Notes under the pieces: generated by a model
Databases searched by the model: none
What the model saw: the letters and a program-made list of their open reading frames with translations, nothing else
Told to the model about the DNA's origin: nothing
Assembly (NCBI GenBank): GCA_905178155.1
Contig: CAJINV010000012.1
Location: 181,271-245,270, forward strand
Origin: Amoebophrya sp. A120
Taxonomy: Eukaryota > Protista > Dinoflagellata
Length of the DNA stretch: 64,000 nt
Direction of reading: 5' to 3'
In this document: in pieces, positions 1-64,000 of the stretch
Position numbering within the stretch: position 1 is the first letter of the stretch
Layout: each line of letters begins with the position of its first letter
Position numbers and translations under genes: made by a program

Positions 1-250
1 AAATCGCCAGAAACCAAGGCAGCGGGCGCCTCAGAAGGGCGCCCCTTTTGCCGGCTCCCCTGCGTCGTTTTATCAAGTGCGAATCGATAGTTTTCGACCG
101 GGCTTGTTTGCCGCAAACGCCCCGGCCGCTTGATAAGTGAAAACTTTTTATGCTCAAAAACACTTCCGGCCGCTTCAAAACTGCCGGCCGTTTTTCAGGG
201 TAGCTGTCAAAAAAACTCCCTGGTTAGAACCGTTCGGTGACCTCACTACA

Positions 251-484
251 TACAATCTCAACTGTTACATAATGCAAGAACGGCAAAAGAAGTGAGTAGA
301 GAGGGAAGATTTTTGCACCGTTTGCATTACAAGTCTGGCGCAGGAGATTCTAATGCTATCTAACGAGTCGACAACTTGTCATGCGAAGCAGCTTGGTCAA
401 CATCAACATGTAGATACTGATCATGCCGATTTTGCATTACAAATTCACGCAACGGTCGAGAAAATAACATTTGAGAACTCCATA
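251..484. mobile_element. Introner family G, partial (left end displaced by an unrelated insertion at 1-250)
   Basis: TCTCAACTGTT motif and right end ...TTGAGAACTCCATA resemble element 10141-10379. Confidence 0.6.
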
Positions 485-542
485 TGCAAACTCGGTTCGG
501 TGATCGTTCCCGTTTTGTCCAGACACTGCACGTCCACTTCTC
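485..542 (-). CDS. P5 ATPase exon with the DKTGT phosphorylation site
   Basis: Reverse complement reads (G)EVDVQCLDKTGTITEPSL, in frame with LLLAGE once 543-698 plus one TTCTC is removed. Confidence 0.9.
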
Positions 543-3500
543 TATGAACTGCAAAAGTATAAGTATCGCACTCGTATTGCAGTTATACATTACAAAGCTT
601 GTTCGTGAATGTAAATCAGCATCACAAATTTTCTTTCTCATGCAGAGGAAATAATTTGTATATGCATTTATACGAGTACGATACTTTTGCAGTTCATATT
701 CTCCGGCAAGCAACAACCGCTTCAGCTCTAGCGTACGCGTCTTGTGGTAGATAAGATCCTCAGTGTTACAACTACTAAGAACACCTGCAGGAGATGAAGT
801 ACGACTACCGGGTTCTATCGTCTTGCTCCTGGTTCCCGCGGCTCCTACACGAGGACCTTGTGAGGCACCATTCCACAGGCGAAGCGACGCGAACTTCTGG
901 GCCATGTATCACAGGGAAAAGTATTTATACGGTAACGGAATTTGTGATGCAGCAACGCATCAGAAAACGTGTCAGAATTTGTCATGCATGGCCTGCATAT
1001 TGGGTTACGTTTGTGATGCATGACTGCCATCTGTGAAAACCGCCAACGTGTGACACTTTTTCTTGTGATACCATGGCTAGACCGGCCAAAATTCCGGGGT
1101 TGCACATCAGATAGGGGAGCCGGAGGGCGTCCATAAGGGAAGTGATAATGTTCTGGTAGACCTGATGAAGATGTTGAAACAAGGTGAGGTTTATATACTT
1201 GCGAGGGTTAGTAAACTTCTTTTCGTGCCCTTAGTCAATCAAAAATAAAACAAATGATAGTAGGTGCCTCAAGATGAAGATGCCAGTGTTGCCATTGCGG
1301 ACTAGGAGGCAAAGCCAAAGCATCCTCGACCTGTGCATTAAATGAGAGATAATTTGTACGGAAAAAGAAAAAGTCACTGTTGCCCTCTAAAAAAGGAGGC
1401 AAAATTTTACAGTAAAAGTAAAACCTTCACCTCCTTACAGCCAGGCGCATAAACACATAGATGTGGATGATATAGCACTTCTGCAGCTGGCTCTGTATGT
1501 CTACGACCATCACAAAAAATCAATGCCCTAGTTGTACCTGCCCCTGGTTCACAAGCAAATCAGGAATCATGGAGATAAGCATCAGCACGCTCGCCACGGT
1601 GAAGAGAATCCAGACAAACTGCTCCTGAAACACGTAGCGCACCGGGAGGGGAAACAAAATTTTGCGAACCAGACTCCCGTTCAATGTATAGGACCCCGTG
1701 TGGATTACCAAGCCAATGGCGCGGGTGACTGGCGGGGGCTTTTTCACCTCCTCCGCCGGGGGAGTAGTAGTTTGGGACGTAGTAGCCAAGACGTTGTCCT
1801 CTAGTTTCGCATGAGTCGCTTCGTTACTCATCTGGGCTTGTTGCCCTGGTGCCTGACTGTGCAGTAGACCAGTGGCTGCCAGTCCGCCAGATAGTGACGA
1901 TCTTTTTTCCATCGTTTTTACGTTCTCCTTGTCCGAGGCCCGCCCCTCCTCACAGGTCGACATTTGGACGTGTCTGGCTTTGCGTTTGATCTTCCCGTGA
2001 TCCACGACATTTTTGCTGCCTGGGCGTCGTGGCGTCGGCAGAGAGAGGAATCCACCACGATTGGGATTGCCGCCGCCCAGTTTATCCTTATCGTCCTTGT
2101 TGGAGGACGCTGCATTACCTCCCGAAGGCTCCATTGATGGGGACGTGAACATCTCGGATGATGTGACAGGCTTGTTGCAAGAACTACCTTCAGCACCCTG
2201 TGTTGGCGTAGTCGCTGCACCTACTGCGGAGTGCGAGTGGTCCGCATTTTTACAAGGTTTGTCAACTTGTTGGTCAGACTGGTGCTCTTCAAAGGCGGCA
2301 CTGTTGACGCTGGACAAGATCTCGGTGCCGCAATAGAGGAAATGTTTTTTCCCGTGCTTTGCCAAATCGAGGCACTCTGCGGAACCGAATTCCAGGTATG
2401 GAACTGTCATGATCGAAATTGACAAAGTTGAAATAATTTCTGCTGCATAAAACCGCTAGCAGCTGGCGCCAATTTTTCAAGTGTCGCATGACAAATGTTC
2501 CTGGCCCCTAAAGCAAATCTGTCATGCTGTTTAGGGCAAAAGGGCTCGTCCCCTCTGTCATGCTAATCAGCAGCCCAATTCTGGACGACCCTTAACAGCA
2601 CTACAATCTGCCTCCCTTGTGTCCTCTACAAAAATAGAGACAGTTTTTGAGTTGCAGTGTATGCGTCACAAACTATTTCAACTTTGACGATTTCAATCCT
2701 GACGCTTCCATACCAGGGGGAGCTTGGATACCGGCATGGGTTCGCCAGTCAGGTCCGCTTCATTCATCAACACGTTGCCCTGCAGCAAAACGCAGTCGCA
2801 GGGTACGATGCCGGACTCCGGGATCTGGAAAATATCCCCGGGCACCAGCTCAATGGAATTCACGGTTACCCACTTGTCCTCTTCCTGGGCGCGCTTGGAC
2901 TTGTTCGACATCTCGTTCAAAAACTCCGTATTGGAAGGCGGCTTGATGTTCTGCTGCTGCTGGGATTTTTCAACATCTTCTTGGGTCGTCTCCTTGTTCT
3001 CAAGGTCGGCGCCCACTTCCTCGTCTTTAATGTTGCCTGCAGGAGGACGATCATCTTCACGACTAGTAGCACTAGCACCGGGCGACGAGGAGGACGCGCC
3101 TTTGTTTTTTTTCCCCTTCATCTTCGGCTTATCTTTATTTGCTTTTCCCTTCCCCCCCGCGAGAGCCGCGGCTTCAGGACAACTACTCGAGGTCTGTTTG
3201 TTCGACGTCGTGCTTTTTTGCTTGCTTGCTTGTTTGTCGGATTTTTGCGTGCTTGTTCCTCTTTTAAAGCCTTCAGTAGCTCCTGCTTTAGCTGCGGTCC
3301 CTGTTCTTTCGTCATCCGAATCCTCTTCCTTACTAGGATTTTTCTCAGTCGAACTTTGCGCACCGCTGGTACTAGAACTACTTTTCTTCCGCGGGGACGC
3401 GGCTGAGGTGTCTTTTTTTCCACCCGCCGGGGTTTTACTATTCTTCTTCTTGCGATTTTTAGTATTCCGACTGCTGTCAGCACGACCCGCGTTGTGATGC

Positions 3501-6500
3501 AAACCAAAGGCGGCAACCAGCTCGGCCTCTTGCTGCTTCAGAACGGCGCGCTCCCGTTGCTTCTCCAGAATTTGCAAAAGCTTTTCGTCGAGAATTTCTT
3601 CCTCCTCATCTTCTTCCTCCTCCTGCGCCCGGGCGAGCTGGCTATCCAGTGTCAGTTCGTGGTCGGGATAGGGAAGGAGAAGCTCGTATCATATGTAAAA
3701 ATGTCCCCACGACCCCATAGTCAAGTTGGGAACTTAATAGCAACACAAATCCAGAAGTTTTGGGAGCCACGCATGAGAAGCTGCAGTCCGTAGTGTAGTC
3801 TGCATGTTAGGAAGGACAACCGCATCACAACAAATCCATCTTCTTTATCCTGTTTACAGCATTACAAATTTTAAAACACGATTGGAAAAAATGCCTGTCA
3901 TGGAGATGCGCATCACAAATCTTGCTGTAATCGCACATCTGCATGACAACTCTGGGGTGGGAACGTTTTTACTCACGATACAACCTCCGGGCTTTTATTC
4001 ACCGCGGCGCTGAGCACGGACGCAAAGGAACTCCTGCTCTGCCCTATCCTGTGCAAAAGAATCGCACTGGTATTGCAATCATGCATTACAAATTTTTTTC
4101 TTAAGGTAAATCCGCATTACAAATTTTATTTCTCACGCTGAGAAAATTTGTAATGCATTTATACGAGTACGATACTTTTGCAATGCATATGCCCCCTCCT
4201 GGTACTATTACCCAAGGCGTTGATGATGGTATTCCGCCGCGTTTCTTCCTCGTCCGACCCGGTTCGGTATGACAATGCACAACCCCCCGTCGGCCTCCGC
4301 CTCGTTTGTCATGCAAAATCCCAAATCCAGCGGCTGCCATGTACTAGCGCTGATTGCATGACAAATTTTTATGGAACAAGTCCAAACAGTACTGCTTACA
4401 CTCGTCGCAGGACCACGAACGTGTCATGCTCGGGCTCCACGTGTGCTGGTGTTTGTGTTGCTGTTCATGCCACACAAATGAGGGATACAAATGCGAGTTG
4501 TGCGCTCGGCTCTCATAATCGGAACAAGGTCCGGGCCAAAATGTGGTCCTGTTCCACTTTTTTCTTGATAGCCGCCTCGTCCGCCCGCAAAACCCGGAGG
4601 TCTTCGATCTGCGGGATCTGCGCGGCAATTTTGAGTTCCTCCATTGATTTTTTCTCGCAGTAGGCGATGTAGCACATTTGCACCAGGTTCAGACAGAAGG
4701 GCAGAATCGCGATGGCGAACCGAAAGTGGAAGCTGGACTGCAGGACACGGAACAGCAGCCAAATGTTCAGCACGTCGGTCATTTGCACTTGGAAACACTT
4801 ATGAAGTGCAAAAGCATCGTACTAGTATAGATTGCATTACAAATTTCCTTAGCATGACAGATGAAATTTGTAATGCTGTTTTAAGTAAGAAAGATTATTT
4901 GTCATGCATGTCTGCAATTAGTACGGGTACGATACTTTTGCAGTGAATAGAACTGCCAGAACCGGGGAATCTCGATTTCCACCTCGTTCTTGCCAAACTT
5001 TTTTCGTAACTCCTCGGACTGCAGCGTAGTCAGTGGCGTATCAAATGCAAAAATGTCTGGGTCTGAATGTCATGCACATTTTGCATGGCTCCTGGTGTCT
5101 GTGATGCTTTCCCTAGCATCACAAACATTGCGAGGGCTTCCTGATGCCTATACTGTATGAGAAATGCCCTCTCGCCGTGGCAAAAACTGAACCTCTTTTG
5201 CTGTTCATGCAATACAGATTTATTGTAGAATCCAAATCCAGCATCACAAGTTGCATTCTTCCAGACCCACACACGTTTGCAATGCATACGGGGCACTGGT
5301 TGCCAGTTCGAACAGAGGTTTGGACAACAGCTCGTTGCATCAAGTGCAAACATGTCTGGGTCTGGAAAGTTGCAGAATTTGTCATGCACCTCGCGGACAC
5401 ACTCATGGCCTGTAATGCACACAGAACCATCACAGATTTTTTGAGGCCTCTCTCACGCCTATTCCGCATGAGGAATTCGCCTTCTACCGAGCGAGAATCG
5501 GGTAAGAACCATTGGCGTTCATGCAGCACAGATTTTTTCGTGATTCAGATTTTGCATGAGAGGCTTCCTTCTTCCAGACCCAGACATAGTTGCATTTGTA
5601 TTTGATACGTTGCGCGTCGGCACAAATTTTTCCTCGAACTCTTCCTCCGAGTCATAGTGCAGCTTCTGGTTCTGGAAAAAGATCGATCTCTCGCCAAGAA
5701 AAGGTGCCGGTGCGGGATCTGGTGCTACAGCAATAGGGATACTAGGCTTGTTTGAATTCCTTGATTTAGATTTGTCCTTGGCTGTAGTTGGTTCCGACTC
5801 CACGCCGTTCTTCTTATTATTTTTTGTCCCGCCCACACAGCTGCTGACACTAGAGGCAGGTGTGCTGACGCCTTTCTTCTCCGGAGTCTTGCGCCCCGCC
5901 GCGGCCGGGGTACAAGAGTTGTTAATAGAGCCCGTTGGTTCGTCGTGAAGGTTTATTTTCTCATCGTGTAGTTCAGAATCCTGCCGTCTCTTTTCCTCGT
6001 GGTACGACCCGTGGTGCAAGCCAGTTGGGGAAAGAAGACCGCGGCCAGACTTCTTGTGGTAGTCTTGTTTTTCCACACGAAGACCAAGATCGTCCTATCC
6101 TGTGGAAAAACGTCCCCACCCCAGAGTCAAGATGGGCGACATCTCGCAACACAAATCGAGAAGTTTTGGGAGTCAAGCATGACAAGTTCGACTCTGTACT
6201 GTGGTGCAGTTTAGCAAGTACAGCCGCAACACAAATCCTGTTTACAGCATTCCAACGTCCAAAACACGACTGGAAATGCCTCTCATGGGGATGCGCATTA
6301 CAAATCTTCCTGTGACTGCATATCTGCATGACAACTATGGAGTGGGGACGCTTCTACTCAGGATACGTCCGGCTGCGCTACTAGAATGTTGCTTCCCGAG
6401 GCCGTTGTCGGTAACGGAATGGTATCCTGTGCAAAGTATCGTACTCGTACTTCTAATTGCTTTTATGCATTACAAGTCTTTTTCTGAAGGCAAATCCGCA

Positions 6501-9500
6501 TTACAAATGCCATTTGTAATGCTGAGAAAATTTGTAATGCAATTTATACTAGTACGATACTTTTGCAGCTCATAAATGGAAAGCACAGGCACCAGCGGGT
6601 CGTCATCATGGGGGTCCGTTTCAACAACAACATCATCTACTGCGACGTCGTTGTAACAGCCAACGCTTGACGACTTTTTTCCGGTAGTTTCGTCCTTGCG
6701 CGGCGCCACTGCTTGTTGGACGTCGAGTGCACCACCACCACGAACACCACCATTGGGAGCGTTTTCAATGTTCTCTTCAGCGTTAGTACGAGAAGGCAAC
6801 GACGAGGAGCCCAGTGGAGTCGATGTGATGTATTCCCATTCCGTCCTGCAAAGCAGATCATTCTCGCAATGCTCTCGTTTTTGATATCTGCTTGTTCTTC
6901 TCTCGTCCTCTCCGAGGATTGGTGGTGGTGGATTACTTGTATAACCTGTGGTGTCCTCGTCTTCGTCTCCCACCTCTGACGTTTCAGACGACTCACGCTG
7001 TCCTCTGCGGAGGCGATCGCGCGTGCTATCGGTGCCAGTAGTCTATCAGAGTGCAGAACACCTTCCCCTCCCCCTCAATTGTATGGCATGATGAACAGCA
7101 TCAGCAACACAAGCACCCGCAAATATGATGTGGGTCGTTCCACCGCATGACAAACCTCCTGGACACAGATTGTAGTACTGCTTGACGTTGTTCCAAAATT
7201 TGGCATGCAGACAGTGCCTAAAGGTAAAGGCAGGATGTGGACGTCGCTATCGCTTTGGTATTAATTTTGGGATACATATGGCTTTTTTTGGAACTGTCTA
7301 AACTGACAACGGAACTTTTTCGCGACCCTTGGATCCTTCCCCGCATGTTCTCGTGTTTTTTTAAAAAAAAGGGCCCAGACTGAAAACGGAACCCGAAGCA
7401 GTAAATAGGTGTTGAAATGGAAACACAGAACACCCAGGGAAGCTCCGGCTAGCGCCTAGAAGTAGAAAGACGGCTTCTGTGCGCATGGCTCCCACACAGG
7501 TGAGACAGAGCTTGCGAGGGTGGGAAAGTGATCGAATCGGTTTAGTTACGAAGAGACGCTGTCTGCGAAAGGAAGCGCGTGAGCCGAGACACTCACAGAG
7601 CAAGGGCGCCGGCTTTTGGTTCGTTGGAATTCACGCTCTTTGCCTGGTCTCCTAGAGACGGAAATGCAAATGCTTGCAATGGGTGCGCATTCTGTCATTA
7701 GACAGAGAGCAGAAGAACTAGTCTGGGCGCCACCGCCAACGGCTTCGCTTTCACTCGGATGGGGCCGGGCGATCTGATCCCTCAGAAACTTCACGGAAAT
7801 TGCCTCAACTTTTGTTGGGACAGAACCAGCACCCAGCTCGGCAAGTGCTCAACTCCTATCCACATGAAAGGGAAACGATAGGGGCAGGGGGAGGATGATC
7901 GAAAGCGGTACCAAAGCGCCCCACACATAAGGGCCGGCGCTTCATGGCCTAGAACAACCCAGAGCCAACCGATTTCAAGACTCCCACACGATCGGACTAC
8001 CCGGTGAGGGCGGTTGATCGTTTTACCCCCCTGATCGTGTAACAATATCGGCCAAAAATTTTCTTTGCCGAGGCCGCGCAGCCACCTCCACATTGTGGAG
8101 GCGGTTGCGCGGCCTCTGCAAATGCCCGTCAATGAATTACCAAAAACCCCAGGCACGAGGAAAAACAGCCAGGACAAGCCGGGAGCCTTGGTGTGCTCCG
8201 CCTTTCGTCTTTCGCTGGGCGCGACTTGGGACGCTGCCTCACAGGCAGGACAATGGAAACGAAAGACCATTTGGCTGACCGGCGGGGCACACAGGTGGGG
8301 AGACAGACAAGAACGAACGGTCGGCGGGGCTGCGGCCATTGAACGTGCGCAAATCCCGCAATTTTTGTCCCCCCTAGGAAGAGAGAGAGAAAAGAGAAAA
8401 CAAGATCTATATCTATTTTAGATCGAGAAAGAATAAGAAATAGAAAAAGAAGAAGAAAACGAAAGACGAGAAAACAAAAAACAAAAAAGCAAACGAAACG
8501 AACAAGAAGGCGAATCGCCACGGTATGGTGAATGTCGGTTCCGTTGTCAGTTTAGGTAGTTCCGAAAAAATCCGATCCCTTAATTTTGTATATATAAATG
8601 AGGGGAAGGAGAAGTTCAAGTTGTGCAGTCAACATCTCATACAGTCCTCACCCTGTCCACATGTTGACCGGCCGCGCCGGAGACCTGCAGAAAGTTCTGC
8701 TTCGACGTCTTTTGCGACTCCGCAGCCGGTGCTTCACGACCTGCATAATGCTGCTCAAAGGCTGTACCAGCAGGTTGTCGAGCAGCGGTCGAATTGTCGT
8801 CCCGCGCGGCCGGCGCGCTTGCGTCCTGCTCCTGCGCTTGAGGATTTTTTTCTTCTGTACATGGTGCGGAGTCGACAGATGTTGCGGAGGTACAACTACC
8901 TGCGCCTGAATTAGAGCTGTAACACCCGTTAGCATGAGAAGTGGTGAATTTGTAGCGAATCTTGCATGACAAATTGCAGATGAGTCCGCCGGGACATTGT
9001 CCCTCTTGCCCTTCTGGGAAGTGGGTTCTGCACACCGCAGAAGTTGTCAAGGCTTATGTGGCGGGCAGCTTCTAGACATGGCCTGGGCGTCGTTCTTCGC
9101 CCATAGCCATACAATTTCGTCTCCCTGTGCTCGCATAAGAGCACTGCAACAGCCGCGGCAAAGACGCCAAAAATAAGGGCTCCGGAGCACATACAATTAC
9201 GCAAGATGAAGGCGCGAGAGCAAGGGCGAAAGGACCAGGCCGAGAGCTTTGACGCGTCTATCCGGCAGGCGCGTGAGCTCTCCAGGCCTTTTCGGCAGAA
9301 TATAGACGGGCCGAGGGCAACAGAGGGCGCTTGTCTTTTCCCCTCGGCGCCACTTCCTAGGGCCTATTTGCGGACTTTTTTGAGCACTTTTCTGCGCTAA
9401 AGTTTGCTTATCACGGTCGAAAAGGGGCGCCCGGTGAATTTTGGGGTGAATTTTGAAAAGGGCGCCGGTGAATTTTGGCCTCCGGCTCCTTTTCAAAATT

Positions 9501-12500
9501 CGCTAGCGCGTGAGAAACTCCGGGTTTGGGGGCTTCAAAAAAGTGTCGCAAAAACAAAAAGCCTCAAAATTCACCAAGAGAATTCTTGACCTGAGAGCCA
9601 CCTCGAAAAAGACTTGCTCCGGGGGCAAAAACACGCCTGGGGAGTTGTAAGCCGAGCACACCAGGCCAAGCAAGCTAGTGCCCGTAGCCGAGTCGTGCCT
9701 TCCCTTCCACCCGAGGCTACTCCCAGATATCCAATTCCAAGCCACAACTCGTGAGAGCGCACGTGTTGAACTAGTGCCCCTGTGTTCAGGCGTCGCCCTC
9801 CCTCCCGACCATTCCGGAGAGGAACTTCTGAGGCAGACGCGCAGATGAACAAGAGCCCCACGACCCACACTCTTTGGTTACATATGCACTACACAGTCCG
9901 GCGGGCCCCAGCAAGACCAACCACTACTTCTTTCGGTGCTGCAAGTGCCACCTGGCACCGAGCAGCCCTTCACGCTGCGTGAGCTGCTTGGGCTCGTGCC
10001 CAGCCCTTTACGCAGCGCACTTCTCTTTTGAAGTAAATGCAAGTCATGCAATACAAATTCACCGCAAATTCACCCTTCTGTATGCTAACGACCGTCCAAG
10101 GCATAACAGATGGTGCGGAGGTACAACTACCTGCGCCTGATATGGTGTTCTCAACTGTTACATTCTCAACTGTTGCATGGATTTGTGATGCAAGAATTGC
10201 AAAAGTGAAAGGGGAGAGGTTGCACTTCTAGCATTACAAGTTTTGCACAGATTTAGGTGCTGTTTAGCCCTTCGCAAATTTGTCATGCGAAGCAGCTTTC
10301 CCGTGTGAATCTTGATGGTAGTTCTGCATGACAAATCCATGTAAGAACAGCTGAGAACGTAACAGTTGAGAGCGCCATACCTGAAGCGGATGTTGTTGAT
10401 GAACTCGAATTCTTCATCATCTTCTCGTCCTGCTTACTGCCGCCCTTTGCAGTTGTCTCGCAGGACGACCATTCGTTCTGATTCAAAAGGTATAACAGTG
10501 TACAACTCGTCCCCCTCCCCCTCATTTGTATTGCATGAACGGCAATACAAGCATCAGCAAGAGTGCTGGTGTTGCATGTTGATGTTACAAATTTGCACTG
10601 GAGTATAATGCTATTCGGGCAACTTACCAGAACTTGTCACGCAAACTGTGCCATGAGGAGAGGCGTAAGTGAGGTATTTTGCATGACAAATGAGGGGAAG
10701 GGGGAGTTGTGCACTCTCATAGGCTGGCGCGCGGCTTTCTCTGCCGTTCCTCTTCCTGCTCCTTTCGCAATTCTTGCTCCAGGGTCGCCTGCGCGGCCAG
10801 CTTGGACTTCCGGAGCTCCTCCTGCTGCTGGCCCTTGCCGAAGTGCTTCCGGCCCTGAATCAGGAGAACTTTCTCCCCCTCGGGACAGAAAGACACCGAG
10901 CGACGCGCTGCCCGCGAGTCAGCGCTCCCCGATTCCCCGAGGAGCGCACTGCCGACCGAAACGCAGGAATCCCGCCCGCCTGGCGCGTAGCACGACGAAT
11001 GTTTCCGCAAAATGGACCGCCGAGGCTGGGGACCGGTAGTTCCGGTTTTGTTCGCTGTTAGATCGCTGCTGTTGGACAAAGAGAGCCTTTGCAACTCTGA
11101 GGAGCCGGAACAGGAAGACCACTCACGGAGAAGGTGAGAGGACCAGATGCAGGGCAGGTCACGGTCTTCCCCCTTGCGTTGTAGGGACAGGTACTGCTGT
11201 TGAGCTGCGCCGGCGGACAATAGCATATTCTTTTTCTTTTTCACCCCCCGCGCCGTTTGCCGATCACACGATGAAAACGAGGAGGACGACATCCGAACGC
11301 GCTGCTCGTCCAGAAATTCATCTTGCCCCCGTCGTCCTGACGATATCCACAGTAAATTTCCCGCACACGGCGTACAAGTGCGGTCTCTGCATGACAAAAC
11401 TTGGCTTCGATCCTAGTTTAGCATGACAACTTTTCTTTATGCTCCAAATTGGCGAAATTTGTGATGCATCTTGTACATATACGGGTGGAAATTTGTATTG
11501 CATAGACGAGGAGCTGAGACCACTTCTTCGTCGCCTCGGAGCTGGAGCATCGGCAGTTCTATCGCAGTTTGGAGAGTGGTCTCCTTTGCAGTTTGGAGAA
11601 GTGCAGAACCTCTGATCATGTTCATGTTCAACATCATCTTCGGTAAGTAGAATGCTGTTGCGCGCTGGAGTTTCGTAAAAATCTGCGATCCGAGGAGAAG
11701 CTGGGACATCAAGCAACATCTTTGCCGCTGGAGATTTTTGCTGCGGGTGCACCAGGCCGCCATCTTCATGTTCTTCATCCGGAAGTCGCAGGTCGTAATC
11801 TTCCGGCAACAGTACTTCTGGTGGTGCGTCTCTGATGTTGTAGTTCGCATGATTTTTATTTTTAGTGCTCCTTTTTAAAGCTTGCCCTTGTTCACCACAC
11901 GACGAGGCCGAGGAGAGTCGGCGCATTCTTCTATAACTGGAATTGCAGCTCCCTGTGCGCCGGCGGCCGCGGCCAGGCGTGGCGTTATTTGTCCCTATTT
12001 TTCCGGAAGTAGCTGCCCCAAGAAGTCTGCGTCCTCGGACAGTGCTAGTGCAGCTGTCCAGATCAGTAAAAGACGACGACGACCTTAGTCTAGGTTTGAT
12101 CTTAATATTCCACCTTGGTGTCGTTTTCATTTCCTCCTGTACAGCTAATTCGGCGGACACAGGAGAGGTCTTAAAATCTTCTTCCGTGGTTTTGTTCCAC
12201 TGGCGTGTCAATTGCACTTTCTCCTCTGCTCATCCAAAAAAAAACTGTGCACGTGTAGCTGCTGGTGGAGCTGGTGTTTTATTGGGGTCGTAGCATGACA
12301 GATTTGCATTTATTTCTGTGCATGACAGCGAAGTCCTCTTACGAGGAGTATCTAGTACAACGTGAAGACAAAAACAGGTAATGAAAAAAGGACACTATGG
12401 TTGGCCAGTATAACGAGTTGCTTTGCGACGTACTTATGCACTTACTAATCAGACAACTTGCACTTACACAATTTCTCTTCTTGCATACGGCTTTTCTTCT

Positions 12501-15500
12501 GCTCATGGAAGTGCCAGAATCGAAATTGACAAAATCGAAATAATTTGTCATGCAAAAAATTATGGATTCCAGTTCGAACCCAGTTTCTAAGTGGTGCATC
12601 ACAAATTCTGGTGGTGCCTAAAGCCACGCTGTAATGCTGGCTAGGCAAAGAAGACTGAGTCTCTCATGCTGCTTTAGCAGCTCGATCTCGTGCTGTAACC
12701 CCAAACAGGCTCACAATCGGCCTCACTTGCCTGCTCTGCAACACACGTACTTCGCGTCATGCATTTTTTGCATCGCAAATTTTTCGACTTTGTCAATTTC
12801 GATCCTGACACTCCCATACTGCTCTGGGGCTTCGTGTTCGTTTTCGCGGCGACCACTTGACAAACCTCCACCACTTTTTTAGAAACAATCCGCAGCTGCG
12901 GGGGCAACGGTTGCACAACTACATCACACGCCCGATTTCTTTTCGCGCACGGGCAAGACGAAGGCAAGCATGTCCATCGACGTTCTTCCGCCTCGACGTG
13001 GGAACTTTTCTGTCTAGCAGCCTGGTCTGAGTCGTCTGCCCCCACAGCTACGCGGCCTCCTAGTGGCCGACGAGGACTGCTTGTTGACTATGCATCGCAA
13101 AAGTAATAAACCATACTGGTAGTAATGCTGATTGGAATCCCGCATGACAGATCTCTCTCCGAAGGCAGATCACCAGCATTACAAATGATCTCCTTTCTCA
13201 ACTTGAGAAAGTTTGTCTTTGTCATGCAATTACTATACATTATATTCATGCGAAAAAAGAGGTAGACAGAGGGTCCCAGAGAGGTGGCCGAGAGGTAAAA
13301 AAGATGTCGACAGAGGTAGAAAAGAGGTCGACAGAGGTGGAGAGGTGGCGCGGGACCCCGTTCGAGAGGGTCCGCGAGAGGGTGCGCGAATAAGGCCCGC
13401 AGTAAGCGCCCACCCTTAGGCGCCGCCTAAGTGGCACAGAGGGTGCAGAGAGGTCAAAAAGAGGAGGCGCGAGAGGTCGACAGAGGTGGAGAGAGGTGTT
13501 GCGAATAAGGGGCGACCTCTCGCGGACCCTCTTGGCCACCTCTCGGCCACCTCTGTCGACCTCTACCCGCGAGTATAGCCGGATTATTAGTGGGGACCCC
13601 CAAAAGAGGTCAAAAAGAGGGTCTGCGAGAAGTCTGCGAGAGGGTAAAAGCACAAAGAAGCGGGCGCGGATCCGCATGGTAATGCCCATATTTGGCACTG
13701 CAGGCCATTCGCGGACTTGTTTTGTTCGGCGCCTTTCCGTGCCACCCTCTCGCGCACCCTCTCGCGCACCCTCTCGCGCCACCCTCTCGCGCCACCCTCT
13801 CGCGCACCCTCTCGCGCCACCCTCTCGCGCCACCCTCTCGCGCCACCCTCTCGCGCCACCCTCCCGCGCCACCCTCTCCCGCCATGCGGCTTCTGTTCGC
13901 CCCCGGTGTTCTTTGCAGCTGCTCCCTGCGCAGAGCGCCCACAGGCGCGGGAAGCGCGCAAGTGGTCCTGCGGCTTGGCAAGGCGCAAATCGGCGGCAGG
14001 AATCCAGTATTTTTCGTTGTGCCTACTAGGCCCGTGGGGTTGTGGTCCGAGCGGCAAACAGCCTTGCCCCGGCCCAACAGCCTTGCGCTCCGGCGGCAGC
14101 CGGAGCATGGCTGGTTTCTACTAATACGGTACTTTTGCAATGCATATTGACGCGTCGATGACAATGGTTTTGGTTCTCCGCCGCGCGCCGGACAGCTTTC
14201 GACATGCTCGTCTACTTGTACTTGATGAGCCCACTCTTTGTTGTAGACCTTGTTCCTGCCGGTAGTGGTGACCAGCGCGCTGCAGCTGAAGTAGGTGCAG
14301 CTTTTCATCGTCTTCGTCTTGCAAGAAATCGTGACAAGGAGAACTCACATTCCTCTTACTCCCGCTCGTCGCGGAACAAGAAGGGGAGGCGGAAACACAT
14401 GTCTCCTGTTTCTTCCCGCATCCGCCCGGGTTAACGTGCAACAAGGGCGGGGCGGTCGTCTGCTTATTTTCACGTCCAGGTTTTTCTTCTCGTTCTCGGG
14501 GTCGGGGTAGTGGAAGTGGTATTAAGCCGCTCGACATAGAAGAAGTTTTGCGCCTGTTTGTGGTCTCCTCGTGGTCTACTTTTTCTCCGCCCTGGCGGAG
14601 TCGCCTTCTTGGGGAGACCGAAATCCGGGCCATTTCGTATAACGTGCTCAGGTGTTACAACAATCTCTTCAAACGGGACTCCAGAGTATGGAATTTGTGT
14701 TGCAAAATGCGCAACATCTGTCCTAGCCTCGCAGGTGGGCGCATGACAAGTTTCGGACCTCCAAACCCAATGAGAGTCTGGCGAAATTTGTATTGCGAAA
14801 AGCCCAATTTATCTCCGTATAGTGCTTATGCTATTCATGCAAGACAAATTCCGGATTCTATTGCAACAGTTGAGATGGTAAGAACACCTGAGCGGGCCAT
14901 ATTTCGTGGCAGAAATCGGTGACGTTGTCCACCACCACGACTTCGCTTATGAAAGTGCACAACCCCCTCCCTCTCCATTGTATTGCATGAGCAGCAACAC
15001 AAACCCCAGCACACGTGGAGCCTGAGCATGACAAGTTCGTGCGCCGACTGTAGTACCATAACTATTTGGGGGCTTCCATAATTTCTTTGTCGTGCAAACA
15101 GCGCTACAAGGCAGCAGCTGGATTTGGCATTTTGCATGACAAACTAGCGGGAGGCGGAGTTGTGCACTGTCATAGCACTCATCCAGCTTCCAGAACGGCT
15201 CCGTACACCGCTACAACCACGGCCACGACCTCCGAGTGTGGCAGTAAAGGACGTCCTATGAATTGCAAAACAAGTATCGCCCTCGTAGTAACCATAGCCA
15301 TGCATTACAAACCTCCTTCTTGAGGTGGATTCGCATTACAAATTTCGTTTCTCATGCTGAAAAAATTTGTCATGCGATTAATACTAGTACGATACTTTTG
15401 CAATTCATACGTCCTCTGCGCCATCGATCTCCGCTTATGTTTGTGCACATCGTGCAAGGGGGACGCGAAGTATTCCAGGTGGTCGGCTGTCCCCTCCGAA

Positions 15501-18500
15501 GAAGTGCCGCCTTCCGTAGACCGGCCGGTGTAGATCTCGGCTTGGTGTTGTAGATGTAGTAGCACTGAAGAGGCTCTCGCCGAGGACGGAGGAGGAGGCG
15601 GAGCGAGGGCGAGTATCGAAGAAAAAAACTGTTTCACTGTAGACTTGTAATGCAGAAAATGCATCTAAGAAGTGTTTGTCTTGCTACACATGCAAGAGAG
15701 TCGATTTTTAGCTGTGTTTTCTCTTAGGAACCTCGCATGGCAAATTTTCCCTGTCATGTAGAGCAAACCTGTGATGCAAAACTTGCAAAATCCTTGCTTA
15801 CAGTGAAACACTTTTTTTCTTGGATAACGAGTCCTCGTGGACTAGTGTCGAAGTCGTAGGTCGTTATGAGAGTGCACAACCGCCTCTCCCCCTCATTTGT
15901 CATGCAATTTCCCAAATCCAGGCTCTGCCTCTTGGCGCTGTTTGCATGACAACTTCTGCTAGCCCCCAAGTAGCACTGCACTCCATTGTAAATTTGAATT
16001 TGTCATGCAAGACCGGCATTCTTGCTGATGCTTGTACTACTGCCGTTCATGCTATACAAATGAAAAGGAGGGGCAGTTGTGCACTGTCATATAGAAGGTC
16101 GCAGCAGCATTATAATCTTCCGGAACAAGTGCTCGTCTAGCTGTGGTTGCAGTTTGGTTGATGTGCTGCTTGTGGTTGTAGAAGAAATCCTGGCCATTGC
16201 CTGCTGCCCCCACAAGCTGCTTATGGTCATTAACATTATCACGACACAGATGTTGGCCTCCGTCTTGGTAACTGTATCGTCCTCTCTTTATTTCTGGTTG
16301 ATGGTCCTCTACCGATTCCGATTCGCTTACCTCGTCTGCTGCGTGTGTGGGTACCGCAGTGGCGGGATACTCGAAATTATCGAGGAAACCATCTTGGGTC
16401 GGTAGTAATGCGGTGGCTCTCGTCTCCCCACAAGGGCGACCTTGTCCAACATGCGTCACTTGTTCTTCGTGCCCTCCAGGCCGCACTGGCAGCGGCGGGT
16501 GTGAGGTGGCACGGCCGCAAGTATAAGTCCGTCTTGTTGTGGAAGTGGTGCGATTAAAACGAAACGCGTCCTCGTCACGACAGGGGGCGGCCGCGTTCGC
16601 GTTGTTTATGCTTCTACTACGCCGCTGCTCAGGACGAGCAGATGAAAAACGACCGTTGCCAACATTTTTATCGTTCGCAACTACATCTTCGACCTGTGAC
16701 GTAGTTGGTGCAACTTGTTCGTCTTCAATCGGTAAAAGTATCGCTTTCCCTCCACGAAGAACTTGCTCATGATCTTCATCGCATATCCCAGCTCTCCCCC
16801 GCCGAGCTGAATTCAATTCCCGTTGTTCCTTGTCTTGCCCTTCCCGCCGGGACGAGGAAAACAACATCGCCCCACACGCGGTGCGAACTCGCAGACAGGC
16901 CGCGGTGGCGCGGGTAGAGAGATTCTGCCACCAGTCGAGCAACTGCCAAGTTAGGGAGGACGCGCGCTGCATGTCCAGGATTTGCTCCGTCAGCGCGTCT
17001 AGGTCGCGCACGAGAAGTGTAGTGGAGGCCATCATCGTCGTGTCTGTTCTTGATGTTGTTCTCCTCGATGATTCCGCGTGAAGAGCGGCGGAAGATGAAC
17101 CTTGATGGTCCTGCTCCTCGCGAGAGGTTCTTGAAGTGCCGCTGGGTCCTCGTCGCGTGGTACTTCTAGACAGAGCTGCTTCATCCACAACTCCGGTCGT
17201 GCCTACCTTGTGGTCGCGGGATGGACCGGCGAGTTGTGGACGAGTCTGCCGTCGTGTAGTCGGGGCGGTGACGCTCTTCACCTCCACCACATACTCCTCA
17301 ATGGCAACCAGGTCGGCCTTGCTTAGTTCCACTTCCTGGTAGAAAAATGCCCGGAACTCCTTGCGGTGCTTGAAATACAGCAGCCAGGCGAAGAACACGG
17401 GGAAGAAGAAGACCAGGAAGAGAGTATCATATGTAAAAACGTCCCCACCCCATAGTCAAGTTGCGAACCTAGCAAGACAAATCCACAAGTTTTGGGAGCC
17501 ACGCATGAGAAGTTGCAGTGCGTAGTGTAGTGCATGTTAGCAAGGACAACCATAGATCACAAAGCCGTCTGCTTATCCTCTTTACAGCATTACAAATTCC
17601 AAAACGCGATTGGAAATGCCTCTCATGGAGATGCGCATTACAAATCGTCCTGTAATCGCAAATCTGCATGACAGCTATGGGGTGGGGACGTTTTTACTCA
17701 GGATAGAGAGCCTTCAGGTTGATCGTGAAGTCCAGCAAATCGTGGGGGTCCACCGGAACGTCTTTTGCAGCCGGGTCCACCGCGGCGGTTCCTCGCAGAA
17801 GGTGGCGCTGGATCCGCTCGTGTACAACGGGCACATCTACACCACCCGTAGAGGGCCATGACCCTGCAGCTGCGTGTCCATCTCCTGCTGCGGTATGGGA
17901 GTGTCAGGATCGAAATCGATAAAGTCGGAATAATCTGTATAATGCATAAAATGCTACGCAAAAACGGACTCTATTGCAGAGACTGCAAGGGAGGCCGATC
18001 ATAGTCCTGGCACGGGTCAACAGTTGGGCTGCTGACTAGCATGACAGAAGGCAGCTCTTTTGCAATAAACCGCATCACGGATGCGCTTCCAAGGCGGGGA
18101 AAATTTGTCATGCGCCGACTACAAACTGTGGGTCTAACTGGCATCGAGTTTGTGCATCACAAATTTTTCGATTTTGTCATATTCAGATTCTGACACTTCG
18201 ATATGCGGCGTCTGCATGATACTCCTCCCCACCCCCTCCAGGTAGAAGAAGGGAAACAGGAAGCAAAAGGAGCAGCCGGTCGCGAAGAAAATTACCGCTG
18301 CGTCCTCTCGACGGCGCGTCCACCTGCGCCTGTGGTGGTGGGAACGCACCAGCCCCTGTCGGATCGAAGAAGCCCCCGATGAAAGAAGTGGCTCGACCAC
18401 TACTAGCAGACCCGGACTGGTGGGCGAAGAAGTGGCACTCGATAAACGACCGGAAGATGGAAGGTCCCGCTTTGGCGGTCGGGTATAGTTTCGGCAGGAA

Positions 18501-19520
18501 CAGGAAGAGGAGGAACAGAGAACAGAGGAGCAGGTAACCCACCCACTGGTAGAACAACACGACCCCGGAGAGATCAAGTTTTTTCCCGGTCTGAAAAATC
18601 ACCTGCACCTGCGCACTGTTGATTTCCTCTGCCGAGACTGCCGCCGACGCACGCTTATCAACTGCAAAGGTATCGCACTCGTAGTAATCGCAGTCATGCA
18701 TTACAAATTTTTTTCTTAACGTAAATCCGCATTACAAATTTCATTTCTCATGCTGAGAAAATTATTTGTCATGCATTTATACGAGTACGATACTTTTGCA
18801 GTTCATAACGATTAGTTTTCAACAACGAAGCGCCAGCTCCTGTTCCTACTGCCTGTTGTGGTTGACAGTTGATTCTTTCGTCTTCTGTATCAAATGCAAA
18901 TATGTCTGGGTCTGAAAACTTGTAGTGCTGAATTGTGAGAAGTAGTGAACTCTCTGTAATGCACGGCCAAGCATGAGAAATATTTGCGCGGCCTAGTGCT
19001 GCGCTTTCAGCATGACGAACTGCGTTTTGCATGACAAGCACAAGGGTCTCTTCTTGGGCACGCATCACAAACACTTCAGTCATGCCAGACAAGCATGACA
19101 AACCTTGCGTCTTTCCAGACCCAGACATATTTGCATTTGATATTCTCGTCGTCCTGATAATTCTTCACGTCCACGACCCACGCCAACGGCAGAAACCGAG
19201 AGAGATGTTCTTTGTTCTGGCGGTTCAGGACCACCGTCGAGGCTTTTCCTTTTTCCACTCGAATCATTTTCCCCACCAGCGATCTTGTCCTGCTTGACTT
19301 GGTCATTCGTCCTTCCCGCGAATAAAAGAAGGTTCTTCTGGTGGTGTTCCCGCTTGCTTTGCAGCGAGGCGTGGTTCTTTCGGCTTCTGCGCAGATGCCA
19401 CAGAAAGGTCTCGGCCGCGATAGTGGCCGCGGTCACGTAGAAAAAAATGAACCCGCTAGCCGTGGGGCACAGGCGACACGGAATGGGGGTCTGTTCTTCG
19501 GCAGCGAAAAAATTCTCCAT
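485..19520 (-). CDS. P5-type (ATP13A-like) P-type ATPase, multi-exon, 3' end continues left of 485 / outside the window
   Basis: Spliced translation gives, in order: N-terminal P5 segment (FFYQEVELSKADLVAIEE); RSIFFQNQKLHYD; FGKNEVEIEIP followed by TM1-2; A-domain LVPGDIF...VPCDCVLLQG...NEADLTGEPMPVSK; HFLYCGT; GLVIHTGSYTLNGSLVRKILFP; TM3-4; phosphorylation motif CLDKTGT (505-519). Start ATG at 19520. One canonical GT-AG intron at 1162-1537; the other interruptions found are TIR elements. Confidence 0.9.
543..698. mobile_element. Introner family A
   Basis: TIR TATGAACTGCAAAAGTAT / ATACTTTTGCAGTTCATA; TSD TTCTC on both sides. Confidence 0.92.
907..1070. mobile_element. Introner family F
   Basis: TIR TATCACAGGGAAAAGT / ACTTTTTCTTGTGATA; TSD CCATG; removal joins GLAM to AQKF. 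Confidence 0.9.
2397..2712. mobile_element. Introner family E
   Basis: TIR TATGGAACTGTCATGATCGAAATTGACAAAG / CTTTGACGATTTCAATCCTGACGCTTCCATA; TSD CCAGG. Confidence 0.9.
2713..3686 (-). CDS. P5 ATPase exon containing the actuator-domain TGE motif
   Basis: ORF 2693-3577: WVTVNSIELVPGDIFQIPESGIVPCDCVLLQGNVLMNEADLTGEPMPVSKLPL. Confidence 0.9.
3687..3980. mobile_element. Introner family C (TSD eroded; canonical GT-AG splicing possible)
   Basis: TIR TATCATATGTAAAAATGTCCCCAC / GTGGGAACGTTTTTACTCACGATA; homologous to 6096-6365 and 17425-17705. Confidence 0.85.
4045..4189. mobile_element. Introner family A
   Basis: A-type TIRs; TSD TGCCC. Confidence 0.9.
4268..4517. mobile_element. Introner family H
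   Basis: TIR TATGACAATGCACAAC / GTTGTGCG...CTCATA; TSD TTCGG/ATCGG. Confidence 0.8.
4800..4949. mobile_element. Introner family A
   Basis: A-type TIRs; degenerate TSD ACACT/GAACT. Confidence 0.85.
5039..5288. mobile_element. Introner family D
   Basis: TIR TATCAAATGCAAAAATGTCTGGGTCTG / CCAGACCCACACACGTTTGCAATGCATA; TSD degenerate. Confidence 0.8.
5338..5607. mobile_element. Introner family D
   Basis: D-type TIRs (ATGTCTGGGTCTGG / CCAGACCCAGACAT); TSD CGTTG. Confidence 0.88.
6096..6365. mobile_element. Introner family C
   Basis: C-type TIRs; TSD CGTCC. Confidence 0.9.
6423..6574. mobile_element. Introner family A
   Basis: A-type TIRs; TSD AATGG. Confidence 0.9.
7044..8641. mobile_element. 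Introner family H enlarged by a nested transposon
   Basis: Left end TATCAGAGTGCAGAAC...CCCCTC, right end GAGGGG...GTTGTGCA...CTCATA; TSD TAGTC/CAGTC. Confidence 0.75.
7269..8579. mobile_element. Non-autonomous TIR DNA transposon (8-bp TSD) nested in an introner
   Basis: TIR GGGAT...GGAACTGTCTAAACTGACAACGGAAC / GTTCCGTTGTCAGTTTAGGTAGTTCC...ATCCC; TSD TTAATTTT. Confidence 0.8.
8910..10105. mobile_element. Introner-like element (family I) with an internal ~1-kb insertion, flanked by a 35-bp direct repeat
   Basis: Inverted ends CGTTAGCATGAGAAGTGGTGAATTTG / CAAATTCACCCTTCTGTATGCTAACG; flanks 8875-8909 and 10106-10140 match at 34/35. Confidence 0.65.
10141..10379. mobile_element. Introner family G
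   Basis: TIR TATGGTGTTCTCAACTGTTAC / GTAACAGTTGAGAGCGCCATA; TSD CCTGA. Confidence 0.9.
10491..10721. mobile_element. Introner family H
   Basis: TIR TATAACAGTGTACAACTC / GAGTTGTGCACTCTCATA; TSD eroded. Confidence 0.8.
11344..11504. mobile_element. Introner family J
   Basis: TIR TATCCACAGTAAATTTCC / GGAAATTTGTATTGCATA; TSD GACGA. Confidence 0.85.
12231..12487. mobile_element. Introner family K
   Basis: Imperfect TIR CATCCAAAAAAAAACTGTG / CACAATTTCTCTTCTTGCATA; TSD CTGCT/CGGCT; removal restores the frame. Confidence 0.7.
12504..12818. mobile_element. Introner family E
   Basis: E-type TIRs; TSD CTGCT. Confidence 0.9.
13089..14146. mobile_element. Introner family A with a nested ~880-bp insertion
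   Basis: TIR TATGCATCGCAAAAGTA / TACTTTTGCAATGCATA; TSD TTGAC. Confidence 0.8.
13741..13884 (+). repeat. Minisatellite (GCCACCCTCTCGC)n, ~11 units of 13-14 bp
   Basis: Directly visible tandem array; related GAGAGG(G)T motifs occur in inverted orientation at 13258-13645. Confidence 0.9.
14638..14901. mobile_element. Introner family G-like
   Basis: TIR TATAACGTGCTCAGGTGTT / AACACCTGAGCGGGCCATA; TSD TTTCG. Confidence 0.85.
14948..15174. mobile_element. Introner family H
   Basis: TIR TATGAAAGTGCACAAC / GTTGTGCACTGTCATA; TSD TCGCT/GCACT. Confidence 0.85.
15257..15409. mobile_element. Introner family A
   Basis: TIR TATGAATTGCAAAA / TTTTGCAATTCATA; TSD CGTCC. Confidence 0.9.
15614..15826. mobile_element. 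Introner family L
   Basis: TIR TATCGAAGAAAAAAACTGTTTCACTGTA / TACAGTGAAACACTTTTTTTCTTGGATA; TSD GCGAG/ACGAG. Confidence 0.85.
15865..16091. mobile_element. Introner family H
   Basis: TIR TATGAGAGTGCACAAC / GTTGTGCACTGTCATA; TSD eroded. Confidence 0.82.
17425..17705. mobile_element. Introner family C
   Basis: C-type TIRs; TSD GAGAG. Confidence 0.9.
17894..18203. mobile_element. Introner family E
   Basis: E-type TIRs; TSD TGCGG; empty site in paralogue at ~40522. Confidence 0.92.
18656..18807. mobile_element. Introner family A
   Basis: A-type TIRs; TSD ACGCT/ACGAT; empty site (single ACGAT) at ~41302. Confidence 0.92.
18888..19142. mobile_element. Introner family D
   Basis: TIR TATCAAATGCAAATATGTCTGGGTCTG / CAGACCCAGACATATTTGCATTTGATA; TSD TTCTG/TTCTC; empty site at ~41377. 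Confidence 0.92.
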
Positions 19521-19821
19521 GATGTCGGAGCCGAAGCTGCGCTACTTACACTGGAAGAATTGGTGATGAACCATGCCGAATGGCACGGCTTGTTTTTCTA
19601 TAGTGAGAGTAAGCTGATAGATTGTGGGGATGCGGTCCATCTCGACTTTTATCTCCACCCCCAGCGTCGTCTAGCCTTGTAGACCCATGCTTGTCTATAC
19701 TTTTTCTTTATATATTTCTTTTAGATGAAGGATTAGGATAGGTGTTCCTTGATATTGCCTCAGAGACAAAAGGAAAAGCCACTTGTTCGCCACTTACTAA
19801 ACTATGCTGAAGCTGACTATA

Positions 19822-20435
19822 CTATGTAAATGGTTCCAACAGTGCTACTTGCTCTAGAAGCTTTGTCCCGTGGAAACCACCAGCAGCTTCGATCAAGATG
19901 TAGTTGCAGACTCGCATCTTCAAATCACCATCTTCATCGTCATCATTTAAGTATCCTGCACTAGGGGGCGGGGGGACGTGCGAAGATGAATCAAAAACAT
20001 TCCTTCGCCAGCTGTCAAGGCAGCTTTGTGTGATAGATTTGGTGTATGTCGTGGCTTCGTAAAATGCCACACGCTTCGCATTTGCTTTCGCGCTGAGTAA
20101 CGCGCACGAAAAGTAGAGCAAGCTAGGAGATCCGCTGATAGGAACCAAGAAAAACCGAAATCGCCAGGGTGGCCGCTTTGCAATTTCAAGATCGAGAAAG
20201 GAACAGAAGACAAAAGGGTCGCAAAAGCTTCAAAAACGACTTCAAGAAAAGGCATATTGCTCTCTGTCTTCGATCTGAGGGACCTCTTCGAGAAAAACTT
20301 CTTTTGCTCATGACCACACGCACGACAGCTATCAACTGCAATGCGCATCCACGCGCGCAAATGTTGCGTTGGGTAGACAAAGAACACAAAGTCAAAGTGC
20401 TGCTGAGCCTCACGCGACGAGAGACCCTGCCTCAA
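19822..20435 (-). other. Possible hypothetical gene or gene fragments (two overlapping ORFs)
   Basis: ORFs 19947-20435 and 19822-20148 have protein-like composition but no recognisable motif. Confidence 0.2.
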
Positions 20436-21146
20436 GGGAGGCTGTTGGCTGATCGATGTTCAGTGATTTCACCCTCGCGCTCTTGCAATTTTGCGACGAT
20501 CCCTTGCCAATTTTCCTGCTGCGCGTCATGATCATATGCGGTGGCAATGCGCTTTCTTTGCAGTGCGCCCGCTTAGCTTTTTTTGTACCAGTTGGAAGAA
20601 CTGTTCTTCCCACCTATCAGGGTGCCAGCGCTGTCACGCCTATCAGGGTGACGAAAGGTCGCCATGCCCAACAGAGTAAAGAATCTTCTACCTCCGGGCC
20701 GCGCCGACGTATAGTGAAAAGCCATCCTGCATGTACTGTGCCCAGGATTTCCCTTGAAAGATCAAGGCTGTCCATAAAAGTTCTAGTAGGCCTCTTAAAC
20801 GTAAACCGTACTACGTTGAAATAAAGGACACAGACAAAAATTTAAAATTTTGCTATTACGAGTTGACCAGTCGTGTAGCGGAGATTTAGGTTTTAGCATT
20901 TAGGAAGCGGATAGCCACCGGAGATTTTGGCGCGGGTGGGAGCAGCAAGTTCTGGACGCGGCAAACCGGGATTACTTCGACCCGAACCTCGACGCTCAAC
21001 GGAGCCTGGAGCCTCGGGCTACCAACGTCCTGGACTGGATGCAGCGCCGCCGCTTCTTGCTTATTCTTTTTGTTTTTAGCATGCTGAACTAGCTAAACCT
21101 GCAGGCGCATTAGCTAGCTAAATTACGTACTACTAGCTACTAACTG

Positions 21147-21185
21147 ACCCGAAATGTAAGTAATTTTAGCACGGAACTAAGGGAG
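21147..21185. repeat. Inner inverted repeat, left copy (pairs with 31876-31913)
   Basis: ACCCGAAATGTAAGTAATTTTAGC...CTAAGGGAG versus CTCCCTTAG...GCTAAATTACTTACATTTCGGGT. Confidence 0.85.
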
Positions 21186-21731
21186 TGCGATAGATTCTTT
21201 CTCACGTGTCCGGGCACCGTCGACCAGTGGTTTCCGCGGCGCAATATGGAGGGTATACGGAGGAGTTCTGGCCTTGTTGCACCATCTAGGAACGCCAGGG
21301 CCGGTGACTAAACATTGCGGAAGAGTCGCATCATTAGGCCGCGCATGACAGATTTGGTGACAAATATAGGCATTGCGTAGGATGCAAATCTGCCCGAATA
21401 AGGCGAATTCTGAGACGTCGGCGCAGAGAGTGATAGTGCAGCCCTTGTGCGTACAATATGACCAGCCTAGGATCAATCTCGGTCGAAATCAGGTCGGTCG
21501 CAGGTACCTGAGGAAGTTGCATTGCGAAAATAAACACACTTCGAGCATTACCAGTGTCAGGACCCTAAAGATTCCGCTATTACGTCGTAAATAAGCACAT
21601 TCTGCATATCCGTTTGCAGCAGCACATCAAAACTGATAGTGGCCCCACCACTACACTTGACTACTTTACCGCTAGCAGTGTAAAGTCCGAAAGGCAATAA
21701 GTTTGGGCAGAAATGGCGCAACATACAGCAA

Positions 21732-22451
21732 GTGGCGCACGGCCAGGAGCAAATAGATACCGAAGACGAAGGAATTGCAAGACTTGCAGAAGCACTAGGC
21801 GAGCAATTTCGGGTGCGGAGGTTGTCGGAGGTGTCCCACGACATGTCTGTTGTGCCGTGGAATCACCCCGAGGGCGACGAGACCCAGGATGGCGACAACG
21901 TGTATCCTATCCAAGTGAAAACATCGAAATCTACGGACTTTGGCGCGTGGATGCGAAAAGTAAAGTTCGAAACTCAAAAGCATGCCTCTTCGTGGCACGG
22001 TGGCGCGGTTATCGGCGTGCATAAAGATCGAGACGACTACCTTCTGGTCGAAGTGCATCAGCACGAAAACTGGGAGCCGATCAGCCTCGGCGACGATCAG
22101 TGGTGGTATTCGCCTACCGCTCTCCGCACCAAGATCCAGCAGCTCTGGGTAGCGGGAGGCCTGCAACTGGAACCTTTTGCCGACCGTCTGGCCAGCCATA
22201 AAAGCCAACTGGTGGAGCTGCGTATGCGGCAAAAATTCCGCAAAAACCTGAAGCGCGCCAGGTGGGAGCTGGACTTGCCGGAGCACGAGTTTACTAGTAT
22301 TGACGCGCGGATGACAAACGAGGACACCGGTACTGTTTTTGCTGTTCAGGAGAAGACGACGAAGCAGCGCCGGGTGCGCGGAAAGTGCCATGGTTATTTT
22401 GTCGACCTCCGGCGGTATTTTCTAACTAGTTTTTTGAAGTTGTCATGCTAA
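21732..22451 (+). CDS. Tandem PD-(D/E)xK-type nuclease (two D...QxK modules); main exon, probably with further exons
   Basis: Module 1: TEDEG...SHDMSVV...YPIQVKTS. Module 2: LVELR...FTSIDARM...FAVQEKTT. The pattern resembles QxK-variant PD-(D/E)xK homing endonucleases. Confidence 0.65.
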   Translation: MAHGQEQIDTEDEGIARLAEALGEQFRVRRLSEVSHDMSVVPWNHPEGDETQDGDNVYPIQVKTSKSTDFGAWMRKVKFETQKHASSWHGGAVIGVHKDRDDYLLVEVHQHENWEPISLGDDQWWYSPTALRTKIQQLWVAGGLQLEPFADRLASHKSQLVELRMRQKFRKNLKRARWELDLPEHEFTSIDARMTNEDTGTVFAVQEKTTKQRRVRGKCHGYFVDLRRYFLTSFLKLSC

Positions 22452-23728
22452 GTTCTACCCTAAAAGCAAGTCGAAAATGATATTTGCAGCACACCATTAG
22501 AACCCGATTTAGCTGTGTGGACTAGCAAACGCCTGAATCTATTGCCCTGGCAGCGCAATAGTAGTCGCAATCTTTTTTCTTATTTGGGCGCGATAGTTTC
22601 TGCGAATCTGCACTGGCCTAGAGCGCTACAGTGCAAATATAAAACCAACCTAATCAAAATGCCTACAGGTCAAATGGCGACGGCTACACTGACATTGATG
22701 TAGTGGCGATGCACCTAAGAATGGAAGACGACCAGCGAAAAAGCCTGGCCGGGACCTTCGTCGTCCCTATCACGGAACTTCGCAAGCGGGGCCATGCGCC
22801 AATACCAGGCAAAAGGTACTGGCATTCTCCATAGCGCGTCTACCTTTGTACTAGAGTACGGAAATTTTGTGCATGCATACGTCGGCTCTAATTTCATAAA
22901 CAAAAACACGCACTTGCGATACCACACAGCATAGACGGTTCTAACAGTAGGAGCAAACTACTTTGTAAACAAAGTATAGCCTGGCGGTGCTACAGAATAA
23001 GTCACAGCGCCAGCATGTTCGGGACCTGGATCGAAATATTTTCGAGCGAAATTTGCCAAATATCGAGCAGCAAGCACCCTCGCACATTGATTCTCCAAAA
23101 TATAAAACTTTGAAAACCAACAGGAATAGATGGAGACCGACAGTCAGTATTCCGAGCGCTGACTTAACGGATCCGCGGTGGCAGCGCAGCAGTTCTTGGC
23201 TACTGCCGTACTACTTTGACGGAACGCAACCCACCCTGACGGGAATCAACTAAATGGAGACGCTTTTCACAGGTGAGGAATGCATCCCTTTCCACGCCTT
23301 TGATAATCGAGCTGGGATTTTATTTTCCTCCGCACGGCTCAAATGTAATAGCTCCACGCACGCGTCAGCTCTAGTGTCAAGCTGAACTATTTGACTTCAA
23401 CGCTTATTTCGGGAGAACTTGCTGTAGCGATACGACGATGATTTCTAACACGGAACGAGTCTCCGACTGGTTGAACGGGGATACAGTTTTCTGGGTTGTT
23501 ACAAAAAAAAATCAAGACCATATACAAAAGTAGATCGCTCGAAGATTTACGTTTGTTAATTTTCATATCTGTTCTGCGAACGTACGCACATCACTTGTTT
23601 CAGAGGCGAAGCTCAAATATATTGCATACGAAGTAACAACAAAAAGTGGGAATCTGTAACGCGCGACAACATGTAAAAGCATTCAGCAAATGGAAGCTCT
23701 AAGCTTGAAAATGTGCATGGCAATCATC

Positions 23729-26700
23729 TTACACCGGAGTCATCTCGACGTCATCACTTTTGGAGTGCAGGGACACCTTGTTCACGACTATTGTGTTGTC
23801 TTGTTTGTTGCAATGATGCGCCAACTTTGCCAGCGGAACAAACTTCTTGTTGATTAATTTCAGCTGGTCCTGTTTTCCGTAGATCGTCGCGGAGGGGTTG
23901 GTGATGTCGTTCGGAATGACGTCGCAGATTGGGCTGTACTTCATGTGCAGCTGCTTGCTCTTGTTGTCCGTTTTGTTTTGTCGCTGCAAAACGCTACCGA
24001 TCAGTTTGGAGCAAGCACTGCAGCAGAGGTCCCATTTCTCTTCGTGCAGGACCCGACCCAAATCCGTCCTGCTAGCCGCGCCGGGGATTTGTGATGACGA
24101 GGCACCACCCTCACCCATCCGCGTCCTCACACTGTATGCCAGTTTTCCAATGCTTGTCGGCTTGTTTTTCGTCCAATCGGTCGAGTCGATCACGGCGTCG
24201 TCCCACTCGTGCGGCTGCTCCTCGGCGTATTCCACCTTCAACAAGTGGCAAAGAATAGCGCGCTTCAGGGTGTCGTTGCCGGGCAAAACCGACTCGCTCA
24301 GCATCCGCCACCGGTCTCCGCCAAGAACAAATAGTCCGGCATTAGTCTGTTCCCGAGTAAGACCCGAAACCCAATCAGCAGCATCTTCGGCGACGTCGGC
24401 AAAGGTAGGAGAAACATCGAGCACAAAGCCGCGCTCGGAGGTGCACCAGGACTTTTGTTTGTGTGCTTCAAACTGGAGCGCCAACTGCGCAAAAAAACCG
24501 CACTTCATCTCCGGGATTGTGTCGCCGTCCATGCACCACTCCTGGCGATCCTCGTCAAACACCATCTCCCAGCCGACGCACAGACCCTCATACACGTCCG
24601 CCAGCAGGCACATGAAGTCGCGGGCGTAGTCGAAGGCGAAAAAAGGGGCCGACTTCATCAGCTCCTTCACCTTGTATTTTTGCATCGCGCAACGACTAAG
24701 CGCCGACCAGAACAGGAAGCACTTCTCACTGCAGAGGAGGGAGACGTAGATAAAGCACTCGAGGGCCGAGAAGTGGTAGTTTGAGGCGGTGCAGTAAATC
24801 TTTTTGCTGTCTTTTGCTGTGTTTTTGCAGTCCTCCAAGACTTGTCTCACCTCCTGGTCCATGCTCTCCTCCGCTTCGTCCAAAATGTCCTCTGTCGCCC
24901 ACTTGAGGGGGCCGACACTTTCGGCACGCTTGCAACTCGGCAGTCCCTCCGCAGCAGCTTGTTTCTCTGCTTCGTCGAGCGACCTCGCGGCCTCCGCTAT
25001 TGCGATTGCTTTTTTGGGTTGTGCTAGTAGCTGCTGGGTGGAAGAGAAGAAGGAAGTCAGGTCGCCGTCAACGTCACTGGTGTTTTGTATTTGGGTTCCC
25101 CATTTAATTCTCGCGTAGCACATCTTCATCTGCGTGGTGAGGGTTTTTAGTTCCTTGCGTTTTTCCATCATCCACGTGATGACCCTCCAATGGGCTTCAT
25201 TTTCGTAATCACTACCCACGGTGATGAAGATGCGCGCTAAATACTTTTTTAGAGCCTCTTCGTGACCGTTGGCGAGCAGCTGCCCGAGCCCGATCTCGAG
25301 CACGCTTGGCTGCGTCTTCCTGGCGCGAGAAACTGAAAGCCGGCGGATGATGTAGGGGGGGAATTCTATGCACTTCCGCCCCATCAGGCTGAAGAACATA
25401 TTCGCCGTGGGATCGTACAATTGGAAAAGAGCATGTCGCGCCAGCAGTTGCAGGTAGGCCAGCGTGTGCGTGACTGTTTGATTTGTTCTGCAGCTGCGCG
25501 CTGCTGCTCTTGCACATTTTCCGCAGATGTCATGCTCCTTGGACCGGATGGAGAACTGGAATTCATACTGCGAAGAAGCTACTTGTGGAAGGTCAGTCAA
25601 ATCGTTTTGGTGTTTGGTAAGATCTTCCCCTGCTTTCACTTGGGAGGCTTTGAGGATCAACTTGGCGCACGTCGTCAGCGGCGCCGCCATCCGCAAGTGA
25701 TGCTCCGGAATGTCAGACTGTTCGTCGATCTGCGCCAGCAGTCCGTCTATTCCCGCGAACAGCTGCTCGCGGTCTTGTGTATCATTATCAGGAGCAGGCA
25801 CTTTTTCTAGTCTTGCCATCTCGTCTTCATCTTCGGATTCGTTTTCGCTATCCGGCTCCAAATCCTTGTTGCGCTGGTCGATGTTGACCCGGGCAATTCT
25901 AGCCTCTTGCTTTGGCTTTATTTTTTTCCCCTCCTCCGGCTTCAGCAAGTTCTCCACCTGTTTGTCCCGCTTTTTTTGATCTTCTTCTGCCGAAACCGGC
26001 ACGGCGAAGGCGAGCAGGTTCCGGGCGATGGTCAAAACGCAGCGGAAGCGATGTCTGAACTCCACAAAGTATTTGCTCCCATGGGAGACGCGGCTAAGCC
26101 GGCTGGTCTTCAGCGCTTTGACCGTTATCCCTGATTTGATTTCTGTATCAATTCATGATGAAAAATGCTCAAAATATGCATTGCAAATGCTTGAGAGAGC
26201 CGCTACATGGATGTGCGCCAACAACATTCAACACAAGTTGCGCGCCGCACTATTTCACTTCAGGTTTTCCAAAATAAAACACTTCAATTTTATTCACCAT
26301 GGTGTGGTCAACATTTTTTGAAATAGCCTTCAGTTTTCTTTAGGACGACAGGGGTTATTCCAAAAGAAGTTGACCACACCGTGGGGATAGAAATTGAATT
26401 TTTGCTCTTTTATAATTGCACCATGAGTGCTTGAAAAGATGCACGCTTTTCTGTCGAGGCTCGCGTCGAGTACTCTGTCGGATGGGCTCGCTTGAGTACT
26501 CGTTCTTCCTGTGTCCCTTACCGATCACCACCTGAGTCGGTCGATTGCGTTAAGGGACACAGGACGAACGTCCACTACGGCGAACAGGTACATGACACAA
26601 GATTTTGGAGTTTCCCACTTGAGCCAGTTGATCCTAAAAATCGTAAGTCAGAAGTTTATTGAAGTCTTATTATCAAAGTTAAAAAATGAAAAGTACTTTT

Positions 26701-29055
26701 CTTCAGCCCGTCGCGCACACTCAGGCCTTGTTGTCCACACTCCCGCATTACTTCCAAGTGGTGCGGCAAGTTACTGATGTTATCCTCGGCTATTTTTTCT
26801 GCTTCTTCCCGGGCCTCTTCGAACAGGCCGACGCTCTGCCCTGTTCCCATGGGTCCCCTGGCGAACCGCAACAGCCACGCGAGCAGCCTGTCCAGTATTG
26901 TTGCTTTGTTCTCGTTGTTTGTACAACGATGACAATGCGGCAGCTCGGAGTAGCAGATGAGATGATGCTCCATAGCCCGGCAAGCCCTCTGCTCGCTAAA
27001 GTGCTGGTCTGCTCTCAGTATTAGTATTGGAGAAGACCCGTCGGCTCGTAGTATCTGCTCCGAATTTTCCACCACAAGCCAGTTTTTGAAAGCAGGTCCC
27101 AGGATGCCGGTTAACGACTGGAACAAGAAGTCGATGCTGCGTTTAGCTTTCTCATGCTTTCCTTTTGCATGCCTCGGCGTCTTGAAGACCGGCCACATGA
27201 CGATCTTTTGTAGGTAACTGACTCCATTCCAAAACATGCAGGAAGCCTGAAGTTGTGTTGATTGTGCATAAACATGTTATTGCAAAGACTGCAAACACAG
27301 GACAACTCGAAAAACATTAGTACGCGGGGAATTTGCCACGCAAAGAAAAGAGAAATCAATCGGGTAGAGCTTCGCACTTTCAATTGATACGCTCACGGCC
27401 CGGACCGCGTGCCTGGCTTTTGTCGAATCATCAAAGCCGACCGCAATTGTGAGTGCATGGCACGTGGGTGGTACTAGGTCGTACGAAGAAGCACCGTATC
27501 CACAGTATTGCCATCGTTATGTAGCTCCAGACGGCGACCTGTTTATGCATATTGGTCACTTCATTTGAAACCATTGAAATTGCACACAAGCATGACAAAT
27601 TAGGAAAAGTCAAGGACTGCATGACAGAAGTGCTATCAGTGCCCGCTGCTGATAGATAGACGAATCCGCGTGGTCCCCCACCGACTTCCGGATTGCTTTG
27701 GTAGCTTTTTGCACGTTTTGCATCACCATTTCGGTGGTCAGTCCGCTTATGTGCTTGATTTCGGTTTCGAAGGCCTCTTTGAACTTGCTTTGCAGCCCTG
27801 CGCGCAAAGTGTAGGCCTGGTTATTAGTTTGCAAGCGTTGCTGCATTTCTGCGACATTATTCTCACACGCAAAGCTCATGAAGTGGAGTGCTCATCAGAA
27901 GACGCGCCAGAAGGCTACTGGAATGCGCGGCCATTATGTATACGATGCCAAGATGCATGACAAACTTGGTTACGAGAAAAGCTATTTAGCCTGATGCCAC
28001 AAGCTCTGGCTGCTTGCTGGACCCGGTCTGCACGTCCAAAAGCATGCTCTGAAACGCTTCGGGGGATGTAGCTTCTTTTCCATCTGCGACGATTGCCGCG
28101 CGGACACTATTGCAAAATCCGTGCGCATTATTTCCGGAATATTTCCACTGGATTATGGCTGTTTAAATCACGACAAAGGTGCTGATAGTAATCAAAGTAC
28201 TGCATTTGTAGTTTTGCATTGCACAAATTAGCATGACAATAATTCGAAAAGTTATCCTACTGCCTTTGTCTAGCAATTTTCAGCCATAATCTGCTTCGAG
28301 CTGACGAGGAGTTTGCAGCTGTACACCCCATTTTGGAAGAGAAATCGCTGCCGCACCATTACCGAAAGATGGGCGAGACCTGCCGCGATATCCTTTTGGT
28401 GCCGGAGAAGGTTCTACTGCTGCGAGGAGAAGAAGCTGCGACGCGGCATCATGCGTTGATCTAAATGCACTGGCGCAACGTGTTCTTCATCATACCATCT
28501 ACCTCAACTACATCGTGCTCACTGGTCACGAAAACGAACGACGTAGTTTTACCGTTCTCCTTTTGGCGGCTCCGAGAGCGATAACCTTTGCCATGGCTCT
28601 CTTCAGACCAACAGCTCTCCCTCGCGATCACTCAAAGACATCAGCAACACGGATGCCGGAAGACGATTTTGCTACACTTGGTCACGACAGCAGCATACTT
28701 CGAAGCGATACAATGAACACATGGCTAGGACTGCAGCGGCCATCTACATCTTGGACGCATTTCGAGCTTTCTGGTATATGTTTTCTAAATCCCTTGACTC
28801 CCAGTGAAATTTGTACAAAGTCTTGCCAATTCGAAACAAGTCTCGGTATCAAATTATCTCTCACTCCAATTTCTTCCATCTCTTGTTCAAAATTTAAGAT
28901 GTTCGAGAGCTTCAATGTCGACCATGTCGACTTCATCGGGTTGTATAGTGTCGCAAAGTTCTCCTATCTAAAGGAGAACGAGAGTGCAGCTGGCAGATAT
29001 CAGTTTCGAAATGCTATTGGAAATAGTAATACGAAACAAAAAAATATAATTCCAT
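23729..29055 (-). CDS. Divergent hAT-superfamily DDE transposase, multi-exon (last exon includes the 778-aa ORF 23729-26065)
   Basis: Motifs in hAT order: IAVGFDDSTK (first Asp, 27421-27438); LILRADQH (second Asp, ~27005); LPHCHRCTN (CxxH-like, 26923-26940); KTSRLSRV..KYFVEFR (RW-like helix, ~26090); SWCTSERGF (candidate Glu, 24425-24439). Short GT-AG introns, e.g. ~27247-27323. 5' start is approximate. Confidence 0.7.
26283..26570. repeat. Cluster of fold-back hairpins inside the transposase locus
   Basis: 46-bp imperfect stem 26283-26398; repeated palindrome GAGTACTC at 26468 and 26494; 20-bp stem 26501-26570 (19/20 paired). Confidence 0.8.
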
Positions 29056-29219
29056 CGTAGAAATCCTTGCTGTAATTTAAAACTTTTACGTCATAAATTA
29101 TTGTCGTGTAGAAAACATAAGAGTAGAACTATTTTCAAAAATTGTTATACTCCAGGTAAAGCGACATCAAGATTTACTTTCGCGCTCAATCTGAATCACG
29201 ACACGTCAACCAGATTGAA

Positions 29220-31189
29220 TTACATCATCCTCGGCTCGTTCACGGCAGCGCCAGCCTTCCCCTGCGCCTGAGATTAGTTTGAAGGTGGTGATCAAGGAGA
29301 ACACGTCGATACGCACACTACCACCCGACTATCTTAAGAAAATACAACCCTCCGCAGCAGCTCATCCGAAAAAAGGCCTTGCGCATACTTTTGGACCATT
29401 ACAACGCTGCTGAAGTCTCAAAGTTGGCCAGGCAGTACGACATGCAAAACAAATCTCATGCAAGATAGCGGCTGTATTGATTCGAAAGGTGGTAGACAAA
29501 AAAGGGCTCGACACAAACGAGCTGCACCTTGCCGGCAAACAAGTTGGCGCTCGCACCACGGACACTTTCGGCAGCCTCGGCAGCCGGCGGCGGGCGGCGG
29601 CCGCTGCGGGACTGTGAAGTATAAATTTGGAAAAGTTTTATCATCAATCACTTCGAGTGTTCACCATGCACAAGACCGACTCGGCGAACAGCACAACACG
29701 TGGTGTCGACTTCTACTCATGCAGCATCAGATAAAACATCATGCAGAAAGGTAGAAAATATACCCGGTCGTTGTTGTTCACACCCGGGGCCGGGGCCTTC
29801 GGCGGGGTCGCGGCGGCCTTCGGGATGACATCCGGCATCGCCACGTCCGCCGGGGCAGCAGCAGCAGCAGCTTTCGGCATGTTCAAGCTCAAGTTCAACA
29901 TTTGCTGCGTCATCTGCTGCATCTGGTTCATCTGGTTCTGCATGACGTCGCTGTTCTGGTTCGCGGCGTTCGCAGCGGCAGCCTGTATTTTCAGTGGAGT
30001 GCTGGCATGTTTGTAATGCTGCAGTTCGAAATTATGCATAGTTGTGTGCAACGTTGAGAAAATTTCTTTCGAAGATTAGTGCGTGACAGTGTGTAAGTCG
30101 CGAGACAATCCAATATCAAGCACGCATATAAAAACTGACGTGTGAATCACAATGTCGCTGCTGACGCATGCAAGTTGGAGTCGCTGCATTACAATGCTCA
30201 ACACGTCACTACCTGGGCGGCGTTCGCCTTCGCCTGCGCCGCGGCCTGTTCGTTCTCGACCTCGATCCGGGCGTTGGTCAAGAAGGTGCAGATGTTCTGG
30301 GCGTTGGGCAGGGTGATGTTGTTGCGCTGCATCTGCCCCAACATCTGATTCGCCGCACGCGTTTCCGTTGGCTGCCTGCGTTGGAGGTCATCGGGCACCT
30401 CATAAGTTAAAGTACACAAATTAATATATGCACTGGCATCTTCTGTTCGATTTTTTTCAAAACTGTAACGCAGCCGCGCATTATTTGTAACCACTAAACC
30501 GGTGTAATGCAAACGCATATGTAAAATAAGCACTTTTTGAAGTATGCTGCTATGAGGAAGTTCTGTAATCTTTGCACCACAGCATCAAAATATAATATAC
30601 ACGGCCGGTCAGACGCAACTCCTCCAGAAAACGCTCCCGGGTATCCTCGGTCAAATTGTCCTGGATCGCGGTACGCTGGTCGTCCAAAATGGCCGCATCA
30701 CCGTTCTCCAGTTCGCAGGCCTTGATGGTGATCCGGATCAGCACTTGAATCAAAAGACGGCGCCAGTCTGAAGATTTTTTGCGGAAAATTATCAAAGCAT
30801 GCGAAGGCAACCACATACTCACTGCATCACCTTACAGCAATCATATTGAAAAAAAGTACCGGCGGGATTGAGGCGGCCTTCATTAAGCACAACGCGATTA
30901 CCACGGTTCGCCTCACGGAAGTTGTTGTAGGTTTGGCAAATATGCATTGCAAAAATAATAGAATAGCACAAATTGCGCGACGTCTTTTTGCATTCCCACA
31001 GCAAGCTATCGCAGTACAAGTATGCAAAGAATAAGCTTGCTCTTCTGCATGACTGCAATTTTGTGCATCAAAATATTTTTGCATTGGGTAAATAAAGGTA
31101 TCTGCGAGGGCTGGTGGTACTTGGGCTGGATGCCCTATTAGATAAGTAATCGCCTCTCTTATCTGGGCCTGAGTGTAAACAATCGCCAT
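29220..31189 (-). CDS. Multi-exon hypothetical Gln/Ala-rich helical protein (transposon cargo)
   Basis: GC-rich exons separated by AT-rich GT-AG introns: MAIVYTQAQIREAITYLIG..., ...DTRERFLEELRLTGR, ...AANQMLGQMQRNN..., ...MQNQMNQMQQMTQQM..., last exon AQGKAGAAVNEPRMM*. Confidence 0.65.
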
Positions 31190-31875
31190 GGTGGAGGTTT
31201 TGGGTAAAAGTAGTGGCGGCAGAGGGTGCAGTTGTTTCAAGTATAAGTCTTATCTCTCGCTCGAAAACCCTACGGGAATATTTGAAGTCAGAATATTTTG
31301 AAAGGTCCTGTGAAACAAGTATGAGTCAGAAGTTATTTGCCTAAAAAAAAGCCAGACGCTGCCCAACATCACAAAAAAATTTCAACAAACAAAACAGAAG
31401 GCAGTTTGACAGAACGCACGCTCTTTCATCTCGAGATTGTCTTTCATGGTCTGAGATCCAAATTATTTCTTTCGTCACAGCGCTGTAGAGTTTTCATTAC
31501 AAGTTTGCTCCAACAACAACACCAAACTGCGCTGCGAATATCAACCACACACGAGTACTACAATCTTGCTTGACTGGAACACACTTCAAACCATGACGCA
31601 GGGTCTAGGATTTAGAACCTCGGACTCCAGTACTTGAAGTATCGCTTTCTCGCATACGTCGTCTTGTATTTTTCAAAGATAGGTGTTTAGAGTCATAATT
31701 TTGCGTTCTTTTGCATGAATCAGAATGGCTAGAGGAGGGCTGCCAGTAGGTGGGTGTCATAGTCGTTCCTAGATGGTGCAACATGAGCACTCCGGTGCCC
31801 AGTACCGCTCGCAATTGCTTCCGGATCTGGTGCCAGAAAAGAGCTGGACCCTTCGCTTCGGACTATCTGAACTGG

Positions 31876-31913
31876 CTCCCTTAGCTGCAGGCTAAATTAC
31901 TTACATTTCGGGT
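31876..31913. repeat. Inner inverted repeat, right copy
   Basis: Reverse complement of 21147-21185 (23-bp core with one indel, plus CTAAGGGAG). Confidence 0.85.
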
Positions 31914-32524
31914 TCTAGAATACTTTAGCATCTACCTTTCTAGTTTTACCACGTATTGTTTAAAAATTAAAATGCATATGCATGAAAAGCGCCTGCAAAA
32001 AAAACATTTTTAATCTAGCTATTTCAAATGCATATTCAGAAAAATTCAGAAAAACAACCAGCCGCTGGTGGTGCTGTGCGTCCCCGCTTACCTGTACCTG
32101 CCTCCACTCCACTTACCTGTACCCGTTACCTGTACCTGCGCACTCAGTCCCGTGGACAAACCGACGGCGCAGCTGCAGCATAAAATAATTCTGAATTCGT
32201 TCTAGCAAAATTTTAAAATTTTGTCTGTGTCCTTTATTTCAACGTAGTAAACCGATGCTAAATGCCATTAACAAAACCGATGCTAAATGCCATTAACAAA
32301 AACAAGGAGGGGGGTATAGCTTTTTTGCCACTCGCTCAACAATTCAACCTTTATCGGCCAATGTTATTTGGCCGCACTGTAAGTGAAGACGGCCCTAAGA
32401 AAGCGAAAAACAAAATGAAAAATGGCGCTTGCTTAAAGCTATGATCCCTATGCACAAGGCGGATAAGAGGGCTGGCCTCTTCATCCTTGTGCCCATAGTT
32501 TCAACGTGTTGCGCCAATATACTT

Positions 32525-33628
32525 CTACCTTTGATGGAGAGACCTATTGTTCGGCCTAACAACAGTCTTATAAAAATGCCACAATTTTTTGTTGGCAAGG
32601 GGCTGAGCTTCCCTGTTCTCATATGTCCCAGAGTCACGGATGCCGACCCCTTCCTTATAATGAAATTCAAAGGCCTTCCCGAGGGGTTCTTTAAAGAGGT
32701 TTAGCACGGCACCAGTGAAGTCCTGGCAATTCTTTGCGTTCTCTCCGGAAAGTCCTGGCAATCCCAACGGACCATAAACGTCTTCGGCGGTTTCTTGTCC
32801 AGGTGCTCGGGGTAAATTCCTATCTATTCCAACTGCCGTCGAGTGCTCGGGGTAGATTTCTTGGAAGGCGTTTTTTGGTTGGCGGTATGCTGGAGGGAGA
32901 AGATTGGCCCCGACAGGCGGGATGCCTAGGATTTCGTTCTCAAAGGCCAGCCTGTCTAAACCGGCAGCAAAGGCGACAGAACCCTCGCTAAATGGCTCCC
33001 TTGGTCCCTCCCCCCAGTTGGTCTCGACGCAATAGGTTGACTGCGGTCCTTGTTCAATTCTATCGCGTACGCGCAAGGGTATAGGAGGAGACGGAGGCTC
33101 TTGCTCGAACTCGATAAGGTACCCACCTCCCGCCCATTCATAGTGCGCAACTTGCTGCCGCCTCCATTTGTAGCTGGGAGAGCTTTTGCTCTCGCCGAAG
33201 ACTTTGCGCAAGAGGTGAGAACCAAACGGTTTGGCCGGACGTGCCGCGTCGTTCACCCACCACTGCGCCCGGACGAAGTGATGCGCCACCCTTCTTCCCG
33301 CCTGTTTCGGAAGCAATGTGGCGCCCGGTTGAATTGGGCACCACATGGCTTCCAATATTGTTACTGAGGCCGGCTCAAAAAGCGGATTCGCAAGACATTG
33401 GACGTGGTTTGCATAGACTGACCTACCCAGGTTCTCTAGGCCGCGATCCTTGTCATACACATACATCGGGCGTATCTTCCTCTCGATAAGTGCGGCTGCT
33501 GCCACACTCTTTTTTTTGGTTATGCAGAGGTCGGCTGGGTGCTGTTCGGAATTAGTCGGGGGGGGATTTGTCCTGCATAGCTCGAAAGGATGGCGGCTGC
33601 CAACCACATCGAGTGAGAACGTAGCCAA
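32525..33628 (-). CDS. Permuted papain-like (PPPDE/LRAT-type NlpC/P60) peptidase paralogue 1
   Basis: His motif VAHHFVRAQW precedes Cys motif KNCQDF; homologous to 43617-44837 (shared NLFKxPxGKAFxxHY). Confidence 0.6.
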   Translation of the reverse strand: MATFSLDVVGSRHPFELCRTNPPPTNSEQHPADLCITKKKSVAAAALIERKIRPMYVYDKDRGLENLGRSVYANHVQCLANPLFEPASVTILEAMWCPIQPGATLLPKQAGRRVAHHFVRAQWWVNDAARPAKPFGSHLLRKVFGESKSSPSYKWRRQQVAHYEWAGGGYLIEFEQEPPSPPIPLRVRDRIEQGPQSTYCVETNWGEGPREPFSEGSVAFAAGLDRLAFENEILGIPPVGANLLPPAYRQPKNAFQEIYPEHSTAVGIDRNLPRAPGQETAEDVYGPLGLPGLSGENAKNCQDFTGAVLNLFKEPLGKAFEFHYKEGVGIRDSGTYENREAQPLANKKLWHFYKTVVRPNNRSLHQR

Positions 33629-34776
33629 GCCAGTGGCCCCTTCTACGGCGAGGGGCCACGCCGGGCGAGTTGTCCGCCCGTCCTCTCACTCTCCTTCCAC
33701 CTCCTGGCCCCGTTGAGCTTCAACGGGGCCCCACCCCCACCGGGCAAAGAAGCGGCGCCATGGCTGTCTGACTGCGCAAACAAGTACAGGCGGAAGCGCG
33801 CGCAACACGTTTTCGAAAAAGTAACACAGGCAACCCAACAAAGAGGGGCCGTCCGCGCGCGCGTAGTTTCATAGACTGTCGAGGCGACTCAGCCCCGTGA
33901 GCCCAGGCGCCCCACGGCCTTTCGTTGCAGCTGACGGAACATCGCAGGCAGCTAGCAACATTTGGGGAGCCCAATACTTCGAGCCCCAGGCCGCGCCCTT
34001 GCCTTTCATTTTTGTTGATCAGGCTCGCGGCCGCCACTCCCGGTGTACGCGAAAGCTTTCGCCCTGGGGGCGAAAGCTTCAACCCCCGCCCCGCCCTGAA
34101 CTGTTGTTGCCAAGTCGGTCGGGATGGGCCTTCCCACCCTGGAGCGGCGCAGGGCACCTAGCATGTGCTTGCCAGCTTGTTAGCCATGTAGCTTTTTTTC
34201 TTTTTCGTGAGTCCTCCGCGGCGCCGGGCCGTTTCATACATTCCTGTTGCTGAAACGGCGCGCGCATGCTATCTCGGCGGAACTCCCAACCGCCTGCCGC
34301 AGGCCAACCTCTTTATCTTTTCGAAATGGCAACACGCTGCGCCCTTTTTATGCCCCCAAAAAAACAATGCGCTGGCCACGGAGGAGCAATTTGCGGCGGG
34401 GCTGTGGGCGCTCGCGAATTTTCAGGCAGGCCTCGTTTCGCGACACGGGCCGCCCGCCACACGCATTGGCCAGGTGTGTGTCAAACCTCAAAAACACAGC
34501 AAGGCACCAGAACTACACTAGGCTACATGCTGAAGACTGGCCGCAACCTCCGGTGCCTGCACTGCTTCCGTAAGCAAAGTCATTGGGTTTGGGAATGGCA
34601 TTCATGGTCGTCCACTGCAGATCACACTTTGCGCCCCTTGCTGCTCGGCCCGAATGCCTCTGGGCCTGCCTTCTGGCAACTTCTGCAGTGGGTGCAGGCA
34701 ACCACACAAAAAATGGCTGGGGGGCTGAAACGAAACTACCCCAAATCCCTGCCGGGTGGGTTGTTTTGATATATAA

Positions 34777-35310
34777 TATAGGTTGTTATACAGGAATCTC
34801 AACGGTTTCATCTCAATACTATGCACGGCCTTATGTTAAAACACGAGCGAAAACTTGCGAAATCACTCTTGTAAAAACGCGAATCCGTCTCAACGAGTGC
34901 ATCTCAACGGCCTGATAGGCCTCAACGACTTTCCGATGACCTCAACGACTGGTCTCAACGAAAAACACGGCCAAGAACTCACCGGCGCAAAAGGCGGCCG
35001 CCCCATGGAAAAAGCAGAGCAGCAGACCGGACAGGAAAGGAGGGCCACGCAATGAATTAGAAAAGCACAAGGCGCAGCGGGAGCACGCGCGCCGGGATGG
35101 CACAACACAAGGACGAAAGAAGAGAATCGCCGGGCAGGGCACCCGACGACCCTAAACCCCAAACCCGCCAAACCCGAAACCCTAAACCAGTGGAGCAGGC
35201 GGCATCGATTTCGTGTGCCGGCCGTTGCGATATATTTCTCAACGTTGAGCTGTGAGGTCTCAACGTTGAGATCTAAGAGTGCAGTTGAGATTCCTGTAGT
35301 ACAACCTGTA
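34777..35310. mobile_element. Intergenic TA-ended MITE with internal TCTCAAC repeats
   Basis: TIR TATAGGTTGTTATACAGGAATCTCAAC / GTTGAGATTCCTGTAGTACAACCTGTA; several CTCAACG copies. Confidence 0.75.
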
Positions 35311-35492
35311 ATATTCGCACAGACACAGTCACAGGGCGGAAGGCCACACAAGTTTTATGCCGGAGTCCGGATTTATTTGTCCTCATTTACTTATTTGCTC
35401 AGGCGCGTCCTGCAGAGACCGTTGCTTTCTATGGCCGTCCTGCTGCATTCGCGCTGCAAAATAAAATTCTCGAGCGGGGTAACAAATTAAGA

Positions 35493-36786
35493 TTACTTTC
35501 CACCCGCCCAGCCGGCGGGTGGGTGCCGCTTATTAAGCAGCACCGACCACAAGAACACAAATCTCATCCCACCCCAACTCGACGGACCCCACCCGCCTGC
35601 AGCTCCCATAGCGTCTTCCTTTGGTTGTGCGCCCGGGGTACTGGCGCCTAAAATGGTTGAGCCGATACTCCCTCCTCCACTCTTGTTCTTCTGTCGCTTC
35701 GGCGTTTCTTGTTGTTTCTCTTCGACATGGCCTTGGGATTCCTTTTCCACAAAAACGGACTTTTCCTCTCCACTCATCAACGCCGGCACTCCGCCCTCCC
35801 GGTCGAGGCCGTTTTGTTCACTTGTCGTGGGCGGCAACACGGGCGCATGGCCGGCCTCTTGTGTGCCGGCAGGCGGGCTTCGGCCCGCCGAGGCTTCGCG
35901 CGATAAGCCCAATACCGGGCGGCCCGCCTCGGCGGCGACGCTCTCAACTTGGCTTCCTGGCGCAACGTCCCCGCCTTTTCTCGCCTGGCCGACATTTTGC
36001 TCCGCGACACCGCCAACCGTTCTCCCGGCGCGCTGCTGTGTACCAACGACGCTTTCATTCTTTGGTGGCAAAAGCAGAGGCGACTGCGTCGCCGCTTTCG
36101 TTGTGTCTCGCCGTCGTACGGTGGCCGCGCTCTTGCTCATCCCCAGGCGGTCCCTCCACCTTCTGGGCAAAACCGGCACTGCTGCTTTCCTCGTCGGGCA
36201 GCACCGGGTGTGACGATGGAGCTTTTTCCACCTCATCTTTGAGAAACTCAAATGGAGACGCAGTAGCACTGGAGGTTTCGCGATTTTCCGCCAGTGTCTG
36301 TGCCGGTTGCTTCGCGTCCGGATCCGCGCAGGTGTGCTGGTCATCTGAAACCCAACAACCGCCTTTAGAAGAAGTCGAAGAACTTCTCCCGTGCTTGTCA
36401 CTGCCAATGCGCTGGTGCTTTTCGTCGTTCTTGATTTCCGCAGCCTTCTTCTTTCCCGTCGCCTCCTTCTCCAAAACGGTCGAGGCGCTTTTCTCGTCAT
36501 CCACGGTTTCCTTGCTATAATCGTTCGAAGCAGTAGAAGAAGACGAAGCGGTGTTCGTAGACGAAGACGAGCTGCGCCGTTTTCTCCGCCGTCGCTTTCT
36601 CGTTTTACTCGCGCCCGCCTGCTGTCGCGCCGCGTTGCGCCCTGACAAATCCTCTGGAAGCTCCACATGATTCGCCAAGCCCGGGTCGTCGAGTAAATCC
36701 CCACTTCCACCAGATATTGGGCTGCCGGCACCCTTGTTGCCTTTGTTCGGCCGCCGGAGAGTTATTCTACAGAAAAGCAATCCCAT
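35493..36786 (-). CDS. Low-complexity protein starting MGLLFC (copy 1; frameshifted near 36055)
   Basis: ORFs 36055-36786 and 35493-36731; frame supported by synonymous differences versus copies at 46308-47455 and 57713-58820. Confidence 0.5.
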
Positions 36787-37326
36787 ACATTACCAGTGGA
36801 ATAAAGTAAATCTACATTTGCGCTTCGGTAGTATTTGGTGCCATTCTTATATTTCTGTCATTGAGAACTACGCGTTTTTTTTCTCGTGCCTCTGCGTCTC
36901 TATTTCTCTTCTGCTGCCAATATCTAGCATCACAAACTGAATGAACTCCCATAACTTCGCTCTGCATGGCAGAGAGTTTGTGGAAGGTTTGTGAACAGTC
37001 GTGCGGGCGACTCGGTGTTCTTGCTGTTTGTTCTGCGCCGAAAGAACTTCAACATCTTCGTGCTGGATTGCACTTTGCTGCGCGTCGGCTGCTACAATAA
37101 CCACAGAAGTAGATGATCGCCGCGCGCAAGGAAAGGAGGAGGTGCCGACTTGATGGCCGCCGCTGCGCTCCTTCTCCGCTTCGTCGGCGAGCGGGTGCTC
37201 GGTTCCAGTTTGTGCTTCCGTGCTCGCAGGAACGGCCTTGTTTCCATTTTTGCCCCGTCCGTTCTTCCGTCCCCCGCCCGTTCTTTTCCCGCCGTACTGG
37301 CAGTTCCTCTTACCCGAAGCTTTACT

Positions 37327-37604
37327 TATGCATTGCAAATATGTCTGGGTCTGGAACAGCACTGTGAGACATGTAATATTGCTGAACTCGCATACCCCTG
37401 AACTCTGTATATGCATGTTGTGGGATAGCGTTCGCGGCAAAGCCAATCCTCTGTCATGTAAACACGGGGTTTGTCTTCATGCGGGCTGCGCACACAATAA
37501 CCGCTCAGAAATTTCTCATGCGTGGCTGCGTATTGGAATCAGTTCGTGACGCATGTGGCAGCATCACAAGTTCCCAGACCCAGACATTATATTTGCAGTG
37601 GATA
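37327..37604. mobile_element. Introner family D (same site in all three duplicated units)
   Basis: D-type TIRs; TSD TTACT/TTGCT. Confidence 0.85.
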
Positions 37605-37660
37605 TTGCTGCTACGCTTGCGGTTTTTCCGACGACGATTCCGCCTCGGGCCCGCTCGAGC

Positions 37661-37813
37661 TATCATGTGCAAAAGTATCACACACGTAGCAATTGCAGCC
37701 ATGCATGACAAATCTGGATCTGGTTTCTTAGCTCATTCAGCATTACAAATTCCATTTTTTCTTCAGGAAAAATTTGCATTCCTACTAGTACGATTATACT
37801 TTTGCAATGCATA
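37661..37813. mobile_element. Introner family A (same site in all three units)
   Basis: A-type TIRs; TSD CGAGC/CGAAT. Confidence 0.85.
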
Positions 37814-39572
37814 CGAATCGAAGATCGAAGACGCTTCGTCATTTTGATTTTTCAAGGAATTCACCTTCACCCGGTCTTCTTCTTCAGCGAGGGCTGCTCC
37901 AGTGGGGAAAAAAAACTCCGTGTGTGCCTGATCATACAGATTAATTTTGATGTGAAAAAATCAAGAGCATTTGCAGTTTGTCATGCGTAACGTGACCACG
38001 AGCTTCGTCAAGAACCTTCCACACCGCTGCTGCCTCATTGTAATTAATAAGGGTTTTCAGAGTAAGAGTATCTAAAGCGATTGTTTGAAGATGTTCTTAG
38101 TAGCTCTGCATCACACCATTTGCAACTGGTGGACTCAGTTCCAAGTGTAACGAACCCCTGCGCCAAGGAATTTGTCCAGAATCAATATCCTGAAACTAAA
38201 CTAGGTAAGTAGAGTCCGTCCTTACCTTTCCTCGAGTCTGGTTCCGCTTGTAGTAGTTCCACTTGCTTCTACAACTCAGCCCGTTCTTCAACGAGTAAGT
38301 ACTGTAGGCGTAAATTTCTTGTAGTTTGCAAACCTCGCGATTGATGAACTTGCAAGGCGTTCTGGAATCTGTGAAAATCAAAAAAAATTCTTAATTATAT
38401 CGTTGAAAAGGTATACGAAAGCAAAAAGTGTTGGAGGGCTAGATGACTGAAAAAACGTCCTTTCAATTGATAGAAATACGGTACGAAAAATCTGCAAATA
38501 ATGTGGAGGCTCTCGGGATACGAGGAAAACGTTTTTTGACAAGCGCTCGCAATTTGTACTTTCGTGCTTAGGTGAAGAAACTCTTTCTCTACTTGGGGGA
38601 AAACGAAAACGTAAAGGAATTGTTGTTCGTGCTGTGGAAAAAAATATTTCTTTGTGCTTCGCAAAAAAAAAGTATTTGATATAGTGCGACCTCAAAAAGT
38701 GCTGAGATTCTGCAAATTGTGGATGAGAAGTTGGTCGGCTGGGATGGTAGAGGACCGGAGGATATCCGACATACACAGCGTCAACAACCTGCGAAGAAAT
38801 GAAATGATCGCACTACTTTGCAATGTATGAGTCAGTCGCTGATGGCAGCGAAACGTAAAGTAAGAAAATGATAAAGAACGAAGACGCTTGAAAAGTCAAG
38901 AGAATTTCACTCGTATTTTTCCTTTTTAAACACCACGGTATACCAGATCGGTTTCCAGAACGAGGAGTGGTGACCGACTCTAACGAAAAAATCGAAACCT
39001 GTTTATCCACCCGGCGTTGCACGAAGTTGTTCTACATACTTTTTACACGCATCCAATTCATATTATTCAATATTTTCTTTGTCCGCCGCACAAATGCGTT
39101 TGCCTTCAGAAAGTAGACGAACGACAGGACGAGTAGTCACCGAGATCGTGGCTGTAGGACTTTTTTCCGGACGAGGACGACGAAGAAACTACTTACTCGC
39201 CACACACGAAGTACACCGACTTGGGGCGGGAAGAAAAAACCTGCATAACACCGAGGATGCGAGGCTTTTTCGGTTTTTCATCCACTGTTCTTGTAGTTCA
39301 TAAACTATCACTAGTGCGATTACGAATGAATGGCGCAGGAGTAAGCTGAAGTCAGACGAAGCGCACATGGCAGATAGACAGATGAGGTTTGTACTTTTTT
39401 ATCGTGCTTCAAAACCACACTTAATATCCTCAACCTAAAAGACCGAAAAACGAACCCTGTCTTGAACAAAACCGATGACTGCAGACAGGGAGGCTGAAAA
39501 TGCGCTCGACCGGCCCACAAGGTTATATTGCTTGACGTCCAACGGCTGTGCTTATTGCTGTCGCTGTGGATG

Positions 39573-39834
39573 TATCAAATGTAAAAATGTCTGGGTCTGG
39601 AAGAATGCGCGATTTGTCATGCAGCTTTTCCATGACCCATGAAGCCTGGAATGCAGGACCTAGCATGACAGATTCTGTGCAGTCACTCTCATGCCTTTCC
39701 TGCATGAGAAACTCCCTCCCGACTTGGTCAAAACTGGACGACTTTTGGTAATCATGCAACACAGATTTTTGCATGCTTCAGATATAGCATGACAAGTTGC
39801 ATTCTTCCAGACCCAGACATTTTTACATTTGATA
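39573..39834. mobile_element. Introner family D
   Basis: Near-perfect TIR TATCAAATGTAAAAATGTCTGGGTCTGGAAGAATGC; TSD GGATG; absent from paralogues at ~50402 and ~62206. Confidence 0.92.
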
Positions 39835-40196
39835 GGATGGTGCTGGAAAGTACATGCAACACTACACAAAACAAAAGCACAGCATCAGACCGCAGAGATC
39901 TTGCACTCCTTCGTATGTGTTCTACAGATCCGGTATCGACGGTAATTGTGTACTCTACAGTTTTTTCTGGCGCGCCGCAGATGCAGCTCCACCTACGTCT
40001 GCTGGTGCAGTACTATACTTCAGCATCACGAACTCGCTGTACTTCTTTTTGGAACTGCGGCAAAGGAGGTTTTTTGTCATGCAGAAAAGCGAAGATGATG
40101 CATGTGCAGGAAGCTGGAATGCAGGTATACATGGACAAAAACAGTTGCTCGTTACCCTGGACCAAAGATTCGCTCCGCCCATACTTCACGTGAAGA

Positions 40197-40385
40197 GGGT
40201 CTGGAAGAATGGAACTTGTCATGCTATTAAATCTAAATGATGCAAAAATCTGTGCTGCGTAAGTGCGTGATAGAGACCTCAAAGAGTCTGTCATGCCGGG
40301 TCTCGCATCGAGACCTCGTGGGGCATGGAAAACCTGCACCACAAATCTTGCATTCTTCCAGACCCAGACATTTTTACATTTGATA
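40197..40385. mobile_element. Left-truncated introner family D at a duplication junction
   Basis: Right TIR intact (CCAGACCCAGACATTTTTACATTTGATA); left end starts abruptly at GGGTCTGGAAGAAT. Confidence 0.75.
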
Positions 40386-41757
40386 GCGGAACATCTTTTG
40401 GTGCCCGGTCCACCGCGGCGGTTCCTCGCAGAAGGTGGCGCTGGATCCGCTCGTGTACAACGGGCACATCTACACCACCCGTAGAGGGCCACGATCCTGC
40501 AGCTGCAGCTCCCTCTCCTGCTGCGGCGTCTGCATGTTGATACTCCTCCCCGCCCCCTCCAGGTAGAAGAAGGGAAACAGGATGTAGAAGTAGCAGCCGG
40601 TCGCGGAGAAAATTACCGCTGCGTCCTATTGACGGCGCGTCCAACTGTGCCTGTGGTAATGGGAACGCACCAGCTCCTGTCGCATCGAGAAAGCCCCCGA
40701 TGAAAGAAGTGGCTCGACCACTACTAGCAGACCCGGACTGGGCGAAGAAGTGGCACTCGATAAACGACCGGAAGATGGAAGGTCCCGCCCTATGGAAGCG
40801 CCAGGACCGAAAGCGACAGACTTTTGAAATAATCTGTGATGCATAAAATACAAGCCACGAAGCGCCTGGCTTGCAGGGATTGCAAGAGCGGCCGATATTA
40901 TTGCAAGCCTGTTTGGGGTCGTTTGGGATACTAGAGCTGCTAAACACACAAGCAGGAGGATGTCTCCTTTCCCTAAACAGGCTAACAGACTGGATTTACA
41001 TGATGCCTAAATTTGTCATGCGCCGCTTGAGAATTGAATGGGGCTTCCAAAAACTGGCATCGATTTTATGCACCAAAAATTTTTGAACCTGCTCGATTTC
41101 GATTCTGACGCCGCCGTACGCCCTGGCGGTCGGGTATAGTTTCGGCAGGAACAGGAAGAGGAGGAACAGGGAACAGAGGAGCAGGTAACCCACCCACTGG
41201 TAGAACAACACGACCCCGGAGAGATCAAGTTTTTTCCCGGTCTGAAAAATCACCTGCACCTGCGAACTGTTGATTTCCTCTGCCGAGACCGCCGCCGACG
41301 CACGATTAGTTTTCAACAACGAAGCGCCAGCTCCTATTCCTGCTGCCTGTTGTGGTTGACAGTTGATTCTTTCGTCTTCTCGTCGTCCTGTTAGTTCTTC
41401 ATTTACATTTCCACGACCCACGCCAACGGCAGCAACCAAGAGAGATGCTGTTTCTGGCGATTCTGGACTACCGTCGAGGCTTTTACTCCTTTTTCCAGTC
41501 GAATCATTTTCCCCACGAGCGACCTTGTCCTGCTTGATTTGGTCTCGCGTCAGTCCCGCGAATAAACGGACGCTTTTCTGGTGATGTTCCTGCTTGAATT
41601 GCAGCGAGGCGTGGCTCTTTCTGCTTCTGCGCAGATGCCACAGAAAGGTCTCGACCGCGATAGTGGCTGCGGTGACGTAGAAAAAAATGAACCCGCTCGC
41701 CGTGGGGCACAGGCGACACGGAATCGGGGTCTGTTCGGCAGCGAAAAAATTCTCCAT
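40386..41757 (-). pseudogene. Truncated duplicate of the P5 ATPase 5' end
   Basis: MENFFAAEQTPIPCRLCPTASGFIFFYV... nearly identical to 17755-19520 minus its introners; ends at the truncated D element. Confidence 0.85.
40791..41118. mobile_element. Introner family E
   Basis: E-type TIRs; TSD CGCCC; absent from the paralogue at ~18468. Confidence 0.88.
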
Positions 41758-43616
41758 GGTGTATTCGAAATTTAATTTCTTCGCTGATGTTGATGTTAGT
41801 GAGAAAAAAGTAGATAAATGAGCTGCCTCAAGTTGTAAAGTATCTACCTTGCTCGTGACAGTTTTACCTTTCCTTCGTCACTACAGGCACTGAAGGACCT
41901 ACGTATAATAATTGTTCGACCATTTTTCTATTTTTTCATTCTGTTGTAGTAATTTTCAAATACGCCGTTCATAAGATCGAAACAACGACAGGCACAGGCC
42001 CGATGGATAGTGATGGTTCTTGCCGACCAATACTATTGCTTATTCGTGTGGGGCCTATAAACACCGGCCTCAAAATATCGCGTTTCTAGCCTTTCCGCAA
42101 AATACGTACAAAATGCGGGATGGAAAGGGCCACTCCGTGAAGAACAAATGGTATGAAAAAGAGAACCACAAACGCGATCTGATTTTGACGTTCCAAATAT
42201 TGGAAGGGAATAAACGATCCGGTGCTGAGGAACTTCAAAAAAACCAGAAAACATATGGCAGGCAGGAAAACCGAAAATGTCGCCCAAAACGTACGCACGA
42301 GGATCCGACGGGTGTCATCAAGTGCTGCAACGGCGATACGCCGCCGCCCAGCTAGGACAAATCTACATCTGCTATTTCAACTTTTTCTACGTATCATGAA
42401 GATGCACAAGTCACCGTCTTCAGCAGGACACGCTGGTTGCAACTAGATGAAGAGCGTACTCCTCGCCACACTGTTAATTAAGTATTTCTTTTTTTGGCAC
42501 CAAGACACCTCCTCAAGAAGCGCACTTGGCCTCCCAATGCTCTCGGATCTCTTTTGTTTTTTTTTTGGCTTCAAAACCTCTGCGGAAGAGGAGGAGCCTT
42601 CGTCTTTTTATTGTGGCGCGCTTGATCTACAAAGCAGAATTCGCAAACAACAGGAAATGCGCAATATTCCTGATGGATCCTCCTGCCCACGGTGTTTATC
42701 ATGAGAATGAAAACGTCAAACTCTAACGCGTACCCTTGGGCGTTCTCTTTTTCAGAAAGTCCGCGACACACAATATGATCTGCAAGCGCTTCCAAAAGCG
42801 TCGCGAAGGTGATCCATTCATAAACGCAGTTGCAATGCTCGACTTTCGGACACTACTTGCTACATTCATTCTCCCCGCCAACTGTGGCCACCAAATGGAA
42901 CAAAAAAGGCGCGTCGACCGGACTTGCAATCATGGGATCAATGTTCATATACCAAAACCACGTGGAAAAACCAACTGTGACATTCCTAGAACCAGTAGAA
43001 CCAGAAATAGAACACATTTTTAAAAGCGAAGAACAATGGTACACATCGACGCCTTCAGAACAGATGCCGGGCATCAATTTCAGTTGCCGGCCTATGAGTG
43101 CCATTGCAGGTATGTTGTAGCTGTTTCTATCCCGTTCGATGGAGGGCGGGCAGCGGGAGTCGCTTGCCCCCATCTGGTTCGATAGTTAAACAGGGGGGTT
43201 AGACTTTCTTTCACTCAATAAACCCGGTATATTTATTCCGAAATCCAAAACTTCTTGTTGATAGTCGTCGACGAAATGAAAATGTGGTCTCCTCTCTCTT
43301 TACAAAAATTCATGACTTCTTGTATACAAGTGCTACAGCTTCACAGTCAAAAATACGATGCACAGACCCGCCGAAGGCAAAGCAAAATAATAGATTGAAG
43401 TCACCATCTTGGACAGCCAGTTTTTAAAAGAAAAAGACGACGAGACAGGGAACCACACTGGGTCAACGGCAGCCAACCTCAAAAGACGGGCACTTCTAAT
43501 GAAGAAAACTAACATCGCAATCGCTCAAGCTACATCGCTACCATTTAGTTCGAAATACAGGGCGCCAGAATTAGGCGGTTGCCCAACAGCTTCTCATCTA
43601 GGAGCGGCCATCGTGG

Positions 43617-44837
43617 TTACCTCCCGTATTCTGTTGGGCAGTGCCCGCGGTTCACCCCGGGTTGCACCATATAGCCATCAACTGTGGTCCACGGCGACCC
43701 AATCCTCGTCGGCCGGGTGGCATAATGCAAATCAAAAGCTTTGCCCCAGGGCGTCTTGAAAAGATTAAAAACGTCTTGAGTAAATGTTTCACAGTTGTGC
43801 GTGAACAACTCATACATGTCCCGCCCAGCTGCACTATACAGATACGAGCCTGGAAGCGGGGCCATCGGGGGCCCGCTTCTATGGGCTCGCTGCTGCCGGA
43901 CCGACCCGCCCCCGTGGGGAATCAAGTTGTTCAAACGCGCGCGCGCGTCCTTCGGAGGTGAATAAAGTTGTGGACTTAGAAAAAAAATTTGGTCCAGGTC
44001 CTCCGGTGTCAGATTAGCAGCACAAACACTGACGTGACTCTTCTGGAAGAAAGGCTGCCATGTTTCAGGGCAGTAGGTAGAAAAAAAAGATCTTTTGAGC
44101 CTCTGCCCCTGCATCTGATTCTGATGGATGCCAGTGTTGTCAGGTACCATCCTGTACGTCCTTTTTCGGTGCAACCACTCCCGACCATTGTGAGGAAGCA
44201 CTTGCGAAACGTACCCCGCCGATGCCCACTCGTAACTAACAGCAGTGGCGAGTCTGACCTCATAGTGTTCAGGACCGTCGAGCTCCACTGGAGAAACGAG
44301 GACCTCTACTGGCTGCGGCCTGTCGAACCGTGCAACGAAAAACAAATGCTCGGGCCAGACGTCACGAAAAAAATCGGAATCCCTCGGCATCCAGCTTGGG
44401 CAGTGCCAGGCCTCCAAGGTAGTTCTGAAAAAAATGCCCGCGTGGTCCGGCTGACGTAATAGCGGATAGACGAACAGTCTACGCACCTTTTCGGCCAAGT
44501 CCTCGTGATTCTGCTCTCGATGAAGTCCCCATATTCGTCCTGCCTCTCTTCGTCGTCGTACTATCTCATCTTGCCATTGTTGTTCTGGGCTGCGAAAAGT
44601 TGCTGGAAGGCGAGTCGCCCCCCTCAGTGAAGGCCTGCTAAGTGCCGTGCTAAGTGACGTCTTAAGTGAGGTGCCAATTGCCGTAAGCGAATTGCTACGC
44701 CGTCGGAGCCCGGGATGCGACTTCTCGATGAGTGCCGCGCCTGCCGTAGTTGTTTTTTTTGTGATGCAAGCGTCAGCCGGTTTGGGGTTCTCTTCGGAGT
44801 TACGCAAGTTTTTTGCATTGCGGTTAGCGACATGCAA
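43617..44837 (-). CDS. Permuted papain-like (PPPDE/LRAT-type) peptidase paralogue 2
   Basis: 406-aa intronless ORF; WPEHLFFVA ... SYEWASAG ... YELFTHNCETF (YxLxxxNCxxF signature). Confidence 0.65.
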   Translation of the reverse strand: MHVANRNAKNLRNSEENPKPADACITKKTTTAGAALIEKSHPGLRRRSNSLTAIGTSLKTSLSTALSRPSLRGATRLPATFRSPEQQWQDEIVRRRREAGRIWGLHREQNHEDLAEKVRRLFVYPLLRQPDHAGIFFRTTLEAWHCPSWMPRDSDFFRDVWPEHLFFVARFDRPQPVEVLVSPVELDGPEHYEVRLATAVSYEWASAGYVSQVLPHNGREWLHRKRTYRMVPDNTGIHQNQMQGQRLKRSFFSTYCPETWQPFFQKSHVSVCAANLTPEDLDQIFFLSPQLYSPPKDARARLNNLIPHGGGSVRQQRAHRSGPPMAPLPGSYLYSAAGRDMYELFTHNCETFTQDVFNLFKTPWGKAFDLHYATRPTRIGSPWTTVDGYMVQPGVNRGHCPTEYGR

Positions 44838-45060
44838 ATGCAGGGCAATTTAATTTTAATTGTCGCCTGACAAGCCAGGATGATTCCTCAACAGGCTTTT
44901 CAGGATTTCCACGACGAAAGAGCATGCGTTCTCGCTGTTCGCACCAGTGCAAGAGGGCCGCGATTGTTTCAGTAGCCTGCGCGGCGGCTTAGAGTACTTA
45001 TTTCAACAGCCAGGCAGCCTACTGAAACTCTCGCTGCGTAGTGGGTTCTAAGAAAGCCGC

Positions 45061-58820: not shown

Positions 58821-59537
58821 ACATTACCAGTGGAATAAAGTAAATCTACATTTGCGCTTCGGTAGTATTTGGTGCCATTCTTATATTTCTGTCATTGAGA
58901 ACTACGCGTTTTTTTTCTCGTGCCTCTGCGTCTCTATTTCTCTTCTGCTGCCAATATCTAGCATCACAAACTGAATGAACTCCCATAACTTCGCTCTGCA
59001 TGGCAGAGAGTTGCTTGCTTTTTTTGACAGGACGTTAGCAACACAAATTTCATTTTTTTCTGATTCTGGGATAGGAGTTTCTTCGCTTTTCTGTTTGATA
59101 ACCGTGCCACTCGTCTGGAAGAGAGCGCAGCCGGATCCGTACTTCAGTGCCACCCTTACGCCACGGCTTTTCGGCAACGGACACGAGTTTGCGGATGGTT
59201 TGTGATAGGTCGGGCGGGCGACTCGGTGTTCTTGCTGTTTGTTCTGCGCCGAAAGAACTTCAACATCTTCGTGCTGGATTGCACTCTGCTGCTCGTCGGC
59301 TGCTACAATAACCACAGAAGTAGATGATCGCCGCGCGCAAGAAAAGGAGGAGGTGCCGACTTGATGACCGCCGCCGGGCTTCTTCTCCGCTTCGTCGGCG
59401 AGCGGGTGCTCGGTTGCAGTTTGTGCGTCCGCGCTCGTAGGAACGGCCTTGTTTCCATTTTTGCCCCGCCCGTTCTTCCGTCCGCCGCCCGTTTTTTTCC
59501 CGCCGTACTGGCAGTTCTTCTTACCGGAAGCTTTACT

Positions 59538-59804
59538 TATGCATTGCAAATATGTCTGGGTCTGGAACAGCACTGTGAGACCTGTATTGCTGAACTCGCA
59601 TACCCCTGAACTCTGTGATGCATGTTGTGGAATAGCGCCAGTCCTCTGACATGCAAACACACGACTTCTCATGCGGGATCGATAGTTACGCACAATATAA
59701 CCGCTCAGAAATTTCTCATGCGTGGCTGCGTATTGGAGTCACTTTCTGACGCATGGAGCAGCATCACAAGTTCCCAGACCCAGACATTATATTTGCAGTG
59801 GATA
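59538..59804. mobile_element. Introner family D (paralogue of 37327-37604)
   Basis: D-type TIRs at the same position. Confidence 0.85.
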
Positions 59805-59860
59805 TTGCCGCTACGCTTGCGGTTTTTCCGACGACGATTCCGCCTCGGGCCCGCTCGAGC

Positions 59861-60018
59861 TATCATGTGCAAAAATATCTATCGCACTCGTAGCAATTGC
59901 AGCCATGCATGACAAATCTGGTTTTTATAGCTCATTCAGCATTACAAATTCCATTTTTTCTTAAGGAAAAAATTGCATTCCTATTTCTACTAGTACGATC
60001 ATACTTTTGCAATGCATA
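59861..60018. mobile_element. Introner family A (paralogue of 37661-37813)
   Basis: A-type TIRs; TSD CGAGC/CGAAC. Confidence 0.85.
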
Positions 60019-60076
60019 CGAACCGAACATCGAAGACGCTTCGTCATCTTGATTTTTCGAAGGATTCGACTCTGCC

Positions 60077-60870
60077 CGGTTTTCTTCTTCCGCGAGGGTT
60101 GCTACAGTGGGGAAAATCTTTCTCCGTCAGTACCTGATCATACAGATTTTGATGTAATAAATCAAGAGCATTTGCAGTTTGTCATGCGTAACGTGACCAC
60201 GAGCTTCGTCCCGAACCTTCCCCACCGCTGCTGCCTCATTGATATTAATAAGGGTTTGCAGAGTAAGTATCTAAAGCGATTGTTTGAAGATGTTCCTAGT
60301 AGCTCTTCATCACACCATTTGCAACCGCTGGACTCAGTTCCAAGTGTAACCCCTGCGCATCAAGGGAAGTTGTCTAGATGAATAATCCGCCATCATAAAG
60401 TGTACAAATAGAATTATCCTGAACCTGAAATAGTTAAATTCCGCCCTTACCTTTGCTCGACTCTGGTTGCTACAGTGGGGAATCTGTAACTTCGCCAGGT
60501 CTTCTTCTTCAGCGAGGGTTACTGCAATGGGGGATAAAATCTCCGTCAGTACTACCTGATCATATAGATTTTGATGTAGATCAAGAGCATTCGCAGTTTG
60601 CCATGCGTGACGTGACCACGAGGTTCGTCCCAAACCCTCCCCACCACTGCTGCCGCATGAATAAGGGTTTGTAGAGTGTATAAAGCGATTGTTTAGAGAT
60701 GTTCCTAATAGCTATTCATCACACTAGTTCCAACCGGTGGCCTCAGTTCCAACTGTAACCCTTGCGCAAGGGACGTTGTCTAGAAGAATGATCTTCCTCA
60801 TAAACTATACAAAGAAAATTATCCTGAACCTGAAATAGGTAGAATCCGTCCTTACCTTTCCTCGACTCTG
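60077..60870 (+). repeat. Local ~400-bp tandem duplication within unit 3
   Basis: TCTTCxGCGAGGGTT...CTGATCATA...CAAGAGCATT...CTTACCTTT occurs twice (from ~60085 and ~60506). Confidence 0.75.
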
Positions 60871-62688
60871 GTTCCGCTTGTAGAACCTTGTAGCTCCACT
60901 TGCTTCCACAACTCACCCCGTTCTTTAGCGAGTACTGCAGGCAGAAATTGCTTTGCACACCTCGCGATTGAACTTGCAAGGCAATCTGGATTCGTTCTTT
61001 GAAAATCAAAAAAAAATGTTTGTAAATATCGTTGAAAACAAGTAAAAAGCAAAAAGTGTTGGAGGACTAGAGGATTGAAAAAACGTCCTTTCGATTGATA
61101 GAAGTACGGTATCTGCAAATAATGTAAGTAAGGACTCCCGTCGGGATACGACGACAACGAAATTAATAGTGTTCAACAAGCGATCGCAATTTTAATTCAT
61201 ATATTCCTATTCGTGCTTAGATGAAGAAACTCTTTCTCTACTTTGCAGCTTGGCGGGGGACAACGAAAGCGTATTCAAATATAATTATAAAATGTTGGTC
61301 GTGCTGCAGTGGGAAAAAATGTTTCTTTGTGTTTCGCAAAAAAAAAAACAAAAAGTATTTGATATAGTGCGAACGCAAAAAGTGCTGAGATTCTGCAAAT
61401 TGTGGATGTGAAGTTGGTCGGCTGAGTGATGGCAGAGGACCAACGGAGGATATCCGACATACACAGCGTCAACAACCTGCGAAGAAATGAAATGATCGCA
61501 CTACTTTGCAATGTATGAGTCAGTCCCAGTCGCTGTTGGCAGTGAAACGTATTAACAAAGGACGACGCTTCAAAAATCACAAGAATTCCATGGTATTTTT
61601 TCTTTTTAAACACCACGATATACAAGAGCGGTTTCCAGAACGACGAGTTGTGACCGACTCTAACGAAAAAAATGCACGAATTTCTACATACTCTCTACAC
61701 GCATCCAGTTCATTTTTAACATTTTCTTTGCTCGCCGAACCAGTGCTTTTGCCTTTAGAGAGAGGAACGACAGGACGAGTAGTCACCGAGAACGTAGCTG
61801 TAGGGCTGTTTTTTGGACGAGGACGACGAAACAACTACTCCTCGCCACACACGAAGACCGACTTTGGGCGGGAAGCAAAAACCTGCATAACACCGAGGAC
61901 GCGAGGCTTTTTCGGTTTTTCATCCACTGTTCTTGTAGTTCATAAACTATCACTACTGCGATTACGAATGAATGGCGCAGGCTTAAGCTGAAGTCAGACG
62001 AAGCGCACATGGCAGATAGACAGATGAGGTTTATAGATACTTTTTTATCGTGCTTCAAAACCACAATTAAAATCCTCAACCTAAAAGACCGAAAAACGAA
62101 CCCTGTCTTGAACAAAACCGATGACTGCAGACAGGGAGCCGGCTGAAAATGCGCTCGGCCGGTTTACAAGGTTATGTTGCTCGACGTCCAACGGGCGTGC
62201 TTAAGTGGTGCTGGAAAGAACATGCAACACTACACAAAACAAAAGCACAACATCAGACCGCAGAAATCTTGCAATCCTTCGTATGTGTTCTACAGATCCG
62301 GTATCGACGGTAATCGTGTAGTCTACAGTTTTTTCTGGCGCGCCGCAGATGCAGCTCCAACTACGTCTGCTGGTGCTGCAGTATTATACTTCAGCATCAC
62401 AAACTAGTTGTACTTCTTTTTGGAACTGCGTCAAAGGAGGTTTTTTGTCATGCACAAAAGCGAAGATGGTGCATGTGCAGGAAGCTGGAGTGCAGGTATA
62501 CATTGACAAAAACAGTTGCTCGTTACCCTGGACCAAAGATTCGCTCCGCCCATACCTCAGGTGAAGAGCAGCCAAAAGACCGTTTCGCGGCTATCGTACG
62601 AAAAAACTGCTATTTCACTGATGTTAACCGATTTTGGTTTTGCATGAAATTATAAAGGTTGGACTGCCCAACGAGGTCCTTGTTCCGC

Positions 62689-64000
62689 CTAAGGGAAAAC
62701 TTCGCAGCTTAAAATCCGCTGTTTTGCATTCCTAGCAAGACGGAGACAAACCCATCTCAACTTCTGTGCTGCAGGACATGCTGCATTTTCGAATCCGAAA
62801 GTTACCACAACTGAAGCAGTTTTTCCTATACGATAGCCGATGTTCAGAGTCGAGTGCCACCAGTCGTCGGGTAGCCACAATGCTTCGTCTTCATTTTGCG
62901 TGCACATTTGAATCGTCGCCAGTATCCTGGAGAAAAGCGTGCCTGTACCCGTTTCAGATGGAAGATCTGGGAAAATCTGCTACGGCTACGCAGGTTCGAA
63001 AATTGATTTGCAAACTGCGTAGGACAAGCCTGAACCCGATGCAGTGCGGTCTTCTCTTCGTGCTTTTTATCGATGAAGACTTCGCTACATTTTCTATATT
63101 CTGATTGATGGAGGTTGGCAAATTGCGAAAGAGCAACACGAGTTGTTAAAAAGGCCCTCCATGCCTACCAGCATGCAACCAGACTTGCACTTGCTTCATA
63201 TGACAATCCGCATGACAAATTTACTGTCGTGGGCACGTTTTATTTCCACAGGATAGCGGAGTCTTTATCTTCTTGGTCGTAGAACCAGTTGAAGCTCGAC
63301 TTTTCCGGGTCGAAGGGTGCATCTATCAATTGCAAATATGTCTGATTCTGGAAGATTCTGAGACTTGTCATGCACGTTTTGCATGAGTCATGATATCTGT
63401 GACGCGTGCCCTAGCATCACAGATTTTTTGAGGGCTTCTTGATGCATATTCCGCATGACAAATGCCTTCTCCGCGCAGGAAAAATTGCACTCCCTTTGCT
63501 GCTCATGCAATACAGATTTTTTTGGAATCCAACTGCAGCATCACAAGTTGCATCCTTCCAGACCTAGACATATTTGCAATGCATAGGATCGACGGGTTTG
63601 CTATTTGCAGCGGAGGAGGTGAAAAGGGGTTTCTTTTCCACGTGTCGATGTCCTTGGGGATTCAGATTGTCCTGCTTGGTAGAAGTGGTTTTTGCAGCTT
63701 TCATCGAGTTGATCTTGTGATCCTGAAGTTGTAGATCCTCTTGGTCTTGTTTCGTCGCGGAAGCGACGACTCCTCCAGCCAAGTCCCCACTGTTCATCGC
63801 AACGTCGAAAAGATCAGACTCGGTTGACCCGCCGTGTCGCCTAGCTCCTCCGCGTCGCCCCGTTCTCGCCAGTTCTTTCCGGTGCGCTGCTGCTGCTGCT
63901 GTTGACGGGGAAGTGCGGCTGGGAGCAGGAGAAACATGTTCCAGGAGGTCCACCTGTTCTGTACTGTCACCAGTCGACTCCTGCACTGATCTCGCGCCCA
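62689..64000 (-). CDS. JmjC-domain (cupin) protein, 3' part; HxD motif expected beyond the window
   Basis: Spliced translation ...PFDPEKSSFNWFY...DSATIQMCTQNEDEALWLPDDWWHSTLNIG matches the JmjC C-terminal C-x-Q-xx-E-xxx-P-xx-WWH-xx-N motif. Confidence 0.75.
62923..63255. mobile_element. Introner family C-like, reverse orientation
   Basis: Ends TATCCTGGAGAAAAGCGTGCC / GGCACGTTTTATTTCCACAGGATA; removal restores the JmjC frame. Confidence 0.75.
63324..63585. mobile_element. Introner family D
   Basis: D-type TIRs; TSD GCATC/GGATC. Confidence 0.88.

What the first reader, a model, noticed from the sequence alone, without database searches (positions are those of the whole stretch)
320..63545. 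Family-independent bidirectional motif GCAT(G/C/T)ACAAA inside the introners
Seen: GCATGACAAA, GCATCACAAA, GCATTACAAA or close variants, and their reverse complements (TTTGTCATGC etc.), recur several times per element in families with otherwise unrelated TIRs and bodies, and are rare in exons. The motif also occurs in apparent introns of the large transposon (e.g. 21343, 27590, 27955, 28231). Inference: it is either a shared subterminal transposase-binding site, as in hAT elements, or an orientation-independent splicing signal that lets non-GT-AG introns be recognised. The latter would be a new intron-definition code.
Basis: partly seen in the sequence, partly recalled or inferred. Interest (0 to 1): 0.7.

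Follow-up and report, generated by a model that had tools for sequence, protein, structure and literature searches.

The report
Phased DNA motif inside transposon introns
Dozens of transposon-derived introns from otherwise dissimilar families all carry the same 10-letter motif just inside both ends, on either strand and often exactly three DNA helix turns apart, which likely marks where a DNA-binding protein (probably the transposase) grips them, while their end-to-end hairpin likely guides splicing.

Summary
The motif is real: 77 exact hits against 0.56 expected. 66 of the 77 lie in TAT..ATA elements with 5-bp target duplications or their relics; none lie in 16 kb of exons. These are likely Amoebophrya A120-type introners; RNA contigs skip element plus 5 nt exactly. 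New architecture: the outermost motif centre lies 35-54 nt from the element end (291 of 340 ends), and same-strand copies are 31-32 nt apart across families (48 of 108 unselected elements, null 6.6). Strand relative to the transcript is random (209/225). This points to a double-stranded-DNA binding site. The motif is neither needed nor enough for splicing: an 11.4-kb element is skipped in RNA without it near its ends, a one-TIR relic carrying it is retained, and exons do not avoid it. Best reading: a shared subterminal transposase site, with the TIR hairpin as the splice signal (0.5). A host intron-marking protein stays open (0.27), because about half of TIR-less GT-AG introns carry the motif. 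No binding partner was identified.

The parts
543..698 (.). Family A introner (about 150 bp). Other copies: 4045-4189, 4800-4949, 6423-6574, 15257-15409, 18656-18807, 37661-37813, 47215-47376, 48468-48626, 59861-60018, and 13089-14146 with nested cargo. 2-4 motifs each; outermost motifs mostly read inward
   Evidence: RNA joint for 37661-37813
18888..19142 (.). Family B introner (about 255-280 bp). Other copies: 5039-5288, ~5335-5607, 37327-37604, 39573-39834 (no RNA cover over the paralogous upstream region), 48132-48408, 59538-59804, 63324-63585. Outermost motifs read outward
   Evidence: empty site in paralog near 41377; RNA joint for 37327-37604
17425..17705 (.). Family C introner. Other copies: 3687-3980, 6096-6365. 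All 5-6 motifs on one strand (antisense to the host transcript)
   Evidence: terminal RNA stem, z -7.8
17894..18203 (.). Family D introner. Other copies: 2397-2712, ~12504-12818, 40791-41118
   Evidence: empty site near 40522
15865..16091 (.). Family E introner. Other copies: 4268-4517, 10491-10721, 14948-15174, and 7044-8641 with cargo
10141..10379 (.). Family F introner. Other copies: 14638-14901, ~247-484
907..1070 (.). Family G introners. Other copies: 58376-58536, 15614-15826. Also family I at 11344-11504 and family J at 62923-63255
58797..59100 (.). Family H introner (paralog 47429-47697); an RNA loose end shows the joined form
   Evidence: (table 7)
36763..36974 (.). Family H relic that lost one TIR, keeps motifs at 36927 and 36964, and is retained in RNA
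   Evidence: contig 36729-37003 at depth 174
37928..38225 (-). Canonical GT-AG intron without TIR, carrying the motif at 37977-37986
   Evidence: RNA joint 37926->38225; ends checked; no inverted repeat
12228..12465 (-). Predicted TIR-less GT-AG intron with two motif variants (12293, 12320); boundaries approximate
33521..35610 (-). 2,090-bp TAT..ATA element skipped in RNA with an unambiguous register: cut 1 nt before the 5' TIR and 4 nt after the 3' TIR, ends CT..CA; one motif variant near one end only
20809..32249 (.). 11,441-bp element with 56-bp TIR (TAC-N7-AAA start) and 5-bp duplication; skipped in RNA as element plus 5 nt; no motif within 150 nt of either end; motifs cluster in the putative introns of its internal genes
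23732..28400 (-). Multi-exon gene inside the large element, a transposase candidate from short DDE-like words only (unconfirmed); the intron ~26131-26696 is supported by homolog P0003
   Evidence: Pfam, Atlas and AlphaFold uninformative
250..19536 (-). Host P-type ATPase gene (P5-like by my reading) interrupted by about 28 elements; long frames return on removing element plus 5 nt
   Evidence: (PF00122, E 4.5e-14)

Best explanation
The motif sits in several copies just inside both ends of TIR-bounded introners, on either strand and with same-strand copies 31-32 bp apart, and it is likely a binding site for a double-stranded-DNA-binding protein, most likely the transposase that moves these elements. 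Shown: the elements start TAT and end ATA, have 5-bp target duplications, insert in either orientation, and are skipped in RNA as element plus 5 nt. Shown: the motif is the only sequence shared across family interiors, and its distance from the ends and its spacing are fixed. Inferred: a protein with more than one DNA-binding module (or a dimer) binds two sites three B-DNA turns apart; any short segment with TA ends and such sites can be mobilised, so one trans-acting factor serves many families. Inferred: splicing is set separately by the family-specific TIRs, which pair in the pre-mRNA (median 30-bp stem) and place the cuts about 1 nt before the 5' TIR and 4 nt after the 3' TIR, so that exactly one target copy stays in the mRNA. 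Under this reading, motifs in TIR-less GT-AG introns are leftovers of old introners.
For: Position: 58 of 76 outermost motif centres lie 33-60 nt from the end in the window and 291 of 340 lie 35-54 nt from the end in independent loci, just inside the terminal stem. Phasing: 7 of 9 family representatives have a 31/32-nt same-strand pair (null mean 0.76, 0 of 20,000 permutations; a best-window null never exceeded 5 in 5,000). This replicates in 48 of 108 elements that do not match the search pattern (null 6.6, maximum 17), with mean spacing 31.5 nt over the 30-33 peak, while spacers differ between families. Strand freedom: 209 sense and 225 antisense; family A inserts 20/22 and family B 15/16 each way; 20 of 114 in-gene elements have the motif on one strand only. 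Conservation: motif columns diverge 5-10% against 17-29% for other interior columns in six families. Not needed for splicing: 11.4-kb element; 6 of 12 credible predicted GT-AG introns have no hit. Not sufficient: relic 36763-36974 is retained. No exon avoidance. TIR positions 4-13 resemble the motif in families A, B and I. After duplication of a host locus the TIRs are the most conserved part (7 of 124 columns variable, against 188 of 753 interior and 72 of 730 exon), and the two arms of a copy co-vary. Precedent: a transposase binding subterminal repeated motifs of a MITE cooperatively (PMC1636448, abstract).
Against: No transposase was identified and no binding was shown. The only coding TIR element at hand has the same kind of ends (TAC-N7-AAA, 5-bp duplication) but no motif near them. 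Orientation relative to the end is family-specific (A and I inward; B, D, F outward; C and G direct). TIR-less GT-AG introns carry the motif at 3.4-5.7 per kb against about 0.3 by chance and show no residual inverted repeat, which neutral decay explains poorly. Motif columns are somewhat more conserved than other interior columns after host-locus duplication (13 of 88 against 188 of 753, p=0.035), although the copies are mosaic and columns are not independent. Farhat et al. found no transposase in A120 (PMC7789003 section 16).
Confidence: 0.5

Rival explanations
1. A host DNA- or chromatin-binding protein binds the phased motif and marks the DNA as intron, helping co-transcriptional splicing (or acting as a host cofactor for transposition). 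Unrelated MITE families that carry the sites are tolerated in genes and become introners.
For: One motif is shared by families with different TIRs. It occurs in TIR-less GT-AG introns, one of them RNA-verified: 6 of 12 credible predicted ones, or 5 of 11 without the locus picked by the search; 11 hits in 1,920 bp of putative introns against 2 in 5,181 bp of exons of the large element. It is near background in other non-coding DNA (0.42 per kb). There is modest post-insertion conservation. It is absent from the ends of the coding TIR element.
Against: Not required (11.4-kb element; motif-free GT-AG introns) and not sufficient (retained relic). No exon avoidance. The age test with target-duplication mismatches had no power. 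The coding versus non-coding test was confounded.
Confidence: 0.27
2. The motif acts in RNA: sense and antisense copies pair to extend the intron hairpin, or an RNA-binding protein or snRNA reads it.
For: 634 of 1,282 motif sites (both strands folded) pair with another motif in minimum-energy folds, and motif bases are less often unpaired than other interior bases (0.23 against 0.45). 94 of 114 in-gene elements carry both orientations.
Against: 20 of 114 elements have one orientation only; family C is all antisense in three window copies and all sense in L006. Fixed 31.5-nt spacing between same-strand copies is not needed for pairing. There is no strand bias. The pairing count had no shuffled control.
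Confidence: 0.13
3. The motif is a neutral remnant of one common ancestral element with a 31-bp internal repeat.
For: The families share TAT ends, an A-tract at positions 11-14 and 5-bp duplications, so they probably belong to one superfamily.
Against: After masking motif and ends, only 2 of 55 family pairs reach z>3, with scores at the null maximum. Spacer sequences differ while spacer length is kept. Motif columns are 2-4 times more conserved than their neighbours (columns were defined by matches, so partly circular).
Confidence: 0.07

Closest known systems
Introner elements (IEs) of Amoebophrya sp. A120 (Farhat et al. 2021, PMC7789003; abstract, sections 11, 12 and 16, passages, text search of the supplement)
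   Same: TIR-bounded repeated introns with non-canonical junctions, short direct repeats, and inverted repeats that start TAT, then seven variable bases, then A-tract. Lengths are similar.
   Different: The text read reports no internal motif, no spacing rule and no exact 5-bp duplication with a -1/+4 cut, and it argues against transposase mobilisation. Figures were not visible to me. Species identity is inferred from the signature, not from a sequence match.
Emigrant MITE and Lemi1 pogo-like transposase (PMC1636448; abstract only)
   Same: A MITE with repeated subterminal motifs bound cooperatively by the transposase in addition to the TIRs.
   Different: One family and no splicing; here one motif spans at least ten families with different TIRs, and the binder is unknown.
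Subterminal repeats of hAT and CACTA elements (Ac/Ds, En/Spm; recalled, no call)
   Same: Short motifs repeated in both orientations near both ends.
   Different: The 8-bp (hAT) and 3-bp (CACTA) duplications recalled for these do not match 5 bp; no such transposase was recognised.
IS3EU/GingerRoot DNA transposons (PMC10045372; passages)
   Same: TA..TA termini.
   Different: Their duplications are usually 6 bp, here 5 bp; no IS3-like transposase was detected.
Nonconventional introns of euglenids (review PMC11282704; passages)
   Same: Non-canonical introns whose TIRs pair in RNA and bring the ends together, with TSD-like repeats.
   Different: The passages read mention no shared internal phased motif; different lineage.

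Membership tests
Amoebophrya A120-type introner elements | Inverted repeats at both intron ends that can form a hairpin | tested here: met
   median terminal stem 30 bp
Amoebophrya A120-type introner elements | 3-5-nt direct repeats at the boundaries | tested here: met
   5 bp; 130 of 179 perfect, with a finder that favours duplications; empty sites in paralogs
Amoebophrya A120-type introner elements | Inverted repeat begins TAT, seven variable bases, then AAA | tested here: met
   TAT 99%; A at positions 11-13 in 63-85%, family-weighted; definition
Amoebophrya A120-type introner elements | Spliced out with non-GT-AG ends | tested here: met
   four RNA-contig joints skip element plus 5 nt and are absent from the DNA-like run; one is unambiguous, CT..CA
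Amoebophrya A120-type introner elements | Sequence identity with the published A120 genome | not testable with these tools
   no genome held; run names coded; protein searches gave no named relative
Transposase-bound subterminal MITE motifs | Repeated motif near both ends, just inside the TIR | tested here: met
Transposase-bound subterminal MITE motifs | Same motif at the ends of the autonomous partner | tested here: inconclusive
   absent from the ends of the 11.4-kb element, which is not shown to be the partner
Transposase-bound subterminal MITE motifs | Direct binding by the transposase | not testable with these tools
   needs EMSA or pull-down
hAT superfamily | 8-bp target duplication (recalled) | tested here: not met
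   5 bp
hAT superfamily | hAT-type DDE transposase | tested here: inconclusive
   no Pfam, Atlas, phmmer or structural support
IS3EU/GingerRoot | TA..TA termini | tested here: met
IS3EU/GingerRoot | Usually 6-bp target duplication | tested here: not met
   5 bp
RNA-level intronic splicing signal | Strand-specific with respect to the transcript | tested here: not met
   209 sense against 225 antisense; single-strand elements in both senses
RNA-level intronic splicing signal | Complementarity to the organism's snRNAs | not testable with these tools
   no sequence letters found in the supplement text of PMC7789003

The most novel reading that the evidence does not exclude
In this lineage introns are partly defined on the DNA: a host protein binds pairs of the motif three helix turns apart, 35-55 bp inside each intron end, in introners and in ordinary GT-AG introns alike, and hands the ends to the splicing machinery of an organism in which U1 snRNA was not found. 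Transposons that carry this mark plus a hairpin can then insert anywhere, in either orientation, and be spliced.
Probability: 0.2. Interest if true: 0.9.

Novelty: new variant of a known kind. Interest (0 to 1): 0.6.

Why it matters
How these non-canonical introns spread and how they are spliced are both described as open in the literature read (PMC7789003: U1 not found, no transposase found in A120). The window gives two separable, testable cis rules: a phased 10-bp DNA motif shared by all families, and a TIR hairpin with a -1/+4 cut. The motif is a ready bait for finding the missing trans-acting protein. If that protein is a transposase, it explains how many dissimilar families are mobilised. 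If it is a host factor, it would be a DNA-encoded intron mark.

Tried and rejected
EM motif refinement diverged to base composition and was replaced by mismatch tolerance and a fixed PWM. No RNA holder was listed as such. Raw-read RNA runs X5-X7 laid 1, 9 and 2 reads, and no exon-exon joint was among the 15 shown of 40 for window 1-20000. Most of the large element's interior had no RNA contig cover, so its internal introns are unverified. My first reading of 36768-36950 as a canonical intron was overturned by RNA. Two of the four HMM introns in the window were contradicted by RNA contigs, so the HMM is crude; from its 20 predictions I dropped these 2, five with element-mask fraction above 0.3, and one family-B relic, leaving 12. 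The age test with duplication mismatches had no power. The coding versus non-coding comparison looked significant (1 of 64 against 5 of 11 without an end motif), but 4 of the 5 are doubtful elements and the off-by-one control passed 92 of 154, so I rejected it. Exon avoidance: none. Transposase identification failed: Pfam, Atlas, word-index search, phmmer (a BRCA2-repeat hit judged chance, and unnamed P0003), AlphaFold pLDDT 41 and 34 (no fold search run), viral contigs blank. Taxon check by protein gave no named relative. The 51 metagenome loci outside the one assembly had no TIR element around the match; the six richest were tandem repeats. Similarity to the apicomplexan TGCATGCA motif was only looked up as a search listing and not tested.

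Full report
Observation. GCATBACAAA occurs 77 times on both strands against 0.56 expected. Single-position tolerance gives H-GCA-(T>A)-B-A-(C>G)-A-R-R-T, with 130 cores against about 8.5 expected. A PWM at 10 bits gives 198 hits against 20 expected.

The elements. Self-comparison and an end search define at least ten families of 110-330-bp elements that begin TAT, end ATA and are flanked by 5-bp duplications; paralogous genes in the window show empty sites. Removing 22 elements plus one duplication restores frames of 1,225, 672, 537 and 363 codons in a P-type ATPase gene on the minus strand. Contigs of runs X1 and X2, guessed to be RNA, show joints that DNA-like run X3 lacks: four skip exactly element plus 5 nt and one removes a GT-AG intron (15 of 21 joints shown). 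X1 and X2 are one sample, so this is a single source. The joint 33516->35612 is unambiguous: the cut lies 1 nt before the 5' TIR and 4 nt after the 3' TIR, with ends CT..CA. The other joints are compatible with this register but do not fix it. In 116 oriented elements the flanks are nearly unconstrained: under this register donors are GT 43, AT 28, TT 26, CT 19, and only 8 acceptors are AG. The signature matches the published A120 introners, so the source is likely that lineage; this is inferred.

Distribution. Of the 77 exact hits, 61 are in 39 small elements, 5 in relics, 3 in TIR-less GT-AG introns, 3 in the large element, 5 elsewhere and 0 in 16,175 bp of exons. 81 of them share one contig prefix and the window's families at about 67-96% identity. 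Merged to 77 stretches (161,448 bp) they hold 179 elements. PWM density there is 19.0 per kb in element DNA and 0.63 per kb outside; 9 of 179 elements lack an internal motif.

Architecture (new). Outermost motif centres lie 33-60 nt from the end in 58 of 76 window ends and 35-54 nt in 291 of 340 locus ends, just inside a terminal stem of median 30 bp. Same-strand copies are 31-32 nt apart in 23 of 38 window elements and in 7 of 9 family representatives (null 0.76). Because the scan selected for that spacing, I dropped the 71 elements matching the pattern: 48 of the remaining 108 still have it (null 6.6), and the peak averages 31.5 nt, three turns of B-DNA (established value of about 10.5 bp per turn). 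Spacers differ between families, and after masking motif and ends only 2 of 55 family pairs reach z>3. Orientation to the end differs by family. Orientation to the transcript is random (209/225), and 20 of 114 in-gene elements carry one orientation only. A site that is read equally on both strands at fixed helical spacing is best explained by a protein binding double-stranded DNA (inference).

Is it a splice signal? Against: the 11,441-bp element 20809-32249 is skipped in RNA (depth about 78; an empty allele in that sample is not excluded, although contigs entering the element exist) and has no motif within 150 nt of either end. The family H relic that lost one TIR but keeps motifs is retained at full depth. 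Six of 12 credible predicted GT-AG introns have no hit. Exons hold 11 hits against 11.1 in synonymous shuffles of 57,327 bp. In duplicated host loci the TIRs are the conserved part (7 of 124 variable columns against 188 of 753 interior, p=1.6e-7), and the arms of a copy co-vary in four families, which points to the hairpin as the splice determinant. For some host role: TIR-less GT-AG introns carry the motif at 3.4-5.7 per kb without residual inverted repeats, one of them RNA-verified; motif columns are moderately conserved after duplication (13 of 88, p=0.035, mosaic copies, canonical-intron ends in that alignment off by a few bases). One predicted GT-AG intron (L072:3807-4177) is a visible family-B relic, which shows that the relic route exists. 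About half of motif sites can pair with another motif in RNA folds (634 of 1,282), without a control.

Is it a transposase site? Position, copy number, strand freedom and phasing fit, TIR positions 4-13 resemble the motif in families A, B and I, and there is precedent (abstract). But no transposase was identified: the multi-exon gene in the large element has one unnamed homolog that supports one intron and no family or fold assignment. That element lacks end motifs.

Literature. Seen: PMC7789003 (abstract, sections 11, 12 and 16, passages, supplement text search); PMC12130899 (passages, search of 12 of 14 supplements, one table part); PMC9860276 (supplement search); PMC10045372 and PMC11282704 (passages); PMC1636448 (abstract). 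Searches listed no paper describing this motif in introners (15 of 75 listed, all unrelated by title). The library is incomplete.

Verdict. The elements are a known kind; the shared, end-anchored, helically phased motif and the separation of a DNA code from an RNA hairpin code appear new. Transposase site 0.5, host DNA mark 0.27, RNA-level role 0.13, neutral ancestry 0.07.

Noticed in passing
window 20809-32249: An 11.4-kb gene-carrying TIR element is skipped precisely (element plus 5 nt) in RNA contigs, downstream of the stop codon of the host frame: likely a giant introner.
   Followed up: partly
window 33516-35612; 36758; 37321-37814: The splice register appears to be 1 nt before the 5' TIR and 4 nt after the 3' TIR, giving N-TAT donors. 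Eight of 20 HMM-predicted GT-AG introns start GTAT, as a G-preceded introner would.
   Followed up: partly
window 21714-22818 (+): Gene inside the large element with words resembling a duplicated PD-(D/E)XK nuclease (my reading; no Pfam hit), split by a GT-AG intron at about 22415-22668 that carries the motif.
   Followed up: no
window 31190-29700 (-): Multi-exon Gln/Ala/Pro-rich gene inside the large element; intron 30941-31090 has TIR-like ends resembling families A and B.
   Followed up: no
window 7044-8641, 8911-10106, 13089-14146: Introners with 0.9-1.3 kb of motif-free nested cargo inside the ATPase gene; the 8911-10106 insert is flanked by a direct repeat of about 26 bp rather than 5 bp.
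   Followed up: no
window 35500-39570, 46300-50400, 57700-62570: Three mosaic paralogs of one gene of unknown function, with shared and private introner insertions and a tandemly duplicated exon-intron unit at 60074-60873.
   Followed up: partly
window 39573-41762: A truncated introner-poor copy of the ATPase 5' region abuts a family B end at 40385, suggesting element-mediated rearrangement.
   Followed up: no
window 50450-57700: 7-kb GC-rich stretch with no motif core and no convincing gene.
   Followed up: no
L042:2009-2335; L047:1779-1889: TA..TA inverted-repeat elements of other types that lack the motif and are not inside long reading frames.
   Followed up: partly
L030:1963-2066; L079:~3110-3258: Short GT-AG-looking introns without TIRs that hold three motifs each; the first has the 32-nt pair and was picked by the search.
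   Followed up: partly
window 12776-12818: Six raw RNA reads of run X6, which otherwise barely lays on the window, match a family D end with one fixed difference, hinting at related elements in another strain.
   Followed up: no

Follow-up and report, generated by a model that had tools for sequence, protein, structure and literature searches.

How did Amoebophrya acquire its non-canonical introns, and could a transposase have made them? The analysis of Farhat 2021 (PMC7789003), which in its accessible text deals with introns of 40-1000 bp without transposase genes, reports that no transposase was found in A120 and holds that this "rules out" a general mobilisation by transposases; Farhat also mentions two transposases. 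A transposase-like gene carried by an element with the target-site duplication (TSD) length and termini of the introners would remove the premise of this argument. We analysed a window of 64,000 nucleotides of Amoebophrya sp. A120 (contig CAJINV010000012.1, positions 181,271 to 245,270), in which an initial annotation had proposed such an element as the autonomous master of the introners. Our main reading, to which we give a probability of roughly 0.63, is that this 11.4-kb element sits in what is likely the 3' UTR of an expressed host gene, that it encodes a divergent, likely hAT-like DDE transposase along with two passengers, and that it is probably taken out of the host RNA whole, as a single giant intron of non-canonical type. 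What is new here is that spliced-RNA-like contigs lack the element entirely, its flanks being joined in three different ways; this omission and the mirrored subterminal blocks of the element had both been missed before.

Ends of the element and their relation to the small introners

The features of the locus are as follows (positions in the window; X3 and X4 are RNA-like contig sets).

20515..20808, minus strand (taken from the host ORF): 3' piece of the host transcript, downstream of the element; depth 215 (X3) and 180 (X4)
20804..20808, no strand: left TSD, AACCG
20809..20855, plus strand: left terminal inverted repeat (TIR), 47 bp
21147..21185, plus strand: left subterminal block; its mirror copy at 31876-31913 agrees over the first 20 nt
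21275..21294, plus strand: left subterminal block; its mirror copy at 31764-31783 agrees at 20/20 positions, each copy lying 467-486 nt from its element end
21684..22834, plus strand: passenger gene, containing a pair of D...QxK-like motifs and one GT-AG intron (22415-22668); both limits provisional
23729..26142, minus strand: last transposase-like exon; conserved R at 26101, E at 25198
26143..26696, minus strand: GT-AG intron, 554 nt; hairpins at 26278-26403 and 26488-26583, introner-type end at 26175
26697..27246, minus strand: transposase-like exon with the second D (27009) and the conserved H (26931); 34% identical to P0005
27391..27516, minus strand: transposase-like exon with the first D (27432); candidate further 5' exons to about 28940
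29380..31190, minus strand: third multi-exon gene, Q/A-rich; boundaries approximate; introner-type end at 30941
31764..31913, minus strand: right subterminal blocks (31764-31783 and 31876-31913)
32203..32249, minus strand: right TIR, 47 bp
32250..32254, no strand: right TSD, AACCG
32250..33516, minus strand: host exon with the stop codon at 32525-27; contig depth 187 and 184
33517..35611, minus strand: host intron of 2.1 kb, TAT-ended, missing from X3 and X4 with the reading frame kept; spliced-RNA control

The element extends from 20809 to 32249 and its ends read TAC...GTA. The 47-bp, TA-ended TIRs and the AACCG flanks of the initial annotation are both present, the two repeats being identical at 46 of 47 positions and extending to 56 nt at 93%. 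The 19-nt element end is found at only two places in the window with at most three mismatches (chance mean 0.01). The inner content was also correctly described, i.e., a spliced transposase-like gene, a convergent ORF on the plus strand, a third multi-exon gene, and hairpins, an inner one of which has a z of -6.8. Among 23 element pairs chosen by TIR alone, an exact 5-bp duplication was found in seven, and no other exact length from 2 to 10 occurred. The sequence supports reading the locus as a candidate TIR element of autonomous type whose TSD is 5 bp long.

Two other assignments were considered and set aside. The canonical hAT TSD is 8 bp, but an 8-bp reading is disfavoured for the 11.4-kb element, whose ends it would make asymmetric, and the matching extension occurs in none of 26 small elements. 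Transib elements, which also have a 5-bp TSD, terminate in CAC...GTG, unlike the TAC...GTA found here.

The relation to the small elements proved closer in geometry than in sequence. About 40 of them had been credited with the geometry of the large one; the TA ends and the 5-bp TSD are indeed the same, but the count comes to 17 with an exact 5-bp TSD (0-2 in controls) and to 30 with at least four of five positions matching (1-7 in controls). The TIR had been called unlike the introner families beyond its terminal TA, which holds except that AAA at positions 11-13 is also common, being present in 23 of 36 small ends versus 182 of 4,825 background TA sites. When scored with a matrix built from these 36 ends, the element TIR falls in the top 9-10% of 4,825 random TA sites, and blastn of both 600-bp element ends against the window matched no small family beyond 13-17 nt. 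Contrary to the earlier statement that no introner family lies inside the element, decayed introner-type ends occur at 26175 and 30941; introners were therefore active before or alongside the element. In DNA-like contigs, depth is about single-copy along the element and thousands-fold over a neighbouring introner, and two contigs from its interior (5.2 and 5.5 kb) have a depth of 43, equal to that of the flanks (depth being a rough guide). A diverged variant at 31913-31979 is the only hint of a relative. We found no paralogous empty site in the window, no match to the TIR pattern in viral or metagenome contigs, no related locus in viral contigs or, with 0 of 236 pattern matches holding up, in metagenomes, and no phage match by tblastn.

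Hence, of the master-element proposal, the TIR element, its 5-bp TSD, its likely hAT-like gene and the shared end geometry stand, while its role as the sequence parent of the introner families of this window is not supported. For the kind of enzyme that spread TA-ended introners with a 5-bp TSD, the element remains a good candidate, and transposases of its family would be the natural mobilisers of such introners. Could the element's own enzyme even move the abundant TAT-N7-AAA families in trans? The identical TSD length, the TA ends and the shared AAA would fit, no paralogue from the same genome appears among the HMMER matches in 1.84 billion representatives, and 56 of the 58 published A120 families carry no superfamily in the available part of PMC12130899. 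The gene would offer a testable enzyme for introner origin. We nevertheless regard this putative activity as doubtful: the TIR is otherwise unlike the small ends, the element shares no internal sequence with the small families and is about single-copy, its transposase-like gene has scant RNA (depth 0-3.5 in X3 and X4), introner ends lie within its own genes, and a homologue is present in strain AT5.2, for which 99.98% canonical introns are reported. A wider proposal is speculative to the same degree: the transposase of an unrecognised hAT-like lineage, specific to Amoebophrya, would recognise no more than a minimal TA-N8-AAA end and would have produced the tens of thousands of non-canonical introns in the genome, and splicing of the whole element would hide the autonomous copy of 11.4 kb with its nuclease.

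The transposase-like gene and its passengers

The transposase-like gene is spliced from three exons on the minus strand, encodes 1,029 stop-free residues and is collinear with its Amoebophrya homologues. The HMMER search returned four proteins: a fragment of the gene itself and three homologues from Amoebophrya or MMETSP. The exon at 26697..27246 matches P0005 with a pairwise E of 5e-35, and the local score of the N-core is 83 against a maximum of 55 among 500 shuffles. The D-D-H-R-E residues are spaced 93/26/92/301 in the element and 100/26/82/308 in CAD7952400.1, with the first D placed by eye against one homologue, as MAFFT misplaced its exon. The H sits 26 residues past the second D in all three homologues that span the site. 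The RW position reads TRW in the A25 homologue, SRF in P0005 and SRL in the element copy, which therefore has no W after the R; CAD7952400.1 carries TRW. The C of CxxH is absent from all three homologues.

When the A25 homologue was searched in the ESM Atlas, the top three of the 10 rows shown were unnamed eukaryote clusters (0.88-0.89), and six of the seven named rows were hAT-type families (FAM200-ZBED5 RNase-like, DUF4371, Dimer_Tnp_hAT, DUF659) at 0.82-0.84, scores to be taken as leads. The PF05699 dimerisation domain has no Pfam match in the element gene and is present on Atlas neighbour clusters only. Scans of the gene against Pfam, PHROG and PDB sequences matched no transposase family, and the word-based homologue search gave none for the last exon and, for P0004, only itself. 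The AlphaFold models of the transposase-like protein (pLDDT 35, unusable) and of the passenger (pLDDT 40) are of such low confidence that fold searches on them are uninformative; Foldseek on the former gave no match. The gene id of the A25 homologue was not found in the Farhat supplement text.

The proposed hAT-like DDE transposase fits the order of the D-D-H-R-E residues and the Atlas leads, and no Pfam or fold match confirmed it; a divergent hAT-like DDE transposase is the likely candidate. Should the gene instead encode a DDE transposase from a different or new superfamily (related to Mutator, P or Kolobok), or be a domesticated gene of non-transposase origin enclosed by the TIRs, this would account for the lack of a curated family match, for the three unnamed best clusters and for the long C-terminal part of about 400 aa beyond the E, which has no family match; moreover, the H and W motifs are common to hAT and MULE (PMC5225508). 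We consider this unlikely, since the TRW and E-x-H-W motifs stand in the order expected of hAT, six of the seven named Atlas rows are hAT-type, and hATs with 5-, 6- and 7-bp TSDs exist, according to the accessible text of PMC12730594.

The first passenger had been taken for a tandem, homing-endonuclease-like PD-(D/E)xK nuclease. Its two D...QxK-like motifs, picked by eye, are there, after a helix with an acidic residue as in PD-(D/E)xK nucleases; no homologue (the word-based search included), database match or fold match was found. By these motifs the passenger is a possible, putative nuclease. Its internal repeat is equalled in score by 41 of 1000 shuffles, and RNA-like depth over the gene is low (about 6). 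For the third gene, Pfam gave weak rows only. Rfam gave one sub-threshold, chance-level match to a miRNA-type hairpin.

RNA-like contigs without the element

The host stop codon lies 275 nt before the element, which places the element in the likely 3' UTR and for this reason makes it likely to act as an 11.4-kb non-canonical intron; the strand of the host transcript is inferred. X3 and X4 come from one sample of one study, and their RNA status, a guess in their labels, is shown indirectly by the in-frame removal of the control intron 33517-35611. In both, depth is 180-215 over the host flanks versus 0 in all nine bins of 25408-30213. Three junctions span the element: 20800->32247, at depth 79 in X3 and 78 in X4, which corresponds to an empty site carrying a single TSD; 20809->32248, in X3 at depth 40; and 20809->32251, in X4 at depth 39. 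In all three the sequence between the joined ends is flagged as not known, and the sum of side and both is 30, as a direct join gives. Microhomology amounts to 8 nt at the main junction, and one of the three junctions has none (both=0). The control intron is cut 1 nt ahead of its TAT terminus and, on the opposite side, 4 nt beyond the terminus, a register that the main junction also allows. None of the three junctions is present in the DNA-like run X1, which comes from a different sample; X1 also shows a joint 21119->26269. The comparison covers four of nine listed runs.

We conclude that the element is likely removed from host RNA as a single 11.4-kb non-canonical intron. In the mechanism that we propose, a transposase would have excised the element at its TA ends and inserted it here with a 5-nt stagger; host transcripts would read through it, the TIRs would pair, perhaps together with the mirrored subterminal blocks, and a permissive host splicing machinery would cut close to the TIR stem at variable positions. 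Because a UTR tolerates variable cutting, the insertion may be nearly neutral.

Could the junctions be made in DNA instead? Transposon excision leaves repair footprints with retained terminal bases or a complemented adjacent base, and the junctions would suit an active element in the RNA culture: one is the exact empty site, one retains terminal bases between two TSDs, and one has the element-adjacent base replaced by its complement. The difference of sample between X1 and X3/X4 leaves room for this, and since contigs drop rare variants, X1 is compatible with rare DNA excision. However, several excision clones at 20-40% each would be required, the joints are all missing from X1, X3 and X4 retain the regions where each end of the element meets its flank and barely cover the transposase, and for Amoebophrya PMC7789003 describes non-canonical splicing at variable positions close to a hairpin; we hold excision to be decidedly improbable. 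Reverse-transcriptase template switching across the TIR hairpin, whose usual context of short direct repeats and a hairpin is present here along with the microhomology of the main junction, is very improbable, as one junction has no microhomology and an interior near 0 between flanks near 200 would need near-complete skipping of 11.4 kb.

Comparison with known systems

If splicing is the cause, the host may splice a three-gene insert of 11.4 kb at non-GT-AG sites of shifting position, a size far above the 1 kb to which the analysis in PMC7789003 extends, and the element would be a natural substrate for splicing studies in a lineage in which no U1 snRNA has been found. The openly accessible literature that was searched mentions neither this element nor any hAT from Amoebophrya. 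As far as the available text of PMC7789003 describes them, Amoebophrya introners share with the element inverted repeats, direct repeats of short length and non-canonical splice sites that vary in position, and the published A120-type end (TAT, 7 nt, AAA) fits the small elements of the window, and the large TIR with TAC in place of TAT. The element differs by its 11.4 kb, its genes and its about single copy, introners forming multi-copy families.

The closest published A120 family, in the part of Gozashti 2025 (PMC12130899) accessible to us, is family 38, listed with "5-bp TSD, TA/TA Termini" and TIRs of about 50 bp like those of the element; unlike it, family 38 is about 810 bp long with LTR-like homology, and is given as Ginger in the table and as "unknown mechanism" in the text. 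Dataset S2 of that source classes no family among its 58 from A120 as hAT; autonomous introners are reported there for other species.

Finally, the element shares with hAT transposons the TIRs and the subterminal repeats, and its order of residues resembles their D-D-H-RW-E (PMC12730594, PMC4763223, as far as accessible), the RW motif being that of Hermes W319 in the Kat1/Hermes comparison of PMC4763223. Subgroups with other than 8-bp TSDs and passenger genes also exist among hATs, in the available text of PMC12730594: hAT5, placed among animal Blackjack-like hATs, has a 5-bp TSD, and hAT7 carries passengers. The element departs from canonical hATs by its 5-bp instead of 8-bp TSD, a length known from that subgroup, and from hATs generally by having no detected Pfam hAT domain, no C of CxxH, no W, and a long C-terminal extension.

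The element, its ends and the small elements around it

The 11.4-kb element described here is real, and it is likely a new, divergent hAT-like transposon that doubles as a giant introner, i.e., an intron-generating mobile element. Its features are as follows:

20809-32249, the whole element
27516-27391, 27246-26697 and 26142-23732, minus strand, transposase-like exons separated by GT-AG introns
from 21684, plus strand, passenger gene with two D...QxK-like motifs (putative nuclease) and a GT-AG intron
~29380-31190, third gene of the element, with weak Pfam matches only

The terminal inverted repeats (TIRs) are 46/47 identical (56 nt at 93% when extended) and AACCG adjoins both ends. When the window was searched with the 19-nt end, allowing up to 3 mismatches, the two sites recovered were the two element ends (chance mean 0.01). 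Further in, two blocks recur as mirror images at matching distances from the two ends (339-377 and 467-486 nt); their cores are 20/20 identical, and the DNA around them is unrelated. A perfect 25-bp tandem duplication occupies 32249-32298; its first base is the element's last base and it includes the right target site duplication (TSD).

The 8-bp TSD that the initial annotation considered, GTAAACCG, requires one element end 3 bases shorter than the other. Such an extension occurs in 0/26 catalogued small elements (the short TA-ended introner-like elements of the window), against an exact 5-bp duplication in 18/26, the TSD having been partly used in choosing them. In a TSD-unbiased check on 23 TAT...ATA pairs chosen by TIR complementarity alone, seven carried an exact 5-bp duplication, and no pair had an exact one at the other lengths considered (2-10). 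The 5-bp reading is thus favoured. The small elements are also far more numerous than expected by chance (17 have an exact TSD vs 0-2 in controls, and 30 match at 4/5 or better vs 1-7), even if they fall short of the ~40 first counted.

Several other features of the window concern such elements. A minus-strand multi-exon gene at 1520-3688, presumably P-type ATPase-like from its motifs, is broken by several introner-like elements. At 13089-14146 lies a TAT-ended element of 1,058 bp with an exact 5-bp TSD and a nested GC-rich tandem/inverted repeat. Tandem paralogous gene blocks with 80-99% identity (36000-40200, 46600-50400, 57800-62600, and 18200-19500 vs 40500-41760) carry introners in one copy that are missing from another, i.e., natural empty-site pairs for small elements. 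The region 51000-57000, of 60-67% GC and skewed composition unlike the remaining window, is possibly another mobile element. The small elements start with TAT, 7 nt and AAA, as do the introner ends described for strain A120 (PMC7789003).

The transposase-like gene and its neighbours

The three joined transposase-like exons give 1,029 stop-free residues; this covers exons up to 27516, and more 5' exons are expected. A HMMER search of the last exon against 1.84 billion proteins returned four matches: a 188-aa fragment with the window's own sequence, the AT5.2/MMETSP records P0002 (32%, E 3.5e-50) and P0003, and P0004 (CAD7952400.1, strain A25). Since the middle exon also matches P0004, as well as P0005 (34%, another AT5.2/MMETSP record), the exons belong to one gene. 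Apart from the fragment of the element's own gene, every homologue belongs to an Amoebophrya or MMETSP record; together with the ends of the small elements, this suggests an Amoebophrya-like genome with introners of the A120 type. The AT5.2/MMETSP homologue (P0002/P0003/P0005) is split between two ORFs of a single transcript record and is either disrupted or not fully spliced.

The kept residues are, in order, the D of DxSTK (aligned by eye on two sequences), the D of DQ, an H 26 residues later, an R (TRW in the A25 homologue, SRL in the element) and the E of ExHW, spaced 93/26/92/301 in the element vs 100/26/82/308 in the A25 homologue. At lead level, ESM Atlas queried with the A25 homologue gave unnamed eukaryote clusters at 0.88-0.89 and hAT-type families on 6/7 named rows at 0.82-0.84. 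Against this, Pfam, PHROG and PDB-sequence scans returned no transposase match, the predicted structure model was of unusable quality, and the element gene has neither the C of CxxH nor the W after R. On balance, the gene probably encodes a hAT-like DDE enzyme (probability about 0.8).

One transposase intron contains two strong hairpins (26278-26403 and 26488-26583; z -6.8), one arm of which, AAGGGACACAG, is similar to AAGGACACAG of the TIR. The internal repeat of the passenger gene is weak, 41/1000 shuffles reaching as high a score, and this putative nuclease gave no homologue in sequence searches and no match in fold searches. The initial annotation saw no introner families inside the element; we found introner-type ends at 26175 and 30941.

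Skipping of the element in RNA-like contigs

The comparison covered four of nine listed sequencing runs. In the DNA-like run X1, depth over the region is even (~43). In X3 and X4, two runs of one other sample labelled 'RNA?' by guess, flank depth is 180-215 and falls to 0 over 25408 to 30213. Contigs of both runs connect one flank to the other across the entire element. The main junction, 20800->32247 (depth 79 in X3, 78 in X4), is the exact empty site with one TSD; others are 20809->32248 in X3 (depth 40) and 20809->32251 in X4 (depth 39). This evidence consists of contigs, not reads, with joints flagged 'between: not known' and strand inferred. Contigs running from the flank into the element are present at depth ~18.

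In X3 and X4 the stretch 33517-35611 is missing as well; its removal keeps the reading frame of the minus-strand host ORF, which shows that these runs contain spliced RNA. In this control intron one cut falls 1 nt before a TAT end and the other 4 nt beyond the opposite end. The main element junction also permits this register; a GT-AG reading is possible for none of the junctions. Because the element follows the host stop codon at a distance of 275 nt, scatter of the junctions leaves the coding sequence intact, and variable splice sites near a hairpin have been described for Amoebophrya (PMC7789003). The element thus likely behaves as an intron. None of the three element-skipping junctions occurs in X1 contigs; that they reflect DNA excision, not splicing, seems unlikely, and template switching is more improbable still.

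The control intron is itself TAT-ended, 2.1 kb long, with a decayed TSD, and contains a nested inverted-repeat element (~34775-35310) with repeated TCTCAAC motifs.

Relation to introners and to known systems

The initial annotation proposed the element as master of the introners. Its interior is covered by two long X1 contigs at flank depth; the introner at 18888-19142 reaches an X1 bin depth of 147,206 vs 43 around it (depth being a rough guide only), and its family likely has thousands of copies. The element TIR shares with the small ends TA and AAA at positions 11-13, the latter found in 23/36 small ends vs 182/4,825 background sites. On the small-end matrix it reaches only the top 9-10% of background, and blastn of the element ends against the window gave no longer match to the small families. 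A homologue in two split ORFs is recorded for strain AT5.2, reported with 99.98% canonical introns (PMC7789003). Together, the TIR mismatch, the blastn result, the depth contrast and the AT5.2 homologue argue that the element is not the sequence parent of the window's introner families, and the master claim is lowered to a candidate role. Mobilisation of introners in trans by this copy is doubtful; the wider transposase family would be a more likely candidate. Hints of a related element elsewhere come from X1, which has a contig joining 21119->26269 and a divergent version of the right subterminal sequence (31913-31979).

Literature searches found no published report of this element. Farhat 2021 (PMC7789003) analysed introns of 40-1000 bp and listed two putative transposases for A25; the study found none in A120 and excluded mobilisation by transposases as a general mechanism. 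The only public protein that the search recovered for the transposase-like gene is a 188-aa piece, which may be why it was missed. Gozashti 2025 (PMC12130899) reports autonomous introners from other species.

Known hATs include some with TSDs of 5, 6 or 7 bp and some that carry passenger genes (PMC12730594). In hAT and in MULE enzymes alike, the stretch from the second D to the E contains an H motif and a W (PMC4763223, PMC5225508). Dataset S2 of Gozashti 2025 (PMC12130899) assigns no superfamily to 56/58 A120 families; of the other two, one is Mutator and the second, family 38, is Ginger-labelled. The latter is described as '5-bp TSD, TA/TA Termini', and the element is likewise TA-ended with the 5-bp TSD AACCG.

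Follow-up and report, generated by a model that had tools for sequence, protein, structure and literature searches.

TnpB and Fanzor are RNA-guided accessory nucleases of transposons with a RuvC domain, and TnsA cuts at the element ends for Tn7. The cyanobacterial homing endonuclease I-Ssp6803I (PDB 2OST; PF11645 PDDEXK_5) is a one-domain protein which acts as a tetramer on a 23-bp pseudo-palindrome, according to the available text of PMC3384342. The MIGE of Mimiviridae are outlined in the accessible parts of two reports (bioRxiv 10.1101/299784; PMC4669402) as a single-ORF element, dispersed in giant viruses, which has a zinc-finger motif. The genomes of Amoebophrya contain thousands of introners. 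The available sections of Farhat et al. (2021, PMC7789003) give the motif TAT-N7-AAA for the introners of strain A120 and describe splice sites that vary around a hairpin. The same sections report two putative transposases in strain A25 and none in A120, and they conclude against a general transposase-mediated mobilisation. ORF-bearing introners flanked by terminal inverted repeats (TIRs) and containing an integrase-like sequence are also known, as represented by A120 family 38 in the accessible portion of Gozashti et al. (2025, PMC12130899).

We analysed a window of 64,000 nucleotides from Amoebophrya sp. A120 (contig CAJINV010000012.1, positions 181,271 to 245,270), in which a predicted tandem nuclease is encoded within an 11.4-kb element with introner-type ends. 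The element and its surroundings show the following features (coordinates of the window):

20809-32249, no strand assigned: TIR element of 11,441 bp with ends of the introner class (TAC-N7-AAA ... TTT-N7-GTA), within the 3' UTR of a host gene encoded on the minus strand
20804-20808, plus strand: left copy of the target-site duplication, AACCG, 5 bp
32250-32254, plus strand: right copy of the target-site duplication, AACCG, 5 bp
20809-20864, plus strand: left TIR, 56 nt, 93% complementary to the right TIR with the first 30 nt identical (BLAST E 1e-16)
32194-32249, minus strand: right TIR, 56 nt
21147-21294 (21147-21185 and 21275-21294), plus strand: left subterminal repeats with inverted partners at 31876-31913 and 31764-31783
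32525-33685, minus strand: ORF of the host gene, whose transcript continues past the insertion site to about 20466-20515

The terminal inverted repeats, the 5-bp duplication and the existence of an empty form are all characteristic of a transposon, the joint observed in RNA-type contigs being equal to the empty site. An alternative reading with a 2-bp TA duplication was rejected in favour of the 5-bp duplication. In the DNA-type run X4, which like X5 may be the source of the window itself, the element was covered at the depth of its flanks. The same run contained a second copy of the right end with other flanking sequence and CAGAG beside the end, and a contig joining position 21119 to 26269, which is devoid of the nuclease gene and of an 807-aa ORF (see below). 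Related copies of the element are therefore present elsewhere, and a full-length second copy was not seen in X4. The sequence with the joint may be a plain non-autonomous derivative, which would say nothing on a need for the missing genes in trans. The host gene has a paralogue at 43617-44849, which gave a weak match to Peptidase_C97. A perfect 25-bp tandem duplication was recorded from the right end of the element (32249-32298).

Contigs from three RNA-type runs of one sample (X1-X3) covered the host ORF and its flank to about 20466-20515 at a depth of 172-215. Their RNA type is a presumption of the tool, which is supported by one skipped host intron: the contig leaves the window at 33516 and resumes at 35612, while the DNA-type contig is continuous there, as expected for spliced RNA. 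The skipped 2.1-kb stretch (33517-35611) does not have GT-AG-like ends in the given register. All three runs contained a joint between 20800 and 32247 at a depth of 64-79, which equals the exact pre-insertion sequence, and X1 and X2 showed one additional joint each at a depth of about 40, retaining 8 or 5 extra letters. Most RNA-type contigs of the interrupted gene lack the element with single-base precision. No register of the joints gives GT..AG ends; removal from RNA without such ends has been described for Amoebophrya introners in the available text of PMC7789003 and PMC12130899. The RNA-type contigs leave most of the element interior uncovered, an observation that is uninformative on its own, as is the absence of reads from the raw-read run X6. 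We conclude that the element is likely spliced out of the host 3' UTR in the manner of an introner. A rather unlikely alternative is that the skip was caused by excision in the sampled cells, or by reverse transcriptase jumping across the paired ends at an 8-nt direct repeat. Either event would agree with the strong pairing of the ends (-75.5 kcal/mol) and with the heterogeneity of the joints (one exact, two with 5 or 8 extra letters, none with GT..AG), and the RNA-type and DNA-type runs came from different samples, with the RNA library type being presumed. However, no element-skipping joint was among those listed for X4, the main joint restores the target exactly, and variable splice sites around a hairpin are what the accessible part of PMC7789003 reports for introners of this genus.

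A scan for TAY-N7-AAA ends yielded 29 inverted pairs in the window, compared to at most one in 30 shuffles. Flanking direct repeats of at least three bases were present in six of the 29 pairs, all of exactly five bases, and in none of the 30 shuffles. These six pairs represent the 11.4-kb element and five elements of 153-1058 bp:

543-698, 13089-14146, 15257-15409, 39573-39834 and 47215-47376: small TAT-N7-AAA elements with exact 5-bp duplications

Removing the 1058-bp element resulted in a frame of 149 + 138 codons, and removing the other four in shorter frames. The target 5-mers all differ (TTCTC, TTGAC, CGTCC, AACCG, GGATG and CAGAT, as well as CAGAG next to the second copy of the right end). 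Inverted repeats of the TAT-N7-AAA type and direct repeats of 3-5 nt are shared with the introners described in the available sections of Farhat et al. (2021, PMC7789003), from which the 11.4-kb element differs in the third base of the motif (C instead of T), in bearing genes on a length of 11.4 kb compared to an average of 120-240 nt for non-canonical introns, in its location in a 3' UTR and in carrying a nuclease.

In addition to the nuclease gene, the element contains the following coding or coding-like stretches:

23729-26152, minus strand: 807-aa ORF of no known family
26656-27276, minus strand: 206-aa ORF, probably an upstream exon belonging to one large gene with the 807-aa ORF, with integrase-like motifs by eye only
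27277-31325, minus strand: further intron-broken coding-like pieces with no Pfam match over the cut-off
28305-29060, plus strand: 251-aa ORF

A possible GT-AG intron (26696-26131) connects the 206-aa ORF in frame with the 807-aa ORF, giving about 970 codons. Two nested inverted-repeat hairpins (26278-26403 and 26488-26583) lie inside this predicted intron, and the intron-broken pieces at 29400-31325 (minus strand) include a cluster of Cys residues and a coiled stretch rich in Gln, Met and Ala; no family was found for them. No transposase was identified in the element by comparing 68 ORFs with Pfam, 11 with PHROGs and 10 with NCBIfam, and the 807-aa ORF yielded nothing from these three libraries, a homologue search or an Atlas search. 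Searches for DDE transposases gave no match to a named superfamily, using queries which are broken by introns and have no known relatives. An IS481/ISNCY-like integrase core seen by eye at 27540-27100 turned out to be unsupported: a profile built from 68 bacterial proteins scored below background on each ORF and, with frameshifts and introns allowed, reached 18.4 versus background peaks of up to 26.7. Likenesses to hAT, Mutator and Ulp1 protease, also noticed by eye, were dropped because no library supported them. A search of 20500-32600 against Rfam returned no family over the cut-off and one chance hairpin match far below it.

Exon 1 of the nuclease gene lies in a stop-to-stop ORF of 255 aa (21684-22451, plus strand), which contains two E..D..QxK modules. 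Counting from the codon at 21732 as residue 1, the first module consists of E11, D37 (in HDMSV) and Q61-V-K63, and the second of E162, D191 (in SIDAR) and Q206-E-K208. Enumeration of splice sites against the homologues P0016 and P0019 resulted in one best model with three exons, GT-AG introns and 319 aa, which aligns with P0016 from end to end:

21732-22414, plus strand: exon 1, coding for domain 1 and the catalytic half of domain 2, with the frame open from 21684
22415-22668, plus strand: GT-AG intron 1
22669-22815, plus strand: exon 2, coding for the remaining core of domain 2 (best enumerated splice model, 42% identity to P0016)
22816-23123, plus strand: GT-AG intron 2
23124-23253, plus strand: exon 3, terminated by a stop codon (splice model)

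Exon 3 was recognised by the family HMM with an E-value of 2.7e-4 among the ORFs of the window and the homologous loci. The end of the original ORF at 22451 represents a read-through into intron 1, and the last 11 residues of the ORF described in the earlier note are intronic; domain 2 is completed by exons 2 and 3 beyond 22414. A motif pattern fitted to the nuclease ORF was found in one of 36 window ORFs of at least 200 aa, which is a weak control because the pattern was tailored. Position 21732 is a GTG codon, no in-frame ATG was found for the gene (the ATG at 21713 is out of frame), and in 12 of 16 rows the initiator methionine of the homologues corresponds to His3 in the model. Either an upstream exon is absent from the model or the start codon is damaged. 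The RNA-type contigs over the gene (depth 3-6) cross the intron borders unspliced, and no spliced mRNA of this copy was found in them. The reading frame and splice sites are intact across 319 codons. The copy in the window may be inactive.

A phmmer search against 1.84 billion representatives gave 15 matches at E <= 0.001 with 23-41% identity, all but three of which (P0010, P0011 and P0015) span both modules. The homologues with named organisms are gene models of Amoebophrya sp. AT5.2 (4 of 10 clusters), and a fifth, a EukProt model, is similarly named. Residue conservation was assessed in an alignment of 16 rows, consisting of the window model and 15 homologues and excluding the read-through near-copies P0001 and P0007. 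In the first module, E11 was conserved in 14 of the 16 rows and D37, Q61 and K63 in 15 each, and in the second module E162 and D191 were invariant, Q206 was present in 15 rows and K208 in 11, with four arginines and one gap in the remainder. All eight catalytic positions are retained in the window copy, and the hallmark of the superfamily, an acidic pair plus lysine (E..D..QxK), is also retained in the viral relatives described below. Because the similarity of 7 of the 15 matches breaks off at an Arg-Tyr point which coincides with the start of intron 1 in the window, this intron is old in the family. Five copies in one named Amoebophrya proteome are only 27-46% identical and form three deep branches; the family is old and dispersed in this genus. 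One Amoebophrya model of 1085 aa (P0006) combines a Sacsin domain at its N-terminus (E 8.5e-39) with the tandem nuclease at residues 721-926, and it is either a real fusion or a merged gene model.

Pfam returned nothing over its cut-off for the window ORF or 16 homologues, including the I-Ssp6803I family PF11645. Exon 1 alone yielded 0 of 182 candidates in a word-based search, no match under an E-value of 0.58 among PDB sequences, none by profile either, and none among phages. Scans for loci of the closest subfamily were likewise negative (0 of 138 metagenome candidates, 0 of 51 viral candidates).

The AlphaFold2 model of P0016, based on 18 rows, reached a pLDDT of 86.5 and a pTM of 0.77 and consists of two alpha/beta domains with predicted PD-(D/E)xK folds across residues 1-140 and 154-317. 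Foldseek with this model returned four PDB rows at E <= 0.001, namely the two chains of single-chain PvuII, I-Ssp6803I and MepB. Domain 2 of P0016 was superposed on I-Ssp6803I (2ost_A) by VIA-align with a Z-score of 12.6 and an rmsd of 3.1 over 139 aligned residues, followed by Hjc with a Z-score of 8.5. Domain 1 of the window protein, modelled alone with a pLDDT of 86.4, also matched 2ost_A best (Z 9.7, rmsd 3.4, 119 aligned), and by Foldseek its best match was Hjc at 7.5e-3. Atlas values of 0.81-0.82 to PDDEXK clusters point in the same direction and are under the trust level. The models thus predict the core of restriction endonucleases for both domains, with PD-(D/E)xK enzymes in the top rows. 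The earlier note had described two E..D..QxK modules in one ORF and proposed a tandem PD-(D/E)xK nuclease, with I-Ssp6803I as an example of the QxK variant; the modules were present as written and conserved across the 16 rows, and structure prediction and search (Z 12.6 and 9.7) bore out the proposed fold at the level of models.

We therefore describe the gene product as a predicted single-chain protein with two nuclease domains resembling I-Ssp6803I and as a predicted two-site DNA endonuclease. Profile comparison showed no significant similarity between the two modules (hhalign probability 0.9%, E 0.058), and the duplication of domains is therefore based on the folds. Since the modules are unlike as profiles and the P0016 model gave no whole-protein superposition with single-chain PvuII (TM 0.18-0.23), we infer rather than read from the models a pseudo-dimer geometry that would cut both strands. 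I-Ssp6803I is the best structural match for each domain, but the window protein has two domains per chain with 10-14% identity to it and is encoded by a nuclear gene with spliceosomal introns, which lies in a TIR element and outside any group I intron, the usual host of the I-Ssp6803I family.

Three models from giant viruses, which are uncharacterised, matched the two-domain protein over 342-354 columns with E-values of 1e-12 to 7e-12, compared to 2e-5 for the next row, and seven loci of viral type were obtained in addition:

A0A076FH51 (AaV), A0A1V0SIJ8 (Klosneuvirus) and A0A3G5A8P9 (Hyperionvirus): giant-virus relatives, aligning over both modules and the C-terminal part
L001-L005, L129 and L130: seven AT-rich loci coding for six distinct proteins, aligning over both modules and the C-terminal part

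Pattern scans detected relatives in 4 of 129 and 1 of 167 metagenome-scan candidates and in 2 of 50 viral candidates, the latter two being the same protein; 47 candidates from prokaryote genomes included no member of the viral-type family. The viral-type loci have GC contents of 19-39%, two belong to named giant-virus MAGs and one contains FNIP repeats. Their proteins begin with a Cys/His finger-like N-terminus followed by both modules. A comparison of the Amoebophrya-family profile with the viral profile gave a probability of 96.3% (E 1.7e-9, 240 columns), and the protein of L005 matched PF11645 with an E-value of 5e-4 and 20.4 bits, below the cut-off of 26.1. In an unrooted tree of the exon 1 region, the five viral rows formed one side of a branch (support 100/100), and the five AT5.2-type copies fell into the three deep groups mentioned above. 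Because the tree has no root, we claim no donor. None of 13 neighbouring ORFs in four viral-type loci matched a transposase family, and the longest inverted repeats listed for five such loci included no conspicuous pair with the look of element ends. In the examined loci, the viral relatives are free-standing, with ordinary viral genes and no transposase as neighbours. They differ from the Amoebophrya proteins in their finger-like N-terminus, the lack of introns, the free-standing state and the separate branch. Compared by description only, they fit the outline of MIGE given in the available parts of the reports, whereas the Amoebophrya proteins have no finger. The contig of L005 also contains a GIY-YIG nuclease gene (L005:430-1218) at a distance of 2 kb from the tandem nuclease.

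With a probability of about 0.5, we interpret the nuclease as a homing-type DNA endonuclease which is carried as cargo in an introner-class TIR element and is not its mover. A cargo homing gene is favoured because the viral relatives are free-standing and the Amoebophrya copies old and dispersed, and the gene appears dispensable because the contig of run X4 joins 21119 to 26269 without it. In this reading, the two domains would nick one strand each at a long asymmetric site, and repair of the resulting double-strand break from a gene-bearing copy would favour the gene in the way known from free-standing homing nucleases. The family would have entered an Amoebophrya ancestor once, gained its intron and dispersed at the DNA level, and the host gene would tolerate the element in its 3' UTR because the paired ends permit removal from the transcript like that of the small introners. 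Next in our ranking, and doubtful, is a role at the ends or junctions: together with the large unassigned protein, the nuclease would form part of the mobilisation machinery, cutting at or beside the paired TAY-N7-AAA ends, as TnsA does for Tn7, or resolving branched intermediates in the manner of Hjc, and would move both the element and the small introners. Because no transposase was found in the element, the nuclease stays a candidate for this machinery, in agreement with the end motif and 5-bp duplication shared by the 11.4-kb element and the five small ones, with Hjc resolvases as the next-best folds (Z 7.5-8.5) and with the complete set of eight catalytic positions in the window copy. The eukaryotic homologues may even all lie within such elements, in which case a role in transposition would be favoured. 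This is opposed by the transposase-free surroundings of the viral relatives in the examined loci, by the age and diversity of the family in Amoebophrya including one Sacsin fusion, and by the co-occurrence of nuclease and element at a single locus. A more far-reaching version, which we regard as unlikely, would make the element the master element of the Amoebophrya introners, that is, a transposon of an unnamed superfamily which is spliced out whole and moves itself and the small TAY-N7-AAA introners via the large protein and an end-cutting tandem nuclease of giant-virus type.

The fusion in P0006 points to other uses of the family. A role in the host or in conflict, for example against viral DNA, with the window copy captured by chance or decaying as a passenger, ranks third and appears improbable; it would account for the Sacsin domain, the ancient shared intron, and the missing start codon and unspliced RNA cover at the window copy, but the copies are many, dispersed and only 27-46% alike, the data seen give no hint of a fixed host orthologue, and the window copy retains an intact frame and intact splice sites over its 319 codons. 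The lowest rank, as very improbable, goes to the model in which the nuclease cleaves an empty allele, or the donor site left empty by excision, and repair copies the element back as with TnpB. The fold is that of a homing endonuclease and the site exists in an empty form in the RNA-type data, yet the end class inserts into unrelated 5-mers, which leaves no constant target for a protein-only reader of long sites, and no guide is evident, making such cutting unlikely; the fold is not RuvC and no Rfam family over the cut-off was found in the element. A cargo homing gene hence ranks first among these readings. The earlier note had placed the nuclease inside a DNA transposon, which holds for the TIR element with its 5-bp duplication and lacks an identified transposase. 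Its proposal of sequence-specific cutting at empty or donor sites conflicts with seven differing target 5-mers and no long fixed site, and its analogy with TnpB/Fanzor reduces to a nuclease gene carried inside a mobile element, since Rfam and fold searches revealed a PD-(D/E)xK fold and neither a RuvC domain nor a guide RNA. The proposed link to a transposase found no backing in the element, the free-standing viral relatives or the related X4 sequence which skips the gene.

A gene-bearing element with introner ends and a 5-bp duplication provides named candidate proteins for introner mobilisation. The nuclease represents an unannotated family (no Pfam match over the cut-off) common to a parasitic dinoflagellate lineage and giant viruses, and its models suggest that a nuclear genome encodes a natural single-chain, two-domain version of the I-Ssp6803I fold. 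If active, this protein would represent a new and compact type of long-site endonuclease. Our searches of the open-licence literature returned no description of the family, nor of a nuclease of this kind within a eukaryotic transposon. For the published introners, this statement covers 21 of 58 A120 rows in file 8 of PMC12130899, whose other rows may list the 11.4-kb element, and the word endonuclease does not occur in the 12 searched supplements, out of 14, of that paper.

Elsewhere in the window, the range 36000-63600 contains three diverged copies of a block of 10.5-11.8 kb, which include the host-gene paralogue at 43617-44849. Parts of 18200-19500 are repeated at 40500-41760. At 1520-7042 on the minus strand, exons recognised by eye as P-type ATPase-like are interleaved with many introner-type repeats.
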